64,000 nucleotides of DNA, from the NCBI RefSeq assembly GCF_036365525.1, contig NW_027140825.1, positions 992,001-1,056,000 on the forward strand, given 5' to 3'. Source of the stretch: Heterodontus francisci. Its lineage: Eukaryota. Shown here in pieces: positions 1-64,000 of this stretch. The notes beneath the pieces were generated by a model, which did not search any database, had not been told where the DNA came from, and saw only the letters and a list, made by a program, of their open reading frames with translations. The stretch's first letter is position 1. Each line of letters starts with the position of its first letter. The translations under genes and the position numbers were made by a program.

Positions 1-577
1 ACAAATCCAGGCCATTCAGCCCATCGATCCTGGCCTGGCTGTTCGAAAGAGCGACCTCCTCCCATCTCTCTTCATCCTACCCTATCAACAGATTCTCCTA
101 TTCCTTTCTCACTCATGTATTTATTGAGCTCCCCCCTTAACAGTATTGTCTCTATTCGACCTCAACCCATTCCAGTTGGTCGCGAATTCCACATTCTGAC
201 CGCTCCCTTCGTTAAAGAACCTCCTTCTGAATTCCCAATTGGATTTATTAAGGACAACCTTACATTTATGATCCCTCGTTTTCATCTTCCCTGTCCAATT
301 ACTCCCACTCCCTGTTCTTTCTGAATATCCCTGCACTTGATCTTGCAGCTTGTCTGCCTCCTTCCCGACATTACAACAGTGACTGCACTTCAAAATGTAT
401 TTGACTGGTTGCGGCTTGAGTGAAGCAGAGAGCTGTCTGGCCGAATGGCGCGGAAGAGTGCATTAACTTCCATCTGGTTCTATGCCACAAGCGCAAACGG
501 GAGTCGAGTAGGATAACAAAGCCAATGACTGATACAATTTTAGAGTCTGAGACTGAAACGCCTGCAGAATCGGTGCT

Positions 578-610
578 TGCAGTTGCACGTGAAGCCACTA
601 GGTGCCAGTG
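578..610 (+). promoter_or_regulatory. Putative CTCF site with upstream motif (copies 5137-5169, 9703-9735)
   Basis: TGCAG-N12-CCACTAGGTGCCAG matches the CTCF core plus U-motif spacing. Confidence 0.55.
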
Positions 611-1257
611 TTACTCTAGTGTCGCCGCTGCCCAGAACATGCTCAGACAGAGTGAGCTTTACCCACAGCAGCTCTGCAGGTCAACTTGGCTGCTTCTGAA
701 ATGTTTCACTTCTCAACTATTTCACACAAAATATTCTGGCAATGTCAAACAAATCAATGATTTGATATCAGGTAGATGATCTTTAAATCTGATCCTTTTG
801 GGGGCATTAAGTGACATTAATATCAGTCCAACCTTGAAATAGTTGCACCCAGATGCCAGTTTGCAGATTTCCAGTTTCTATTTTACAATTACATAGTCCC
901 AGGAGTTTATAGGAAACTAGGAGAGAGTCTGAATGTCCATCCTGACTTTAGCACAACTCCCACATCTATCGTGCCAAGTGTAAAGTAGCATTTTGCTCCC
1001 CATGCTCCCTGTTTCCAGGTGGAATAACGGGAGATCTGGTGCTCACTTCATGTGATCAAGTGAGAGACAGTTTTCAGAACAGAAGGCTTCACACTGACAT
1101 GTTGTGATATCCTCACCCCGCCGGTCGAGGGGCTGTATTAATCAGGTCTGTTCATTGAGGAGGTGAAACTCAGTATGTTGAGGTTTTCAGAGCGGGTTTG
1201 CTTTTGCAGAACATTGCAAAACATTAAATTAACACAGAAGCTGGAGAGAGTTCACCT

Positions 1258-1860
1258 TCTTAGGCAGTTCCCCGGGGTTGAGGATGACTTGCTTCCACTC
1301 CGGTTCAATGGGTTCTGAGATGGCTGATGAGTCCAGTGTATGATCTGCAGACTCTGGCACATGAGGGGCAGGTGGTGCTTGTAGGATCAGGTAGGTGATT
1401 AGTTTGCAGGTTTGTGCGCTCCCTCCGATGCCTCGGCCTTACCTCTGCATGTTCCTTAAGTTCCTCGAGGTGTCCAATGCCTTCCCGTTTGTCCTTTCTC
1501 CATCTGGGCTTGGTCAGGAGCCAGGGTCTCCAAGGAGTCGACGTGGATGTTTCATCTCTCCAGGGATGTTGTGAGGACATCTCTGAAGCATTCCCGCTGT
1601 CCTCCTGGGGGTCTCCTGCAACGACCAAGTTCTGAGTAGATCAGTTGCTATGAGGAGTCTGGTGGCAGGAATGTGAATGACATGTCCCAGCCAGTGGAGC
1701 TGGTGTGGGGTGTTTCGCGCCCTGACACTAGACAGGTTGGTTTGGGAGAGGACGATGCTGTTGGACTATCTGTCTTGCCACTGGATTTGGAGCATAATGC
1801 GGAGGCACCTCTGGTGCTACTTCTCCTGTGCTTCGAGGTGTCTACTGTCGGTTCTCCAAG
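1258..1860 (-). mobile_element. RTE-clade LINE 3' fragment (paralogs ~5798-6400 and ~10383-10985)
   Basis: Minus-strand C-terminal zinc-finger-like tail TCPSCARVCRSYTGLISHLRTH and RRxxGGQRKRFRDVL motif typical of RTE ORF2. Confidence 0.75.
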
Positions 1861-2024
1861 GTAAGGTCAATGTGGAGGTGTATTTGTGAGCAGTGACTGA
1901 TGGGACAAAGCAGTTCAGAGTTATCCACTGTCTGGACAAAGAATCACACACAGACTGACCTCAAACTCACGTAATTTTACCAAGGAGTCAAAGAGCAGGG
2001 CCTGATCCATAGTTTTATCCTCAT

Positions 2025-2630
2025 GTACCTGGGTTCCACACTTGGACTGTACATATTTTTTGGTATCCAACCTCCTTGGTTAAAACACACTGGGTGCACT
2101 GTGAACATTTCAGGTCTCCTCATACCTTGGTTAGACTTCATTTGGAGAACGGTGCACAGTTCTGGTCTCATTATACTTTGGTTGGACGAAGACTGGAGCA
2201 CTGTGCACAGTTCTGACCACATTTAGATCACGGTATAATTATACATAACAGTAAGGATCGAACAGGCTGGGGTCCTTCTCCAGAAATGAGGGGTGCCCAG
2301 ATAAGAAGTCTTTAATATTATTCATAGGTTTGATAGGATAGATGTAGAGAAGATATTTTCACTTGAGGCCCAAGACCAGAATTATAAGCTATAAAATAGT
2401 CACGAAAAATCCAAATTCAGGACAAACCTCATTTCCCAGAGATTGGTGAGAATGGGGAACTAACCACCATAGGCAGTGGTAGAGGCAAATAGTATTCAGT
2501 GGGATACTAGTAGACATACGAGGCAGAAAGGATTGACAGGAGATGCTGAGAGGTTGAGATAAAGAGGGATGAAAGGATGTACCTGTGGAACATCAACACC
2601 TGTATAGATCCGTTCACCTGATGCTGTGTT
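2025..2630 (+). mobile_element. Old CR1 LINE 3' fragment with internal 51-bp tandem reiteration (paralogs ~6565-7170, ~11150-11790)
   Basis: Degenerate LVRPHLEYCVQFWSP-encoding block repeated at 2075/2126/2177, followed by a CR1-like 3' region. Confidence 0.6.
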
Positions 2631-3067
2631 CTATATTGTCTGCAATTCTATATAGTCAACGTCAGTATCTGAAAGAGGGGAGAAAGTTGGAAAGCCGATC
2701 TGGAACTTCCCAAGGAGTTCTACAGCCAATGAAGTGCTTCTGTTGAATTACAGGCATGTTGGTCTTTGTTGCAAGGGGGATGGGAGTACAAGAATAAGGA
2801 AGTCGTATTACACTTGTATTGGGTCTTGGTGAGAACACACCTGGAGTACTGTGTGCACATATTTGGACAGGGCTCCGAATGATCGGGCTGCAGATTTCAA
2901 TGAAACAGAACTGCAGTTCCAGAAAGCGATTACCAGGAGTCTAACATTGGTCCCTCCCCGGAAATGAAAGAAAACTGGGTCCCGCCTATCCGAATGATAA
3001 AGTGATGGAGAGGGAAGCTGTGAATTTCAGACAGTACCCAGAACTTTGAGATACTCGACAATAAAAG

Positions 3068-3092
3068 TGCTCAGTCATTTCATATAAAACCA
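3068..3092 (+). promoter_or_regulatory. Family A V promoter: TCAGTCA (AP-1/CRE-like) and TATAAAA box; same motif upstream of 7657 and 12266
   Basis: tgctcagtcatttcatataaaacc about 25-45 nt before the ATG, conserved in all three copies. Confidence 0.5.
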
Positions 3093-3115
3093 CACGGATC
3101 CTTTACCCTCCAGAG

Positions 3116-3733
3116 ATGTCTGTGTCTCAGCTCTGGGTTGTGTTGTTGGTGTTAAGGGGTAAGGAGGTGTCTGAACTGTGAGGTTACAATGATGTACATG
3201 TGTCTCTGCTTCTCAGTCTCTGTCTGTCTTTGTCTCTCTCCTTCTCCCTCTATATTTCTTTCTCTGTCTCTCATTATCTCTCGCTCTCTGCCTCTCTGCC
3301 TCTAACTGGTCTCCACCGCTCTCTCTATCTCTGTCTGCCTGCCCACTTCTACCACTTCTTGTTGGTAACGATATAGATATTGTCCCTGGGTTAATCTCTT
3401 TCTTTCTCTCTCTCTCTCCCTCTCTGTTTTACAGATGTGAGGGCTGTGTTGATCCAACAGACTCCCTCTTCCATATCCCATTCCCCAGGCTCTCCAGTCA
3501 GGATCCAATGTACTTACACTGAAGCAACAGCTGGCTCCTATTTCTACTGGTACCGATGGCGTCCGGACCGTGAGCCCCAGAACCTTTTCTATTCCTACGG
3601 TGCTGGAACGGTCAGTCCCTCTGGTGAGGTGGACGGTTTCACCGCCAGGAGACCCGACAACACCCATTTTTACCTGGAGTCCTCCAGCCTGTGGATGAAT
3701 CAATCAACCATGTATTACTGTGCCTGGAGACAG
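3116..3733 (+). CDS. TRBV: TCR beta V gene segment, family A copy 1 (apparently functional)
   Basis: Leader exon 3116-3158 (MSVSQLWVVLLVLR), GT-AG phase-1 intron 3159-3434, V exon 3435-3733 DVRAVLIQQTP..C..YFYWYRW..YYCAWRQ with canonical C/W/C, followed by a 23-RSS. Confidence 0.9.
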
Positions 3734-3772
3734 CACAGTGACTCAGAAAGGCGCTGGAGTTCAGCAAAAACT
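3734..3772 (+). other. 23-bp recombination signal sequence
   Basis: CACAGTG + 23 nt + GCAAAAACT. Confidence 0.95.
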
Positions 3773-6700
3773 GTAAACATTGACAGAGCTCACTTGTGGG
3801 AGATAGACCTGTCTATCTGGGGTGTCATTCTATCACTCTGACTATCTGTCAGTTTCTATGTCTACTGTTGAATGAACTGGCTCTTTGACAGAGTTGTCTA
3901 ACTAGTTCCCATTCACTGACTAGTTCTCCATTGCACTAATAAATCTCCCCTACATCTACTTCTCCAATTGACATCTGGAAGTTACTATTGGATGGTCTTC
4001 CACCGCCCTTTCAGTCAATGCCCTCCACATGATAACAATTCACTGAGGAGAAAGATTCCACTCATCTCCCACTCTGGTTCCTTTCCCAATTACCTTCAAT
4101 TCTTGGTCCCTGGTTTATCGACCCTCCTGACAGTAGATACGACCCTCTGGATACAGTTTCTCTATCAAGACACTTCTAACCACATCTTTCAAATCTCCCC
4201 TTACCCTCATTACTCTAATGGACACAAGTCCATACAAATAGGAAATGGTTGATCTTGGAACCTTTAATCATGTCTCTGATGATTCATACAGTGCAAAGTC
4301 GAAACACCTCTCCAGATTCGTCTCTGACTGGAACACCTGCCTCCAGACAGCGGCTTCAGCATCTGTTCAAAACTGTTAACCCATTTGTCTCTCAGTCTCT
4401 CGGGGTCTTTTGAAGAATTTTCACATTGACTGCAGTTCAGTGTGGTGAAGAACTTAACCCTTTAACTCCCGTTTAGCACAAGGGGGGGAAATGAAACTGT
4501 CTTGACCCTGAAACAAGGCAGCAGGTTGACGGCTCTTATTGGATCATAGAATCATGCAGGACACATCCAGGGTATTCAGTCCATCGATACTGGCCTCGCT
4601 GTTCGAAAGAGCGACCTCCTCCCATCTCTCTTCATCTTACCCTATCAACAGATTCTTCAATTACTTTCTCACTCATGTATTTATTCAGCTCCCCACTAAA
4701 CTGCATCGTCTCTATTCGACCTCAACCCATTCCATTGGTCGCTAATTCCACATTCTCACCGCTCCCTGGATTAAAGAACCTCCTCCTGAATTCCCAATTG
4801 GATTTATTAAGGACTACCTTACATTTATGATCCCTGGTTTTCATCTTCCCTGTCCAATTACTGCCACTCCCTGTTCTTTCTGATTAACCCTGCACTTGAT
4901 CTTGCAGCTTGTCTGTCTCCTTCCTACCATTACAACAGTTACTGCATTTCAAAATACATTTGACTGGTTGAGGCTGGAGTGAAGCAGAGAGCTGTGGGGC
5001 CGAATGGCGCGGATCTGTGCATTAGCTTCCATCGACTTCTGTGCCACAAGCGCCAACACGAGTCGAGTAGAAGATTATAACTAATGACTGAAACAGGTTC
5101 AGGGTCTGACACTGAAACGCCTGATGAATCGGTGCTTGCAGTTACACCTGGAGCCACTAGGTGCCAGTGTTACTCCACTGTCGCCGCTGCCGAGAACATG
5201 CTCAGACAGAGTGAGCTTTACCCACAGCAGCTCCACAGGTCAACTTGGCTGCTTCTGAAATGTTTCACTTCTCAACTATTTCACACAAAATATTCCGGCA
5301 ATGGAAGATGAGGGAGATGAGTTTTTAATCTGATCGTTTACGGGTCATTAAGTATCAATTATGTCAGTGCAACCTTGAAATATTTGCACCCAGATGCCAG
5401 TTTGTAGATTTCCAGGTTCTATTTTACAATTGCACTGTCCCAGGTGTTTGTAGGAAACTAGGAGAGAGGCTGAATGTCCATCCTGACTTTCGCACAACTC
5501 CCACATCTATCGTGCCAAGTGTAAAGTAACATTTTCCCCCCATGCTCCCTGTTTCCAGGTTGAATAACGGGAGATCTGGTGCTCACTTCATGTGATCAAG
5601 TGAGAGACAGTTTTCAGAACAGAAGGCTTCACACTGACATGTTGTGATATCCTCACCCTGCCGGTGGAAGGGCTGTATTAATCAGGTCTGTTCATTGAGG
5701 AGGTGAAACTCAGTATGTTGAGGTTTTAAGAGCGGATTTGCTTTTGCAGAACATTGCAAAACATTAAATTAACACAGAAGCTGGAGAGAGTTCACCTTCT
5801 TAGGCAGTTCCCCGGGGTTGAGGATGACTTGCTTCCACTCCGGTTCAATGGGTTCTGAGATGGCTGATGAGTCCAGTGTATGATCTGCAGACTCTGGCAC
5901 ATGAGGGGCAGGTGGTGCTTGTAGGATCAGGTAGGTGATTAGTTTGCAGGTTTGTGCGCTCCCTCCGATGCCTCGGCCTTACCTCTGCATGTTCCTTAAG
6001 TTCCTCGAGGTGTCCAATGCCTTCCCGTTTGTCCTTTCTCCATCTGGGCTTGGTCAGGAGCCAGGGTCTCCAAGGAGTCGACGTGGATGTTTCATCTCTC
6101 CAGGGATGTTGTGAGGACATCTCTGAAGCATTCCCGCTGTCCTCCTGGGAGTCTCCTGCCACGACCAAGTTCTGAGTAGATCAGTTGCTATGAGGAGTCT
6201 GGTGGCAGGAATGTGAATGACATGTCCCAGCCAGTGGAGCTGGTGTGGGGTGTTTCGCGCCCTGACACTAGACAGGTTGGTTTGGGAGAGGACGATGCTG
6301 TTGGACTATCTGTCTTGCCACTGGATTTGGTGGATAATGCGGAGGCACCTCTGGTGCTACTTCTCCTGTGCTTCGAGGTGTCTACTGTCGGTTCTCCAAG
6401 GTAAGGTCAGTGTGGAGGTGTATTTGTGAGCAGTGACTGATGGGACAAAGCAGTTCAGAGTTATCCACTGTCTGGACAAAGAATCACACACAGACTGACC
6501 TCAAACTCATGTAATTTTACCAAGGAGTCAAAGAGCAGGGCCTGATCCATAGTTTTATCCTCATGTACCTGGGTTCCACACTTGGACTGTACATATTTTT
6601 TGGTATCCAACCTCCTTGGTTAAAACACACTGGGTGCACTGTGAACATTTCAGGTCTCCTCATACCTTGGTTAGACTTCATTTGGAGAACCGTGCACAGT

Positions 6701-7656
6701 TCTGGTCTCATTATACTTTGGTTGGACGAAGACTGGAGCACTGTGCACAGTTCTGACCACATTTAGATCACGGTATAATTATACATAACAGTAAGGATCG
6801 AACAGGCTGGGGTCCTTCTCCAGAAATGAGGGGTGCCCAGATAAGAAGTCTTTAATATTATTCATAGGTTTGATAGGATAGATGTAGAGAAGATATTTTC
6901 ACTTGAGGCCCAAGACCAGAATTATAAGCTATAAAATAGTCACGAAAAATCCAAATTCAGGACAAACCTCATTTCCCAGAGATTGGTGAGAATGGGGAAC
7001 TAACCACCATAGGCAGTGGTAGAGGCAAATAGTATTCAGTGGGAAACTAGTAGACATACGAGGCAGAAAGGATTGACAGGAGATGCTGAGAGGTTGAGAT
7101 AAAGAGGGATGAAAGGATGTACCTGTGGAACATCAACACCTGTATAGATCCGTTCACCTGATGCTGTGTTCTATATTGTCTGCAATTCTATATAGTCAAC
7201 GTCAGTATCTGAAAGAGGGGAGAATGTTGGAAAGCCGATCTGGAACTTCCCAAAGGAGTTCTGCAGCCAAAGAAGTGCTTCTGTTGAATTACAGGCATGT
7301 TGGTCTTTGTTGCAAGGGGGATGGGAGTACAAGAATAAGGAAGTCGTATTACACTTGTATTGGGTCTTGGTGAGAACACACCTGGAATACAGTGTGCACA
7401 TATTTGGACAGGGCTCCGAATGATCGGGCTGCACATGTTAATGAAACAGAACTGCAGTTCCAGAAAGCGATTAACAGGCGTCTAACATTGGTCCCTCCCC
7501 GGAAATGAAAGAAAACTGGGTCCCGCCTATCCGAATGATAAAGTGATGGAGAGGGAAGCTGTGAATTTCAGTCAGTGCCCAGAACTTTGAGATATTCGAC
7601 AATAAAAGTGCTCAGTCATTTCATATAAAACCACACGGATCCTTCACCCTCCAGAG

Positions 7657-8287
7657 ATGTCTGTGTCTCAGCTCTGGGTTGTGTTGTTGGTGTTAACGGG
7701 TAAGGAGGTGTCTGAACTGTGAGGTTACAATGATGTACATGTGTCTCTGATTCTCAGTCTCTGTCTGTCTTTGTTTCACTCCTTCTCCCTCTATATTTCT
7801 TTCTCTGTCTCTCATTCTCTCTCTCTCTCTCTCTTTGCCTTCATCTCAGCCTCTCTGCCTCTAACTGGTCCCCACCGCTCTCACTCTCTCTGTCTGCCAC
7901 TTCTACCTCTTCTTGTTGATAACAATATCGACATTGTCCCTGGGTTAATCTCTCTCTTTCTCTCTCTCTCTCCCTCTCTGTTTTACAGATGTGGGGGCCG
8001 TGTCGATCCAACAGACTCCCACTTCCATATCTCATTCCCCAGGCACTCTAGTCAGGATCGAGTGTATTTACACTGAAGCAACAGCTAGCTCTGTTTTCTA
8101 CTGGTACCGATGGCATCTGGACCGTGAGCCCGAGAACCTTTTCTATTCTTACGCTGCTGGAACGGTCAACCCTTCCGGTGAGGTGGACGGTTTCACTGCC
8201 AGCAGACCCGACAACACCCATTTTTACCTGGAGTCCTCCAGCCTGTTGGTGAATCAATCAGCCGTGTATTACTGTGCCTGGAGTCAG
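7657..8287 (+). CDS. TRBV: TCR beta V gene segment, family A copy 2 (apparently functional)
   Basis: Leader 7657-7699, intron 7700-7988, V exon 7989-8287 ending YYCAWSQ, open frame. Confidence 0.9.
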
Positions 8288-8326
8288 CACAGTGACTCAG
8301 AAAGGCGCCGGAGTTCAGCAAAAACT
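8288..8326 (+). other. 23-bp RSS
   Basis: CACAGTG + 23 nt + GCAAAAACT. Confidence 0.95.
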
Positions 8327-11300
8327 CTAAACACTGACAGAGCTCACTTGTGGGAGATAGACCTGTCTATCTGGGCTGTCATTCTATCACTCTGTCTATC
8401 TGTCAGTTTTTATGTCTACTGTTGAATGAACTGGCTCTTTGACAGAGTTGTCTAACTAGTTTCCATTCACTGACTAGTTCTCCATTGCATTAATAAATCT
8501 CCCCTTCATCTACTTCTCCAATTGACATCTGGAAGTTACGATTGGATGGTCTTCCACCGCCCTTTCAGTCAGTGCCCTCCACATGATAACAATTCACTGA
8601 GGAGAAAGATTCCACTCATCTCCCACTCTGGTTCCTTTCCTAATTACCTTCAATTCTTGGTCCCTGGTTTATCGACCCTCCTGACAGTAGATACTACCCT
8701 CTGGATACAGTTTCTCTATCAAGACACTTCTGACCACATCTTGAAAATCTCCCCTTACCCTCATTACTCTAATGGACACAAGTCCATACAAATAGGAAAT
8801 GGTTGATCTTGGAACCTTTAATCATGTCTCTGATGATTCATACAGTGCAAAGTCGAAACACCTCTCCAGATCCGTCTCTGACTGGAACACCTGCCTCCAG
8901 ACGGCGGCTTCAGCATCTGTTCAAAACTGTTAACCCACTTGTCTCTCAGTCTCTCGGTGTCTTTTGAAGAATTTTCACAATGACTGGAGTTCAGTGCGGT
9001 GAAGAACTTAACCCTTTAGCTCCCGTTTAGCACAAGTGGGCGGGGGTGGGTGGGGAATGAAACTGTCTTGGATCTGAAACAAGGCAGCAGGCTGACGGGT
9101 CTTATTGGGTCATCGTGTCATGCAGGACAAATCCAGGCCATTCAGCCCATCGATCCAGGCCTGGCTGTTCGAAAGAGCGACTTCCTCCCATCTCTCTTCA
9201 TCTTACCCTATCAACAGATTCTCCTATTCCTTTCTCACTCATGTATTTATTCAGCTCCCCTTTAACTGCATCGTCTCTATTCGACCTCAACCCATTCCAT
9301 TTGGTCTGTAATTCCACATTCTCACCGCTCCCTGGGTTAAAGAACCTCCTTCTGAATTCCCAATTGGATTTATTAAGGACAACCTTACATTTATGATCCC
9401 TCGTTTTCATCTTCCCTGTCCAATTACTCCCACTCCCTGTTCTTTCTGAATAACCCTGCACTTGATCTTGCAGCTTGTCTGCCTCCTTCCCGACATTACA
9501 ACAGTGACTGCACTTCAAAATGTATTTGACTGGTTGAGGCTTGAGTGAAGCAGAGAGATGTCGGGCCGAATGGCGCGGAAGAGTGCATTAACTTCCATCT
9601 GGTTCTATGCCACAAGCGCAAACGGGAGTCGAGTAGGAGGATAAAGCCAATGACTGATACAATTTTAGAGTCTGAGACTGAAACGCCTGCAGAATCGGTG
9701 CTTGCAGTTGCACGTGGAGCCACTAGGTGCCAGTGTTACTCCACTGTCGCCGCTGCCCACAACATGCTCAGACAGAGTGAACTTTACCCACAGCAGCTCT
9801 GCAGGTCAACTTGGCTGCTTCTGAAATGTTTCACTTCTCAACTATTTCACACAAAATATTCTGGCGATGTCAAACAAATCAATGATTTGATATCAGGTAG
9901 ATGAGCTTTAAATCTGATCCTTTTGGGGGCATTAAGTGACATTAATATCAGTCCAACCTTGAAATAGTTGCACCCAGATGCCAGTTTGCAGATTTCCAGT
10001 TTCTATTTTACAATTACATAGTCCCAGGAGTTTATAGGAAACTAGGAGAGAGTCTGAATGTCCATCCTGACTTTAGCACAACTCCCACATCTATCGTGCC
10101 AAGTGTAAAGTAGCATTTTGCCCCCCATGCTCCCTGTTTCCAGGTGGAATAACGGGAGATCTGGTGCTCACTTCATGTGATCAAGTGAGAGACAGTTTTC
10201 AGAACAGAAGGCTTCACACTGACATGTTGTGATATCCTCACCCCGCCGGTCGAGGGGCTGTATTAATCAGGTCTGTTCATTGAGGAGGTGAAACTCAGTA
10301 TGTTGAGGTTTTCAGAGCGGGTTTGCTTTTGCAGAATGGTGCAAAACAATAAATTAACCAGGAAGCCGGAAAGAGTTCCCCTTCTTAGGCATTCACCCGG
10401 GATTGAGGATGACTTGCTTCCACTCCGGTTCAATGGGTTCTGAGATGGCTGATGAGACCAGTGTATGATCTGCAGACTCTGGTACATGAGGGGCAGGTGG
10501 TGCTTTGAGGATCAGGCAGGTGAGTAGTTTGCAGGTTTGTGTGCTCCCTCCGATGCCTCGGCCTGACCTCTGCATGTTCCTTAAGTTCCTCGAGGTGTCC
10601 AATGCCTTCCCGTATGTCCTTTCTCCATCTGGGATGTTCAGGAGCCAGGGTCTCCAAGGAGTCGACGCGGATGTTTCATCTCTCCAGGGATCCTGTGAGG
10701 ACATCTCTAAAGCGTTTCCGCTGTCCTCCTGGGAGTCTCCTGACACGGCTAAGTTCTGAGTAGAACTGCTGCTTTGGGGAGTCTGGTGGCAGGAATGTGA
10801 ATGTCATGTCCCAGCCAGTGGAGCTGGTTTTGGGTGATTCGCGCCCTGACACTAGACAGGTTGGTTTGGGAGAGGACGATGCTGTTGGACTACCTGTCTT
10901 GCCACTGGATTTGGAGGTTAATGCGGAGGCACCTCTGGTGTTACTTCTCCTGTGCCTTGAGGTGTCCACTGTAGGATCTCCAAGGTAAGGTCAATGTGGA
11001 GGTGTATTTATGTAAAGTGACTGATGGGACAAAGCAGTTCAGAGCTATCCACTGTCTAGACAAAGAACCACACACAGACTGACTTCAAACTCACGGAATT
11101 TTTCCAAGAACTCAGAGAGCAGGGCCTCATCCACAGTTTTATCTTCATGTACCTGGGTTCCAAAATTGGAATTTGCACATGTTTGGCCTCCAACCTCCTT
11201 GGTTAAAACACACTGGGTGCACTGTCAACATTTCAGGTCTCCTCATACCTTGGTTCGACTTCATTTGGAGAACTGTGCACTGTTCCGCTCTCATTATACA

Positions 11301-12265
11301 TTGGTTAGATCACAACTGGAGCACTATGCACAGTTCTGGCGTCTATATACATTGGTTAGGCCACATTTAGATCACGGTATAATTATACATAGCAGTAAAG
11401 ATCGAACAGGCTGGGGTTCTTCTCTAGAAATGAGGGGTGCCCAGATAAGAAGTCTTTAATATTATTAATAGGTTTGATAGGATAGACGTAGACAAGATAT
11501 TTTCACTTGAGGCTAAAGACCAGAATTATAAGGCATAAGATACTCACTAAAAATCCAAACGTGAATTCAGGACAAACTTCATTCCCCAGAGATTGGTGAG
11601 AATGGGGAACTCACCACCACAGGCAGTGGTGGAGGTAAATAGTATTCAGTGGGAAACCAGTAGACATACGAGGCAGAAAGGACTGACAGGAGATGCTGAG
11701 AGGTTGAGATAAAGAGTTATGAAAGGATGTATCTGTGGAACATTAACACCTGTATAGATCCGTTCACCTGATGCTGTGTTCTATATTGTCTGCAATTCTA
11801 TATAGTCAACGTCAGTATCTGAAAGAGAGGAGAAAGTTGGAAAGCCGATCTGGAACTTACCAAGGAGTTCGACAGCCAATGAAGTGCTTCTGTTGAATTA
11901 CAGGCATGTTGGTCTTTGTTTCATGGGGGATGGGAGTACAAGAATAAGGAAGTCGTATTACACTTGTATTGGGTCTTGGTGAGAACACACCTGGTGTACT
12001 GTGTGCACATATTTGGACAGGGCTCCGAATGATCGGGCTGCAGATGTCAATGAAACAGAATTGCAGTTCCAGAAAGCGATTACCAGGAGTCTAACATTGG
12101 TCCCTCCCCGGAAATGAAAGAAAACTGGGTCCCGCCTATCTGTATGATAAAGTGATGGAGAGGGAAGCTGTGAATTTCAGTCAGTGCCCAGAACTTTGAG
12201 ATACTCTGCAATAAAAGTGCTCAGTCACTTCATATAAAACCACACGGATCCTTTACCCTCCAGAG

Positions 12266-12889
12266 ATGGCTGTCTCTCAGCTCTGGGTTGTGTTGTTGGT
12301 GTTAACGGGTAAGGAGGTGTCTGAACTGTGAGGTTACAATGATGTACATGTGTCTCTGCTTCTCAGTCTCTGTCTGTCTTTGTCTCTCTCCTTCTCCCTC
12401 TATATTTCTTTCTCTGTCTCTCATTCTCTCTCTCTCTCTCTCTTTGCCTTTATCTCTGCCTCTCTGCCTCTAACTGGTCCCCAGCGCTCTCTCTCTCTCT
12501 CTCTCTCTGCCCACTTCTACCTCTTCTTGTTTGTAACGATAGAGACAATGTCCCTGGGTAAATCTCTTTCTCTCTCTCTCTGTTTTACAGATGTGGGGGC
12601 CGTGTTGATCCAACAGACTCCCGCTTCCATATCCCATTCCCCAGGCTCTCCAGTCAGTATCCAGTGCGTTTACACAAAGGCAGATGTTGGCTCCTATTTC
12701 TACTGGTACCGGTGGCATCCAGACCGTGATCCCGAGAACCTTTTCTATTCCAACCTCGCTGGAACGGTCATTCCCTCTGGTGAGGTGGACGGTTTCACCG
12801 CCAGGAGACCCGACAACACCCATTTTTACCTGGAGTCCTCCAGCCTGTGGGCGAATCAATCAGCCGTGTATTACTGTGCCTGGAGACTG
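12266..12889 (+). CDS. TRBV: TCR beta V gene segment, family A copy 3 (apparently functional)
   Basis: Leader 12266-12308 (MAVSQLWVVLLVLT), intron 12309-12590, V exon 12591-12889 ending YYCAWRL. Confidence 0.9.
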
Positions 12890-12928
12890 CACAGTGACTC
12901 AGAAAGGCGCCGGAGTTCAGCAAAAACT
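12890..12928 (+). other. 23-bp RSS
   Basis: CACAGTG + 23 nt + GCAAAAACT. Confidence 0.95.
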
Positions 12929-13039
12929 CTGAAGGGGGAGGAAAGCACTTGTGGGAGATAAACCTGTCTGTCTATCTCAGTGTCTTTCTGTCTCTCTGAC
13001 TATCTGCGAGTTTCTGTGTCTCTTTGTGCGTCTCTGCAT

Positions 13040-13045
13040 CCATCC

Positions 13046-13112
<67 letters not shown>
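13040..13112. repeat. (TATC)n microsatellite
   Basis: Direct inspection. Confidence 0.95.
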
Positions 13113-13113
<1 letters not shown>

Positions 13114-14079
13114 GTCTCTCTGTCCAGTTTTGGTTATATTGCACCATTTATCTATCTATTTATCTTGATCATATATATATATTTGCCATCGATTTATCTC
13201 TCTGTCTCTCACCTCTCTAAATATGCATCCACCATATATCTGACGTTTATCATCAATCTAAGACCATTATTTACACCATACCAGTTTAATTATTGATATA
13301 TCATGATTTGTATTTTACTGATAGTTTCATCTTCTTGCTCTCCTTCGACTCAGAGTACATCAATACATTATGAATTATTAAAAATGCTGCAGCAATGTGC
13401 TCAGATCCTTCTCGTTAAGGCAGCCTCTACCTGTAAAGAACAGATTCCGAGGTGGGGTAAATGGGTTCATGGTCCTGTTGAATGAGCTGTCTGTGGTATG
13501 TGACAAGAGTTACACATAGCTCCCTGTTGTACATGTCCCCAATGATTCATACAATGCAAAAGTGAGACACCTCCCCAGATAGGTCTCTCACTGGAACACC
13601 TGCCTCCTGACGGCGGTTTGAGCATCTGTTCAAAACAGTTAACCCACTTCTTCATGACACTGTCGCTTTTCAAAGTATCTAAGATTTCACCCCAATGTAA
13701 AACATAACCCTTGAATTGTCGTTTAGCCCAGGGGAAATAAATTTTGATCTGCCTAATACAAACAAGCAACTTGATGTGTCTTATATATTTATAGAATCAT
13801 ACAGCAGAGCCGAGGCCATTCAGCCCATCGAGCCTGGCCCGGCTGTTCGAAAGAGCTACCCTTCAACACCAATCAGACACAAGCAACGGGAGCCAGATAC
13901 AGACGGGAAGCAGTTCCTTATTCAAGCTCCTTTCGACCAGGGGGTGTTATTATTCTGTCATACCCAGAAGTGAGGGGTCAGAAGGAAACCCTGCTTCCAG
14001 TGCTGTCATTTCCGCTCTCTGCTTTATCTTCAGCCGCCTGATATTGATTCATGAACAGATTCAGCCCCCAGTCTGCAGG

Positions 14080-14895
14080 ATGCAGTTAGTCAAACTCTTC
14101 CTAATCGTCTGTTCTCTTCTTCCATGTAGGTATTCATCGTGCATAAAGATACCTGTGCTAAAATAGATGCTGTGTTTTCATTCACTACTAACTTCTATCA
14201 AACTAGATTGATAAAACATCATTGAAGTCGATTTTCTGTCATTTCTTGAACTACATAACGTAATTTCACTGTAAATAATATTGGCTTAATGAAATTTTTG
14301 ACTGAATGAAAGTTACTTATATATTCGTGACGCTACTACAGCTATCTTTAACCGATAAGTTTGCCCTAATTCTGGGTTAATTTGTCTCTCTCATATCACT
14401 TGCTACATTATTTTTCAATCTCTATATCTATCTGTTTATTATCTATATATCTACCAATATATCATTTAACTATATATTGTCTGCCTATATAGTTATCTAG
14501 TATTATCTACTTAACTATTTTGATAGTTATAGTTGGTTATCATATGTCACAATATGTTCTAAACTTTTTAAACTATTCTCCTTATTTCTCAAGGCAAAAC
14601 TCTAGCAGAGGTGATACACCAGTGGCCAACTCTGGTGGTGGTGAATGGAAGTGAACCAGCAGAATTAAACTGTTCCCGGAATGACAGTAGAAAGAGCATT
14701 ATGCTGTGGTATCGGCAGTATGCCGGGCAGGGGCTCACCCTAATGGGTCATTCTTACACTGGAAGCTCACCCATTTACGAAGGAAGATTTGAGGAGGAGG
14801 TGAAGATTTTGAGGCACGAGGAGAGACGATGCAGCCTGAGGGTCCTCAAGGTGAAGGCTGTGGATGCGGCGGTGTATTACTGTGCAGCCAGGGAG
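14080..14895 (+). CDS. TRBV: TCR beta V gene segment, singleton family (apparently functional)
   Basis: Leader 14080-14125 (MQLVKLFLIVCSLLP), intron 14126-14593, V exon 14594-14895 EVIHQWP..C..MLWYRQ..YEGRF..DAAVYYCAARE. Confidence 0.9.
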
Positions 14896-14934
14896 CACAG
14901 CGCTGCAGACTGCCTTAATGCCAGTACAAAAACC
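14896..14934 (+). other. 23-bp RSS
   Basis: CACAGCG + 23 nt + ACAAAAACC. Confidence 0.95.
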
Positions 14935-15291
14935 AACAGGGTGAACAACACAACTGACTGACATACAGGAGCAGTGACAATGGTTAATGTCTCTCCCTGC
15001 CTCACCGGCCGTTTTCCAAGCTGGTGATTCCCGGATTCCGGAACCTTCATCAAGGGCTGAATGACAGGGAATAGCAGAAAGTACGAGGAAGAGAGAGAAG
15101 GAAAGAGAGAGATGTGTCTCAGATCCTCTGCAAAATTTCAAAGTCCTCGTCTACACTGTTTAATTTCTGGCACTGAGTATGTTAAAACTGAGTCACAGTC
15201 TCTGTCCTGTACTTGATTAATTTGAAGTTTAATTAATGATCTAAATAAGACAGATAGTTAGCATCACCATTGTGAAGTGATGTATAGAGTA

Positions 15292-15825
15292 TCAATCATC
15301 TACAAGGCACAAGGTAGGAGTGTGATGGAATACTCTCCACTTGCCTGGATGGGTGCAGCTCCAACAACACTCAGGAAGCTCAACACCATCCAGGACATAG
15401 CAGCCCGGTCGTTCAGCAACCCATCTACCACCTTCAACACTCACTTCCTACACCACAGTGGAAGCAGTGTGTACCATCGACATTATACACTGCAGCAAAG
15501 CATCGAGTGTCCTAAGACAGCACCTTCCAAACCCACCAACTCCATCACATGGAAGGGCAAGGGCAGTAGACTCATGGGAACACCACCACCTGCATGTTCC
15601 CCTCCAAGTCCTACACCATCCTGACTTGGAACTATATCGCCGTTTCTTCACTGTCACTGGGTCAAAATCCTGGAACTCCCTTCCTAACAGCATTGTGGGT
15701 GTACCTATCCAACATGTACTGCAGCGGTTCAAGAAGGCAGCTCACCACCACCTTCTCAAGGACAATCAGTTTTGTGAAATAATTGCTGGCCTTGCAAAAG
15801 AAATTCACGTCCCATGAACGAATAA
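15292..15825 (+). mobile_element. CR1-group LINE 3' end (frameshifted)
   Basis: IYKAQ.RSVMEYSPLAWMGAAPTTL.KL.TIQD.AAR and KSWNSLPN motifs of a LINE ORF2 C-terminus plus 3' tail. Confidence 0.7.
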
Positions 15826-16129
15826 GAAAAGATATATATATATATAAGGTCTTCCACGACTTCAAGATGCCCCAAAACAGCCAATTAACAACTGGAAAAT
15901 GATGGTCAGATCCTCTGCTATCTCTTCTCTTGCTTTATTTTATTTTTATTCATTCTGGGTGCCTGGGTCTGAGAAAGTCAGTAGTTATTCATCATCACTC
16001 ATTGCCCTGGAGAAGGTGTGTGCTGCCTTGTAGATAACTGAAGAGTTTGCTAGGTCATTTCAGAGAGCAGTGTACTTAAAACACGGAAGCCAATTGGTGT
16101 GCGGCACCATGCAATAGGCAGCATAAAGA

Positions 16130-16166
16130 GGCAGATAGATAGCAAGGAAGGCAGACAGACAGACAT

Positions 16167-16215
<49 letters not shown>

Positions 16216-17092
16216 CGACCGACAGATAGATCGATAGACAGACAGATAGGTAGCTAGGAAGTCAGACAGACAGACATTAGATAGACAGACAGACAGATAG
16301 ATAGTTAGACAGACAGATAGATAGCGAGGAAGGCAGAGAGACTGCCATTAGATAGATAGATCGATAGACAGATAGATAGATAGACAGACATTTGATCGAT
16401 AGACAGGCAGATAGATCGACNNNNNNNNNNNNNNNNNNNNNNNNNNNNNNNNNNNNNNNNNNNNNNNNNNNNNNNNNNNNNNNNNNNNNNNNNNNNNNNN
16501 NNNNNNNNNNNNNNNNNNNNNNNNNNNNNNNNNNNNNNNNNNNNNNNNNNNNNNNNNNNNNNNNNNNNNNNNNNNNNNNNNNNNNNNNNNNNNNNNNNNN
16601 NNNNNNNNNNNNNNNNNNNNNNNNNNNNNNNNNNNNNNNNNNNNNNNNNNNNNNNNNNNNNNNNNNNNNNNNNNNNNNNNNNNNNNNNNNNNNNNNNNNN
16701 NNNNNNNNNNNNNNNNNNNNNNNNNNNNNNNNGACATTAGATAGATAGATATACAGACAGATAAATAGAAAGACAGATGGGTAGACAGATAGGCACACAG
16801 ATAGATCGATTGACAGACAGATTGATTGATAGACAGACAGATAGGTAGACAGATAGATAGGCAAATGGTCAAATAGATAGATAGACAGACAGATATGCAA
16901 ATAGGTAAATATGAAGACAGACAGACAAAAAGATAGGTAGGTAGACAGACAGACGGATTCATACAGATAGAGAGACAAACTGACACAGATCGAGAGACAG
17001 ACACACAGCCATGCAGATAGATAGATATAGAGAAAGTTAGACAGATAGCTACAGTGATAGATAGATAGATAGCTATATAGATAGACAGACAG
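16130..17092. repeat. (GATA)/(GACA) microsatellite field spanning assembly gap 16421-16731
   Basis: Direct inspection. Confidence 0.95.
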
Positions 17093-17237
17093 GCATATCT
17101 TTTTCTCCCTCTCTCCATCTATCTCTATCACTGCCTCTCTTTTTCTCTAACTGTTTTTCTCCATATCATCCTCTGTGACTCTGTCTCTCTCTCATTCCTT
17201 GGCACTTTCACATACACTCTATCACTCCAATAGTCTC

Positions 17238-18830
17238 ATAGAAAGTTTAAGGCACAGAAAGAGGCCACTTGGCCCATCACATCAGTGCCGGCCGAAAAAC
17301 GATCCACCTATTCTAATCACACCTTCCAGCATTTGGTCCGTAGCCCTGCAGATTACAGCACTTGAGGTGCAAATCCAGACTCCTTTTGAATGAGTTGAGG
17401 GTCTCTGCCTCAACTACCCTTTCAGGCAGTGAGTTCCAGACCATCACCACCCTCTGGGTGAAAAATGATTTTCCTTATCTCCCCTCTAATTCTTCTACCA
17501 ATCACTTTAAATCTATGGTCCCTCATCACTGACCTCTCTGCCAAGGTGAATAGACCCTTCACATGCACTCTATCCAGGCCCCTTCAATATTTTGTACATT
17601 TCAATCAGATCTCCCCGCAGCTTTCTCTGTTCCAAGGAGAACAACCTCGGCCTATCCAATCTTTCCTCATAGCTGCATTTTCAGTTCGGGAAACATGCTT
17701 GTTAATCTCCTTTGTAACCTCTCTAGTGCAATTACATTCTTTCTGTAATGAGGTGACCAGAACTTCACACATACTCAAGTTGTGGCCTAACCAATGAGTT
17801 ATGCAGTTCCAGCATAACCTCCCCGCTCTTGTATTCTATACCTCAGCTAATGAAGGAAAGGATTCCATATGCCTTCTTAACCACCTTATCGACCTGTCCT
17901 GTTACCTTCAGGGATCTGTAGACATTCACTCCAAGGTCCCTCACTTCCTCTGCACTTCTCAGTATTTTCCCATTAATCGTGTATTCCTTTGCCTTGTTTG
18001 ACCTCCCCAAATGCATCACCTCACACCTCTCCAAGTTGGATTCCCTTTGCCACTGTTCTGCCCATCTGACAAGACCATCAATATCTTCCTGCAGCCGACA
18101 GCTATCCACCTCGCGATCTACCACACGGCTAATCCTTGTGTTGTCTACATACATTTGGATTATGCCCCCCTACATTTACATCCAAATCGTTAATAAATAC
18201 CACAAAAAGCAGGGAACCCAGTACTGAGCCCTGTGCAACGCCACTGCAAACAGCCCTCCAGTCGCTAAAACACCCATCAACAATTACCCTTTGTTTCCTG
18301 GCACTGAGCCAATTTTGTATCCACCTTGCTGCATTTCCCTGGATCCCATGGGATTTTGTTTTTTTTTTGAACCAGTCTGCCATGTGCAGCCTTTTCAAAA
18401 GCCTTGCTAAAATCCAGGTAGACCACGTCAACTGCACTACCCTCATCTATCTTCCTTGTTACTTCTTCAAAAAATTCGATCAAATTGATCAAACAAGAAC
18501 GTCCCTTAACAAATCTATGCTGACTATCCTGGATTAATCTGTGCCTTTCTAAGTGACAGTTTATCCTGTCTCCCAGAATAGATTGCAATACTTTGCTCAT
18601 TACGGAGGTCAGACTGACTGGCCTGTAATTAGTCAGTCTATCCTTCCCTCCCTTTTTAAACGGAGGCACAACGTTAACAATTCTCCAATCCTCCGGCGCC
18701 ACACCTGTGAGGACTGCAAAAAGATGGTCAGACCCTCTGCTATTTCTTCTCTTGCTTCTATTTGCAGCCTAGGATTCATTTCATCCTGCCCTGGTGATTT
18801 ATCAACTTTCAAGGATGCTAATCCCATTAA
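17238..18830 (-). mobile_element. 5'-truncated, degraded CR1 (HER1-like) LINE, RT domain and 3' end
   Basis: Minus ORFs with DKSPG.D, DWRIVNV.P.FKKG, NYRPVSLTS, QGSVLG.LLF motifs; multiple frameshifts. Confidence 0.9.
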
Positions 18831-18902
18831 TGTTTCCTCCCTCAGCTTCGCTCCCTTAAACCCAGAGCAACCAGCAGAAAGTGTCTTAGATCCGCCGCAA
18901 AC

Positions 18903-19240
18903 ATGCCATTCAATTTCATCGACGTTTGCTATTTTCCTTCTGTCGCTGAGTATGTTTAAATTCTGTCACAATCACTGTTTTACATTTGATCAACTGATTA
19001 ATGATCTCAACAAGACTGTGCGGCGGTGACTTGTGAAATCAGCAATCAATTATTGAATATAAGACAGTGAACTCATTAATCTGTTCCCCCTTTTTTGGCA
19101 ACAAAATTGTTAAGAATATACTGTTAACCATATAACATCTACACCCACTTTTACTCATGTAGATTTCACTATTCTGCTTTACATCTGTACAGATACTGGC
19201 AGGAAATTAGGACAAAGACTGAATTTGTATCGTTAATTCT
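18903..19240 (+). pseudogene. Orphan V leader plus partial intron (paralog of the 19988 gene), no V exon
   Basis: 18840-19240 aligns with 19921-20310; 1-nt insertion in leader; no V exon or RSS follows. Confidence 0.75.
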
Positions 19241-19987
19241 GCGGGTAATAATCCTCTGCAGGAGAGGATGAAACACTGAGAAGGAGGATGAATTTCGGGA
19301 AGTGACTTGAAGAAGCCCACAGCATGGGTTTCACTGGGAAAGTAACAAACACAGCTTGTTGCAGTTGCACCATGCTGCCACTGGTCGGCGCAGTGGCTCC
19401 ACTATATTTCGCGCCACCACAGGCTTTGGCGCCGCTGATCAATGAGTCAATTCCTCTGCTTCTGCAATCTTTTCACTTTAAAGGCTAAATGCAGTTAGAT
19501 TGCCACTTTACAGTGATGTTATATGAGCCGCTGCCATCGAACTATCCACCTTCTCTTCCTCCACTACTGATTTTCATTTGCAAAAGGATGTTAATAATCC
19601 CCTGTTGTGCACCATAAGCTCTGGAGTCACTCAAAGCAGTTATCGTTGCACCGCCCCTTGTTTTTTTCACCTACCCTCTCCAACACCTCGCTACCTTCAG
19701 AATTTCCCTCGCCGCAGCATGAAAGCAAGCTCACAAAGGGACGGGAATGAAGATATTGGCAGCAGAGTAGAAAGTGGGGTGGAAGGAGGGAAATGGAGAG
19801 AAGAAACAAGTGGAAAGGGGCGGAAGGAAGCAAACAAAAGAATGGGGGACAACTTAAAGGTAGGGGCGGGGATCATTGCCTTGAGATAACTTCCTCCTAT
19901 GACGGTCCGCTCTGCCTACACCTCATCTCTCTCCCTCCCTTAAAACCCAGAGTAACCAGCAGAAAGTCTCTCAGATCCACCGCAAAC

Positions 19988-20693
19988 ATGCCTTTCAGTT
20001 TCATCGTCTTTGCTATTTCCCTTCTGGCGCTGAGTAGGTTAAAATTCTGTTCCAATCACTCTTCTACATTTGTTTAACTGAAAGGGATGATTAATGATCT
20101 CAATAAAACTGTGAAATTCAGCAATCAATCATTTAATATAAGATAGTGAACTCTATCCCCTAGTCCCCTCGTTTGGGAAGATGATGTTAACTCTTTAATG
20201 TTTGCACCCACTTGCAAGCTTGTGGATTCCACAATTCTATTTTACAGTTGTAAAGATCCAGGTTCTTGTAGGAAATTAGGACACAGACCGAATTTCCGTC
20301 ATTAATTTGGTGCAACACCGACGTCCATCGTCTCAATTGTAACTCCATCGATACTAGTTCATTCCCTCTAATTTCTCTTTCTAGGTGTTTGCCGGGGTGA
20401 TGTGATACATCAATGGCCTCAGTCACTGGCTGTTAAACAACCAGGACCCGTGGAAATGAACTGTCTGCAGATAGCAAAGATTCGCAACTCCATGGACTGG
20501 TATTGTCAGTCCCCCGGCAGAGGATTCCTGTTAATCGGGTTTAACTTTCTAAGCAATGAACCTCAGTATGAAGATGGTTTTAAGAGCGGGTTTGTTATTA
20601 CCAGGACTCTGGACAATAAGAAATCCACTCTGACGATCGAGAGTGTGAACGCCACGGACGAGGCGGTGTATTTCTGTGCAGCTGGTGATGGGA
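19988..20693 (+). CDS. TRBV: TCR beta V gene segment, singleton family (open; WYC instead of WYR/Q)
   Basis: Leader 19988-20033 (MPFSFIVFAISLLAL), intron 20034-20384, V exon 20385-20693 DVIHQWP..C..MDWYCQ..YEDGFKSGF..DEAVYFCAAGDG. Confidence 0.88.
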
Positions 20694-20732
20694 CACAGCG
20701 GTTCAGAGTCATTGGCCGCCTTGACAAAAACC
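20694..20732 (+). other. 23-bp RSS
   Basis: CACAGCG + 23 nt + ACAAAAACC. Confidence 0.95.
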
Positions 20733-21059
20733 CTCACATGTCTCCCTTCAAACGGGTGCATTTAACCCAGCATTCGGTGTAGAGGAGCTCTGGGTGAGGG
20801 ATGCGGATCTGCATCTGTTCAGTGCCCGTTCGAGTCGCAGAACGCCCATGTTCTAACTCCCCACAACCTCCAGACAGGCAACACACACTGTCTGTGCCCA
20901 CACCTGAATAATGGCCCTTTGAAATACAATTCAACCCGAACCTCAGATAGACCACACCTGGACAATTATGCACACTGGGCACAATTCTCAGCCCGATATG
21001 CCTTGTGTAGATGACGCCTGAAGTGCTGAGGACAGTTCAGACTTACAAATACCTTACTT

Positions 21060-22330
21060 AGAGCGCTTCTGGAACCCTGTGTACAGTTCTGGTCTTCATC
21101 GACCTTGGTTGGTCCAAATCTGCAGTGCTGTGCGGAGTGCTGGTCTCCATATTACACTGAGAGGTACGAGCAGAAGTGCAAAATGATTTACAAGAATGAT
21201 ACCAGAGCACAAAGGTTATAACTATCAGGAAAGATAGAAAAGTCTGGGATTCTTTTCCCCAGTCAAGAGAAGGCTGAGGGGTGACCTGATAGAGGTGTTC
21301 AAGATTATGAAGGAATATGATAGGGTAGAGGTGAGAAGATGTCTGCACTTGTAGGGAAGGCCAGGAATACATCATACTCACTAATAACTCCCAGAAATGA
21401 ATTTATACAGAGTGGTGAGAATGTGGAATTCGGTGGCACACAGAAAAAAATGATGTGTATAACCAGATATATGTAAATGGATGCTGGATAAAAACATTAG
21501 GGAGCAGGAAATAGCACGTCATACTGATAGGGATGGATGAAGACATTGTTTATGTTCTTTCATCAGATGTGGGAATAAAATGTGAGAATAAGCTAACCAG
21601 CAATATAAACACAGATGGTAGGAGCTTTTACATAGAAAGCAAGAGAGTAGCTAAAGTTGACGTTGGTCCCTTAGAGGTAAAGACAGGAGAAATCACCATG
21701 GGGAATGGGGAAATGGCAGTGGAATTGAACTAATATTTTGTACCTGTCTTCACAGTAGAAGACACAAGTTCCAGACCAGAAATAGGCAGTAATCTGGGGC
21801 CTAAAAAGAGTGAGGAAATTAAGGATATTCATATCAATTGAGAAAATTTCTTGGAGAAACTCGAGGGATTAAAATCTGACAAGTCCCCTGGACCAGATGG
21901 ATTACATCCTAGAGTTCTAAAAGAGATAGCTGCAGAGAGAGTGGAGGCGCTGGCTATGATTTTCCAGAATTCCTTAGATTCAGGAATGGTCCCATCGGAT
22001 TGAAAGCTGACAAATGTTACACGGCTTTTCATGAAATAAGGCAGCGAGAAATCTCAGGATAAGGGATCAATCATTCCGGACTGAGATGAGGAGAAATGAC
22101 TTCACTCAAAGGGTTGTGAAACATTGGAATTCTCTATCCCAGAGTGTTGTGGATGGTCCTTCATTGAATACATTTAAGGATGGGAGTTTTGATCCCTCAG
22201 GAAATCAAGGGATATGGGGAGCAGGCAGGAAAGTGGAATTGAAGCCCAAGATCAGCCATGATTGTATTGAATGATGGAGCAGGCTCGATGGGATATATGA
22301 TCTACACCTGCTCCTATTTCTTGTGTTCTG
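21060..22330 (+). mobile_element. Cluster of degraded CR1 LINE fragments
   Basis: KSDKSPGPDGLHPRVLKE, FTQRVVKHWNSL and CR1 3'UTR-like sequence. Confidence 0.75.
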
Positions 22331-23129
22331 TGGGTCTCAAGTCACATGTAGGTCAGACCAGGTAAGGACGGTGGATTTCCTTCACTAAAAGACATGAGTG
22401 AGCCAGCTGGGTGACAGGGCCCCTTAACAGAGACAAGCTTTCAATTGCAGATTTTCTGATGAAATGATTGTATTTATTCATTAATTGAATTTAAATTCCA
22501 CCATCTGACCTGGTAAGATTCTAACGCATGTCCCGTGGAGATTCACCCCGGCCTAATTCGATGTCACCAGCGTCAGCAGCCGAAGCAATGGATAAAAAAT
22601 GGGAAGACGGAGCAATTACAAAGCATGTCTTCATAATGCCTATTTTATCAATTGCACTGTGCAAATCTCAGGTGCCTGTAGTTACACATTACAGCCACGA
22701 GATGGGGATGGAGCTCCACCGCAGCCTGAGTCCCACTTGCTTCTGAAAAGACTGAGCGAGCAAAGCAGCAGTGACTTGACCAATCTACCAAATAGTCAAT
22801 TCCACTAACTCTGAAACAGATTCAAATCATAACCATTCCACACAAAATAGACAACTGGATTTCCCCAAGTCTGCTCGTTCATAGTGACTGGTTTGAGCAA
22901 ACACTTGTGATATACTAAAACAGATGATCTGAAGGAAGTAAAGAGGGGAAGCAAAGTCAGAAAACAGTGAAAGAAAAATGGAGAAGAAGGAATTTCATAT
23001 AAAGAAACACATTCAGGGATGTGCATATCACTGACAAGGTCAGCATTCATTACCTATGCCGAATTGCCCTTTACTGAATGACTTGCTAGCCCATTTCAGA
23101 GGCAGTTAACAGTGAACTACATTGCTATC

Positions 23130-23720
23130 AGGTGATGCATTTTGGAAGAAGGGAGACAGAGAGGAAATACAGACTTAATGACACAGGCCTAAAGAGTGTT
23201 CAAGGACAGAGGGACCTGGGGGTTAATGTGCATAGATCATTGAAGGTGGCAGGACATATTGAGAGAGAGGTTCACGAAGCTTATGGGATCTTGGGATTCA
23301 TGAATAGAGGTATAAAGTACAAAAGCAGGGTGGTTATGCTCAACATATATGAGGTTCTGGTTAGGCCCCAACTTGAGTACTGAGCCCGGTTCTGGTCACC
23401 ACACTTTAGGAAGGATGTAGGGTCCTTGAGAGGGTGCAGAGGAGATTTACCGGGATGGTTCCAGGGATGAGAGATTTTAGCTACATGGTTAGTTTGGTGA
23501 AGCTGGGGTTGTTCTCCTTGGAGCAAAGGAAATTGAGGGGAGATTTGACAGAAGTGTACAAAATGAAGAGAGGTTTAGATAAAGTAGACAAAGAAAAACT
23601 GTTCCCATTAGCTGTTTGTACAAAGACTAGGGGACGAAGAGGATAGGAACAAAACAGAGAATAAAAGCTGAGAAAAACTGAAATCCGATAGGGAGTTGAG
23701 GAGAATTCTTTACCCAAATT
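23130..23720 (+). mobile_element. CR1 LINE fragment
   Basis: QRDLGVNVHRSLKVAG, LVRPQLEY, QRRFTGMVPGMRDFSY. Confidence 0.85.
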
Positions 23721-23754
23721 ACAGAATTCAATGCCAGCAGGAACTGCTAAGACA

Positions 23755-24090
23755 AAGGCAGGAACAGGAAGGGGCCATTCAGGCCCTCAATTCCGTACCA
23801 CCATTCAATGAGACCATGGCTGATCTGTGATCTAACTCCATATTCCCGCCTTTGCCCCATATCCCTTAATATTTATTTTGGATCACAAAAACCTATCCAT
23901 CTCCGATTTCAAATTAACAATTGATTCAGCATCAATTTCCGTGAGCAGAAGAGAGTTCAAACCTCTCCACCCATTGTGTGTAAAAGTGTTTCCTAATTTC
24001 ACTCCTGAAAAGTCTGGCTCTAATTTTTAGTCTTGGCCTCTTAGTCCTAGATTCCCAAACCAGCGGAAATAGTTTCTCTCTATCTACTCC
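23755..24090 (-). mobile_element. CR1 LINE 3' end abutting a V relic
   Basis: Reverse-complemented CR1 tail (ggccattcaggccctc..) and FTQWV/EKLFPL-like antisense sequence. Confidence 0.7.
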
Positions 24091-24177
24091 CAAAGACTAA
24101 ATAAATACGACTTCAAACTGGAGACCTCCAGCCTGCGGGAGAATCACTCGGCCGTGTATTTCTGTGCCTGGAGAGAT
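24091..24177 (+). pseudogene. 3' relic of a family B V exon
   Basis: Encodes RLNKYDFKLETSSLRENHSAVYFCAWRD only; 5' part replaced by CR1. Confidence 0.9.
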
Positions 24178-24216
24178 CACAGTGACTCAGAGAGATGGAG
24201 CAGTTCAACAAAAACA
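24178..24216 (+). other. 23-bp RSS (orphan)
   Basis: CACAGTG + 23 nt + ACAAAAACA. Confidence 0.92.
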
Positions 24217-25329
24217 TCAAAGGCAGCAGGAAACACCTGTTTCAGATAAAATTGCTCGGTACCTTGACCTACCGTTCCCTGATGCAGAGTGATAGCGTTT
24301 ATTGCAATAAAAAGAGTTGAGTTATGATTGTAGTGACACACTAGATTTACAGGTACTGCCGAGGGTGCAGAGAACGATTAATAAGGATGTCACGAGATTT
24401 CAGAATGTAACTATCAGGAATCAATGACAATAATCTGGGTATTCATACACTGACCCTGTGTTGACCTTCTCCACAGGGACAGCAGAGGGGGATCCAGGAC
24501 CATAGACCGGACAATGGCTTTGAGAAGGATTTAGTGAGAAAACTAATAGAGCAGGAGATCATGCAGATCCAGCTTGATATACATCAACAGGACAAGGACA
24601 CCCACTCCTTTAGAGAGAGAAAGAGAGTGTATGTGTGTGAAAGAGAGAGCGAGATCCAGTGAGAGAGAGGAAAAACGACAGGTAGAGTTAAAGAGACTGA
24701 GACAGAGAGGGAGACAGAGATAGAGGCAAAGACAGTGAGACAGCAAGAGACACATAATGAGAGAGAGAGAGAGACACTGAGAGAGAGATGGAGAGAAAGA
24801 GAGACTGAGCTAAAGAGCCTGCGACCGATAGGAAGATAGATCAAGAGAGAGACAGAGACAGGGAAATAAACTGAAGAGATAACAAGAGTAAGAGAGAGGG
24901 AGAGTCAGAGAGAAGGAGGGAATGGGAGACATAACCTTAGATACATGAGGAGACAGAGAGTCAGAGAGAAAAAGTGAGCGAAGATAGACTGAGATAGAAT
25001 GGGAGAGAGAGCCTGAGAAAGGAAGAGAGTGGGAGACATAAACCTAGACACATGAGGGGAGAGAGAGAGAGAGACAGAGAGAGAGTGCAAGAGAGCGGAA
25101 GGTAAACTGAGATAGAGATAGATAGAGAGAGAGAGAGAGAAGCAGAATGGCAGCCAATTCAATTCTGATTTGTTGAACTGGGTGAATGGGCGTCTCCAAC
25201 ATTGTATCACATCCTAATGCTCTTCATGTTCCTCCCAATGATTTGAAAAGAGTGGATTTGGACCGTTACAAGACTCGAAGCTCCTGATCTCACTCCTGTG
25301 TCTATTAAGAGAACAGGTTATAGTGAAAG

Positions 25330-25782
25330 ATGTATCAGTTACTGGGTCTGATAATCCTGTTTCATTGTAAGTGAGTGTGAAATACAAAAACTATCGTTAA
25401 TAACTTTCCTCTCTTCTCCCTGTCTCCCTTTCATTCCCAGAAGTTTCCTGTTTACTGATCTGCTCTTCTCTCCATCTCCCTCCCAGATGTCAACTCACAG
25501 ACTATCCACCAGACTCCCGCCGCTGTCTCCAGATTGCGTGGAGAGGCAGTGGAACTGAGGTGCACAGCGGAGGGCACCAGTACTGCTGGAATGTACTGGT
25601 ACAGACAATACCCGGGGAAGGAGCCGCTGTTGATGTTTTACTCCAGTACTGCTAACTGTGTGGATCCAGAGGGGATGGTGGGCGGTTTCACCGCCGAGAG
25701 GCCGACTGACTCCCAGTTCAACCTGGAGTCCTCCAGCCTGCGGGAGAATCACTCGGCCGTGTATTTCTGTGCCTGGAGTCCT
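25330..25782 (+). CDS. TRBV: TRBV30-like family B V segment, open frame but defective heptamer
   Basis: Leader 25330-25366 (MYQLLGLIILFH), intron 25367-25486, V exon 25487-25782 ending YFCAWSP. Confidence 0.85.
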
Positions 25783-25821
25783 AACAGTGACTCAGAGAGA
25801 TGGAGCAGTTCAACAAAAACC
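25783..25821 (+). other. Mutated 23-RSS
   Basis: AACAGTG (C>A at invariant first base) + 23 nt + ACAAAAACC. Confidence 0.9.
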
Positions 25822-27074
25822 CCAAAGGCAACAGGAAACACCTGTTTCAGATAAACCCAGACGGTGCTGCGTCCTGCTGGGTATTTTTGTCATTGGGAAC
25901 ATGTTTTTCACAAGAAGACAGGGCGGATTTAAATAGAACGAGATTAGATTTAGAGACAGTGGAAAATTGCGAGATAGAATTTCGAGGAATGAAACCGATA
26001 CTGAGAAGTTATAACGATCAAAGAAGTCTGAACCAGAAAAGAGAAGACTGAAGGATAAACCTTTAGTGTTCTTAGAGAGATTCTGAAAGGGTTTAATGNN
26101 NNNNNNNNNNNNNNNNNNNNNNNNNNNNNNNNNNNNNNNNNNNNNNNNNNNNNNNNNNNNNNNNNNNNNNNNNNNNNNNNNNNNNNNNNNNNNNNNNNNN
26201 NNNNNNNNNNNNNNNNNNNNNNNNNNNNNNNNNNNNNNNNNAGGTAGGCNNNNNNNNNNNNNNNNNNNNNNNNNNNNNNNNNNNNNNNNNNNNNNNNNNN
26301 NNNNNNNNNNNNNNNNNNNNNNNNNNNNNNNNNNNNNNNNNNNNNNNNNNNNNNNNNNNNNNNNNNNNNNNNNNNNNNNNNNNNNNNNNNNNNNNNNNNN
26401 NNNNNNNNNNNNNNNNNNNNNNNNNNNNNNNNNNNNNNNNNNNNNNNNNNNNNNNNNNNNNNNNNNNNNNNNNNNNNNNNNNNNNNNNNNNNNNNNNNNN
26501 NNNNNNNNNNNNNNNNNNNNNNNNNNNNNNNNNNNNNNNNNNNNNNNNNNNNNNNNNNNNNNNNNNNNNNNNNNNNNNNNNNNNNNNNNNNNNNNNNNNN
26601 NNNNNNNNNNNNNNNNNNNNNNNNNNNNNNNNNNNNNNNNNNNNNNNNNNNNNNNNNNNNNNNNNNNNNNNNNNNNNNNNNNNNNNNNNNNNNNNNNNNN
26701 NNNNNNNNNNNNNNNNNNNNNNNNNNNNNNNNNNNNNNNNNNNNNNNNNNNNNNNNNNNNNNNNNNNNNNNNNNNNNNNNNNNNNNNNNNNNNNNNNNNN
26801 NNNNNNNNNNNNNNNNNNNNNNNNNNNNNNNNNNNNNNNNNNNNNNNNNNNNNNNNNNNNNNGATAGATAGGTAAATAGATATACAGACACTGTTGTGTT
26901 TTATTCACTGACAGTGTTGTCTTTCTCCACAGTGACAGCAGAGGGCGGTGTAGGACCGTGATAAGTATCAGATTATTGATGATGTTTCAATCGGGACTTT
27001 GAAACTTGTCCATGAACATCTCCTGATAATTAAATAACTACATCCTGGTTACAGACTGGTGAACTGAACACAAG

Positions 27075-27640
27075 GTACCGCAGATGCTGGATGGTTTCGG
27101 TTCTGGGTGCTCTGTCACGATATTGGTGCTCGTTGCATTTCTGGGTTATAAATAAATAAGGATGGAAATGTTAATCAGATCAGACAGCCTCTGTGGAGGG
27201 AGAAAAAAACATTAGCATATCAGGTCGTAGATCTTTCAACAGAACTGGAAGGATTTAGAGATCTATTAAGTTTTAAGCAGCACAAAGTCAGAGAGAGGGG
27301 GAATGGGAGAAATGCAAAAGAGATTTAATAACAAAACTGAGGCTGGTGCAAGACAAAATGGATGTTAATGGGTCAAGTAAAGAACAAACGATGGGTCCAG
27401 AAGAGGCAGAACTGGCAGAAACACAATCATTACCAACAAGCCTCTGTCCAAATAAACCGGAGCAGTGGTTATGATCAGAAATGGTTAAATTGGCTGTTGA
27501 GTCCAGAAAGCTGTAAAGTGTCCGATTGAAAGATGAGGGGCTGTTCTTCGAGTTTCTGTTGAGCTTCACTGGAGCAGAGGAGGAGGTCGAGGACAGAGAG
27601 GTCAGGGTGGGAGTGGGAATGGGAATTAAAAGTGTCCACT
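27075..27640 (-). mobile_element. Penelope-like retroelement 3' fragment (paralog ~39105-39620)
   Basis: Minus ORF FNSHSHSHPDLSVL.LL.CS.EAQ.KLEEQ.LIF..TLQ.SGLN matches the GIY-YIG C-terminus of vertebrate Penelope elements; pLTR-like sequence follows. Confidence 0.75.
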
Positions 27641-28367
27641 AACCAGAATCTCAGGGTCACTCTTGCTGCCTGAATGCAGGATGTTCCACAATGCTGTCAC
27701 CTTGGTGCTGTATTTGGTCTCTGCAGCTGGTCCCACTCCCCCTGCCCTTTCTAAATAACACTGCACATTTTCCCTTCAGATAATTATCCAAATTTCCTTT
27801 TGAAAGCCACGATTGAACCTGCCTCCCCCGCACTCTCAGGTAGTGCATTCCAGATCCTCACCACTCACTGTGTCAAAACGTTTCCTCAGTTCACCTTTGG
27901 ATCTTTTGCCAATTACCTTCAGTAAGTGCCCTCTGGTTATCAATACATCCGCCCATGAAACACAGAGACAGAGAGGGTGAATCAGGGAGACATAGAGAGG
28001 AAAAACTCAACGTAAAAGAACGGGACAGAGGGAGACAGAGAGAGAAATACACACACACACACACACACAGAAAAAGAGAGAAAGAGATTGAAAGAGTGGG
28101 AGACATAAAGCTCGATACATGCAGAGAGAGAGAGTGAGGAACAATGAGTAAGAAAGAGAGAGGAAGGCGGATTGAGATCGATAGAGAGAGACATTGACAA
28201 ACTATTCCACTCTGACTTGTTTACCTGGGCGTCACCATCTCTGCATCACTTCCTAATGCTCTTCCTGTTCCTCCCAATGATTTGTAAAGAGTGGGTTGGT
28301 TATTGACAACACTGATCACTCCTGCTCTCTCCCCTTTGCTGATTCAGAGGGCAGCTTAAAGTAAAAG

Positions 28368-28842
28368 ATGTATCTGTTACTGGCTCTGATCACCCTGTTT
28401 CACCGTAAGGCGTTTTATTAAAACAATAATTCTACTTAACATTTCTTTCGTTTTATTTTTCTTTGATTTTCTCTCTCTCCCTTTTCTCCCCACTGGACTG
28501 AATGTCCCTGTTTATTGATCTCTTCCTCTCCCTGTATCTTTCCCAGATGTGAACTCACAGACGATGCACCAGACTCCCGCCGCTGTCTCCAAATTGTCTG
28601 GGGAGCAGGTGAAGCTGAAATGCACCGTGCAGGGCAGCAGTAACCCTGACATGTTCTGGTACAGACAACAGCCAGGGAAGGAGCCTCAGCTGATGTTTTA
28701 CTCCCGAAGTGGACAAAGCGTGAACTCAGAGGGGACGGTGGAGGGTTTCACCGCCGAGAGACGGAGTAACTCCGAGTTCCACCTGGAGTCCTCCAGCCTG
28801 CGGGAGAATCACTCGGCCGTGTATTTCTGTGCCTGGAGTCTT
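28368..28842 (+). CDS. TRBV: TRBV30-like family B V segment (apparently functional)
   Basis: Leader 28368-28404 (MYLLLALITLFH), intron 28405-28546, V exon 28547-28842 ending YFCAWSL. Confidence 0.9.
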
Positions 28843-28881
28843 CACAGTGACCCAGAGGGATGGAGCAGTTCAACAAAAACC
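28843..28881 (+). other. 23-bp RSS
   Basis: CACAGTG + 23 nt + ACAAAAACC. Confidence 0.95.
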
Positions 28882-29822
28882 CCAAAGGCAGCAGGAAACA
28901 CATGTTTCAGATAAAACCAGGCGGTGCTGCGTCTTGTTGGGTGATTTCATCATTGGGAACATGTTCTTCACAAGAAGTCAGCGCGGATTTAAAGAGAAAG
29001 TGAGAGGTTAGATTTCGAAGCACCGAGGAATTGCGAATTAGACTTTACAGGAACACAGAGTTTAAAGCGAACATGATAGTTTGAATATCGGGGTATCTTT
29101 GCTCCAGAAAAGAGAAGAATGAAGGGTAAACCTTCAGCGGTCTTAGAGAGATTGTTAAAGATTTTAATATGTGAAGTGAAGATCAGAAACAACAGCGAGA
29201 GAGACAGAGATTGATAGAGAGATCGAGAGAGATACAGAGAGAGATGANNNNNNNNNNNNNNNNNNNNNNNNNNNNNNNNNNNNNNNNNNNNNNNNNNNNN
29301 NNNNNNNNNNNNNNNNNNNNNNNNNNNNNNNNNNNNNNNNNNNNNNNNNNNNNNNNNNNNNNNNNNNNNNNNNNNNNNNNNNNNNNNNNNNNNNNNNNNN
29401 NNNNNNNNNNNNNNNNNNNNNNNNNNNNNNNNNNNNNNNNNNGAGAGGGAAATAAATAGAGATGGATAGATAGATAGAGAGAGACAGAGAGAGATTGATA
29501 GATAGAGAGATAGATAGAGAGAGGGAGAAAGAGAGACACGGATAGAGAGAGGGAGAGAGACAGAGACAGTGAGAGAGAGATAAAGAGAAGTAGAGAGAGA
29601 GATAGAGAGAGAGGGAAAGATAGAGAGAGATGGATGGATTGATGAATGGATATTGAAGGTGTGGTTTTATGTCACTGTGTTTTCTTTCTCCAAAGGGACA
29701 GTAGAGTGCGCTGTTGGACCATGATAAACATCAGAGTCTGAAACACACTTTAACAGTGACCTGGGAACACAAGGAGTTCATTCATCACCTCGGAAACATT
29801 CCGACCTTCACTGAGATCATGA

Positions 29823-29936
29823 AATAAAGACAAGAAATCCTGGAACCACATTGCGGGTCTGGCAGCATCTGTGGAAAGAGAAGCTGAGTTAACGTTTCGG
29901 GTCAGTGACCCTTCTTTCGGGTCAGTAATCCTTTAT
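29823..29936 (-). mobile_element. Short Penelope pLTR-like insertion with 16-bp target-site duplication
   Basis: TTCACTGAGATCATGA at 29807-29822 and 29937-29952; insertion absent at paralogous sites ~34610, ~45265, ~53610. Confidence 0.7.
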
Positions 29937-29959
29937 TTCACTGAGATCATGACTGATCG

Positions 29960-30320
29960 ATAACTTCCCATCGCTCTCTCTCTCCAACCCTCTCTCTCCC
30001 TCTCTCCATCCCTCTCTTTCTCCATCCCTCTCTCTCCCTCTCTCTCTATCCCTCTCGCTCCCACTCTCCATCCTCTCTCTTCCTGTCTCCATCCCTCTCT
30101 CTCCCTCTCTCTCTCCATCCTTCTCTCATCCTCTCTCCATCTCTCTCCCTCCATCTCTCTCCATCCCTCTCTCTCCTACACTCTCCATCCCTCTCTCTGC
30201 TCCTCTCCATCCCTCTCTCTTCCTATCTCCATTCCTCTCTCTCCCTCTCTCGCCATCCATCTCTGCCTCTCTCGCCATCATGCTCTCTCCCTCTCTCTCC
30301 ATCCCACTCTCTCACTCTCG
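29960..30320. repeat. CT-rich (CTCTCCATCC-like) simple repeat
   Basis: Direct inspection. Confidence 0.9.
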
Positions 30321-31099
30321 CTACCAAGCTGGTGTAAAATGAGAGAATGCCAATTAACATCCCTGTCTTTTACAGGGCAGTGACTGTCTCTCTATCTCGC
30401 TCGTTATTTTTCTACCTACATGACTTTCCCTCGATCTCTCTATATCTCTACCTCTCTCTATATCTATCTGTCAACCTGACTGACTCTCTATCTATCTATC
30501 TATCTCTCTACCTGGTTATCTAGCTCTCTGTCTCTGTATGTATCAAACTCTATCTTTCGGTGATTACAGTTTGAATGAACTAATTAAACATACTGCAGTA
30601 ATGTAATGAATGACCGTCTTTTCATAGATTTTCTATATATTGACCAGTAGAAGATGTGGTTTGTCATCAATTACGTATCAAAATCCTCTCTGATCTCCAA
30701 TATCTGTATCACATCCACCATTAACCTTCGCTGCTCGAAGGAGAGAAACCCCCAGCTTCTCCAGTCTCCCCACAGTAACTGAAGTCCCTCATCCCTGGTA
30801 ACAGATGGTTAATCTCTTTCTAACCTTCACTACACAGAGGCGAACAACTCCCCAATTCACAGGAACTAACTCAGCTCAGAACCATTAACCATCTGAGCGC
30901 TGTTTCACACTGTTCAGATACCCTCTCCAGATACCTTCATCTCTGGGACACCTGCCTCCTGACAGCGAGTTCATAAGCTGCTGAAAACTGTTTACCCACT
31001 TTCATCTCAGACTCCAGTCACATTTGATGTGTTTTTCAAAGAAATTAGCAGTTCAGACCAGTGAACAATTTAACCCTTTAACTCCCATTCACCACGCTG

Positions 31100-31460
31100 G
31101 TTCGGCAGCAGAGCAGTTATGTTACTGGACTCGAAATCCAGAGGCATGGACTAATGATCTCCAGACTTGAGTTCAATTCCCACTGGGGCAGAAATGCAAT
31201 TTAAATTCAATTAATTAAATAAATAAAAATCTATCAGAGACACTATGAGTAATCATGAACATGGAGTGTCGTAAAAACCCAACGTCTTCATTGATTACCT
31301 TCAGGGAAGGAAATCTGCCATTCTTACCCGGTCTGGCCTATATCTGATTGCAGACCCACAGCAATGTAGTTGACTACTAACTGCCCTCTGATATGGCCTA
31401 GCAGGTATTCCCGAAGATGGTTCACTACCACCTTCTCAGAGGCAATAAGGGATGGGCACA
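31100..31460 (+). mobile_element. tRNA-headed SINE (MetaSINE-like central domain); paralog 45700-46060, minus-strand copies ~32855-33230, ~51610-51970, ~22330-22560
   Basis: gtcgtaaaaaccca..ccttcagggaaggaaatctgcc..ttacccggtctggcc core; family name is from memory. Confidence 0.65.
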
Positions 31461-31746
31461 CTCTCTGGGTATGGAGTGTTGTTTCCCTGAATTCTACTCT
31501 ATCAAATCCCTTTCTGAAATGTGAACACCTCTATTCACTCTCCCCCTATCCTCCTGTGTTGTATCATTCTACAACATTGCTAACCAATGTAATGGGGTGG
31601 AGCAGAGTGTCGCAGTAAGTGACTGCCAATCACAATGACAACCGGATGCTGGGTATTTAATTGGATACAATATAGAAACCGCCTGCAGGTATGTTGTTGA
31701 AAACTCCACACGTTCACGCATCGAGTTAGTATCGAATGAAGAAATC

Positions 31747-32581
31747 ATGTTGCATAAAGTTCTCTGTCTAATCTTGATGGCTGCACTCTTCCCACGTAAG
31801 TCAAAGTCAGAAACTGTGTCGAATAATGTATTGTAAAGTCAGCGGTGATTCTGTTCCATAACACTGCTGTGTCAGAGTCTCACTCCAGAATACTTGAGCT
31901 CAAAGTCAAAACTAACACCCCAGGTGTCAGGGCTGTGGGAGTGCTGGACTGTCACAGAGGCAGTACTGAAGGTGTGCTGCACTGTCGCAGAGGCAGTACT
32001 GAGGGAGTGCTGCACTGTCGCAGAGGCAGTACTGAGGGAGTGCAGCACTGTCACAGAGGCAGTACTGAGGGAGTGCTGCACTGTTGCAGAGGCAGTACTG
32101 AGGGAGTGCCGCACTGTCGCAGAGGCAGTACTGAGGGAGTAACTACATTGGTTGCAAAGCCCTTTCTGAGGTCCTGAGGTCCTGAACGGCGATATATTAA
32201 TGTAATCCCTCTCTTTCTTGCAATGCAGCTCCTGCTCCAATCCATTATTGACTGAAATAATAATCTAATCGATGTTCCATTCCACAGGAATACTCTCCTC
32301 CTATGTGGAACAGTCGCCCTCTATCCTATCGATTGCTGCAGGGGAGTCGACAACACTCAGATGCACGCTGACCAATACTGCCTATTCCGATATGTACTGG
32401 TACAGACAACAACCAGACAGGGCACTGGAAGCTCTGTTCTATTCTGCTACAGAAGGGTCTGTTACCAATTACACGTCCGAGTCATTTAAGGCAGTCAGAT
32501 CCAGCAATACACTGTTTCCTTTGGCACTGAGAGACGCCGCTCCATCTCACACCGCTGTCTATTTCTGCGCTTGTAGTGTCA
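31747..32581 (+). CDS. TRBV: TCR beta V segment, CACS family copy 1 (apparently functional)
   Basis: Leader 31747-31795 (MLHKVLCLILMAALFP), intron 31796-32287, V exon 32288-32581 YVEQSP..C..MYWYRQ..YFCACSV. Confidence 0.88.
31935..32140 (+). repeat. Intronic 33-bp minisatellite (~6 copies; paralog 46535-46740)
   Basis: Unit GAGGGAGTGCTGCACTGTCGCAGAGGCAGTACT. Confidence 0.95.
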
Positions 32582-32620
32582 CACAGTGTTTGAGAAAGCG
32601 GATCCTCAGCTGCAAAAACC
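32582..32620 (+). other. 23-bp RSS
   Basis: CACAGTG + 23 nt + GCAAAAACC. Confidence 0.95.
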
Positions 32621-32639
32621 TGCAGCGGATGAACGGGAG

Positions 32640-32673
32640 TTCAGTGCTCATCATCCACCGGCAGGGGGCAGCA
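32640..32673 (+). promoter_or_regulatory. Putative RSS-adjacent CTCF site
   Basis: CCGGCAGGGGGCAG core at 32658-32671, 37 nt after the nonamer. Confidence 0.6.
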
Positions 32674-33613
32674 GTAGATTTGATCCTCCCTGATGGTGAT
32701 GGGCACAGTAATGAGCACAGACCAAGCTGTAGAATAGATCAGCAGCCCAGTGTGACCCAGATATTGTTGCACCTACATCCCTCGGGCCAATGTTGCAGAA
32801 AACGTTTGCCAGGAGTCCCACCTGACCATTTGTGAATCAACATCTGGCTGTTTTTCTTAATTCGTTCATGGAATGTGGGCCTCGCTGGCTAGGCCAGCAT
32901 TTATTGCCCATCCCTGATTGCCCTTGAACTGAGTGACTTGCTTGGTCATTCCAGAGGGCATTTAACGGTCAACCACATTGTGTGGATCCGGAGTCACATG
33001 TAGACCAGACCAGGTGAAGGCGGTAGATTTCCTTCCCTAACATCAGTGAACGAGAGGGATTGTTGCAACAATGGTCACCATTAGACGAGATTCTTTTGAA
33101 AATATAGAAATATTAATGTCATTGAAATGTCATTATCTGTGTTGGTGGGATTCACCCCCCCCCCCCTCCCCCGCCCCACGTCGCTATAACTCTAGCCGAG
33201 GCTGTGGATTAAGAATCTAGTCAAGTCAGCCACACACTAATACATCCCCTACAGGAGCAGATCATTTGGAATGCAGAGGTCTGTAATTGGAAATCTACAT
33301 GTGGCTAATGTGGGAATGCCGATGAGGTTCATTATGTACAATTGGAGATTTCTAATCAGCAGATTAGAAACTGAACAACAGACACCCTTGTTGGGGATGT
33401 TAACAACACTTACTCCAGTCACTCAACCATCAAAAGCAACCACGTCCATTCTGATTGGTTGGGTGCTGGAAGGGGCGTGTCCAACACTGCATTACTTCCT
33501 CATGCCCTTCATGTTTTACTCAATGACTTGTAAAGAGCGGATTGGTTAGTCACAGAACTGATTTCCTTTGTTCCATTTCCTTTGCTGTTTGAGAGGGCAG
33601 TGTCAAGTGGGAG

Positions 33614-34055
33614 ATGTATCTGTTCCTGGCTCTGATAATCCTGGTTCAAGGATACAAAGATTATCCTTCAGAACCTTCCTGTCTTCTCCCTGTCTCCCTT
33701 CCATTCCCAGAAGTTCCCTGTTTACTGATCTCCTCCTCTCTCCATCTCTCTCCCAGATGTCAACTCACAGACTATCCACCAGACTCCCGCCGCAGTCTCC
33801 AGGTTTCCCGAGAAATGAGTGGAACTGAGGTGCACCGTGGAGGGGAGCAGCAGTAACCTCTCCATGTACTGGTACAGACAATACCCGGGGAAGGAGCCGC
33901 TGTTGATGTTTTACTCCAATACTGTTAACTATGTGGATCCAGAGGGGACAGTGGGTGGTTTCACCGCCGAGAGACCGACTGACTCTCAGTTCAATCTGGA
34001 GACCTCCAGCCTGCGGGAGAATCACTCGGCCGTGTATTTCTGAGCCTGGAGACTT
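33614..34055 (+). pseudogene. TRBV: Family B V pseudogene
   Basis: Leader splice donor deleted (vs 52409 paralog), TGA at 33816, second Cys TGT>TGA at 34041, RSS CACACTG/ATAAAAACC (34056-34094). Confidence 0.92.
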
Positions 34056-35755
34056 CACACTGACTGAGAGAATTGGAACAGTTCAATAAAAACCCCAAAG
34101 GCAGCAGGAAACACCTGTTTCAGATAAAACCAGGCGGTGCTGCGTCCTGTTGGGTGTTTTTATCATTGGGATCATGTTTTCTGCAAGAAGACAGGGTGGA
34201 TTTAAATAGAAGGTCGCAGGTTAGAAAGAAGAACAGGGAAATTGCGAAATATACTTAACATGAACACAGAGGTTAAAGTTATGAAGATTAATTTGAACAG
34301 TGGGGGATCTTTGCTCCAGAAAGGAGAAGACTGNNNNNNNNNNNNNNNNNNNNNNNNNNNNNNNNNNNNNNNNNNNNNNNNNNNNNNNNNNNNNNNNNNN
34401 NNNNNNNNNNNNNNNNNNNNNNNNNNNNNNNNNNNNNNNNNNNNNNNNNNNNNNNNNNNNNNNNNNNNNNNCACTGTGTTTCCTTTCTCCAAAGGGACAG
34501 CAGAGTGCACTGCAGGACCATGATAAACATCAGAGTCTGCAACACACTTTAACAGTGACCTGGGAACACAAGGAGACCATTCATCACCTCGGAAACACTC
34601 CGACCTTCAATGAGATCATGACTGATCAATAACTTCCTGTCGCTCCCTCTCTCCATCCCTCTTTCTCCATCCCTCTCTCCATCCCTCTCTCCATCCCCCT
34701 CTCTCCCCCTCTCTCCATCCCTCTTTCCCCATCCCTACCCTCCCTCTCTCTCCCTCCCTCGCTCTCCCACTAGCAACAAAGCCGGTGTAAAACGAGAGAA
34801 TGCCAATTAACATCCCTGTCTTTTACACGGGCAGTGACTGCCTCTCTATCTAGCTCGCTAAATCTCTACCTATCTTACTTTCCCTCTATCTCTGTATTTC
34901 TCTACCTCTCTATCTATCTATCTGTGTACCTGACTGTCTATCGATCTATCTCTCTACCTGGTTATCTATCGCTCTTTCTCGCTATCTATCTAACTCTATC
35001 TTTAGCTGATTACAGTTTGTATGAACTGATTAAACATACTGTAATAATGTAATGAATGACCATCTTTTCATCGATTTTGTATATATTGACCATATATGAT
35101 GTGGTTTGTCATCAATTATCTATCAAAATCCTCCATGATCTTCAATGTCTGTATCACATCTACCATGAACCTTCTGTGCTGTAAGTAGAGTAACCCCCAC
35201 CTTCTCCAGTCTCTCCACAGTAACTGAAGTCCCTCATCCCTGGCACCAGTCTGGTTAATATCCCTCTCACCTTCACTGCACAGAGGGGAACAACACCCAA
35301 TGCACAGGGACTCAATACATCCGGTGATGAAACACAGATAAAGAGAGGGTGAATCAGGGAGACATAGAGAGGAAAAACTCAGCGTAAATGAACGGGTCAG
35401 AAGGAGACAGAGAGAGAACGACACACACTCACACACACACACAAATACAGAGTGAGAAAGAGATTGAAAGAGTTGGAGACATAAAGCTCGATACATGCAG
35501 AGAGAGAGAGAGAGAGAGAGATAGAAACAAAGAGTAAGAAAGAGAGAGGAAGGCGGATTGAGATAGATAGAGAGAGAGACGTTGTCAACCGACTCCACTC
35601 TAACTTGTTGACCTGGGCGTCAACATCTCTGCATCACTTCCTAATGCTCTCCCTGTTCCTCCCAATGATTTTCAAACAGTGGGTTGGTTATTGACAACAC
35701 TCATCACTCCTGCTCTCTTCTCTTTGCTGATTCAGAGGGCAGCTTAAAGTAAAAG

Positions 35756-36228
35756 ATGTATCTGTTACTGACTCTGATCACCCTGTTTCACCGTAAGGGA
35801 TTATATTGAAACAATAATTCTACTTAACATTTCTTTCGTTGTATTTATTTTTGATTCTCTCTCTCTCTTCTCTCTCCCCAAGGCACTGAATTTCCCTGTT
35901 TACTGATCTCTCTGTCTCTTTCCCAGATGTGAACTCACAGACTATCCACCAGACTCCCACCGCTGTCTCTAAATTGCCTGGTGAGAGAGTGGAACTGAAG
36001 TGCACTGTGCAGCGCAGCAGCACCAGTATCCTCTACATGTACTGGTACAGACAATAGCCGGGGAAGGAGCCGCAGATGATGTTTTACTCTATCACTGCAC
36101 AAAACGTGAAATCAGAGGGGATGGTGGACGGTTTCACCGCCGAGAGACCGAGTAACTTCGACTTCAACCTGGAGTCCTCCAGCCTGCGGGAGGATCACTC
36201 GGCCGTGTATTTCTGTGCCTGGAGTCTT
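35756..36228 (+). pseudogene. TRBV: Family B V pseudogene with intact RSS
   Basis: Leader 35756-35792, V exon from 35927, TAG at 36055-36057; RSS CACAGTG-23-ACAAAAACC at 36229-36267. Confidence 0.9.
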
Positions 36229-36342
36229 CACAGTGACTTAGAGAGATGGAGCAGTTCAACAAAAACCCCAAAGGCAGCAGGAAACACCTGTGGACTTTAA
36301 AACTGCTCGGAGCCGAGAACTTCTTTCGTTTAGCAGAGCGAA

Positions 36343-37974
36343 AGAATACTGAGATTCAGGCTACTCGGCTAGATGGGATTGAGGTTCACAAGGAGGAGGT
36401 GTTAGCAATTTTGGAAAGTGTGAAAATAGATAAGTCCCCTGGGCCAGATGGGATTTATCCTAGGATTCTCTGGGAAGCCAGGGAGGAGATTGCAGAGACT
36501 TTGTCCTTGATCTTTATGTCATCATTGTCGACAGGAATAGTGCTGGAAGACTGGAGGATAGCAAATGTTGTCCCCTTGTTCAAGAAGGGGAGTAGAGACA
36601 GCCCTGGTAATTATAGACCTGTGAGCCTTACTTCGGTTGTGGGTAAAATGTTGGAAAAGGTTACAAGAGACAGGATTTATAATCATCTTGAAAAGAATAA
36701 GTTCATTAGCGATAGTCAGCACGGTTTTGTGAAAGGTAGGTCGTGCCTCACAAACCTTATTGAGTTTTTCGAGAAGGTGACCAAACAGGTGGATGAGGGT
36801 AAAGCCGTGGATGTGGTCTATATGGATTTCAGTAAGGCGTTTGATAAGGTTCCCCACGGTAGGCTATTGCAGAAAATACGGAAGTATGGGGTTGAAGGTG
36901 AATTAGTGCTTTGGATCAGAAATTGGCTAGCTGAAAGAAGACAGAGGGTGGTGGTTAATGGCAAATGTTCATCCTGGAGTTTAGTTACTAGTGGTGTACC
37001 GCAAGGATCTGTTTTGGGGCCACTGCTGTTTGTCATTTTTATAAATGACCTGGAAGAGGGTGTAGAAGGGTGGGTTAGTAAATTTGCAGATGACACTAAG
37101 GTCGGTGGAGTTGTGGATAGTGCCGAAGGATGTTGTAGGGTACAGAGGGACATAGATAGGCTGCAGAGCTGGGCTGAGAGATGGCAAATGGAGTTTAATG
37201 TGGAAAAGTGCGAGGTGATTCACTTTGGAAGGAGTAACAGGAATGCAGAGTACTGGGCTAATGGGAAGATTCTTGGTAGTGTAGATGAACAGAGAGATCT
37301 TGGTGTCCAGGTGCATAAATCCCTGAAGGTTGCTACCCAGGTTAATAGGGCTGTTAAGAAGGCATATGGTGTGTTAGCTTTTATTAGTAGGGGGATCGAG
37401 TTTCGGAGCCACGAGGTCATGCTGCAGCTGTACAAAACTCTGGTGAGACCGCACCTGGAGTATTGCGTGCAGTTCTGGTCACCGCATTATAGGAAGGATG
37501 TGGAAGCTTTGGAAAAGGTGCAGAGGAGATTTACTAGGATGTTGCCTGGTATGGAGGGAAGGTCCTACGAGGAAATGTTGAGGGACTTGAGGTTGTTTTC
37601 GTTGGAGAGAAGGAGGAGGAGAGGTGACTTAATAGAGACATATAAGATAATCAGAGGGTTAGATAGGGTGGATAGTGAGAGTCTTTTTCCTCGGATGGTG
37701 ATGGAAAACACGAGGGAACATAGCTTTAAGTTGAGGGGTGATAGATATAGGACAGATGTCAGAGGTAGTTTCTTTACACAGAGAGTAGTATGGGCGTGGA
37801 ACGCCCTGCCTGCAACAGTAGTAGACTCGCCAACTTTAAGGGCATTTAAGTGGTCATTGGATAGACATATGGATGAAAATGGAATAGTGTAGGTCAGATG
37901 GTTTCACAGGTCGGCGCAACATCGAGGGCCGAAGGGCCTGTACTGCGCTGTAATGTGCTAATTCTAATTCTAAT
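36343..37974 (+). mobile_element. Young 5'-truncated CR1 (HER1-like) LINE with uninterrupted RT frame
   Basis: ORF to 37892 with QGSVLGPLLF, FADDTK, LVRPHLEYCVQFWSP; 3' tail ends (ATTCTA)n. Confidence 0.95.
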
Positions 37975-38091
37975 AACAAAAACACCAAAGGCAGCAGGAA
38001 AGATTCGTAAAGAGTGGATTTGGACCCTCACAAGACTCTAAGCTCCTACTGTCACTCCTGTGTCTATTAAGAGAACAAGTTACAGTGAAAG

Positions 38092-38547
38092 ATGTATCTG
38101 TTACTGGGTCTGATAATCCTGTTTCATTGTAAGTGAGTGTGAAATACAAAGATTATCATTAATAACTTTCCTCTCCTCTCCCTGTCTTCCTTTCATTCCC
38201 AGAAGTTCCCTGTTTACTGATCTCCTCCTCTGTCCATCTCTGTCCCAGATGTGAACTCACAGACTATCCACCAGACTCCTGCCGCTGTCTCCAGATTTCC
38301 CGGGAAAGGAGTGGAACTGATGTGCACTGTCAAGGGGAGCAGCAGTAGCATCTCCATGTACTGGTACAGACAACACCCGGGGAAGGAGCCGCTGTTGATG
38401 TTTTACTCCAGTACTGTTAACTATGTGGATCCAGAGGGGACGGTGGAAGGTTTTACCGCCGAGAAACTGAATAAGTACGAGTTCAAACTGGAGTCCTCCA
38501 GCCTGCGTGAGAATCACTCGGCCGTGTATTTCTGTGCCTGGAGTCTT
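38092..38547 (+). CDS. TRBV: TRBV30-like family B V segment, open frame but 17-bp RSS spacer and truncated promoter
   Basis: Leader 38092-38128, intron 38129-38248, V exon 38249-38547. Confidence 0.85.
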
Positions 38548-38580
38548 CACAGTGAGAGATGGAGCAGTTCAACAAAAACC
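38548..38580 (+). other. RSS with 17-bp spacer
   Basis: CACAGTG AGAGATGGAGCAGTTCA ACAAAAACC; 6 nt shorter than paralogs. Confidence 0.92.
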
Positions 38581-40313
38581 CCAAAGGCAGCAGGAAACAC
38601 CTGTTTCAGATAAAACCAGGCTGTGCTGCGTCCTGTTAGTTGTTTTTGGCATTGGAAAAGTGTTTTTCACAAGAAGACAGGGCGGATTTAAACAGAAAGT
38701 GAGAGGTTAGAAATAGAAGCACAGGGGAATTGTGAAATAGACTTCACAGGAATGATATCGGAACAAAGATAGTTTGAACATCTTTGCTCCAGAAAGGAGA
38801 AGACTGAAGGGTGAACATTCATAGTTCTTAGAAAGATTATAAAAGGGTTTAATGTGTGAAGTGAAGATCAGATAGGTAGGGAGATAGGTCGATAGATAGC
38901 TGGTAGGCAGACAGACAAAGTTGTGTTTTTTTCACTGACAATGTTGTCTTTATCCACAGCGACAGCAGAGGGCGGTGTAGGACCGTGATAAGTATCAGAT
39001 TATTGATGATGTTTCAATAGGGACTTTGAAACTTGTCTATGAACCTCTCCTGATAATTATAGAACTACATCCCGGTTACAGTCTGGTGAACTGAACACAA
39101 GGTACCGCAGATGCTGGATGGTTTAGGTTCTGGGCGCTCTGTCACTGTATTGGAGCTCATTGTGTTTCTGGGTTATAAATAAATAAGGATGGAAATACTA
39201 ATCAGGTCAGACAGCCTCTGTGGAGAGAGACAAAACATTAACATATCAGGTCGTAGACCTTTCAACAGAACTGGAAGGATTTAGTGATCTATCAGCTTTT
39301 AAGCAGCAGAAAGCCAGGGAGAGGGAGAATGGGAGGAATGCAGGAGAGACTTAATAACAAAACTGAGGCTGGTGCAAGACAAAGGAGATGTTAATGGGTC
39401 AAGTAAAGAACAAGAGATGGGTCTAGAGGAGGTGAAAGTAGCAGAAACACAATTATTACCAACAAACCTCTGCCCATATAAACCGGAGCAGTTGTTACGA
39501 TCAGAAATTGTTTAACTCACTGTTGAGCCCAGAAAGCTGCAAAGTTTCTGTTGAGCTTCACTGGAGCAGAGAAGGAGGTCGAGGACAGAGAGGTGGGAGT
39601 GGGAATGAGAATTAAAAGTATCCGCTAACTAGAATCTCAGGGTCACAGTTGCAGCCTGAATGCAGGATGTTCCACAATGCTGTTAGCCTGTTGCTGTACT
39701 TGGTCTCTGCAGCTAGTCCCACTCCCCCTGCCCTTTCTAAATAACACTGCATATTTTCCTTACACATAATTATTCAAATTTCCTTTTGAAAGCGACGATT
39801 GAAACTGCCTCCCCCGCACTCTCAGGTAGTGCATTCCAGATCCTAACCATTCACTGTGTCAAAACGTTTCCTCAGTTCACCTTTGGATCTTCTGCCAATT
39901 ACCATCAATAAGTGACCTCTGGTTCTCAATCAATCCGGTGATGAAACATAGAGATAGAGAGGGTGAATCAGGGAGACGTCGTGAGGAAAAGCTCAGTGGA
40001 AATGAACGGGACAGAGGGAGACAGAGACAGAAAGATGCACACACACACAAACACACACAGATACAGAGAGAGAAAGAGAGTGAAAGAGTTGTAGACATAA
40101 AGCTGGATGTATGCAGATAGAGAGAGAGAGAGAGAGACATTGTCAACCTACTCCACTCTGACATGTTTACCTGGGCGTCACCATCTGTGCATCACTTCCT
40201 AATGCTCTTCCTGTTCCTCCCAATGATTTGTAAAGAGTGGGTTGGTTATTAACAACACTCATCACTCCTGCTCTCTCCCCTTTGCTGATTCAGAGGGCAG
40301 CTTAAAGTAAATG

Positions 40314-40800
40314 ATGTATCTGTTACTGACTCTGATCACCCTGTTTCACCGTAAGGGATTTTATTGAAACAATAATTCTACTTAACATTTCTTTTGGATA
40401 TGTTTTTATTTCTCCCATTCTCTCTTTCTTGCCCTCTTTCTCTCTCCCCACTGGACTGAAATTCCCTGTTTACTGATCTCCTCCTCTCCCTGTCTCTTTC
40501 CCAGATGTGAACTCACAGACTATCCACCAGACTCCCGCCGCTGTCTCCAAATTTTCTGAGGAGCAGGTGAAGCTGAAATGCACCGTGCAGGGCAGCAGTA
40601 ACCCTGACATGTTCTGGTACAGACAATACCCGGGGAAGGAGCCACAGTTTATGTTTTACTCCACAGGTACTGATCACATAAATCCGGAGAAGGCGGTGGA
40701 TGTTTTTGCCGCCGAGAGACCGACTAGCTCCCAGTTCAATCTGGAGCCCTCCAGTCTGCGGGAATATCACACGGCCATGTATTTCTGTGCCTGGAGAGAT
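40314..40800 (+). CDS. TRBV: TRBV30-like family B V segment (apparently functional)
   Basis: Leader 40314-40350 (extra in-frame ATG at 40311), intron 40351-40504, V exon 40505-40800 ending YFCAWRD; RSS 40801-40839 CACAGTG-23-TCAAAAACC. Confidence 0.9.
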
Positions 40801-41319
40801 CACAGTGACTCAGAGAGATGGAGCAGTTCATCAAAAACCCCAAAGGCAGCAGGAAACACCTGTGGAGGGTAAAACTGCCCGAAGCCTCGAATTTCTTTCG
40901 TTTTGCAGAGCGAAAGTGTTTATGATAACAAGAAGAGATGGGTTAGAGTGGTAGTGAGAGATTAGATATACAGGTAGTAGAGAATGTGCTGAGAACAATT
41001 AACAAGGATGACACCAGATCTGAGGTTGTAACTATCAGGAAAGATCAACTAGAAAAAGACTTGAGTTTTTCTGCATTGACACTGAGTTTTCCTCCTCTGT
41101 AGGGTTAACAGAGGGTGCTCTCGGACCATGAATACACAATGGCCTGGCAAACATTTAATAGGAAAACAGAAAGAGGCAGAGGTCATACAGCCCTCGAGCT
41201 TCATACACATTGACAGGAGAAGCACATTCATCACCTTAGAGAGGGATATACACACACTCAACGAGAGAGACAAATCGAGGAAGACCGAGTGTGTGAGAGA
41301 GGGATAGAACAAGATTGAG

Positions 41320-41830
41320 AGGAAAACTGACAGAGACAGAGAGACTGAGACAGAGAGACTGAGACTGAGACAGAGAGAGACTGAGAGAGACTGAGAGAGA
41401 GAGACTGAGAAAGAGAGATTGAGACAGACAGGAGAAGAGAGAGGAGAGCGAGGAGGACAGAGAGGGGGAACAAGAAAGAGAGAGAGGGAGAACAAAAAAC
41501 ACAGAGGAAGAGACTGAGACAGAGAGACTGAGACAGAGAAACAGTGAGGGAGACTGAGAGAGAGAGACTGAGAGACAGAGAGAGACAGAGAGTGAGAGAG
41601 AGACAGAGAGAGAGAGACAGAGACAGAGAGAGAGAGACTGAGAGAGAGACAGAGAGAAAGCGACTGAGGGAAAGCGACTGAGACAGAGAGACAGACAGAG
41701 GAGAGAGAGGAGGACAGAGAGGGGGAAGAAGGAAGTGCGAGAGAAAAGCAAAAAAAACACAGAGGAAGAGAGTGAGACAGATTGGGAGACAGACACACAC
41801 ACACACAGAATGAGACAGGGAGAGAAAGAC
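41320..41830. repeat. (GA)/(GAGACA)/(GAGACT) simple-repeat field
   Basis: Direct inspection; explains the SLSL-rich spurious ORFs. Confidence 0.92.
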
Positions 41831-42582
41831 AGCAAGCAGTAAAACAGAGGGAGACAGTTAACTAAAGACAGAGCGAGTGAAAAACACACGCACACACATG
41901 CACAGCTTTGTATCCGTGCCCATTCATCTTCCGGCTCATTGAATAAGAATATCCCGTGATCTCAGGATTGTAACTATCAGGAAAGAATAACAATAAAAGG
42001 ACTGGGGCTGTTATAGACTGACACTGTGTATATGTTCACCACAGGGACAGCTGAGGACGCTCTTGGACCATGTGATGTACAATGGCTTTTGAGAAGGAGT
42101 TCACAGGAAAACTGAAACAGTGAGAGAACATACAGTCCTCCAGGTTGATATACATGACCAGGAGAAGGAAATCCACATCCTTAGAGAGAGAGAAGCGAGA
42201 GAGAGAGACACACACAGCGAGAGAGACAGAGAGACAAACAAAGAGAGAGAGAGAGACCTAATGTGTGTGTATCTGTGAGAGAGAGACTGAAATAAACAGA
42301 CTGAGACATATAGGGAGGCACAGAAGAGAGACAGAGAGGAAGAAAGGAGCATCACAAGTAAAGGACAGGGAGAGACAGAGAGAGAGAGAGAAAGTGGGTC
42401 ATTGGCAACCAACTCGATTCTCATTTGTTGATGTGGGAAATGAACGTCACCATCTCTGCATCATTTCCTAATGCTCTCCCTGTTCCTCCCAATGATTTGT
42501 AAAGAGTGGGTTGGTTATTGACAACACTAATCACTCCTGCTCTCTCCCCTTTGCAGATTCAGAAGGCAGCTTAAAGTAAAAG

Positions 42583-43067
42583 ATGTATCTGTTACTGACT
42601 CTGATCACCCTGTTTCACCGTAAGGAATTTTATTGAAACAATAATTCTACTTAACATTTCTTTAGGATATGGTTTTATTTATTTCGTTCTCTCCTTCTCT
42701 CTCTTTCTCTCTCCCCACTGGACTGAATTTCCCTGTTTACTGATCTCCTCCTCTCCCTGTCTCCTTCCCAGATGTGAACTCACAGACTATCCACCAGACT
42801 CCCGCCGCTGTCTCCAAATTTTCTGAGGAGCAGGTGAAGCTGAAATGCACCGTGGATGGCACCAGGAACCCTTACATGTACTGGTACAGACAATACCCGG
42901 GGAAGGAGCCACAGCTGATGTTTTACTCCCTAACTGCACAAAGGGTGAACTCAGAGGGGACGGTGGAGGGTTTCACCGCCGAGAGACCGACTGACTCCGA
43001 GTTCAACCTGCAGTCCTCCAGCCTGCGGGAGAATCACTCGGCCGTGTATTTCTGTGCCTGGAGAGAT
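42583..43067 (+). CDS. TRBV: TRBV30-like family B V segment (apparently functional)
   Basis: Leader 42583-42619, intron 42620-42771, V exon 42772-43067 SQTIHQTP..CTVDGTRNPYMYWYRQ..YFCAWRD; RSS 43068-43106 CACAGTG-23-ACAAAAATC. Confidence 0.9.
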
Positions 43068-44004
43068 CACAGTGACTCAGAGAGATGGAGCAGTTCAACA
43101 AAAATCCCAAAGGCAGCAGGAAACACCTGTGGAGGGTAAAACCGTTTGGTGCCTCTACCTGTTGTTTCCTTATTCAGAGTGACAGTGTTTGTTACAATAA
43201 AAAGAGTTGAGTTATGATTGTAGTGACACATTAGATTTACAGGTACTGCCGAGGGTGCAATGAACGATTAATGAGGATGTCACGAGATCTCAGAATGTAA
43301 CTATCAGGAATCAATGACAATAATCTGGGTTTTTATGCACTGACCCTGTGTTTACCTTCTCCACAGGGACAGCAGAGGGGGATCCAGGACCATGGACCAG
43401 ACAATGGCTTTGAGAAGGATTTAGTGAGAAAACTAAGAGAGCAGGAGATCATGTCGATCCAGCTTAATATACGTCAACAGGACAAGGACACCCACTACTT
43501 TAGAGAGAGAAAGAGAGTGTATGTGTGTGAAAGAGAGAGCGAGGTCCAGTGAGAGAGAGGAAAAACGACAGACAGAGTGAAAGTGACTGAGACAGAGAGG
43601 GAGACGGAAATCGAGGAAAAGACAGTGAGACAGCAAGAGACACATAATGAGAGAGAGAGAGACACTGAGAGAGAGACGGAGAGAAAGAGAGACTGAGATA
43701 AAGAGCCTGCGATGGATAGGGAGACAGAGCTCGAGAGAGACAGAGACAGGGAAATAACTAAAGAGATAACAAGAGTATGAGAGAGGGAGAGTCAGAGAGA
43801 AGGAGAGAATTGGAGACATAACCTTAGATACATGAGGAGAGAGGGAGAGTCAGAGAGAGAAAATGAGTGAAGACAGACTGAGATAGAGAGGGAGAGAGAG
43901 TCTGAGAAAGGAAGAGAGTGGGAGACATAACCCGAGACACATGAGGTGAGAGAGAGAGAGAGACAGCGAGAGAGTGCAAGAGAGCGGAAGGTAAACTGAG
44001 ATAG

Positions 44005-44049
<45 letters not shown>

Positions 44050-44236
44050 CAGATTGGCAGCCAATTCAATTCTGATTTGTTGACCTGGGGGAATGGGCGT
44101 CTCCAACATTGTATCACTTCCTAATGCTCTTCATGTTCCTCCCAATGATTTGTAAAGAGTTGATTTTGACCCTCACAAGAGTCTAAGCTCCTGCTCTCAC
44201 TCCTGTGTCTATTAAGAGAACAAGTTGAAGTGAAAG

Positions 44237-44692
44237 ATGTATCAGTTACTGTGTCTGATAATCCTGTTTCATTGTAAGTGAGCATGAAATGCAAAGATTA
44301 TCGTTAATAACCTTCCTCTCCTCTCCCTGTCTCCCTTTCATTCCCAGATGTTCCCTGTTTACTGATCACCTCCTCTCTCCATCTCTCTCCCAGATGTGAA
44401 CTCACAGACTATCCTCCAGACTCCCGCTGCTGTCTCCAGATTTCCCGGGAAAGGAGTGGAACTGAGGTGCACAGTGGAGGGGAGCAGCAGTAACATCTAC
44501 ATGTACTGGTACAGACAAGAGCCAGGGAAGGAGCCGCTGTTGATGTTTTACTCCAATACTGCTAACTATGTGGATCCAGAGGGGACGGTGGACGGTTTTA
44601 CCGCCAAGAAACTGAATAAGTACGAGTTCAAACTGGAGTCCTCCAACCTGCGGGAGAATCACTCAGCCATGTATTTCTGTGCCTGGAGTCTT
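44237..44692 (+). CDS. TRBV: TRBV30-like family B V segment (apparently functional)
   Basis: Leader 44237-44273, intron 44274-44393, V exon 44394-44692; RSS 44693-44731 consensus 23-RSS. Confidence 0.9.
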
Positions 44693-45073
44693 CACAGTGA
44701 CTCAGAGAGATGGAGCAGTTCAACAAAAACCCCAAAGGCAGCAGGAAACACCTGTTTCAGATAAAACCAGTCGGTGCTGCTTCCTGTTGGTTGTTTTTTT
44801 TATCATTGGGAACATGTTTCTCACAAGAAGACAGTGCGGATTTAAATAGAAAGTGACAGGTTAGATATAGAAGCACAGGGGAATTGTGGAATAGACTTTG
44901 CAGAAATGATATCAGAACACAGAGGTTAAAGTTATCAAGATAGTTTGAACATCGGGGGATCTTTGCTCCAGAAAGGAGAAACTGAAGGGTAAGCATTCAA
45001 CGGTCTTAGAGAGATTATTACAGATTTTAATATGTGAAATGAAGATCAGATAAACACAGATAGATAGATAGAG

Positions 45074-45104
<31 letters not shown>

Positions 45105-46347
45105 TACATCCGTTGTCGTTGGATGTCACGGTGTTTTCTTTCTCCAAAGGGACAGCAGAGTGCGCTGCAGGACCATGATAAACATCAGAGTCTGGAACAC
45201 ACTTTAACTGCGACCTGGGAACACAAGGAGTTCATTCATCACCTCGAAAACACTCCGCCCTTCAATGAGATCATGACTGATCAGTAACGTCCTGTCGCTC
45301 CCTCTCTCCATCCCTCTCTCTCCCTCTCTCCATCCCTCTCTCTCCATCCCTCTCTCTTCCTCTCTCTCCCTCTCTCCATCCCTCTCCCTCCAAACCTCTC
45401 CCTCTCTCTAGCCCTCACTACACGTAGGCAAACAACCCCACAATGTATAGGAACTAACTCAGCTCGGAACTCTTAACCATCTGAGCGCTGTTTCACACTG
45501 TTCAAAAGTGAGACCCCTCTCCAGATACCTTCATCTCCGGGACTGGGACATCTGCCTCCTGACGGCGAGATCAGAAGCTGCTGAAACCTGTTTACCAACT
45601 TTCATCTCAGACTCGAGTCGCATTTGATGTGTTCTTCAAAGAAACCAGCAGTTCAGACCAGTGAACAATTTAACCCTTTAACTCCCATTCAGCAAAGAGG
45701 TACGGTAGCAGAGTGGTTATTTTACTGGACTAGTAATCCAGAGGCCTGTACTAATGATCCCCGGACATGAGTTCAATTTTCACCAGGGGCAGAAATGGAA
45801 TTTAAATTCAATTAAATAAATAAATAGAAATCTGTCATGGAAAGTATGAGCAATCCTGTACATGGAGTGTCGTAAAAACCCAACGGATTCATTGATGTCC
45901 TTCAAGGAAGGAAATCTGCCGTTCTTACCCGGTCTGGCCTTTAAGTGACTGCAGACCCACAGCAATGAGGTTGACTATTAACTGCCCTCTGATATGGCCC
46001 AGCAGGTACTCCCAAAGATGGTTCACCATCACCTTCTCAGGGTCAATAAGGGATGGGCACACTCTCTGGGTATAGAGGCTTGTTTCCCTGAATTCTACTC
46101 TATCAAAGCCCTTTCTGAAATGTGAACACCTCTATTCAATCTCCCCCTATCCTCCTGTGTTGTATCATTCCACAACATTGTTATGCAAAGTAATGGGGTG
46201 GAGCAGAGTGTCGCAGTAAGTGACTGCCAATAACAATGACAACTGGATGCTGGGTATTTAATTGGATACGATATAGAAAACGCCTGCAAGTGTGTTGTTG
46301 AAAACTCCACACGTTCACACATCGAGTTAGTATCGAATGAAGAAATC

Positions 46348-47180
46348 ATGTTGCATGAAGTTCTCTGTTTAATCTTGATGGCTGCATTCTTTCCACGTAA
46401 GTGAAAGTCAGAAACTGTGTAGAATAATGTATTGTAATGTCAGCGGTGATTCTGTCTGGAACACTCCTGTGTCTGAGTCTCACTCCACAACACTAGAGCT
46501 CAAAGTCAAAAGTAACACCCCAGGTGTCAGGGCTGAGGGAGTGCTGCACTGTCGCAGAGGCAGGACTGAGGGAGTGCTGCACTATCGCAGAGGCAGTACT
46601 GAGGGAGTGCTGCACTATCGCAGAGGCAGTATTGAGGGAGTGCTGCACTGTCGCAGAGGCAGTACTGAGGGAGTGCTGCACTATCGCAGAGGCAGTACTG
46701 AGGGAGTGCTGCACTGTCGCAGAGGCAGTACTGAGGGAGTAACTACATTGGTTGCAAAGCCTTTCTGATGTCTTGAGGTCCTGAACGGCGCTATATTAAT
46801 GTCAGCCCTTTCTTTCTTGCAATGCAGCTCCTGCTCCAATCCATTATTGACTGAAATAATAATTTAATCGATGTTCCATCCCACAGGAATACTCGCCTCC
46901 TATGTGGAACAGTCGCCCTTTATCCTATCGATTGCAGCAGGAGATTCAACAACACTCAGATGCACGCTGACCAATACTGGCTGTACATTAATGTACTGGT
47001 ACAGACAACAACCAGACAGGGCACTGGAATCTCTGTTCTATTCTGCGACAGAAGGGTCTGTTACAAATTACACGTCTGAGTCATTTAATGCAGTCAGATC
47101 CAGCAATGCACTGTTTACTTTGGCACTGAGAAACGCTGCTCCATCTCACACCGCTGTCTATTTCTGTGCTTGCAGTATCG
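46348..47180 (+). CDS. TRBV: TCR beta V segment, CACS family copy 2 (apparently functional; extra CDR1 Cys)
   Basis: Leader 46348-46396, intron 46397-46886, V exon 46887-47180 ..CTLTNTGCTLMYWYRQ..YFCACSI; RSS 47181-47219 CACAGTG-23-GCAAGAACC. Confidence 0.88.
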
Positions 47181-47239
47181 CACAGTGTTTGAGAAAGCGG
47201 ATTCGCAGCTGCAAGAACCTGCAGCGGATGAACGGGAGT

Positions 47240-47460
47240 TCAGTGCTCATCATCCACCGGCAGGGGGCAGCAGTAGATTGAATGTCAGTGTTCATCTTCC
47301 ACCAGCAGGGGCAGCAGTAGATTGAATGTCTGTCCTCATTTTCCCCCGACAGGGGGCAACAGTAGATTGAATCGCTGTGCTCATCTTCCACCGGCAGGGG
47401 GCAGCAGTAGATTGAATCTCAGTGCTCATTTTCCACCAGCAGTTGGCAGCAGTGGATTTG
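47240..47460 (+). repeat. ~45-bp tandem repeat x5, each unit carrying a CTCF-like core
   Basis: Cores at 47257, 47302, 47346, 47391, 47436; single copy in the paralog at 32658. Confidence 0.85.
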
Positions 47461-47502
47461 AGCCTCCCTGATGGTTATGGACCCAGTAATAGAACACAGA
47501 CC

Positions 47503-50500
47503 TTAGAACATTACAGCGCAGTCCAGGCGCTTCGGCCCTCGATGTTGCGGCGACCTGTGAACCCATCTGACCTAAACTATACCATTTTCATCCATATGTC
47601 TATCCAATGACCACTTAAATGCCCTTAAAGTTGGCGAGTCTACTACTGTTGCAGGCAGGGCGTTCCACGCCCCTACTACTCTCTGAGTAAAGAAACTACC
47701 TCTGACATCTGTCCTATATCTATCACCCCTCAACTTAAAGCTATGTTCCCTCGTGTTTGCCATCACCATCTGAGGAAAAAGACTCTCACTATCCAACCTA
47801 TCTAATCCTCTGATTATCTTATATGTCTCTATTAAGTCACCTCTCCTCCTCCTTCTCTCCAACGAAAACAACCTCAAGTCCCTCAGCCTTTCCTCATAAG
47901 ACCTTCCCTCCACACCAGGCAACAACCTAGTAAATCTCCTCTGTACCCTTTCCAAAGCTTCCACATCCTTCCTATAATACGGTGACCAGAACTGCACGCA
48001 ATACTCCAGGTGCGGCCGCACCAGAGTTTTGTACAGCTGCAGCATGACCTCGTGGCTCCGAAACTCGATCCCCCTACTAATAAAAACTAACACACCGTAT
48101 GCCTTCTTAACAGCCCTATTAACCTGGGTGGCAACTTTCAGGGATTTATGTACCTGGACACCAAGATCTCTCTGCTCATCGACACTACCAAGAATCTTCC
48201 CATTAGCCCAGTACTCTGCATTCCTGTTACTCCTTCCAAAGTGAATCACCTCACACTTTTCCGCATTTAACTCCATTTTCCATCTCTCAGCCCAGCTCTG
48301 CAGCCTATCTATGTCCATCTGTAACCAACAACATCCTTCGGCAATATCCACAACTCCACCGACCTTCGTGTCATCCACAAATTTACTAACCCACCCTTCT
48401 ACACCCTCATCCAGGTCATTTATAAAAATGACAAACAGCAGTGGCCCCCAAACAGATCCTTGCGGTACACCACTAGTAACTAAACTCCAGGATGAACATT
48501 TACCATCAACCACCACCCTCTGTCTTCTTTCAGCGAGCCAATTTCTGATCCAAATCACTAAATCACCTTCAATCCCATACTTCCGTATTTTCTGCAATAG
48601 CCTACCATGGGGAACCTTACCAAACGCCTTACTGAAATCCATATACACCACATCCACGGCTTTACCCTCATCCACCTGTTTGGTCACCATCTCAAAAAAC
48701 TCAATAAGGTTTGTGAGGCACGACCTACCCTTCACAAAACCGTGCTGACTATCGCTGATGAACTTATTCTTTTCAAGATGATTATAAATCCTATCTCTTA
48801 TAACCTTTTCCAACATTTTACCCACAACCGAAGTAAGGCTCACAGGTCTATAATTACCAGGGCTGTCTCTACTCCCCTTCCTGAACAAGGGGACAACATT
48901 TGCTATCCTCCAGTCTTCCGGCACTTTTCCTGTCAACAATGACGACATAAAGATCAAGGACAAAGGCTCTGCAATCTCCTCCCTGGCTTCCCAGAGAATC
49001 CTGGGATAAATCTCATCTGGCCCAGGGGACTTATCTATTTTCACACTTTCCAAAATTGCTAACACCTCCTCCTTGTGAACCTCAATCCCATCTAGCCTAG
49101 TGGTCTGTATCTCAGTATTCTCCTCGACAACATTTTCTTTCTCTACTGTAAATACTGATGCTAAATATTCATTTAACGCAACCCCTATCTCCTCTGATTC
49201 CACACACAACTTCCCACTACTATTCTTGATTGGCCCTAATCTAACTCTAGTCATTCTTTTATTCCTGATATACCTATAGAAAGCCTTAGGGTTTTCCTTG
49301 ATCCTATCCGCCAATGACTTCTCGTGTCCTCTCCTCGCTCTTCCAAGCTCTCCCTTTAGATCCTTCCTGGCTAGCTTCTAACTCTCAAGCGCCCAAACTG
49401 AGCCTTCACGTCTCATCCTAACATAAGCCTTCTTCTTCCTCTTGACAAGCGCTTCAACTTCTTTAGTAAACCACGGCTCCCTCGCTCGACAACTTCCTCC
49501 CTGCCTGACAGGTACATACTTATCAAGGACACGCAGTAGCTGCTCCTTGAATAAGCTCCACATTTCGATTGTGCCCATCCCCTGCAGTTTCCTTCCCCAT
49601 CCTACGCATCCTAAATCTTGCCTAATCGCATCATAATTTCCTTTCCCCCAGCTATAATTCTTGCCCTGCTGTATATGCCTGTCCCTGCCCATTGCTAAGG
49701 TAAACCTAACCGAATTGTGATCACTATCACCAAAGTGCTCACCTACATCTAAATCTAACACCTGGCCGGGTTCATTACCCAGTACCAAATCCAATGTGGC
49801 ATCGCCCCTGGTTGGCCTGTCTACATACTGTGTCAGAAAACCCTCCTGCACACACTGGACAAAAACTGACCCATCTAAAGTACTCAAACTATGGTATTTC
49901 CAGTCAATATTTGGAAAGTTTAAGTCCCCCATAACAACTATCCTGTTACTCTCGCTGCTGTCGAGAATCATCTTTGCTATCCTCTCCTCTACATCTCTGG
50001 AACTATTCGGAGGTCTAGATTAGATTAGATTAGACATACAGCACTGAAACAGGCCCTTCGGCCCACCTAGTCTGTGCCGACCATCAACCACCCATTTATA
50101 CCAATCCTACACTAATCCCATATTCCTACCAAACATCCCCACCTGTCCCTATATTTCCCTACCACCTACCTATACTAGTGACAATTTATAATGGCCAATT
50201 TACCTACCAACCTGCAAGTCTTTTGGCTTGTGGGAGGAAACCGCAGCACCCGGAGAAAACCCACGCAGGCACAGGGAGAACTTGCAAACTGCACATAGGC
50301 AGTACCCAGAATCAAACCCGGGTCCCTGGAGCTGTGAGGCTGCAGTGCTAACCACTGTGCCACTGTGCCGCCCCACAGGTCCATAGAAAACTCCCAACAC
50401 GGTGACCTCTCCTCTCCTGTTTCTAACCTCGGCCCATACTACCTCAGTGGACGAGTCCTCAAACGTCCTTTCTGCCGCCGTAATACTCTCCTTGATTAAC

Positions 50501-51460
50501 AATGCCACACCCCACCCCCACCCCCCTCTTTTACCATCTTCTCTGTTCTTACTGAAAGATCTAAATCCCGGAACCTGCAGCATCCATTCCTGTCCCTGCT
50601 CTACCCATGTCTCCGAAATGGCCACAACATCGAGATCCCAGGTACCAACCCATGCTGCAAGCTCACCCACCTTATTCCGGATGCTGCTGGCGTTGAAGTA
50701 GACACACTTTAAACCAAGTTCTTGCTTGCCAGTGCCCTCTTGCGTCCCTGTAACCTTATCCCCTACCTCACTACTTTCAACAGCCTGTACACTGGAACTA
50801 CAATTTAGGTTCCCATCCCCCTGCTGAATAAGTTTAAAACCCCCCGAAGATCACTAGCAAATCTCCCCCCCAGGATATTGGTACCCCTCTGGTTCAGGTG
50901 AAGACCATCCTGTTTGTAGAGGTCCCACCTACCCCAGAAAGAGCCCCAATTATCCAGGAAACCAAAACCCTCCCTCCTACACCATCCCTGCAGCCACGTG
51001 TTCAACTCCTCTCTCTCCCTATTCCTCGCTTCGCTAGCACGTGGCACTGGCAAGAACCCAGAGATAACAACTCTGTTTGTTCTCGCTCTAAGCTTCCACC
51101 CTAGCTCCCTGAATTTCTGCCTTAAATCCACATCTCTCTTCCTACCTATGTCGTTGGTGCCTATGTGGACCACGACTTGGGGCTGCTCCCCCTACCCCTT
51201 AAGGATCCCAAAAACACTATCCGAGACATCACAAACCCTGGCACCTGGGAGGCAACACACCAACCGTGAGTCTCTCTCGTTCCCACAGAACCTCCTCTCT
51301 GTTCCCCTAACTATGGAGTCCCTAATGTCTAATGCTCTGCTCCTCTTCCCCCTTCCCTTCTGAGCAACAGGGACAGACTCTGCACCAGAGACCTGTACCC
51401 CATTGCTTACCCCTGGTAAGTCGTCCCCCCCCCCAACAGTATCCAAAACGGTATATCCAA
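47503..51460 (-). mobile_element. Long young CR1 (HER1-like) LINE: 3' part of ORF1 (SGNH esterase-like), ORF2 APE + RT; inactivated by stops and a SINE insertion
   Basis: ORF1 DSIVRG..VHIGTNDIG..DGLHLN; APE ISETW, MGDLNFP, LDLVL, DSDHN; RT ORF 47572-49314; imperfect TSD AAT(AGA/GAG)CACAGACC; empty site at ~32710. Confidence 0.95.
50016..50373 (-). mobile_element. HE1-type V-SINE nested in the CR1 endonuclease region
   Basis: tRNA-like head GGGCGGCACAGTGGCACAGTGGTTAGCACTGC, V-domain GTGGGTTTTCTCCGGGTGCT.CGGTTTCCTCCCAC, CR1-derived tail ending (TCTAA)n. Confidence 0.9.
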
Positions 51461-52371
51461 AATGAGCACAGACCAAGCTGTAGAATAGATCAGCAGCCCA
51501 GTATGACCCAGATATTGTTCCACCTACATCCCTCGGGCCTGTGTTGCAGAAAACGTTTGCCAGGAGTCCCACCTGACTATTTGAGAATCAACATCTAGCT
51601 GTTGTTTTCTTAATTCGTTCATGTGATGTGGGCCTCGCTGGTTCGGCCAGCATTTATTGCCCATCTCTAATTGCCCTTGAACTGAGAGGCTTGCTGAGCC
51701 ATTGCAGAGGGCATTTAATAGTCAAACACATTGTGTGGATCTGGAGTCACATGTAGGCCAGACCAGGTGAAGGCGGCAGATTTCCTTCCCTCATAGTCGT
51801 CAGAGAACTGGATGGATTTTTGAAACAATGGACACGATTAGACGAGCTTTCTTTCCAAAATAAAATCCAGATTTATTAATGGCATTGAAATTTCATGATC
51901 TGTATTGGTGGGATTCACCCCACATCGCTAAAACACTAGCAGAGACTGTGGATTAGGAGTCTCGTTAAATTACCAACACACTAATACATCCCCGACAGGA
52001 GCAGATCATTTGGAATCCAGATGTCTGTAATTGGAAATCTACATGTGGGTAATTTGGGAATGCCGATGAGGTTCATTTGGAAATCTGGATATGAACAACT
52101 GGAGAGTTCTAATCAGTAAATTAGAAACTGAACAACAGACACCCTTGTTGGGGATATTAACAACACTTAATCCAGTCACTCAACCAGCAAAAGCAACCAC
52201 GTCCATTCTGATTGGTTGGGTGGTGGAAAGGGGCGTGTCCAACACTGCATCACTTCCTCATGCCCTTCATGTTTTCCTCAATGATTTGTAAAGAGCGGAT
52301 TGGTTAGTCACAGAACTGATCCCCTCTGTTCCACTGCCTTTGCTGTTTGAGAGAGCAGTGTCAAGTGGGCG

Positions 52372-52823
52372 ATGTATCTGTTCCTGGCTCTGATAATCCT
52401 GGTTCAACGTGAGTGCCAAATACAAGGATTATCCTTCAGAACCTTTCTCTCCTCTCCCTGTTTTTCTTTCATTCCCAGAAGTTCCCTGTTTACTGATCTC
52501 CTCCTCTCTCCATCTCTCTCCCAGATGTGAACTCAAAGAATATCCACCAGACTCCCGCCGCTGTCTCCAGATTTCGCGGGAAAGGAATGGAACTGAGGTG
52601 CACTGTGGAGGGGAGCAGCAGTACCCTCTACATGTACTGGTACAGACAAGAGCCGGGGAAGGAGCCGCTGCTGATGTTTTACTCCAATACTGCTAACTAT
52701 GTGGATCCAGAGGGGACGGTGGACGGTTTTACTGCCGAGAGACCGACTGACTCCCAGTTCAACCTGGAGTCCTCCAGCCTGTAGGAAAATCACTCGGCCG
52801 TGTATTTCTGTGCCTGGAGTCTT
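52372..52823 (+). pseudogene. TRBV: Family B V pseudogene with intact RSS
   Basis: Leader 52372-52408, V exon from 52525, TAG at 52782-52784 in FR3; RSS 52824-52862 consensus. Confidence 0.9.
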
Positions 52824-52990
52824 CACAGTGACTCAGAGAGATGGAGCAGTTCAACAAAAACCCCAAAGGCAGCAGGAAACACCTGTTTCAGATAAAACCA
52901 GGTGGTGCTGCGTCTTGTTGGGTGTTGTTTTTTTTATTATTGGGAACATGTTTTTCACAAGAAGACAGGGCGAAATTTAATAGAAAGTCA

Positions 52991-53100
52991 CTCTAGAATT
53001 TGCCTTTATAGCCACTCCAAGCGCTGCTCCACACACCACTGACCACCTCCAGGCGCTTCCTCATTGTCTCTCGAGATAAGGAGGCCAAAGAAGACGAAGA
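52991..53100 (+). mobile_element. Very short RTE LINE 3' end
   Basis: Encodes SRICLYSHSKRCS*, ends in a GAA-type tail; absent at paralog ~44855. Confidence 0.65.
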
Positions 53101-54881
53101 TATAGAAACACAGGGGAATTGTGAAATAGACTTTACAGGAATGATATCAGAACACAGAGGTTAAAGTTATCAAGATAATTTGAGCATCGGGGGATCTTTG
53201 CTCCACAAAGGTGAAGACTGAAGGGTCAACGTTCAGCGGTCTTTGAGAGGTTAATAAATATTTTAATATGTGAAATGAAGATCAGATAAAGNNNNNNNNN
53301 NNNNNNNNNNNNNNNNNNNNNNNNNNNNNNNNNNNNNNNNNNNNNNNNNNNNNNNNNNNNNNNNNNNNNNNNNNNNNNNNNNNNNNNNNNNNNNNNNNNN
53401 NNNNNNNNNNNNNNNNNNNNNNNNNNNNNNNNNNNNNNNNNNNNNNNNNNNNNNNNNNNNNGTGTTATGTCACTGTGTTTTCTTTCTCCAAAGGGACAGC
53501 AGAGTGCGCTGTAGGACCATGATAAACATCAGAGTCTGGAACACACTTTGACAGTGACCTGGGAACACAACGAGAACATTCATCACCTCGGAAACACTCC
53601 GCCCTTCAATGAGATCACGACTGATCAATACATTCCCATCGCTCCCTCTCTGCATTCCACTCTCTCCCTCTCCATCCCTCTCTCCATCCATCTCTCTCCA
53701 TCCCTCTCTCTCCCTTTATTTCCATCCCTCTCTCTCACTCTATCTACCAAGCTGGTGTAAAATGAGAGAATGCCGATATACATTCCTGTCTTTTACAGGG
53801 GCAGTGACTGTCTCTCTATCTATCTCTCGATTTCTCTCCCTCTCTCTATATCTATCTGTCTACCTGACTGTCTCTCTATCTAGCTCGATATTTCTCTACC
53901 TATCTGACTTTCCCTCCATCTCTCTATTTCTCTACCTCTCTCTATATCAATCTGTCTACCTGACTGTCTCTCTCTCTATCTATCTCTCTACCTGGTTGTC
54001 GATCTCTTTGTCTCTCTATCTATCTATCTCTCTACCTGTTTAAATATCTCTCTGTCTCTGTATCCATCTAACTCTATCTTTAGGCGATTACAGTTCGTGT
54101 GAACTAATTAAATATACTGCAGTAATGTAACAAATGACTGTCTTTTCATAGATTTTCTATATAATAACCAGTAGAAGATGTCGTTCATCATCAATTATCT
54201 ATCAAAATCCTCTATGATCTTCAATATCTGGATCACATCTACCATTAACCTTCTCTGCTCTAAGGAGAGAAACCCCCAGCTTCTCCAGTCTCTCCACAGT
54301 AACTGAAGTCCCTCATCCCTGGCACCAGTCTGGTTAACCTCCCTCTAACCTTCACTGCAAAGAGGCGAACAACTCCCAAATGTACAGGAACTCAATACAT
54401 CTGGCGATTAAACATCGAGACAGAGAGGGTGAATCAGGGAGACATAGAGAGGAAACACTCAGCATAAATGAAGGGGTCAGAGTGAGACAGAGAGAGGAAG
54501 ATGCACACACACGCGTGCGCACACACAGATACAGAGAGAAAAAGAGAGAGAAAGAATGGGAGACAAAGCTCGAGACATGCAGAGAGAGAGTGAGCAACAA
54601 ATAGTAAGAAAGAGAGAGGAAGATGCACACACGCGCATACACACACACAGATACAGATCCTGTTCCTTCCAATGATTTGTAAAGAGTGGGTTGGTTATTG
54701 ACAGCACTCATCACTCCTGCTCTCTCCCCTTTGCTGATTCATTGAGATTTCATTGAAACAATATTTCTACTTCACATTTCTTTTGGTTATGTTTTTATTT
54801 ATTTATCTATTTCTTTCTCTCTCCCCACTGGACTGAAGTTCCCTGTTTATTGATCTCGTCCTCTCCCTGTCTCTTTCCCAG

Positions 54882-55166
54882 ATGTGAACTCACAGACTAC
54901 CCGCCGCTGTCTCCAAATTTCCTGGTGAGCAGGTGAAGCTGAAATGCACCGTGGATGGTAGCAGTGACCCTTACAAATACTGGTACAGACAATACCCGGG
55001 GAAGGAGCTGCAGCTGATGTTTTACTCCCTAACTGCACAAGGGGTGAACTCAAAGGGGACGGTGGAGGCTTTCACCACCGAAAGACCGACTGACTCCACG
55101 TTCGACCTGGAGTCCTCCAGCCGACGGGAGAATCATTCGGCCGTATATTCCTGTGCCTGGAGTAAT
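54882..55166 (+). pseudogene. TRBV: Family B V pseudogene lacking leader exon, frameshifted
   Basis: Leader deleted at ~54742; 11-nt deletion after CAGACTA (~54899); RSS 55167-55205 consensus. Confidence 0.9.
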
Positions 55167-55719
55167 CACAGTGACTCAGAGAGATGGAGCAATTCAACAA
55201 AAACCCTAAAGGCAGCAGGAAACACCTGTGGAGGGTAAAACCGTTCGGTGCCTCGACCTGCTGTTCCCTTTTGCAGAGTGAAAGTGTTTATTACAATAAA
55301 AAGAGCTGCGTTAATATTGTAGTGAGATTTTAGATTTACAGGTACTGGCGAGGGTGCAATGAACGATGAATAAGGATGTCACGAGATCTCAGAATGTAAC
55401 TATCCGGAATCAATGACAATAATCTGGATTTTTTATGCACTGACCCTGTGTTTACCTTCTGCACAGGGACAGCAGAGGGGGTTCCAGGACCATGGAATGG
55501 ACAATGGCTTTGAAAAGGATTTAGTGAGAAAACGGAAAGAGCGGGAGGTCTGCAGATCCAGCTTGATATACATGAACAGGACAAGGACACCCACTTTGTT
55601 AGAGAAGGGAAGAGAGTGTATGTGTGTGACAGAGAGAGATCTAGTGAGAGAAAGCAAAAACGACAGACAGAGTTAAAGAGACTGAGACAGAGAGGGAGAC
55701 AGAGATAGAGACAATAAAG

Positions 55720-56158
55720 GGATATTACAGGGATTGATCTGGAGAATGAAGGATTATTATAGGGATTGATCTGGAGAATGAAGGATTATTATAGGGATTG
55801 ATCTGGAGAATGAGGGATTATTATAGGGATTGATCTGGAGAATGAAGGATTATTATAGGGATTGATCTGGAGAATGAGGGATTATTATTGGGATTGATCT
55901 GGAGAATGAAGGATTATTATAGGGATTGATCTGGAGAATGAGGGATTATTATTGGGATTGATCTGGAGAATTAAGGATTATTATAGGGATTGCTCTGGAG
56001 AATGAGGGATTATTATCGGGATTGATCTGGAGAATGAAGGATTATTATAGGGATTGATCTGGAGAATGAGGGATTATTATAGGGATTGATCTGGAGAATT
56101 AAGGATTATTATAGGGATTGATCTAGAGAATGAAGGATTATTATAGGGATTGATCTGG
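55720..56158. repeat. 32-bp minisatellite (~13-14 copies)
   Basis: Unit GGATTATTATAGGGATTGATCTGGAGAATGA(A/G). Confidence 0.95.
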
Positions 56159-56162
56159 GAGA

Positions 56163-57534
56163 TTGAGTGGGGTCAGTGAGTGGAGTCAGTGAGTGGAATC
56201 TGTGAGTGGGGTCAATGAGTGGTGTCACTCAGTAGAGTCAGTGAGTGAGGTCAGTGAGTGGGGTCAGTGAGTGCGGTCAGTGACCGGGGTCAGTGAGCAG
56301 AGGCAGTGAGTGGAGTCTGTGAGTGGAGTCAGTGAGTGGGGTTAGTGAGCGGGGTTAGTGAGCGGGGTTAGTGGGGAGTCAGTGAGTGGGATCAGTAAGT
56401 GGGGTCAGTGAGTGGGGTTAGTGAGCAGGGTCAGTGGGGAGTCAGTGAGTGGGATCAGTAAGTGGAGTCAGTGAGTGGAGTCACTGAGTTGTGTCACTCA
56501 CTGAAGTCAGTGAGTGAGGTCAGTGAGTGGGGTTAATGAGCAGGGACAGTGAGTGGAGGATGTTAGTGGAGTCCGTGAGTGGAGTCAGTGAGCAGAGGCA
56601 GTGAGTGGAGTCTAAGAGTGGGGTCAGTGAGTGGGGTCAGTGAGCGGGGACAGTGAGCGGGGACAGTCAGTGGAGTCAGTGAGCGGGGTTAGTGAGTGGG
56701 GTTAGTAAGCGGGGTCAATGGGGAGTCAGTGAGTGGGATCAGTAAGTGGGGTCAGTGAGCGGGGTTAGTGAGCAGGGTCAGTGCGTGGGGTCAGTGAGTG
56801 GAGTCAGTGAGTGGAGTCACTGAGTGGTGTCACTCAGTGGAGTCAGTGAGTGAGGTCATTGAGTGGGGTCAGTGGGCGGGGACAGTGAGTGGAGTCAGTG
56901 AGCGGGGTTAGTGAGCGGGGTTAGTGAGCGTAGTCAGTGAGTGGGGTCAGTGACAGGGGTTAGTGAGTGGGGTCAGTGCGTGTGGTCAGTGACTGGAGTC
57001 AGTGAGTGGAGTCACTCAGTGGAGTCAGTGAGTGAGGTCAGTAAGTGGGGTCAGTGAGTGTGGACAGTGAGTGGACTCAGTGAGTGGGGTCAGTGAGAGG
57101 AGTCAGTGAGTGGTGTCGGTGAGTGGAGTCAGTGAGCGGGGTCAGTCAGTGGGGTCAGTGAGTGGGGACAGTGAGTGGAGACAGTGAGTGGGGTCAGTCA
57201 GTGGTGTCAGTGACTGGGGTCAAAGAGAGGAGTCAGTGAGTGGTGTCAGTGGGTGGGGTCAGTGAGATGAGTCAGTGAGTGGGGTCAGTGAGTGGGGTCA
57301 GTGAGTGGGGTCACTGAGTGGGGTCACTGAGTGGGGTCACTGAGTGGGGTCCGTGAGTGGGGACAGTGAGTGGAGTCAGTGAGAGAGGACAGTGAGTGGA
57401 GTCAGTGAGTGGTGTCAGTGAGTGGGGTCAGTGTGTGGGGTCACTGAGTGGGGTCAGTGAGTGGAGTCAGTGAGTGGTGTCAGTGAGTGGGGTCAGTGAG
57501 TGGGGTCAGTGAGTGGGGTCAGTGAGGTGGGTCA
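56163..57534. repeat. 13-bp G-rich minisatellite running into gap 57535-57779
   Basis: Unit AGTGAGTGG(G/A)GTC, about 100 degenerate copies. Confidence 0.95.
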
Positions 57535-58641
57535 NNNNNNNNNNNNNNNNNNNNNNNNNNNNNNNNNNNNNNNNNNNNNNNNNNNNNNNNNNNNNNNNNN
57601 NNNNNNNNNNNNNNNNNNNNNNNNNNNNNNNNNNNNNNNNNNNNNNNNNNNNNNNNNNNNNNNNNNNNNNNNNNNNNNNNNNNNNNNNNNNNNNNNNNNN
57701 NNNNNNNNNNNNNNNNNNNNNNNNNNNNNNNNNNNNNNNNNNNNNNNNNNNNNNNNNNNNNNNNNNNNNNNNNNNNNNNTTCTATTGTTCCATTTGTCTA
57801 TCCATCCATTGCTCTATCGATCCCTCCAGCTATCGATACATATCTCTATTTATCTCTATTTATCTATTTATCTATTTACTCTGTCATCTATATATATTTG
57901 TCATCGATCGATTTATCTGGCTCTTGTCTGTCTAAGTGTATATCCATCCCTCTGTTGTTTATCATATATCTAACGTCATTGTTTACATCTCGCAGTTCCA
58001 TCAGTGATATATCATGGTTTGCTATTTTGTTGATATTGTTGTATCTTCTTGTTCTCCTTCGATTCAGATTATATCAATACAATATTAATGATTAAAATGC
58101 TCCATCCATGTGATAAGGCTCTTTTCGTGAGGTAGCCTCTACATTTTAAGAACAGATTACAAGGCAGGGTAAATGGGTTCATGATACAGTTGAAAGAATG
58201 GACGGAGGATTCTGACAAGGAGTTGCACAGAGCTCCCTATTCTACATGCCCCTGATGATTCATACAATGCAAATACGAGACAACTCCCCAGATAGGTCTC
58301 TCACTGGAACAGATTCCTAATTTGGCGGTTTTGAGCAACTGTTGACAATTATTAACCAACTTGTCTTTCAGACACTCGGTGTCTTTTGAAGAACTTTCAA
58401 AGCATCTGGGAGTTAGGCCCAGGCAAGAATTTAACCCTTCAATTCTCGTTTAGGAGACAGGGAAAATAAATCTTTCTCAGCCTAAAACAAATAAGCCCCT
58501 TGATGCATCTTAGATGGTTATAGAATCATACAGCACTGACCAAGGTCATTCGATCAATCGAGCCTGGTCTGGCTGTTCGAAACAGTTACCCAAAATAAAC
58601 AACATCATCCCTTGGCCATGGGCTGCAAGAAGTACAGAATC

Positions 58642-59378
58642 TGTTACAAACTGCTGGATAGCACATGAACTAAAGTAACCTGAGCTCAGACACTGGCCTG
58701 TGCTGGTAAAAACCAGTTTGAACTAATTAATTTATGTGACAGACAAGGGAGAAATCACAGGAATAGAGCCTTATTTGGAAACGGTGTGATACCGGGGTCT
58801 TTGGGCCTGGGCCCATAAGGAGAAGATACGAACGAGGTGAGCAGGCCTAAACCAACAGGAAAGAGACAGCACAGTTTTGAAGAGATAAGAAAGAGAATAA
58901 GTATGGAGAATCTCAGGCATAGAACCAGCGAGAAACTCCAGAGACCAACCATTGTGGAAGTGGAAGACCCTGCGTGAGCAACGCGGTGATGACGTAAAAG
59001 AGAGAGAGATCAGAACGTCTGGCCAGCATCAGCTCTTCCCTTTCCGGGAATTATCGTTTGTTTTCTGTGACGAGGTCAGGGAAAGGTCAGAGGAACCTGG
59101 TGGGTGTGCTTATCAATTCTAGCTAGCTTTGTTATTAACTGTATAACCCAGTTGAGTTGCATGCTTTTGTCTAACCAAGTGTATAAGCCTTATTCTTCCA
59201 TTGTACAACAACGTGAATAAAGTAACTTGATAGTTAAAGAAAGGACTGAGTTTCCTCCTCTTTGTACTAAGCCATTAACCGTAACTGGTGGATTAGGTGG
59301 AGGGTGGCTCTCCTGTAACCCCAATATCCCAAACACCCAGCCTGAGTCTGAATTAAGAGGACTTCGTCCCACGTGACA
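58642..59378 (+). mobile_element. Possible solo LTR
   Basis: TGTTAC...GTGACA termini, internal TATAA (~59182) and AATAAA (~59216), CAGAATC on both flanks (2-nt offset); no coding support. Confidence 0.3.
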
Positions 59379-59610
59379 GCCAGAATCAAGTGGGTGAAGG
59401 GAATAAAGGGGCCAAGGGGGAGTTGACTCCGCACCACGGTTTAAAATCCTGTTCCCATCTCTCTGCATCTCAGCCCATCAGCACCTCCTTCTATTCCTTA
59501 CTCCCTCATGTCCTGATCTAATCTCCCCCTTAAATGCATCTCCACTATTGGCCTTAACTTACTCGCTGTGGTCGTGAAATTGAGCCCCCTGGTTCTAGAC
59601 TTCTCAACCA

Positions 59611-61350
59611 CAGAATCACAGAATTGTTACAGTGCAGAAGGAGGTCATTCGGCCCATCGTGCCCGCACTGTCTCTCTGGAAGAGAAATTCCCTCAGTCCC
59701 ACTCCCCTGCCTTCTCCCCATAACCCTGCACATCCTTCCTTTCAATATAACTGTCTAATTCGCTCTTGAATGCTTCAATTGAACCTGCCTCCACCACGTT
59801 CTCAGGCACTGCATTCTGGACCTTCACCACTCGCTGTGTGAAAAAGTTCTCCCTCATGTCACTTTTGCTTCCCTTACCAAATACTTTAAATCTGTGCCCT
59901 CTCGATCCTTTCACGAGTGGGAAAAGTTTCTCTCCATCTACTCTGTCCAGATCCCTCATGATTTTGAAAACCTCCATCAAATCACCTCTCAGCCTTCTCT
60001 TCTCCAAGTAAAACTGTCCCAACCCGTCCTTCCACTCTTAATGACTGAAACAAATATACACCTAGGCCCCTGTGCTCCTGCACCCCCTTTCGAGTTGTGC
60101 CCTTTATTCTCTATTGTTCATCCGACCAAAATGAATCACTTCACATTTCTCTGCATTGAACCTCATCTGCCACCTGTCTGCCCATTCCACCAACATGTCT
60201 ATGTCCTTTTCAAATTCGACATTATCCTCCTCATCATTCACAATGCTTCTAAGTTTCGTATCATCGGCAAACTTTGAAATTGTGCCCTGTACACCGAGGT
60301 CTAGGTCATTAATATATATCAGGAAAAGCAAAGGTCCTAATACTGATCCCTGGGGAACTCCACTGCAAACCTTCCTCCAGCCCGAAAAACCATCCATTAA
60401 CCATTGCTCTTTGTTTTCTGTCACTAAACCAATTTCGTCGCCATGTTGCTACCGTCCCTTTTATTCCACGAGTTACAAGTTTTCTTACATGTTTGCTGTG
60501 TGGCATTGTATCAAACGCCTTTTGAAAGTCCATGTATACCACATCCACAGCATTGCCCTCATCAACCCTCTCTGTTGCCTTCTCAAAAAAATTCTAGCAG
60601 GTTAGTTAAACATGATTTTCCCTTATGGAATCCATGCTGTCTTTCATTAATTAACTCGTCCATGTGACTATTGATTTTGTCCCGAATTATTTTTTATAGA
60701 AGTTTCCCCACCACCAAAGTTAAACTGACTGGCCTGTAGTTGCTGGGCTTATCTTTACCCCCTTTTTGAATAAGGGTGTAACGTTTGAAATTCTCCAGTT
60801 ATCTGGCACCAGCCCTGAGTCTAAGGAAGACTGAAAAATTATGGCCAACGCGATTTCCACCCTCACTTCCCTCAGTATCCTTGAATACATCTCATCTGGT
60901 GCTGGTGCTTTATCCACTTTATGTTCAGACAGCCGATCGAACACTTTCACTTTACCCATTTTACACACTCTAGCGTCTGACTTACCTTCTCTTTCAACCA
61001 GAGGAAACTTCTTGCCTGCATCTACCCTGTCTATCCCTTTAAGGACTTTGTAGGTTTCAATGAGATCACCTTTCATTCTTTGAAACTCCAGAGCATTCAG
61101 GCCCAGTTTCCCCAATCTCTCTTCATAGGACAGTCCCGCCATCCCTGGAACAAGTCGGGTGAACCTTCTTAGCACTCGTTCCATGGGAATAATATCCTTC
61201 CGAAGGTCAAGGGACTAAAACTGCACACAGTACTCCAGGTGTGGTCCAACCAAGGTTCTCCACGATTGAAGCAAGACTTCATTACTCCTGTACTCAAATC
61301 CTCTTGTGATAAAGGCTAACATAACATTAACCTTCCCAATTGCTTGCTGA
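59611..61350 (-). mobile_element. Composite of degraded CR1 LINE fragments
   Basis: Minus ORFs with PQGSVLGPLLF, FADDTKL, FFTQRVV, RRFTRLVPGM. Confidence 0.9.
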
Positions 61351-62039
61351 TGCTATATGTGAAGTCTCTACCTTCCGAAGCTCCTGCCAGGGGATATCAT
61401 TTCTCCCTAACTGCTCTATCGAACGGCTGTACCTCCAGGGTTAAAACATCCCATTAGCTTGCTCTGATCCAGGAAAACTGTCCCAGCTTCTCCAGTCTCT
61501 CCACATAACAACCGTCTCTCAACCATGGCACCATTCTGGTAAATGTCTCTTCAACCGCCCTGGTCTAAGGATAACGATGGCATAGTTGCAATGTCACTGC
61601 GCTAATAAGCCAGAGGCCTAGGCTGATGCCCAGGTTACATGGGTTCAGGCACAGGCACACCCAGTGCAATTTAAACTTCCCAAGGACCCAGTAATGTGCA
61701 TAGCCCTGCTGTAGAATAGGTAAGGAGCCCAGTGCCACACAGGTGGCATTGCACCTATTTGCCTCAGGCCACTGTTGCTTACAACGTTTGCCAGGAGACA
61801 CACGGCATCGACATCTGGCTATTCGGAGATGAAGGTGTGGATAAACTGGAATCCAGATGTCTATAAATTGGAAATCTACACGTGGCTAATGTGGGAATGC
61901 CGATGAGGTTCGTTGGGGATCTGGATATGTACAATTGGAGATTTCTCATCAGTAAATTAGAAACTGAACAACATACATCCTTGTTGGGATTATTAACAAC
62001 ACTTAATCCAGTCACTCAACCATAACAAGGAACCACGTC

Positions 62040-62140
62040 CATTCTGATTGGTTGGGTGTTGGAAGGGGGCGTGTCCAACACTGCATCACTTCCTCATGCT
62101 CTTCATATTTTCCTCAATGATTTGTAAAGAGCAGGTTTGG
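62040..62140 (+). promoter_or_regulatory. Family B V promoter module: inverted CCAAT, GGGCGT, ETS-like CACTTCCT, CAATGATTTGTAAAGAG (recurs before most family B leaders)
   Basis: Conserved at ~25150, 28205, 33448, 35595, 40155, 42405, 44055, 52205, 62040. Confidence 0.6.
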
Positions 62141-62206
62141 ACCCTCACAAGGCTTACACTCCGGTTCTCGCTGCTTTGCTTATTTCTAAACAGCTTCAAG
62201 GGGAAG

Positions 62207-62660
62207 ATGTATCAGTCATTGGCTCTGATAATCCTTTTGCACTGTGAGTGAGTCTGAAATACCAACGTTTTCTCTAATAACCTTCCTATACTCATTCCCT
62301 CTTCCTTTCATTTCCTAGAAATCCCCTGTTTACTGACATCTTCCTCTTCCCCACTCTCTCCCAGGTGTGAACTCGCAGACTATCCTCCAGACTCCTGCCG
62401 CTGTCTCCAGAGTTGTGGGGGAGGAAGTGGAACTGAAGTGCACTTTGGAGGGGAGCAGTACCCTTAACATGTTCTGGTACAGACAATACCCGAGGAAGGA
62501 GCCTCAGGTTATGTTTTACTCCACGGGTACTAATCACAAAAATCCAGAGAAGGAGGTGGACGGTTTCACTGCCGAGAGACCAACTGGCACCCAGTTCAAC
62601 CTGGAGTCCTCCAGCCTGCGGGAGAATCACTCGGCCGTGTATTTCTGTGCCTGGAGTCTT
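62207..62660 (+). CDS. TRBV: TRBV30-like family B V segment (apparently functional)
   Basis: Leader 62207-62243 (MYQSLALIILLH), intron 62244-62364, V exon 62365-62660; RSS 62661-62699 consensus 23-RSS. Confidence 0.9.
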
Positions 62661-63019
62661 CACAGTGACTCAGAGAGATGGAGCAGTTCAACAAAAACCC
62701 CAAAGGCAGCAGGAAACACCTGTTGGACATACAATAGCGCGGTATTTCCACTTGAATTGATGCAGGGCTATCATATTTTTGACAATAAGAATAGACGGGT
62801 GAGAATAAAATTGAGAGCACAGGTGCAGAGGCGAAGAGTCTGGCCTCTTTCTGTGCTGATAAGCTTTCTATCTTTCTATGAAAGATTAAGAAGGGTGGCA
62901 CCACACTGAGAGGTTTTCACTATCAGGAGAGAATATCAGAAAAACGATTGGGGTTTTATCCACTAACACGGTGTCTTCTTTCACTCAGATGATCAAACAC
63001 ACAACTCTCTTTGTTAGGA

Positions 63020-63420
63020 ACAAAAGAAGAGGAGTAGGCCATTCAGCCCCTTTGTCCCGTTACATAGAAACAGGAGGAGATCATTCTGCAAATCTCGTAA
63101 ATATGCTCTGCACCCTAATAAGGAGCCTCACATTCTCCCTTAAGTGTGGTGGCCAGAACTGGACGCAATACTCCAGCTGGAGCCTAACCTGAGCTTTATA
63201 AAGGTTCACTGCTTTTGGACTCAATACCTCCATTTATGAAGATCAGGATCCCATCTGCTTTACTAACCACTCTCTCAACATGCCCTGCCACCTTCAAAGA
63301 TCGATGCACATGCAGCCTCAGGTCCACTGTTCCTTGCAAACTCTTTCGAAATCTGCCTTTTAGTCTATATTGCCTTTGTCTATCCCTTCAGCCAAAATGC
63401 ATCACAGCGAATTTCTCCAA
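63020..63420 (-). mobile_element. CR1 LINE fragments
   Basis: Antisense LYKAQVRLQLEYCVQFWPPHLR-type sequence. Confidence 0.7.
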
Positions 63421-64000
63421 GAAGAGGGCCCTATAGGACCAGTAACACACAACTGCCTGGAAAACTGTTTATGAAGAATTCAGGAGGAGGTCTCTCAGTC
63501 TTTTGGAGCCTCTTACAAAGGAACATGAGGAGGCCAATTACTCCCCTGCCTCATTGCGCACAAACAGGAGGAGGTTATTGATCAATGTAGAGCTTGTTAG
63601 TAGGAATTGGAGAAGGGTACTTAGTCCCCCTTGAGCCGATTAATATGAACAGGAGTAAGCCATTCAGCCCCTTTGAGCCTGTTGCACAGGAGCAAGAGGA
63701 GGCCAATTCAGTTCCCCCCTCAGTCTGCACAGGTACAGGAGGAGGCCCATTCAGCCCCTCGAATCTGTTAAATAGGAAATGGGTGAGGCCATTCAGCCCC
63801 ATCGAGCCTGTTACATCTGAAGAGCCATCCACATGTGACAGTTTCGCTCAGGCTCTTGTATCCAATTGGGAAATCCAGATGTGGAGATCCGCGTTTCTGA
63901 TTGGCAAATACAAAAAGAGCAATTGCGAATTTAAACCATGCTAATTCCGATTGGTTGAATGAGAGAAGGGGGCGTGACCAAACGCCCCTCACCACCTTGC

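Follow-up and report, generated by a model that had tools for sequence, protein, structure and literature searches.

The 64,000-nucleotide stretch of horn shark (Heterodontus francisci) DNA analyzed here, referred to as the window, holds part of an array of T cell receptor beta V genes (TRBV) that is inverted 3′ of an intact D-J-D-J-C cassette. It corresponds to positions 992001–1056000 of contig NW_027140825.1 (C779). With considerable confidence, we explain it as part of an array whose family B genes likely belong to the TRBV30 lineage and likely join the adjacent cassette by inversion, within a unit that was likely copied about 21 times and whose copies likely exchanged sequence later.

The inverted V array

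The initial annotation had proposed twelve family B V segments in the window. All twelve were found on the + strand, from 24094 to the end of a 23-RSS at 62699. The sequence motif quoted for them holds with the variants TMHQ, TILQ, NIHQ, CTA, and CTL, and is missing from the truncated first copy. The V genes of the window are as follows.

3116–12928, +: three TRBV family A genes, apparently functional, in a clade shared with family B
14605–20732, +: single TRBV genes of families C and D, from a different TRBV clade, both open and with 23-RSS
24094–24216, +: TRBV family B pseudogene, reduced to a 3′ remnant with 23-RSS
25330–25821, +: TRBV family B, leader and open V exon; RSS with a damaged heptamer that has A as its first base
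28368–28881, +: TRBV family B, leader, V, and perfect 23-RSS, apparently functional
31747–32620, +: apparently functional TRBV of family E, interleaved; TRBV6-type chains are its best matches in the PDB
33765–34094, +: TRBV family B pseudogene with a stop in place of the second Cys codon and an altered RSS
35756–36267, +: TRBV family B pseudogene, in-frame stop
38092–38580, +: TRBV family B, V exon open, RSS spacer cut to 17 bp
40311–40839, +: TRBV family B, apparently functional
42583–43106, +: apparently functional TRBV of family B, a gene type whose leader-to-V splicing is seen in public contigs
44237–44731, +: TRBV family B, apparently functional
46348–47219, +: TRBV family E, apparently functional, interleaved
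52372–52862, +: TRBV family B pseudogene, in-frame stop
54888–55205, +: TRBV family B pseudogene, frameshift/deletion
62207–62699, +: apparently functional TRBV of family B, the final V gene in the inverted array

Seven of the twelve family B segments have the TRBV anatomy of a leader exon, an intron, and an open V exon with both Cys residues and the Trp. Five of these also have a good 23-RSS (at 28843, 40801, 43068, 44693, and 62661) and are apparently functional. The other two are open with a damaged signal, namely a heptamer that starts with A (25783) and a spacer of 17 bp (38548). Five segments are broken: only a 3′ remnant is left at 24178, the second Cys codon is a stop at 34056, in-frame stops are present at 36229 and 52824, and the copy at 55167 carries a frameshift/deletion. 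The RSS that lies 3′ of the segments has a 23 bp spacer and is damaged in three of the twelve. An exact heptamer-23-nonamer pattern matched seven times in the window versus zero times in 100 shuffles, and a 12-RSS pattern of equal strictness had no match in the window. No leader candidate was found for the family C gene in the window.

We rejected the interval as a pure family B array because it encloses the two family E genes (RSS at 32582 and 47181). The view that family B dominates the array stands by segment count (12 of the window's 19 V segments; 96 of 190 across 1.07 Mb of contig) and is weaker among intact genes, as family B supplies only 38 of the 105 apparently functional V genes in those 1.07 Mb.

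Whether the array lies upstream of D-J-C or inverted downstream had been left undecided, and mapping of the D-J-C segments places it inverted 3′ of TRBC. The minus-strand cassette near the window comprises D1 (contig position 1,106,476), seven J segments, D2 (1,097,242), ten J segments, and TRBC (1,081,370–1,078,212). It has 17 V segments upstream, and 50 V segments of the + strand, including those of the window, face it from the 3′ side. Past the end of the window lie the J of a broken second J-C unit, about 7 kb from the last family B gene, and exon 1 of the opposite-strand TRBC, 26 kb from that gene. Family B is linked to TRBD (12/23 RSS), TRBJ (12 RSS), and TRBC; exon 1 of TRBC matches, at 100% identity, a protein named TCR beta chain-like by its source. 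The either/or itself did not hold, since other cassettes have family B on the upstream side of D as well (13 of the 31 upstream V segments versus 46 of the 83 inverted ones). Enrichment of families A and B together in the inverted arrays was not significant (54 of 83 inverted versus 16 of 31 upstream; Fisher p=0.20).

Relation of family B to TRBV30

When the family B profile was compared with the PDB, the only single-V-domain chains past 1e-17 were the four Mel5/5xov beta chains, which scored 78–80 bits versus 55 for other TCR V domains among the matches listed. MEL5 is given as TRBV30 in the accessible text of PMC5887915. The profile of family A retrieved the same four chains; that of family E, used as a control, retrieved TRBV6-type chains instead. 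A V gene from Paramormyrops also has 5xov as its best match (69.9 versus 39.9 bits). Among the V genes present in the PDB, the closest mammalian V of family B is therefore TRBV30, as the initial annotation had suggested from the motif.

Family B, family A, and V genes from three other elasmobranchs, Acipenser, and Paramormyrops form one clade with a support of 97/99. The suspected kinship of families A and B is thereby supported. The tree, which included an alpha-type outgroup, tested the clade of sharks and ray-finned fish; its bootstrap had not settled, and the mullet V was left out. Because it holds no mammalian TRBV30, orthology with TRBV30 rests on the best matches and on the shark/ray-finned-fish clade, which together suggest it. 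Since the sturgeon and the mormyrid have members in the lineage, it is likely older than the split between sharks and bony vertebrates, as had been supposed. An assignment of family B to TRAV, TRDV, or TRGV was rejected: in this tree, which was without gamma V or delta V, it falls outside the alpha-type outgroup, and it is linked to TRB D-J-C. Family B consists of TRBV genes that likely form the shark branch of the TRBV30 lineage.

Family B could instead be a TRBV family of fish that bears no particular relation to TRBV30, the likeness being a retained ancestral character or convergence. By eye count, the two are identical at 41 of 94 positions, only about 44%; the CAW ending is shared with an alpha-type snake V (P0007), and the part of PMC11754216 available gives low support to the amniote inverted-V clade. 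We consider this quite unlikely, however, as the TRBV30 match is about 25 bits above other TCR V domains, family A and the mormyrid V agree independently, the negative control (family E) behaves differently, and the inverted position 3′ of C is common to both.

Human TRBV30, mouse Trbv31, and opossum TRBV28 (PMC2275272, in part) resemble family B in best sequence match, CAW ending, 23-RSS, and inversion 3′ of TRBC. The mammalian gene is single, whereas family B of the horn shark has hundreds of copies, of which about 60% are damaged. Unlike mammalian TRBV30, family B flanks D-J-C on both sides, and a broken J-C unit lies between the array and TRBC. The mammalian description of a single copy next to EPHB6 does not fit family B, with its hundreds of copies; the mismatch concerns that description and not kinship. 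None of 17 Eph ligand-binding matches was on a TRB contig. The two contig flanks examined consist of a large tandem repeat with LINE pieces.

Repeated TRB cassettes and their probable use

TRBC was located in the genome through the D pattern. A query with a mullet C domain yielded no shark TRBC among the best 150 genome matches scored, which were Ig-like clusters. TRBC exon 1 has 21 matches at 98–100% on six unplaced contigs; the usual number of constant genes is one to six. A D segment lies upstream of each of the 21 copies, and the cassettes occur in both orientations. A seventh unplaced contig carries further V genes. Genome-wide there are 14 D1 and 20 D2 matches (control pattern: 0), 24 C2, 24 J2, 21 family H V segments, and 201 matches to an exact family B plus RSS pattern (control: 0). 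By extrapolation, V segments number roughly 1,000. The large expansion of TRBV30-like genes that had been proposed is real in that hundreds of copies exist, but much of it comes from the whole locus having been copied roughly 21-fold. All 20 copies examined have an open TRBC exon 1, and the four exons and their splice sites are intact in all 13 copies checked. All four mapped cassettes have 12–23 upstream V and 16–18 J segments each.

The complete unit consists of upstream V genes, D-J-D-J-C, a broken J-C2 unit facing the opposite way, and the inverted V array. Segmental duplication and inversion likely multiplied it about 21-fold, and exchange of sequence between the copies likely came later. 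The copies behave as paralogues: across 20 TRBC loci of about 3.3 kb each, the median divergence is 2.2%, with 14 groups at ≤10 substitutions and 197 variable columns shared. Paralogues of the window on two other contigs are mosaics of 87–99.96% identity, with one 7 kb stretch at 99.9%.

It is very improbable that the many cassettes are an assembly artefact, that is, haplotype duplication or mis-joined repeats of a one- or two-cassette locus. The contigs are unplaced, one V is present in three copies of 100% identity, and one TRBC pair has no substitutions. However, the 14 distinct groups, at 2–3% divergence, exceed what two haplotypes can give. Single contigs hold four to six divergent cassettes, with six TRBC copies on one of them; J sets and D loss are cassette-specific, and C2 falls into three subtypes at 86–100%. 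Rast and Litman reportedly obtained Southern-blot evidence for multicluster TCR-beta in the horn shark in 1994, which also counts against an artefact. As all contigs are unplaced and a few copies are nearly identical, with two of 190 TRBC pairs differing by <0.1%, redundancy in the assembly may have raised the cassette count somewhat. With at least 21 constant genes in the assembly, the horn shark likely builds beta chains from many repeated units, and many cassettes are probably used in living T cells.

The RSS geometry suggests that the family B genes of the window join the D segments of the adjacent opposite-strand cassette by inversion. They might bypass that cassette, either by deletional joining to a same-strand cassette about 580 kb away or by being wasted on J2 and the broken C2. 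A same-strand D1 does lie at C779:1,636,058, a same-strand J2 with a 12-RSS is 7 kb from the last V, and the expressed J type occurs in the far same-strand cassette too. We regard such a bypass as unlikely, because the opposite-strand D segments are 43–111 kb distant, amniotes use inverted V genes (PMC11754216, in part), and most of the bamboo shark V genes scored as functional sit in this position (available portion of PMC10322711).

In two sets of public contigs, X1 and X2, a leader of family B type is spliced to the V exon; both come from one sample and are presumed to be RNA. In one X2 contig, a single observation, a V end of family B or A is joined in frame to a TRBJ of the main cassette, so a B/A-type V was found with a beta and not a non-beta J. 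The J type of this contig occurs in both minus- and plus-strand cassettes of C779, and the junction is therefore no demonstration of inversion. Searches among longer proteins with one family B and one family C V gene, which were weak and word-limited, did not bring up any shark TCR-beta chain derived from cDNA.

Layouts with two cassettes and with inverted arrays are already known, being tabulated for the bamboo shark (Chiloscyllium punctatum; PMC10322711, supplement 16), in which 30 of 35 V genes are inverted 3′ of C in two cassettes. Both sharks have more than one D-J-C cassette, opposite orientations, and large V arrays inverted 3′ of C. Sixteen bamboo shark V rows have an intron start of 38, the family B leader length; all are in inverted arrays and, judging by this length, may be family B. 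The bamboo shark has two cassettes, 35 V genes, and one D per cassette, whereas the horn shark has at least 21 cassettes and about 1,000 V segments. In the accessible part of that source, unlike in the horn shark, no second J-C unit is tabulated and no link to TRBV30 is stated.

Repeated V-D-J-C or D-J-C units are also found in bichir (five tandem units; PMC10322711), salmonids (up to four; PMC10464911), and axolotl (five D-J-C units and six TRBC; PMC12529555), but at numbers four to five times lower; the portions of these sources available do not report a dead tail-to-tail second constant gene like that of the horn shark. Shark immunoglobulin miniclusters (PMC6795676, in part) likewise comprise many repeated rearranging units with near-identical constant genes. 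Each has one V and one J, a description that does not fit the mapped TRB cassettes, which are translocons with tens of V and 16–18 J segments. Nor does the description of a single translocon (one V array with one to few D-J-C units) fit 21 TRBC copies, each with an upstream D.

A second J-C unit and its significance

A broken second J-constant unit faces 18 of the 21 TRBC copies. The inverted array may have supplied the V genes of an ancient second unit, V-(D)-J-C2, that faces the opposite way and is dead in the horn shark but intact in others, with mammalian TRBV30 as its last relic. This history is compatible with the explanation preferred here; we regard it as possible but doubtful. Between the last V and TRBC, the strand of the array carries a J with a 12-RSS and a C2 gene complete with four exons. 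C2 is tail-to-tail with TRBC at 15.9–20.4 kb in those 18 copies, and the other three TRBC are near contig ends. Intact C2 was found in Scyliorhinus torazame (P0064 and P0065) and Rhincodon typus (P0066), with a B-type V upstream of P0065 on the same strand. TRBC and the intact catshark orthologue of C2 share 39% identity, as distant as TRBC is from tetrapod TRBC. Against this, exon 1 of C2 is broken in every horn shark copy read, no D was found upstream of J2 in the two cassettes scanned, and the catshark C2 proteins come from automatic gene models and not from cDNAs. In 2017 Pettinello reportedly described independent duplications of TCR-beta in catshark, which also weighs against it. The constant-region trees, which included no identified TREC, have no resolution at their deep nodes and do not reject a shark-only C1+C2 clade (AU p=0.149). 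One snake C was left out of both trees; one short IgL piece and the partial horn shark C2 (one tree) were further omitted.

Squamate TCR-epsilon (TRE; PMC11754216, in part) is similar in having a second TRBC-related constant gene and V genes allied to the inverted TRBV clade. Compared by description and not by TRE sequence, TRE is a separate, squamate-specific V-D-J-C locus, whereas the horn shark J-C2 is inside TRB and broken. A TRE-like description, with its own D and an intact constant gene, does not suit J2-C2, which has no D in the two cassettes scanned and a C2 that is intact in the catshark and whale shark models only.

More tentatively still, the ancestral TRB of jawed vertebrates may have had two facing units. 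Sharks would keep the second, with TRBV30-type V genes, J, and a deeply diverged second beta constant gene (intact in catshark and whale shark, dead in the horn shark), and mammalian TRBV30, and perhaps squamate TCR-epsilon, would be relics of it. The horn shark would have multiplied the arrangement to more than 20 working cassettes and so face an exclusion problem like that of multicluster antibody genes.

Reviews call the TCR genes of cartilaginous fish translocons (PMC6795676 and PMC2275272, in part). The number of at least 21 is the largest for TRB cassettes that we found in print or tables, the next being 5–6. For the multicluster horn shark TCR-beta reportedly described in 1994, no genome mapping was found in searchable papers; at least 21 cassettes with intact constant genes would settle that question. 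The TRBV30-like identity and the position of the inverted array push this arrangement back to sharks. C2 offers a testable origin for the inverted arrangement and, in other sharks, a candidate for a second beta-type chain. How a T cell comes to make a single beta chain despite about 40 allelic cassettes is now a testable question.

V segments of the window and their likeness to TRBV30

Every V segment in the window (n=19) lies on the plus strand and carries a 23-spacer recombination signal (RSS). Exact signals number seven, against none across 100 shuffles. The window corresponds to G000:C779:992001-1056000. Proteins matching the constant exon of this genome at 100% carry the species name Heterodontus francisci at their sources.

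V segments in the window, plus strand, 23-spacer signals: family A 3, B 12, C 1, D 1, E 2
Window 24094-62699, plus strand: the family B segments

The initial annotation had placed twelve family B segments with a shared motif in this interval. Both points were borne out, the motif with variants. Five of the 12 combine a leader, an open exon and a good signal, two have an open exon and a damaged signal, and five are broken. Relatives of family B are present in Chiloscyllium, Mobula and Scyliorhinus.

The same annotation assigned family B to the TRBV30 lineage. A profile of seven family B sequences was searched against 177,635 PDB sequences with a cut-off of 1e-17. Only four chains passed on the score of a single V domain, all Mel5/5xov TCR-beta (78-80 bits, where the other TCR V domains listed reach 55). 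MEL5 is given as TRAV12/TRBV30 in PMC5887915. These four chains were recovered in two further family B searches, stood near the top in another, and were also returned by family A, whereas a control search with family E gave TRBV6-type chains. The B profile also picked out a mormyrid V, whose own best PDB match is 5xov (69.9 vs 39.9 bits). Counted by eye from the printed 5xov chain, one B gene is ~44% identical to TRBV30. The V tree (47 rows, bootstrap not fully settled) contains a single clade of 13 rows with support of 97/99. It joins horn shark B and A with four other elasmobranch V, Acipenser and Paramormyrops, separate from alpha-type V and other TRBV. Judged from sequence, family B is likely orthologous to TRBV30; we grade this only as likely because mammalian TRBV30 is absent from the tree. 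The lineage assignment thus stands as a best PDB match and a likely orthology, and the suggested kinship of families A and B is supported by their shared clade and PDB matches.

Position of the array and the second constant unit

C779:1,081,370-1,078,212, minus strand: four-exon TRBC, the intact constant gene of the neighbouring cassette
G000:C779:1,061,478-1,070,350 (assembly stretches L009 and L010), strand of the V array: broken J2-C2 unit facing TRBC

Past the end of the window, the minus strand carries a cassette of 17 V, D1, seven J, D2, ten J and TRBC. The window is part of a series of 50 plus-strand V at 882-1,055 kb, located 3' of this cassette and pointing towards it. Whether the array lies upstream of D-J-C or inverted downstream had been left open; it is inverted, 3' of TRBC, and shares this position with mammalian TRBV30 (PMC2275272). 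Given their signal geometry, joining of the window V to D1 or D2, at distances of 43-111 kb, would require inversion. The alternative is settled for the window only, as family B itself occurs on both sides: in two cassettes it makes up 46 of 83 inverted V vs 13 of 31 upstream V. Enrichment of A and B together among inverted V was not significant in these two cassettes (Fisher p=0.20).

On the same strand as the V array, the interval from the last V to TRBC contains J2 (12-spacer signal) and C2, a diverged constant gene of four exons. Each is present in 24 copies genome-wide. C2 lies tail-to-tail with TRBC at 15.9-20.4 kb in 18 of 21 cases; the remaining three are near contig ends. Its exon 1 has frameshifts or stops at all 24 loci (two judged from alignment, one of these cut at the stretch end). 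The transmembrane exon at C779:1,061,478-1,070,350 is open and retains its lysine, and one horn shark C2 copy has an automatic gene model (P0056). A scan that detected both main D showed none upstream of J2 in either of the two cassettes covered. Intact C2 orthologues that keep the transmembrane lysine occur among Scyliorhinus torazame and Rhincodon typus gene models; in one catshark model, a B-type V lies upstream of C2 in the same orientation. Horn shark TRBC shares 39% identity with catshark C2; the constant-region tree is compatible with a C1+C2 clade (AU p=0.149) as well as with a C2 older than sharks. An orphan J2 at C779:583,855 has no adjoining C2 match.

The public contig sets X1 and X2 come from one sample with no run recorded as RNA, and our statements cover the contigs displayed (17 loose ends and 154 pieces lie outside). 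In both, the leader exon runs straight into the B exon, a sign of splicing. In one contig of X2, a V end is followed by a few extra nucleotides and then, in frame, by a main-cassette J. Because this J type has two sites in C779, one per strand, and the V is B or A, the contig says nothing on inversion or cassette use. Several contigs of X1, X2 and a third set, X3, read through an unrearranged RSS at window 42959-43110; they stem either from germline V transcription or from DNA present in the library.

A multiplied TRB locus

The 6.0 Gb assembly was searched for TRBC exon 1 (21 copies, 98-100% identity), D1 (14), D2 (20), family H V (21) and the B end with its signal (201 exact matches). Among the matches listed (100 of 201 for the B end), all fall on seven unplaced contigs of 0.29-1.99 Mb, six of which carry TRBC. 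A same-strand D lies 14-25 kb upstream of every TRBC. Exon 1 was examined in 20 of the 21 TRBC copies and is open in every one; 13 copies were examined over the whole gene, and each has four intact exons with intact splice sites. The 1.074 Mb mapped on C779 contains four cassettes and 190 V-like segments, 105 of them apparently functional; family B accounts for 96, with 38 functional. Scaling by 36/201 strict matches extrapolates to ~540 B and ~1,060 V in the whole genome. The growth in V number is largely a consequence of copying of the entire locus.

Two haplotypes cannot account for the copy diversity. Over ~3.3 kb each, 20 TRBC loci differ by a median of 2.2% and form 14 groups at <=10 substitutions; they have 197 variable columns in common, and 2 of 190 pairs fall below 0.1% difference. 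Window paralogues on two other contigs are mosaics (87-99.96% identity). J content varies between cassettes, and one lacks D2 (one D and 16 J at G000:C779:1,375,108-1,395,504). Some assembly redundancy among the counted copies is possible.

A cassette on C761 (TRBC at 1,376,204) resembles the D2-less one in spacing. Window 26863-34333 (~7 kb) is 99.9% identical to contig C407, with flanks at 94-97%, which suggests that gene conversion, or else unequal exchange, took place recently between cassettes. The TRB arrays abut a large tandem repeat with LINE fragments, common to C779 and C1317.

G000:C779:492,001-582,000 and C1317:515,000-590,000: tandem repeat flanks
G000:C779:1,199,442-1,199,726 (L023:3442-3726) and 20 more copies: family H V
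G000:C779:628,787; 661,777; 886,365; others (nine copies in 1.07 Mb): family I V

Family H resembles antibody V genes; most copies are open, a 23-RSS is present, and there is about one copy per TRB cassette. Its best PDB matches are VH/VHH domains and its next genome matches are Ig-like clusters at ~40%, so that TRB may contain a V of Ig-like or gamma-like type here. All family I copies are broken, with near-intact RSS, and were co-copied in duplications. Elsewhere, two Eph-receptor exons lie on the small chromosome-scale contig C48 (G000:C48:9,017,461 and 10,565,141); if they are EPHB6/EPHA1, our guess is that C48 could be where the unplaced TRB region belongs. Near-identical C1-set exons form large arrays on G000:C34, C8, C23 and C46 (period ~16 kb on C46); these are likely Ig heavy- and light-chain clusters.

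Comparison with published loci

Reviews describe shark TCR loci as translocons (PMC6795676). In bamboo shark, TRB comprises two cassettes of opposite orientation, and 30 of its 35 V are inverted and lie 3' of C; bichir has five tandem units and sterlet has inverted arrays (PMC10322711). Salmonids have up to four TRB loci (PMC10464911) and axolotl five D-J-C units (PMC12529555). Inverted TRBV of amniotes group together with weak support, and squamate TREV is the sister group of this clade (PMC11754216).

A full-text literature search (subscription journals outside its coverage) found no horn-shark TRB genome map, no shark V family tied to TRBV30 and no description of a tail-to-tail C2. Rast and Litman (1994) reportedly described multicluster TCR-beta in horn shark, and Pettinello (2017) is said to have described two TCR-beta in catshark; Hawke (1996) also belongs to this background.

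The finding of the initial annotation is real, and its inverted position makes it stronger than stated. It is less special in that the V expansion largely tracks duplication of the locus as a whole, and in that a second shark has inverted arrays on record. The part that specialists would find surprising is the organization in 21 cassettes, together with the relic second constant unit.
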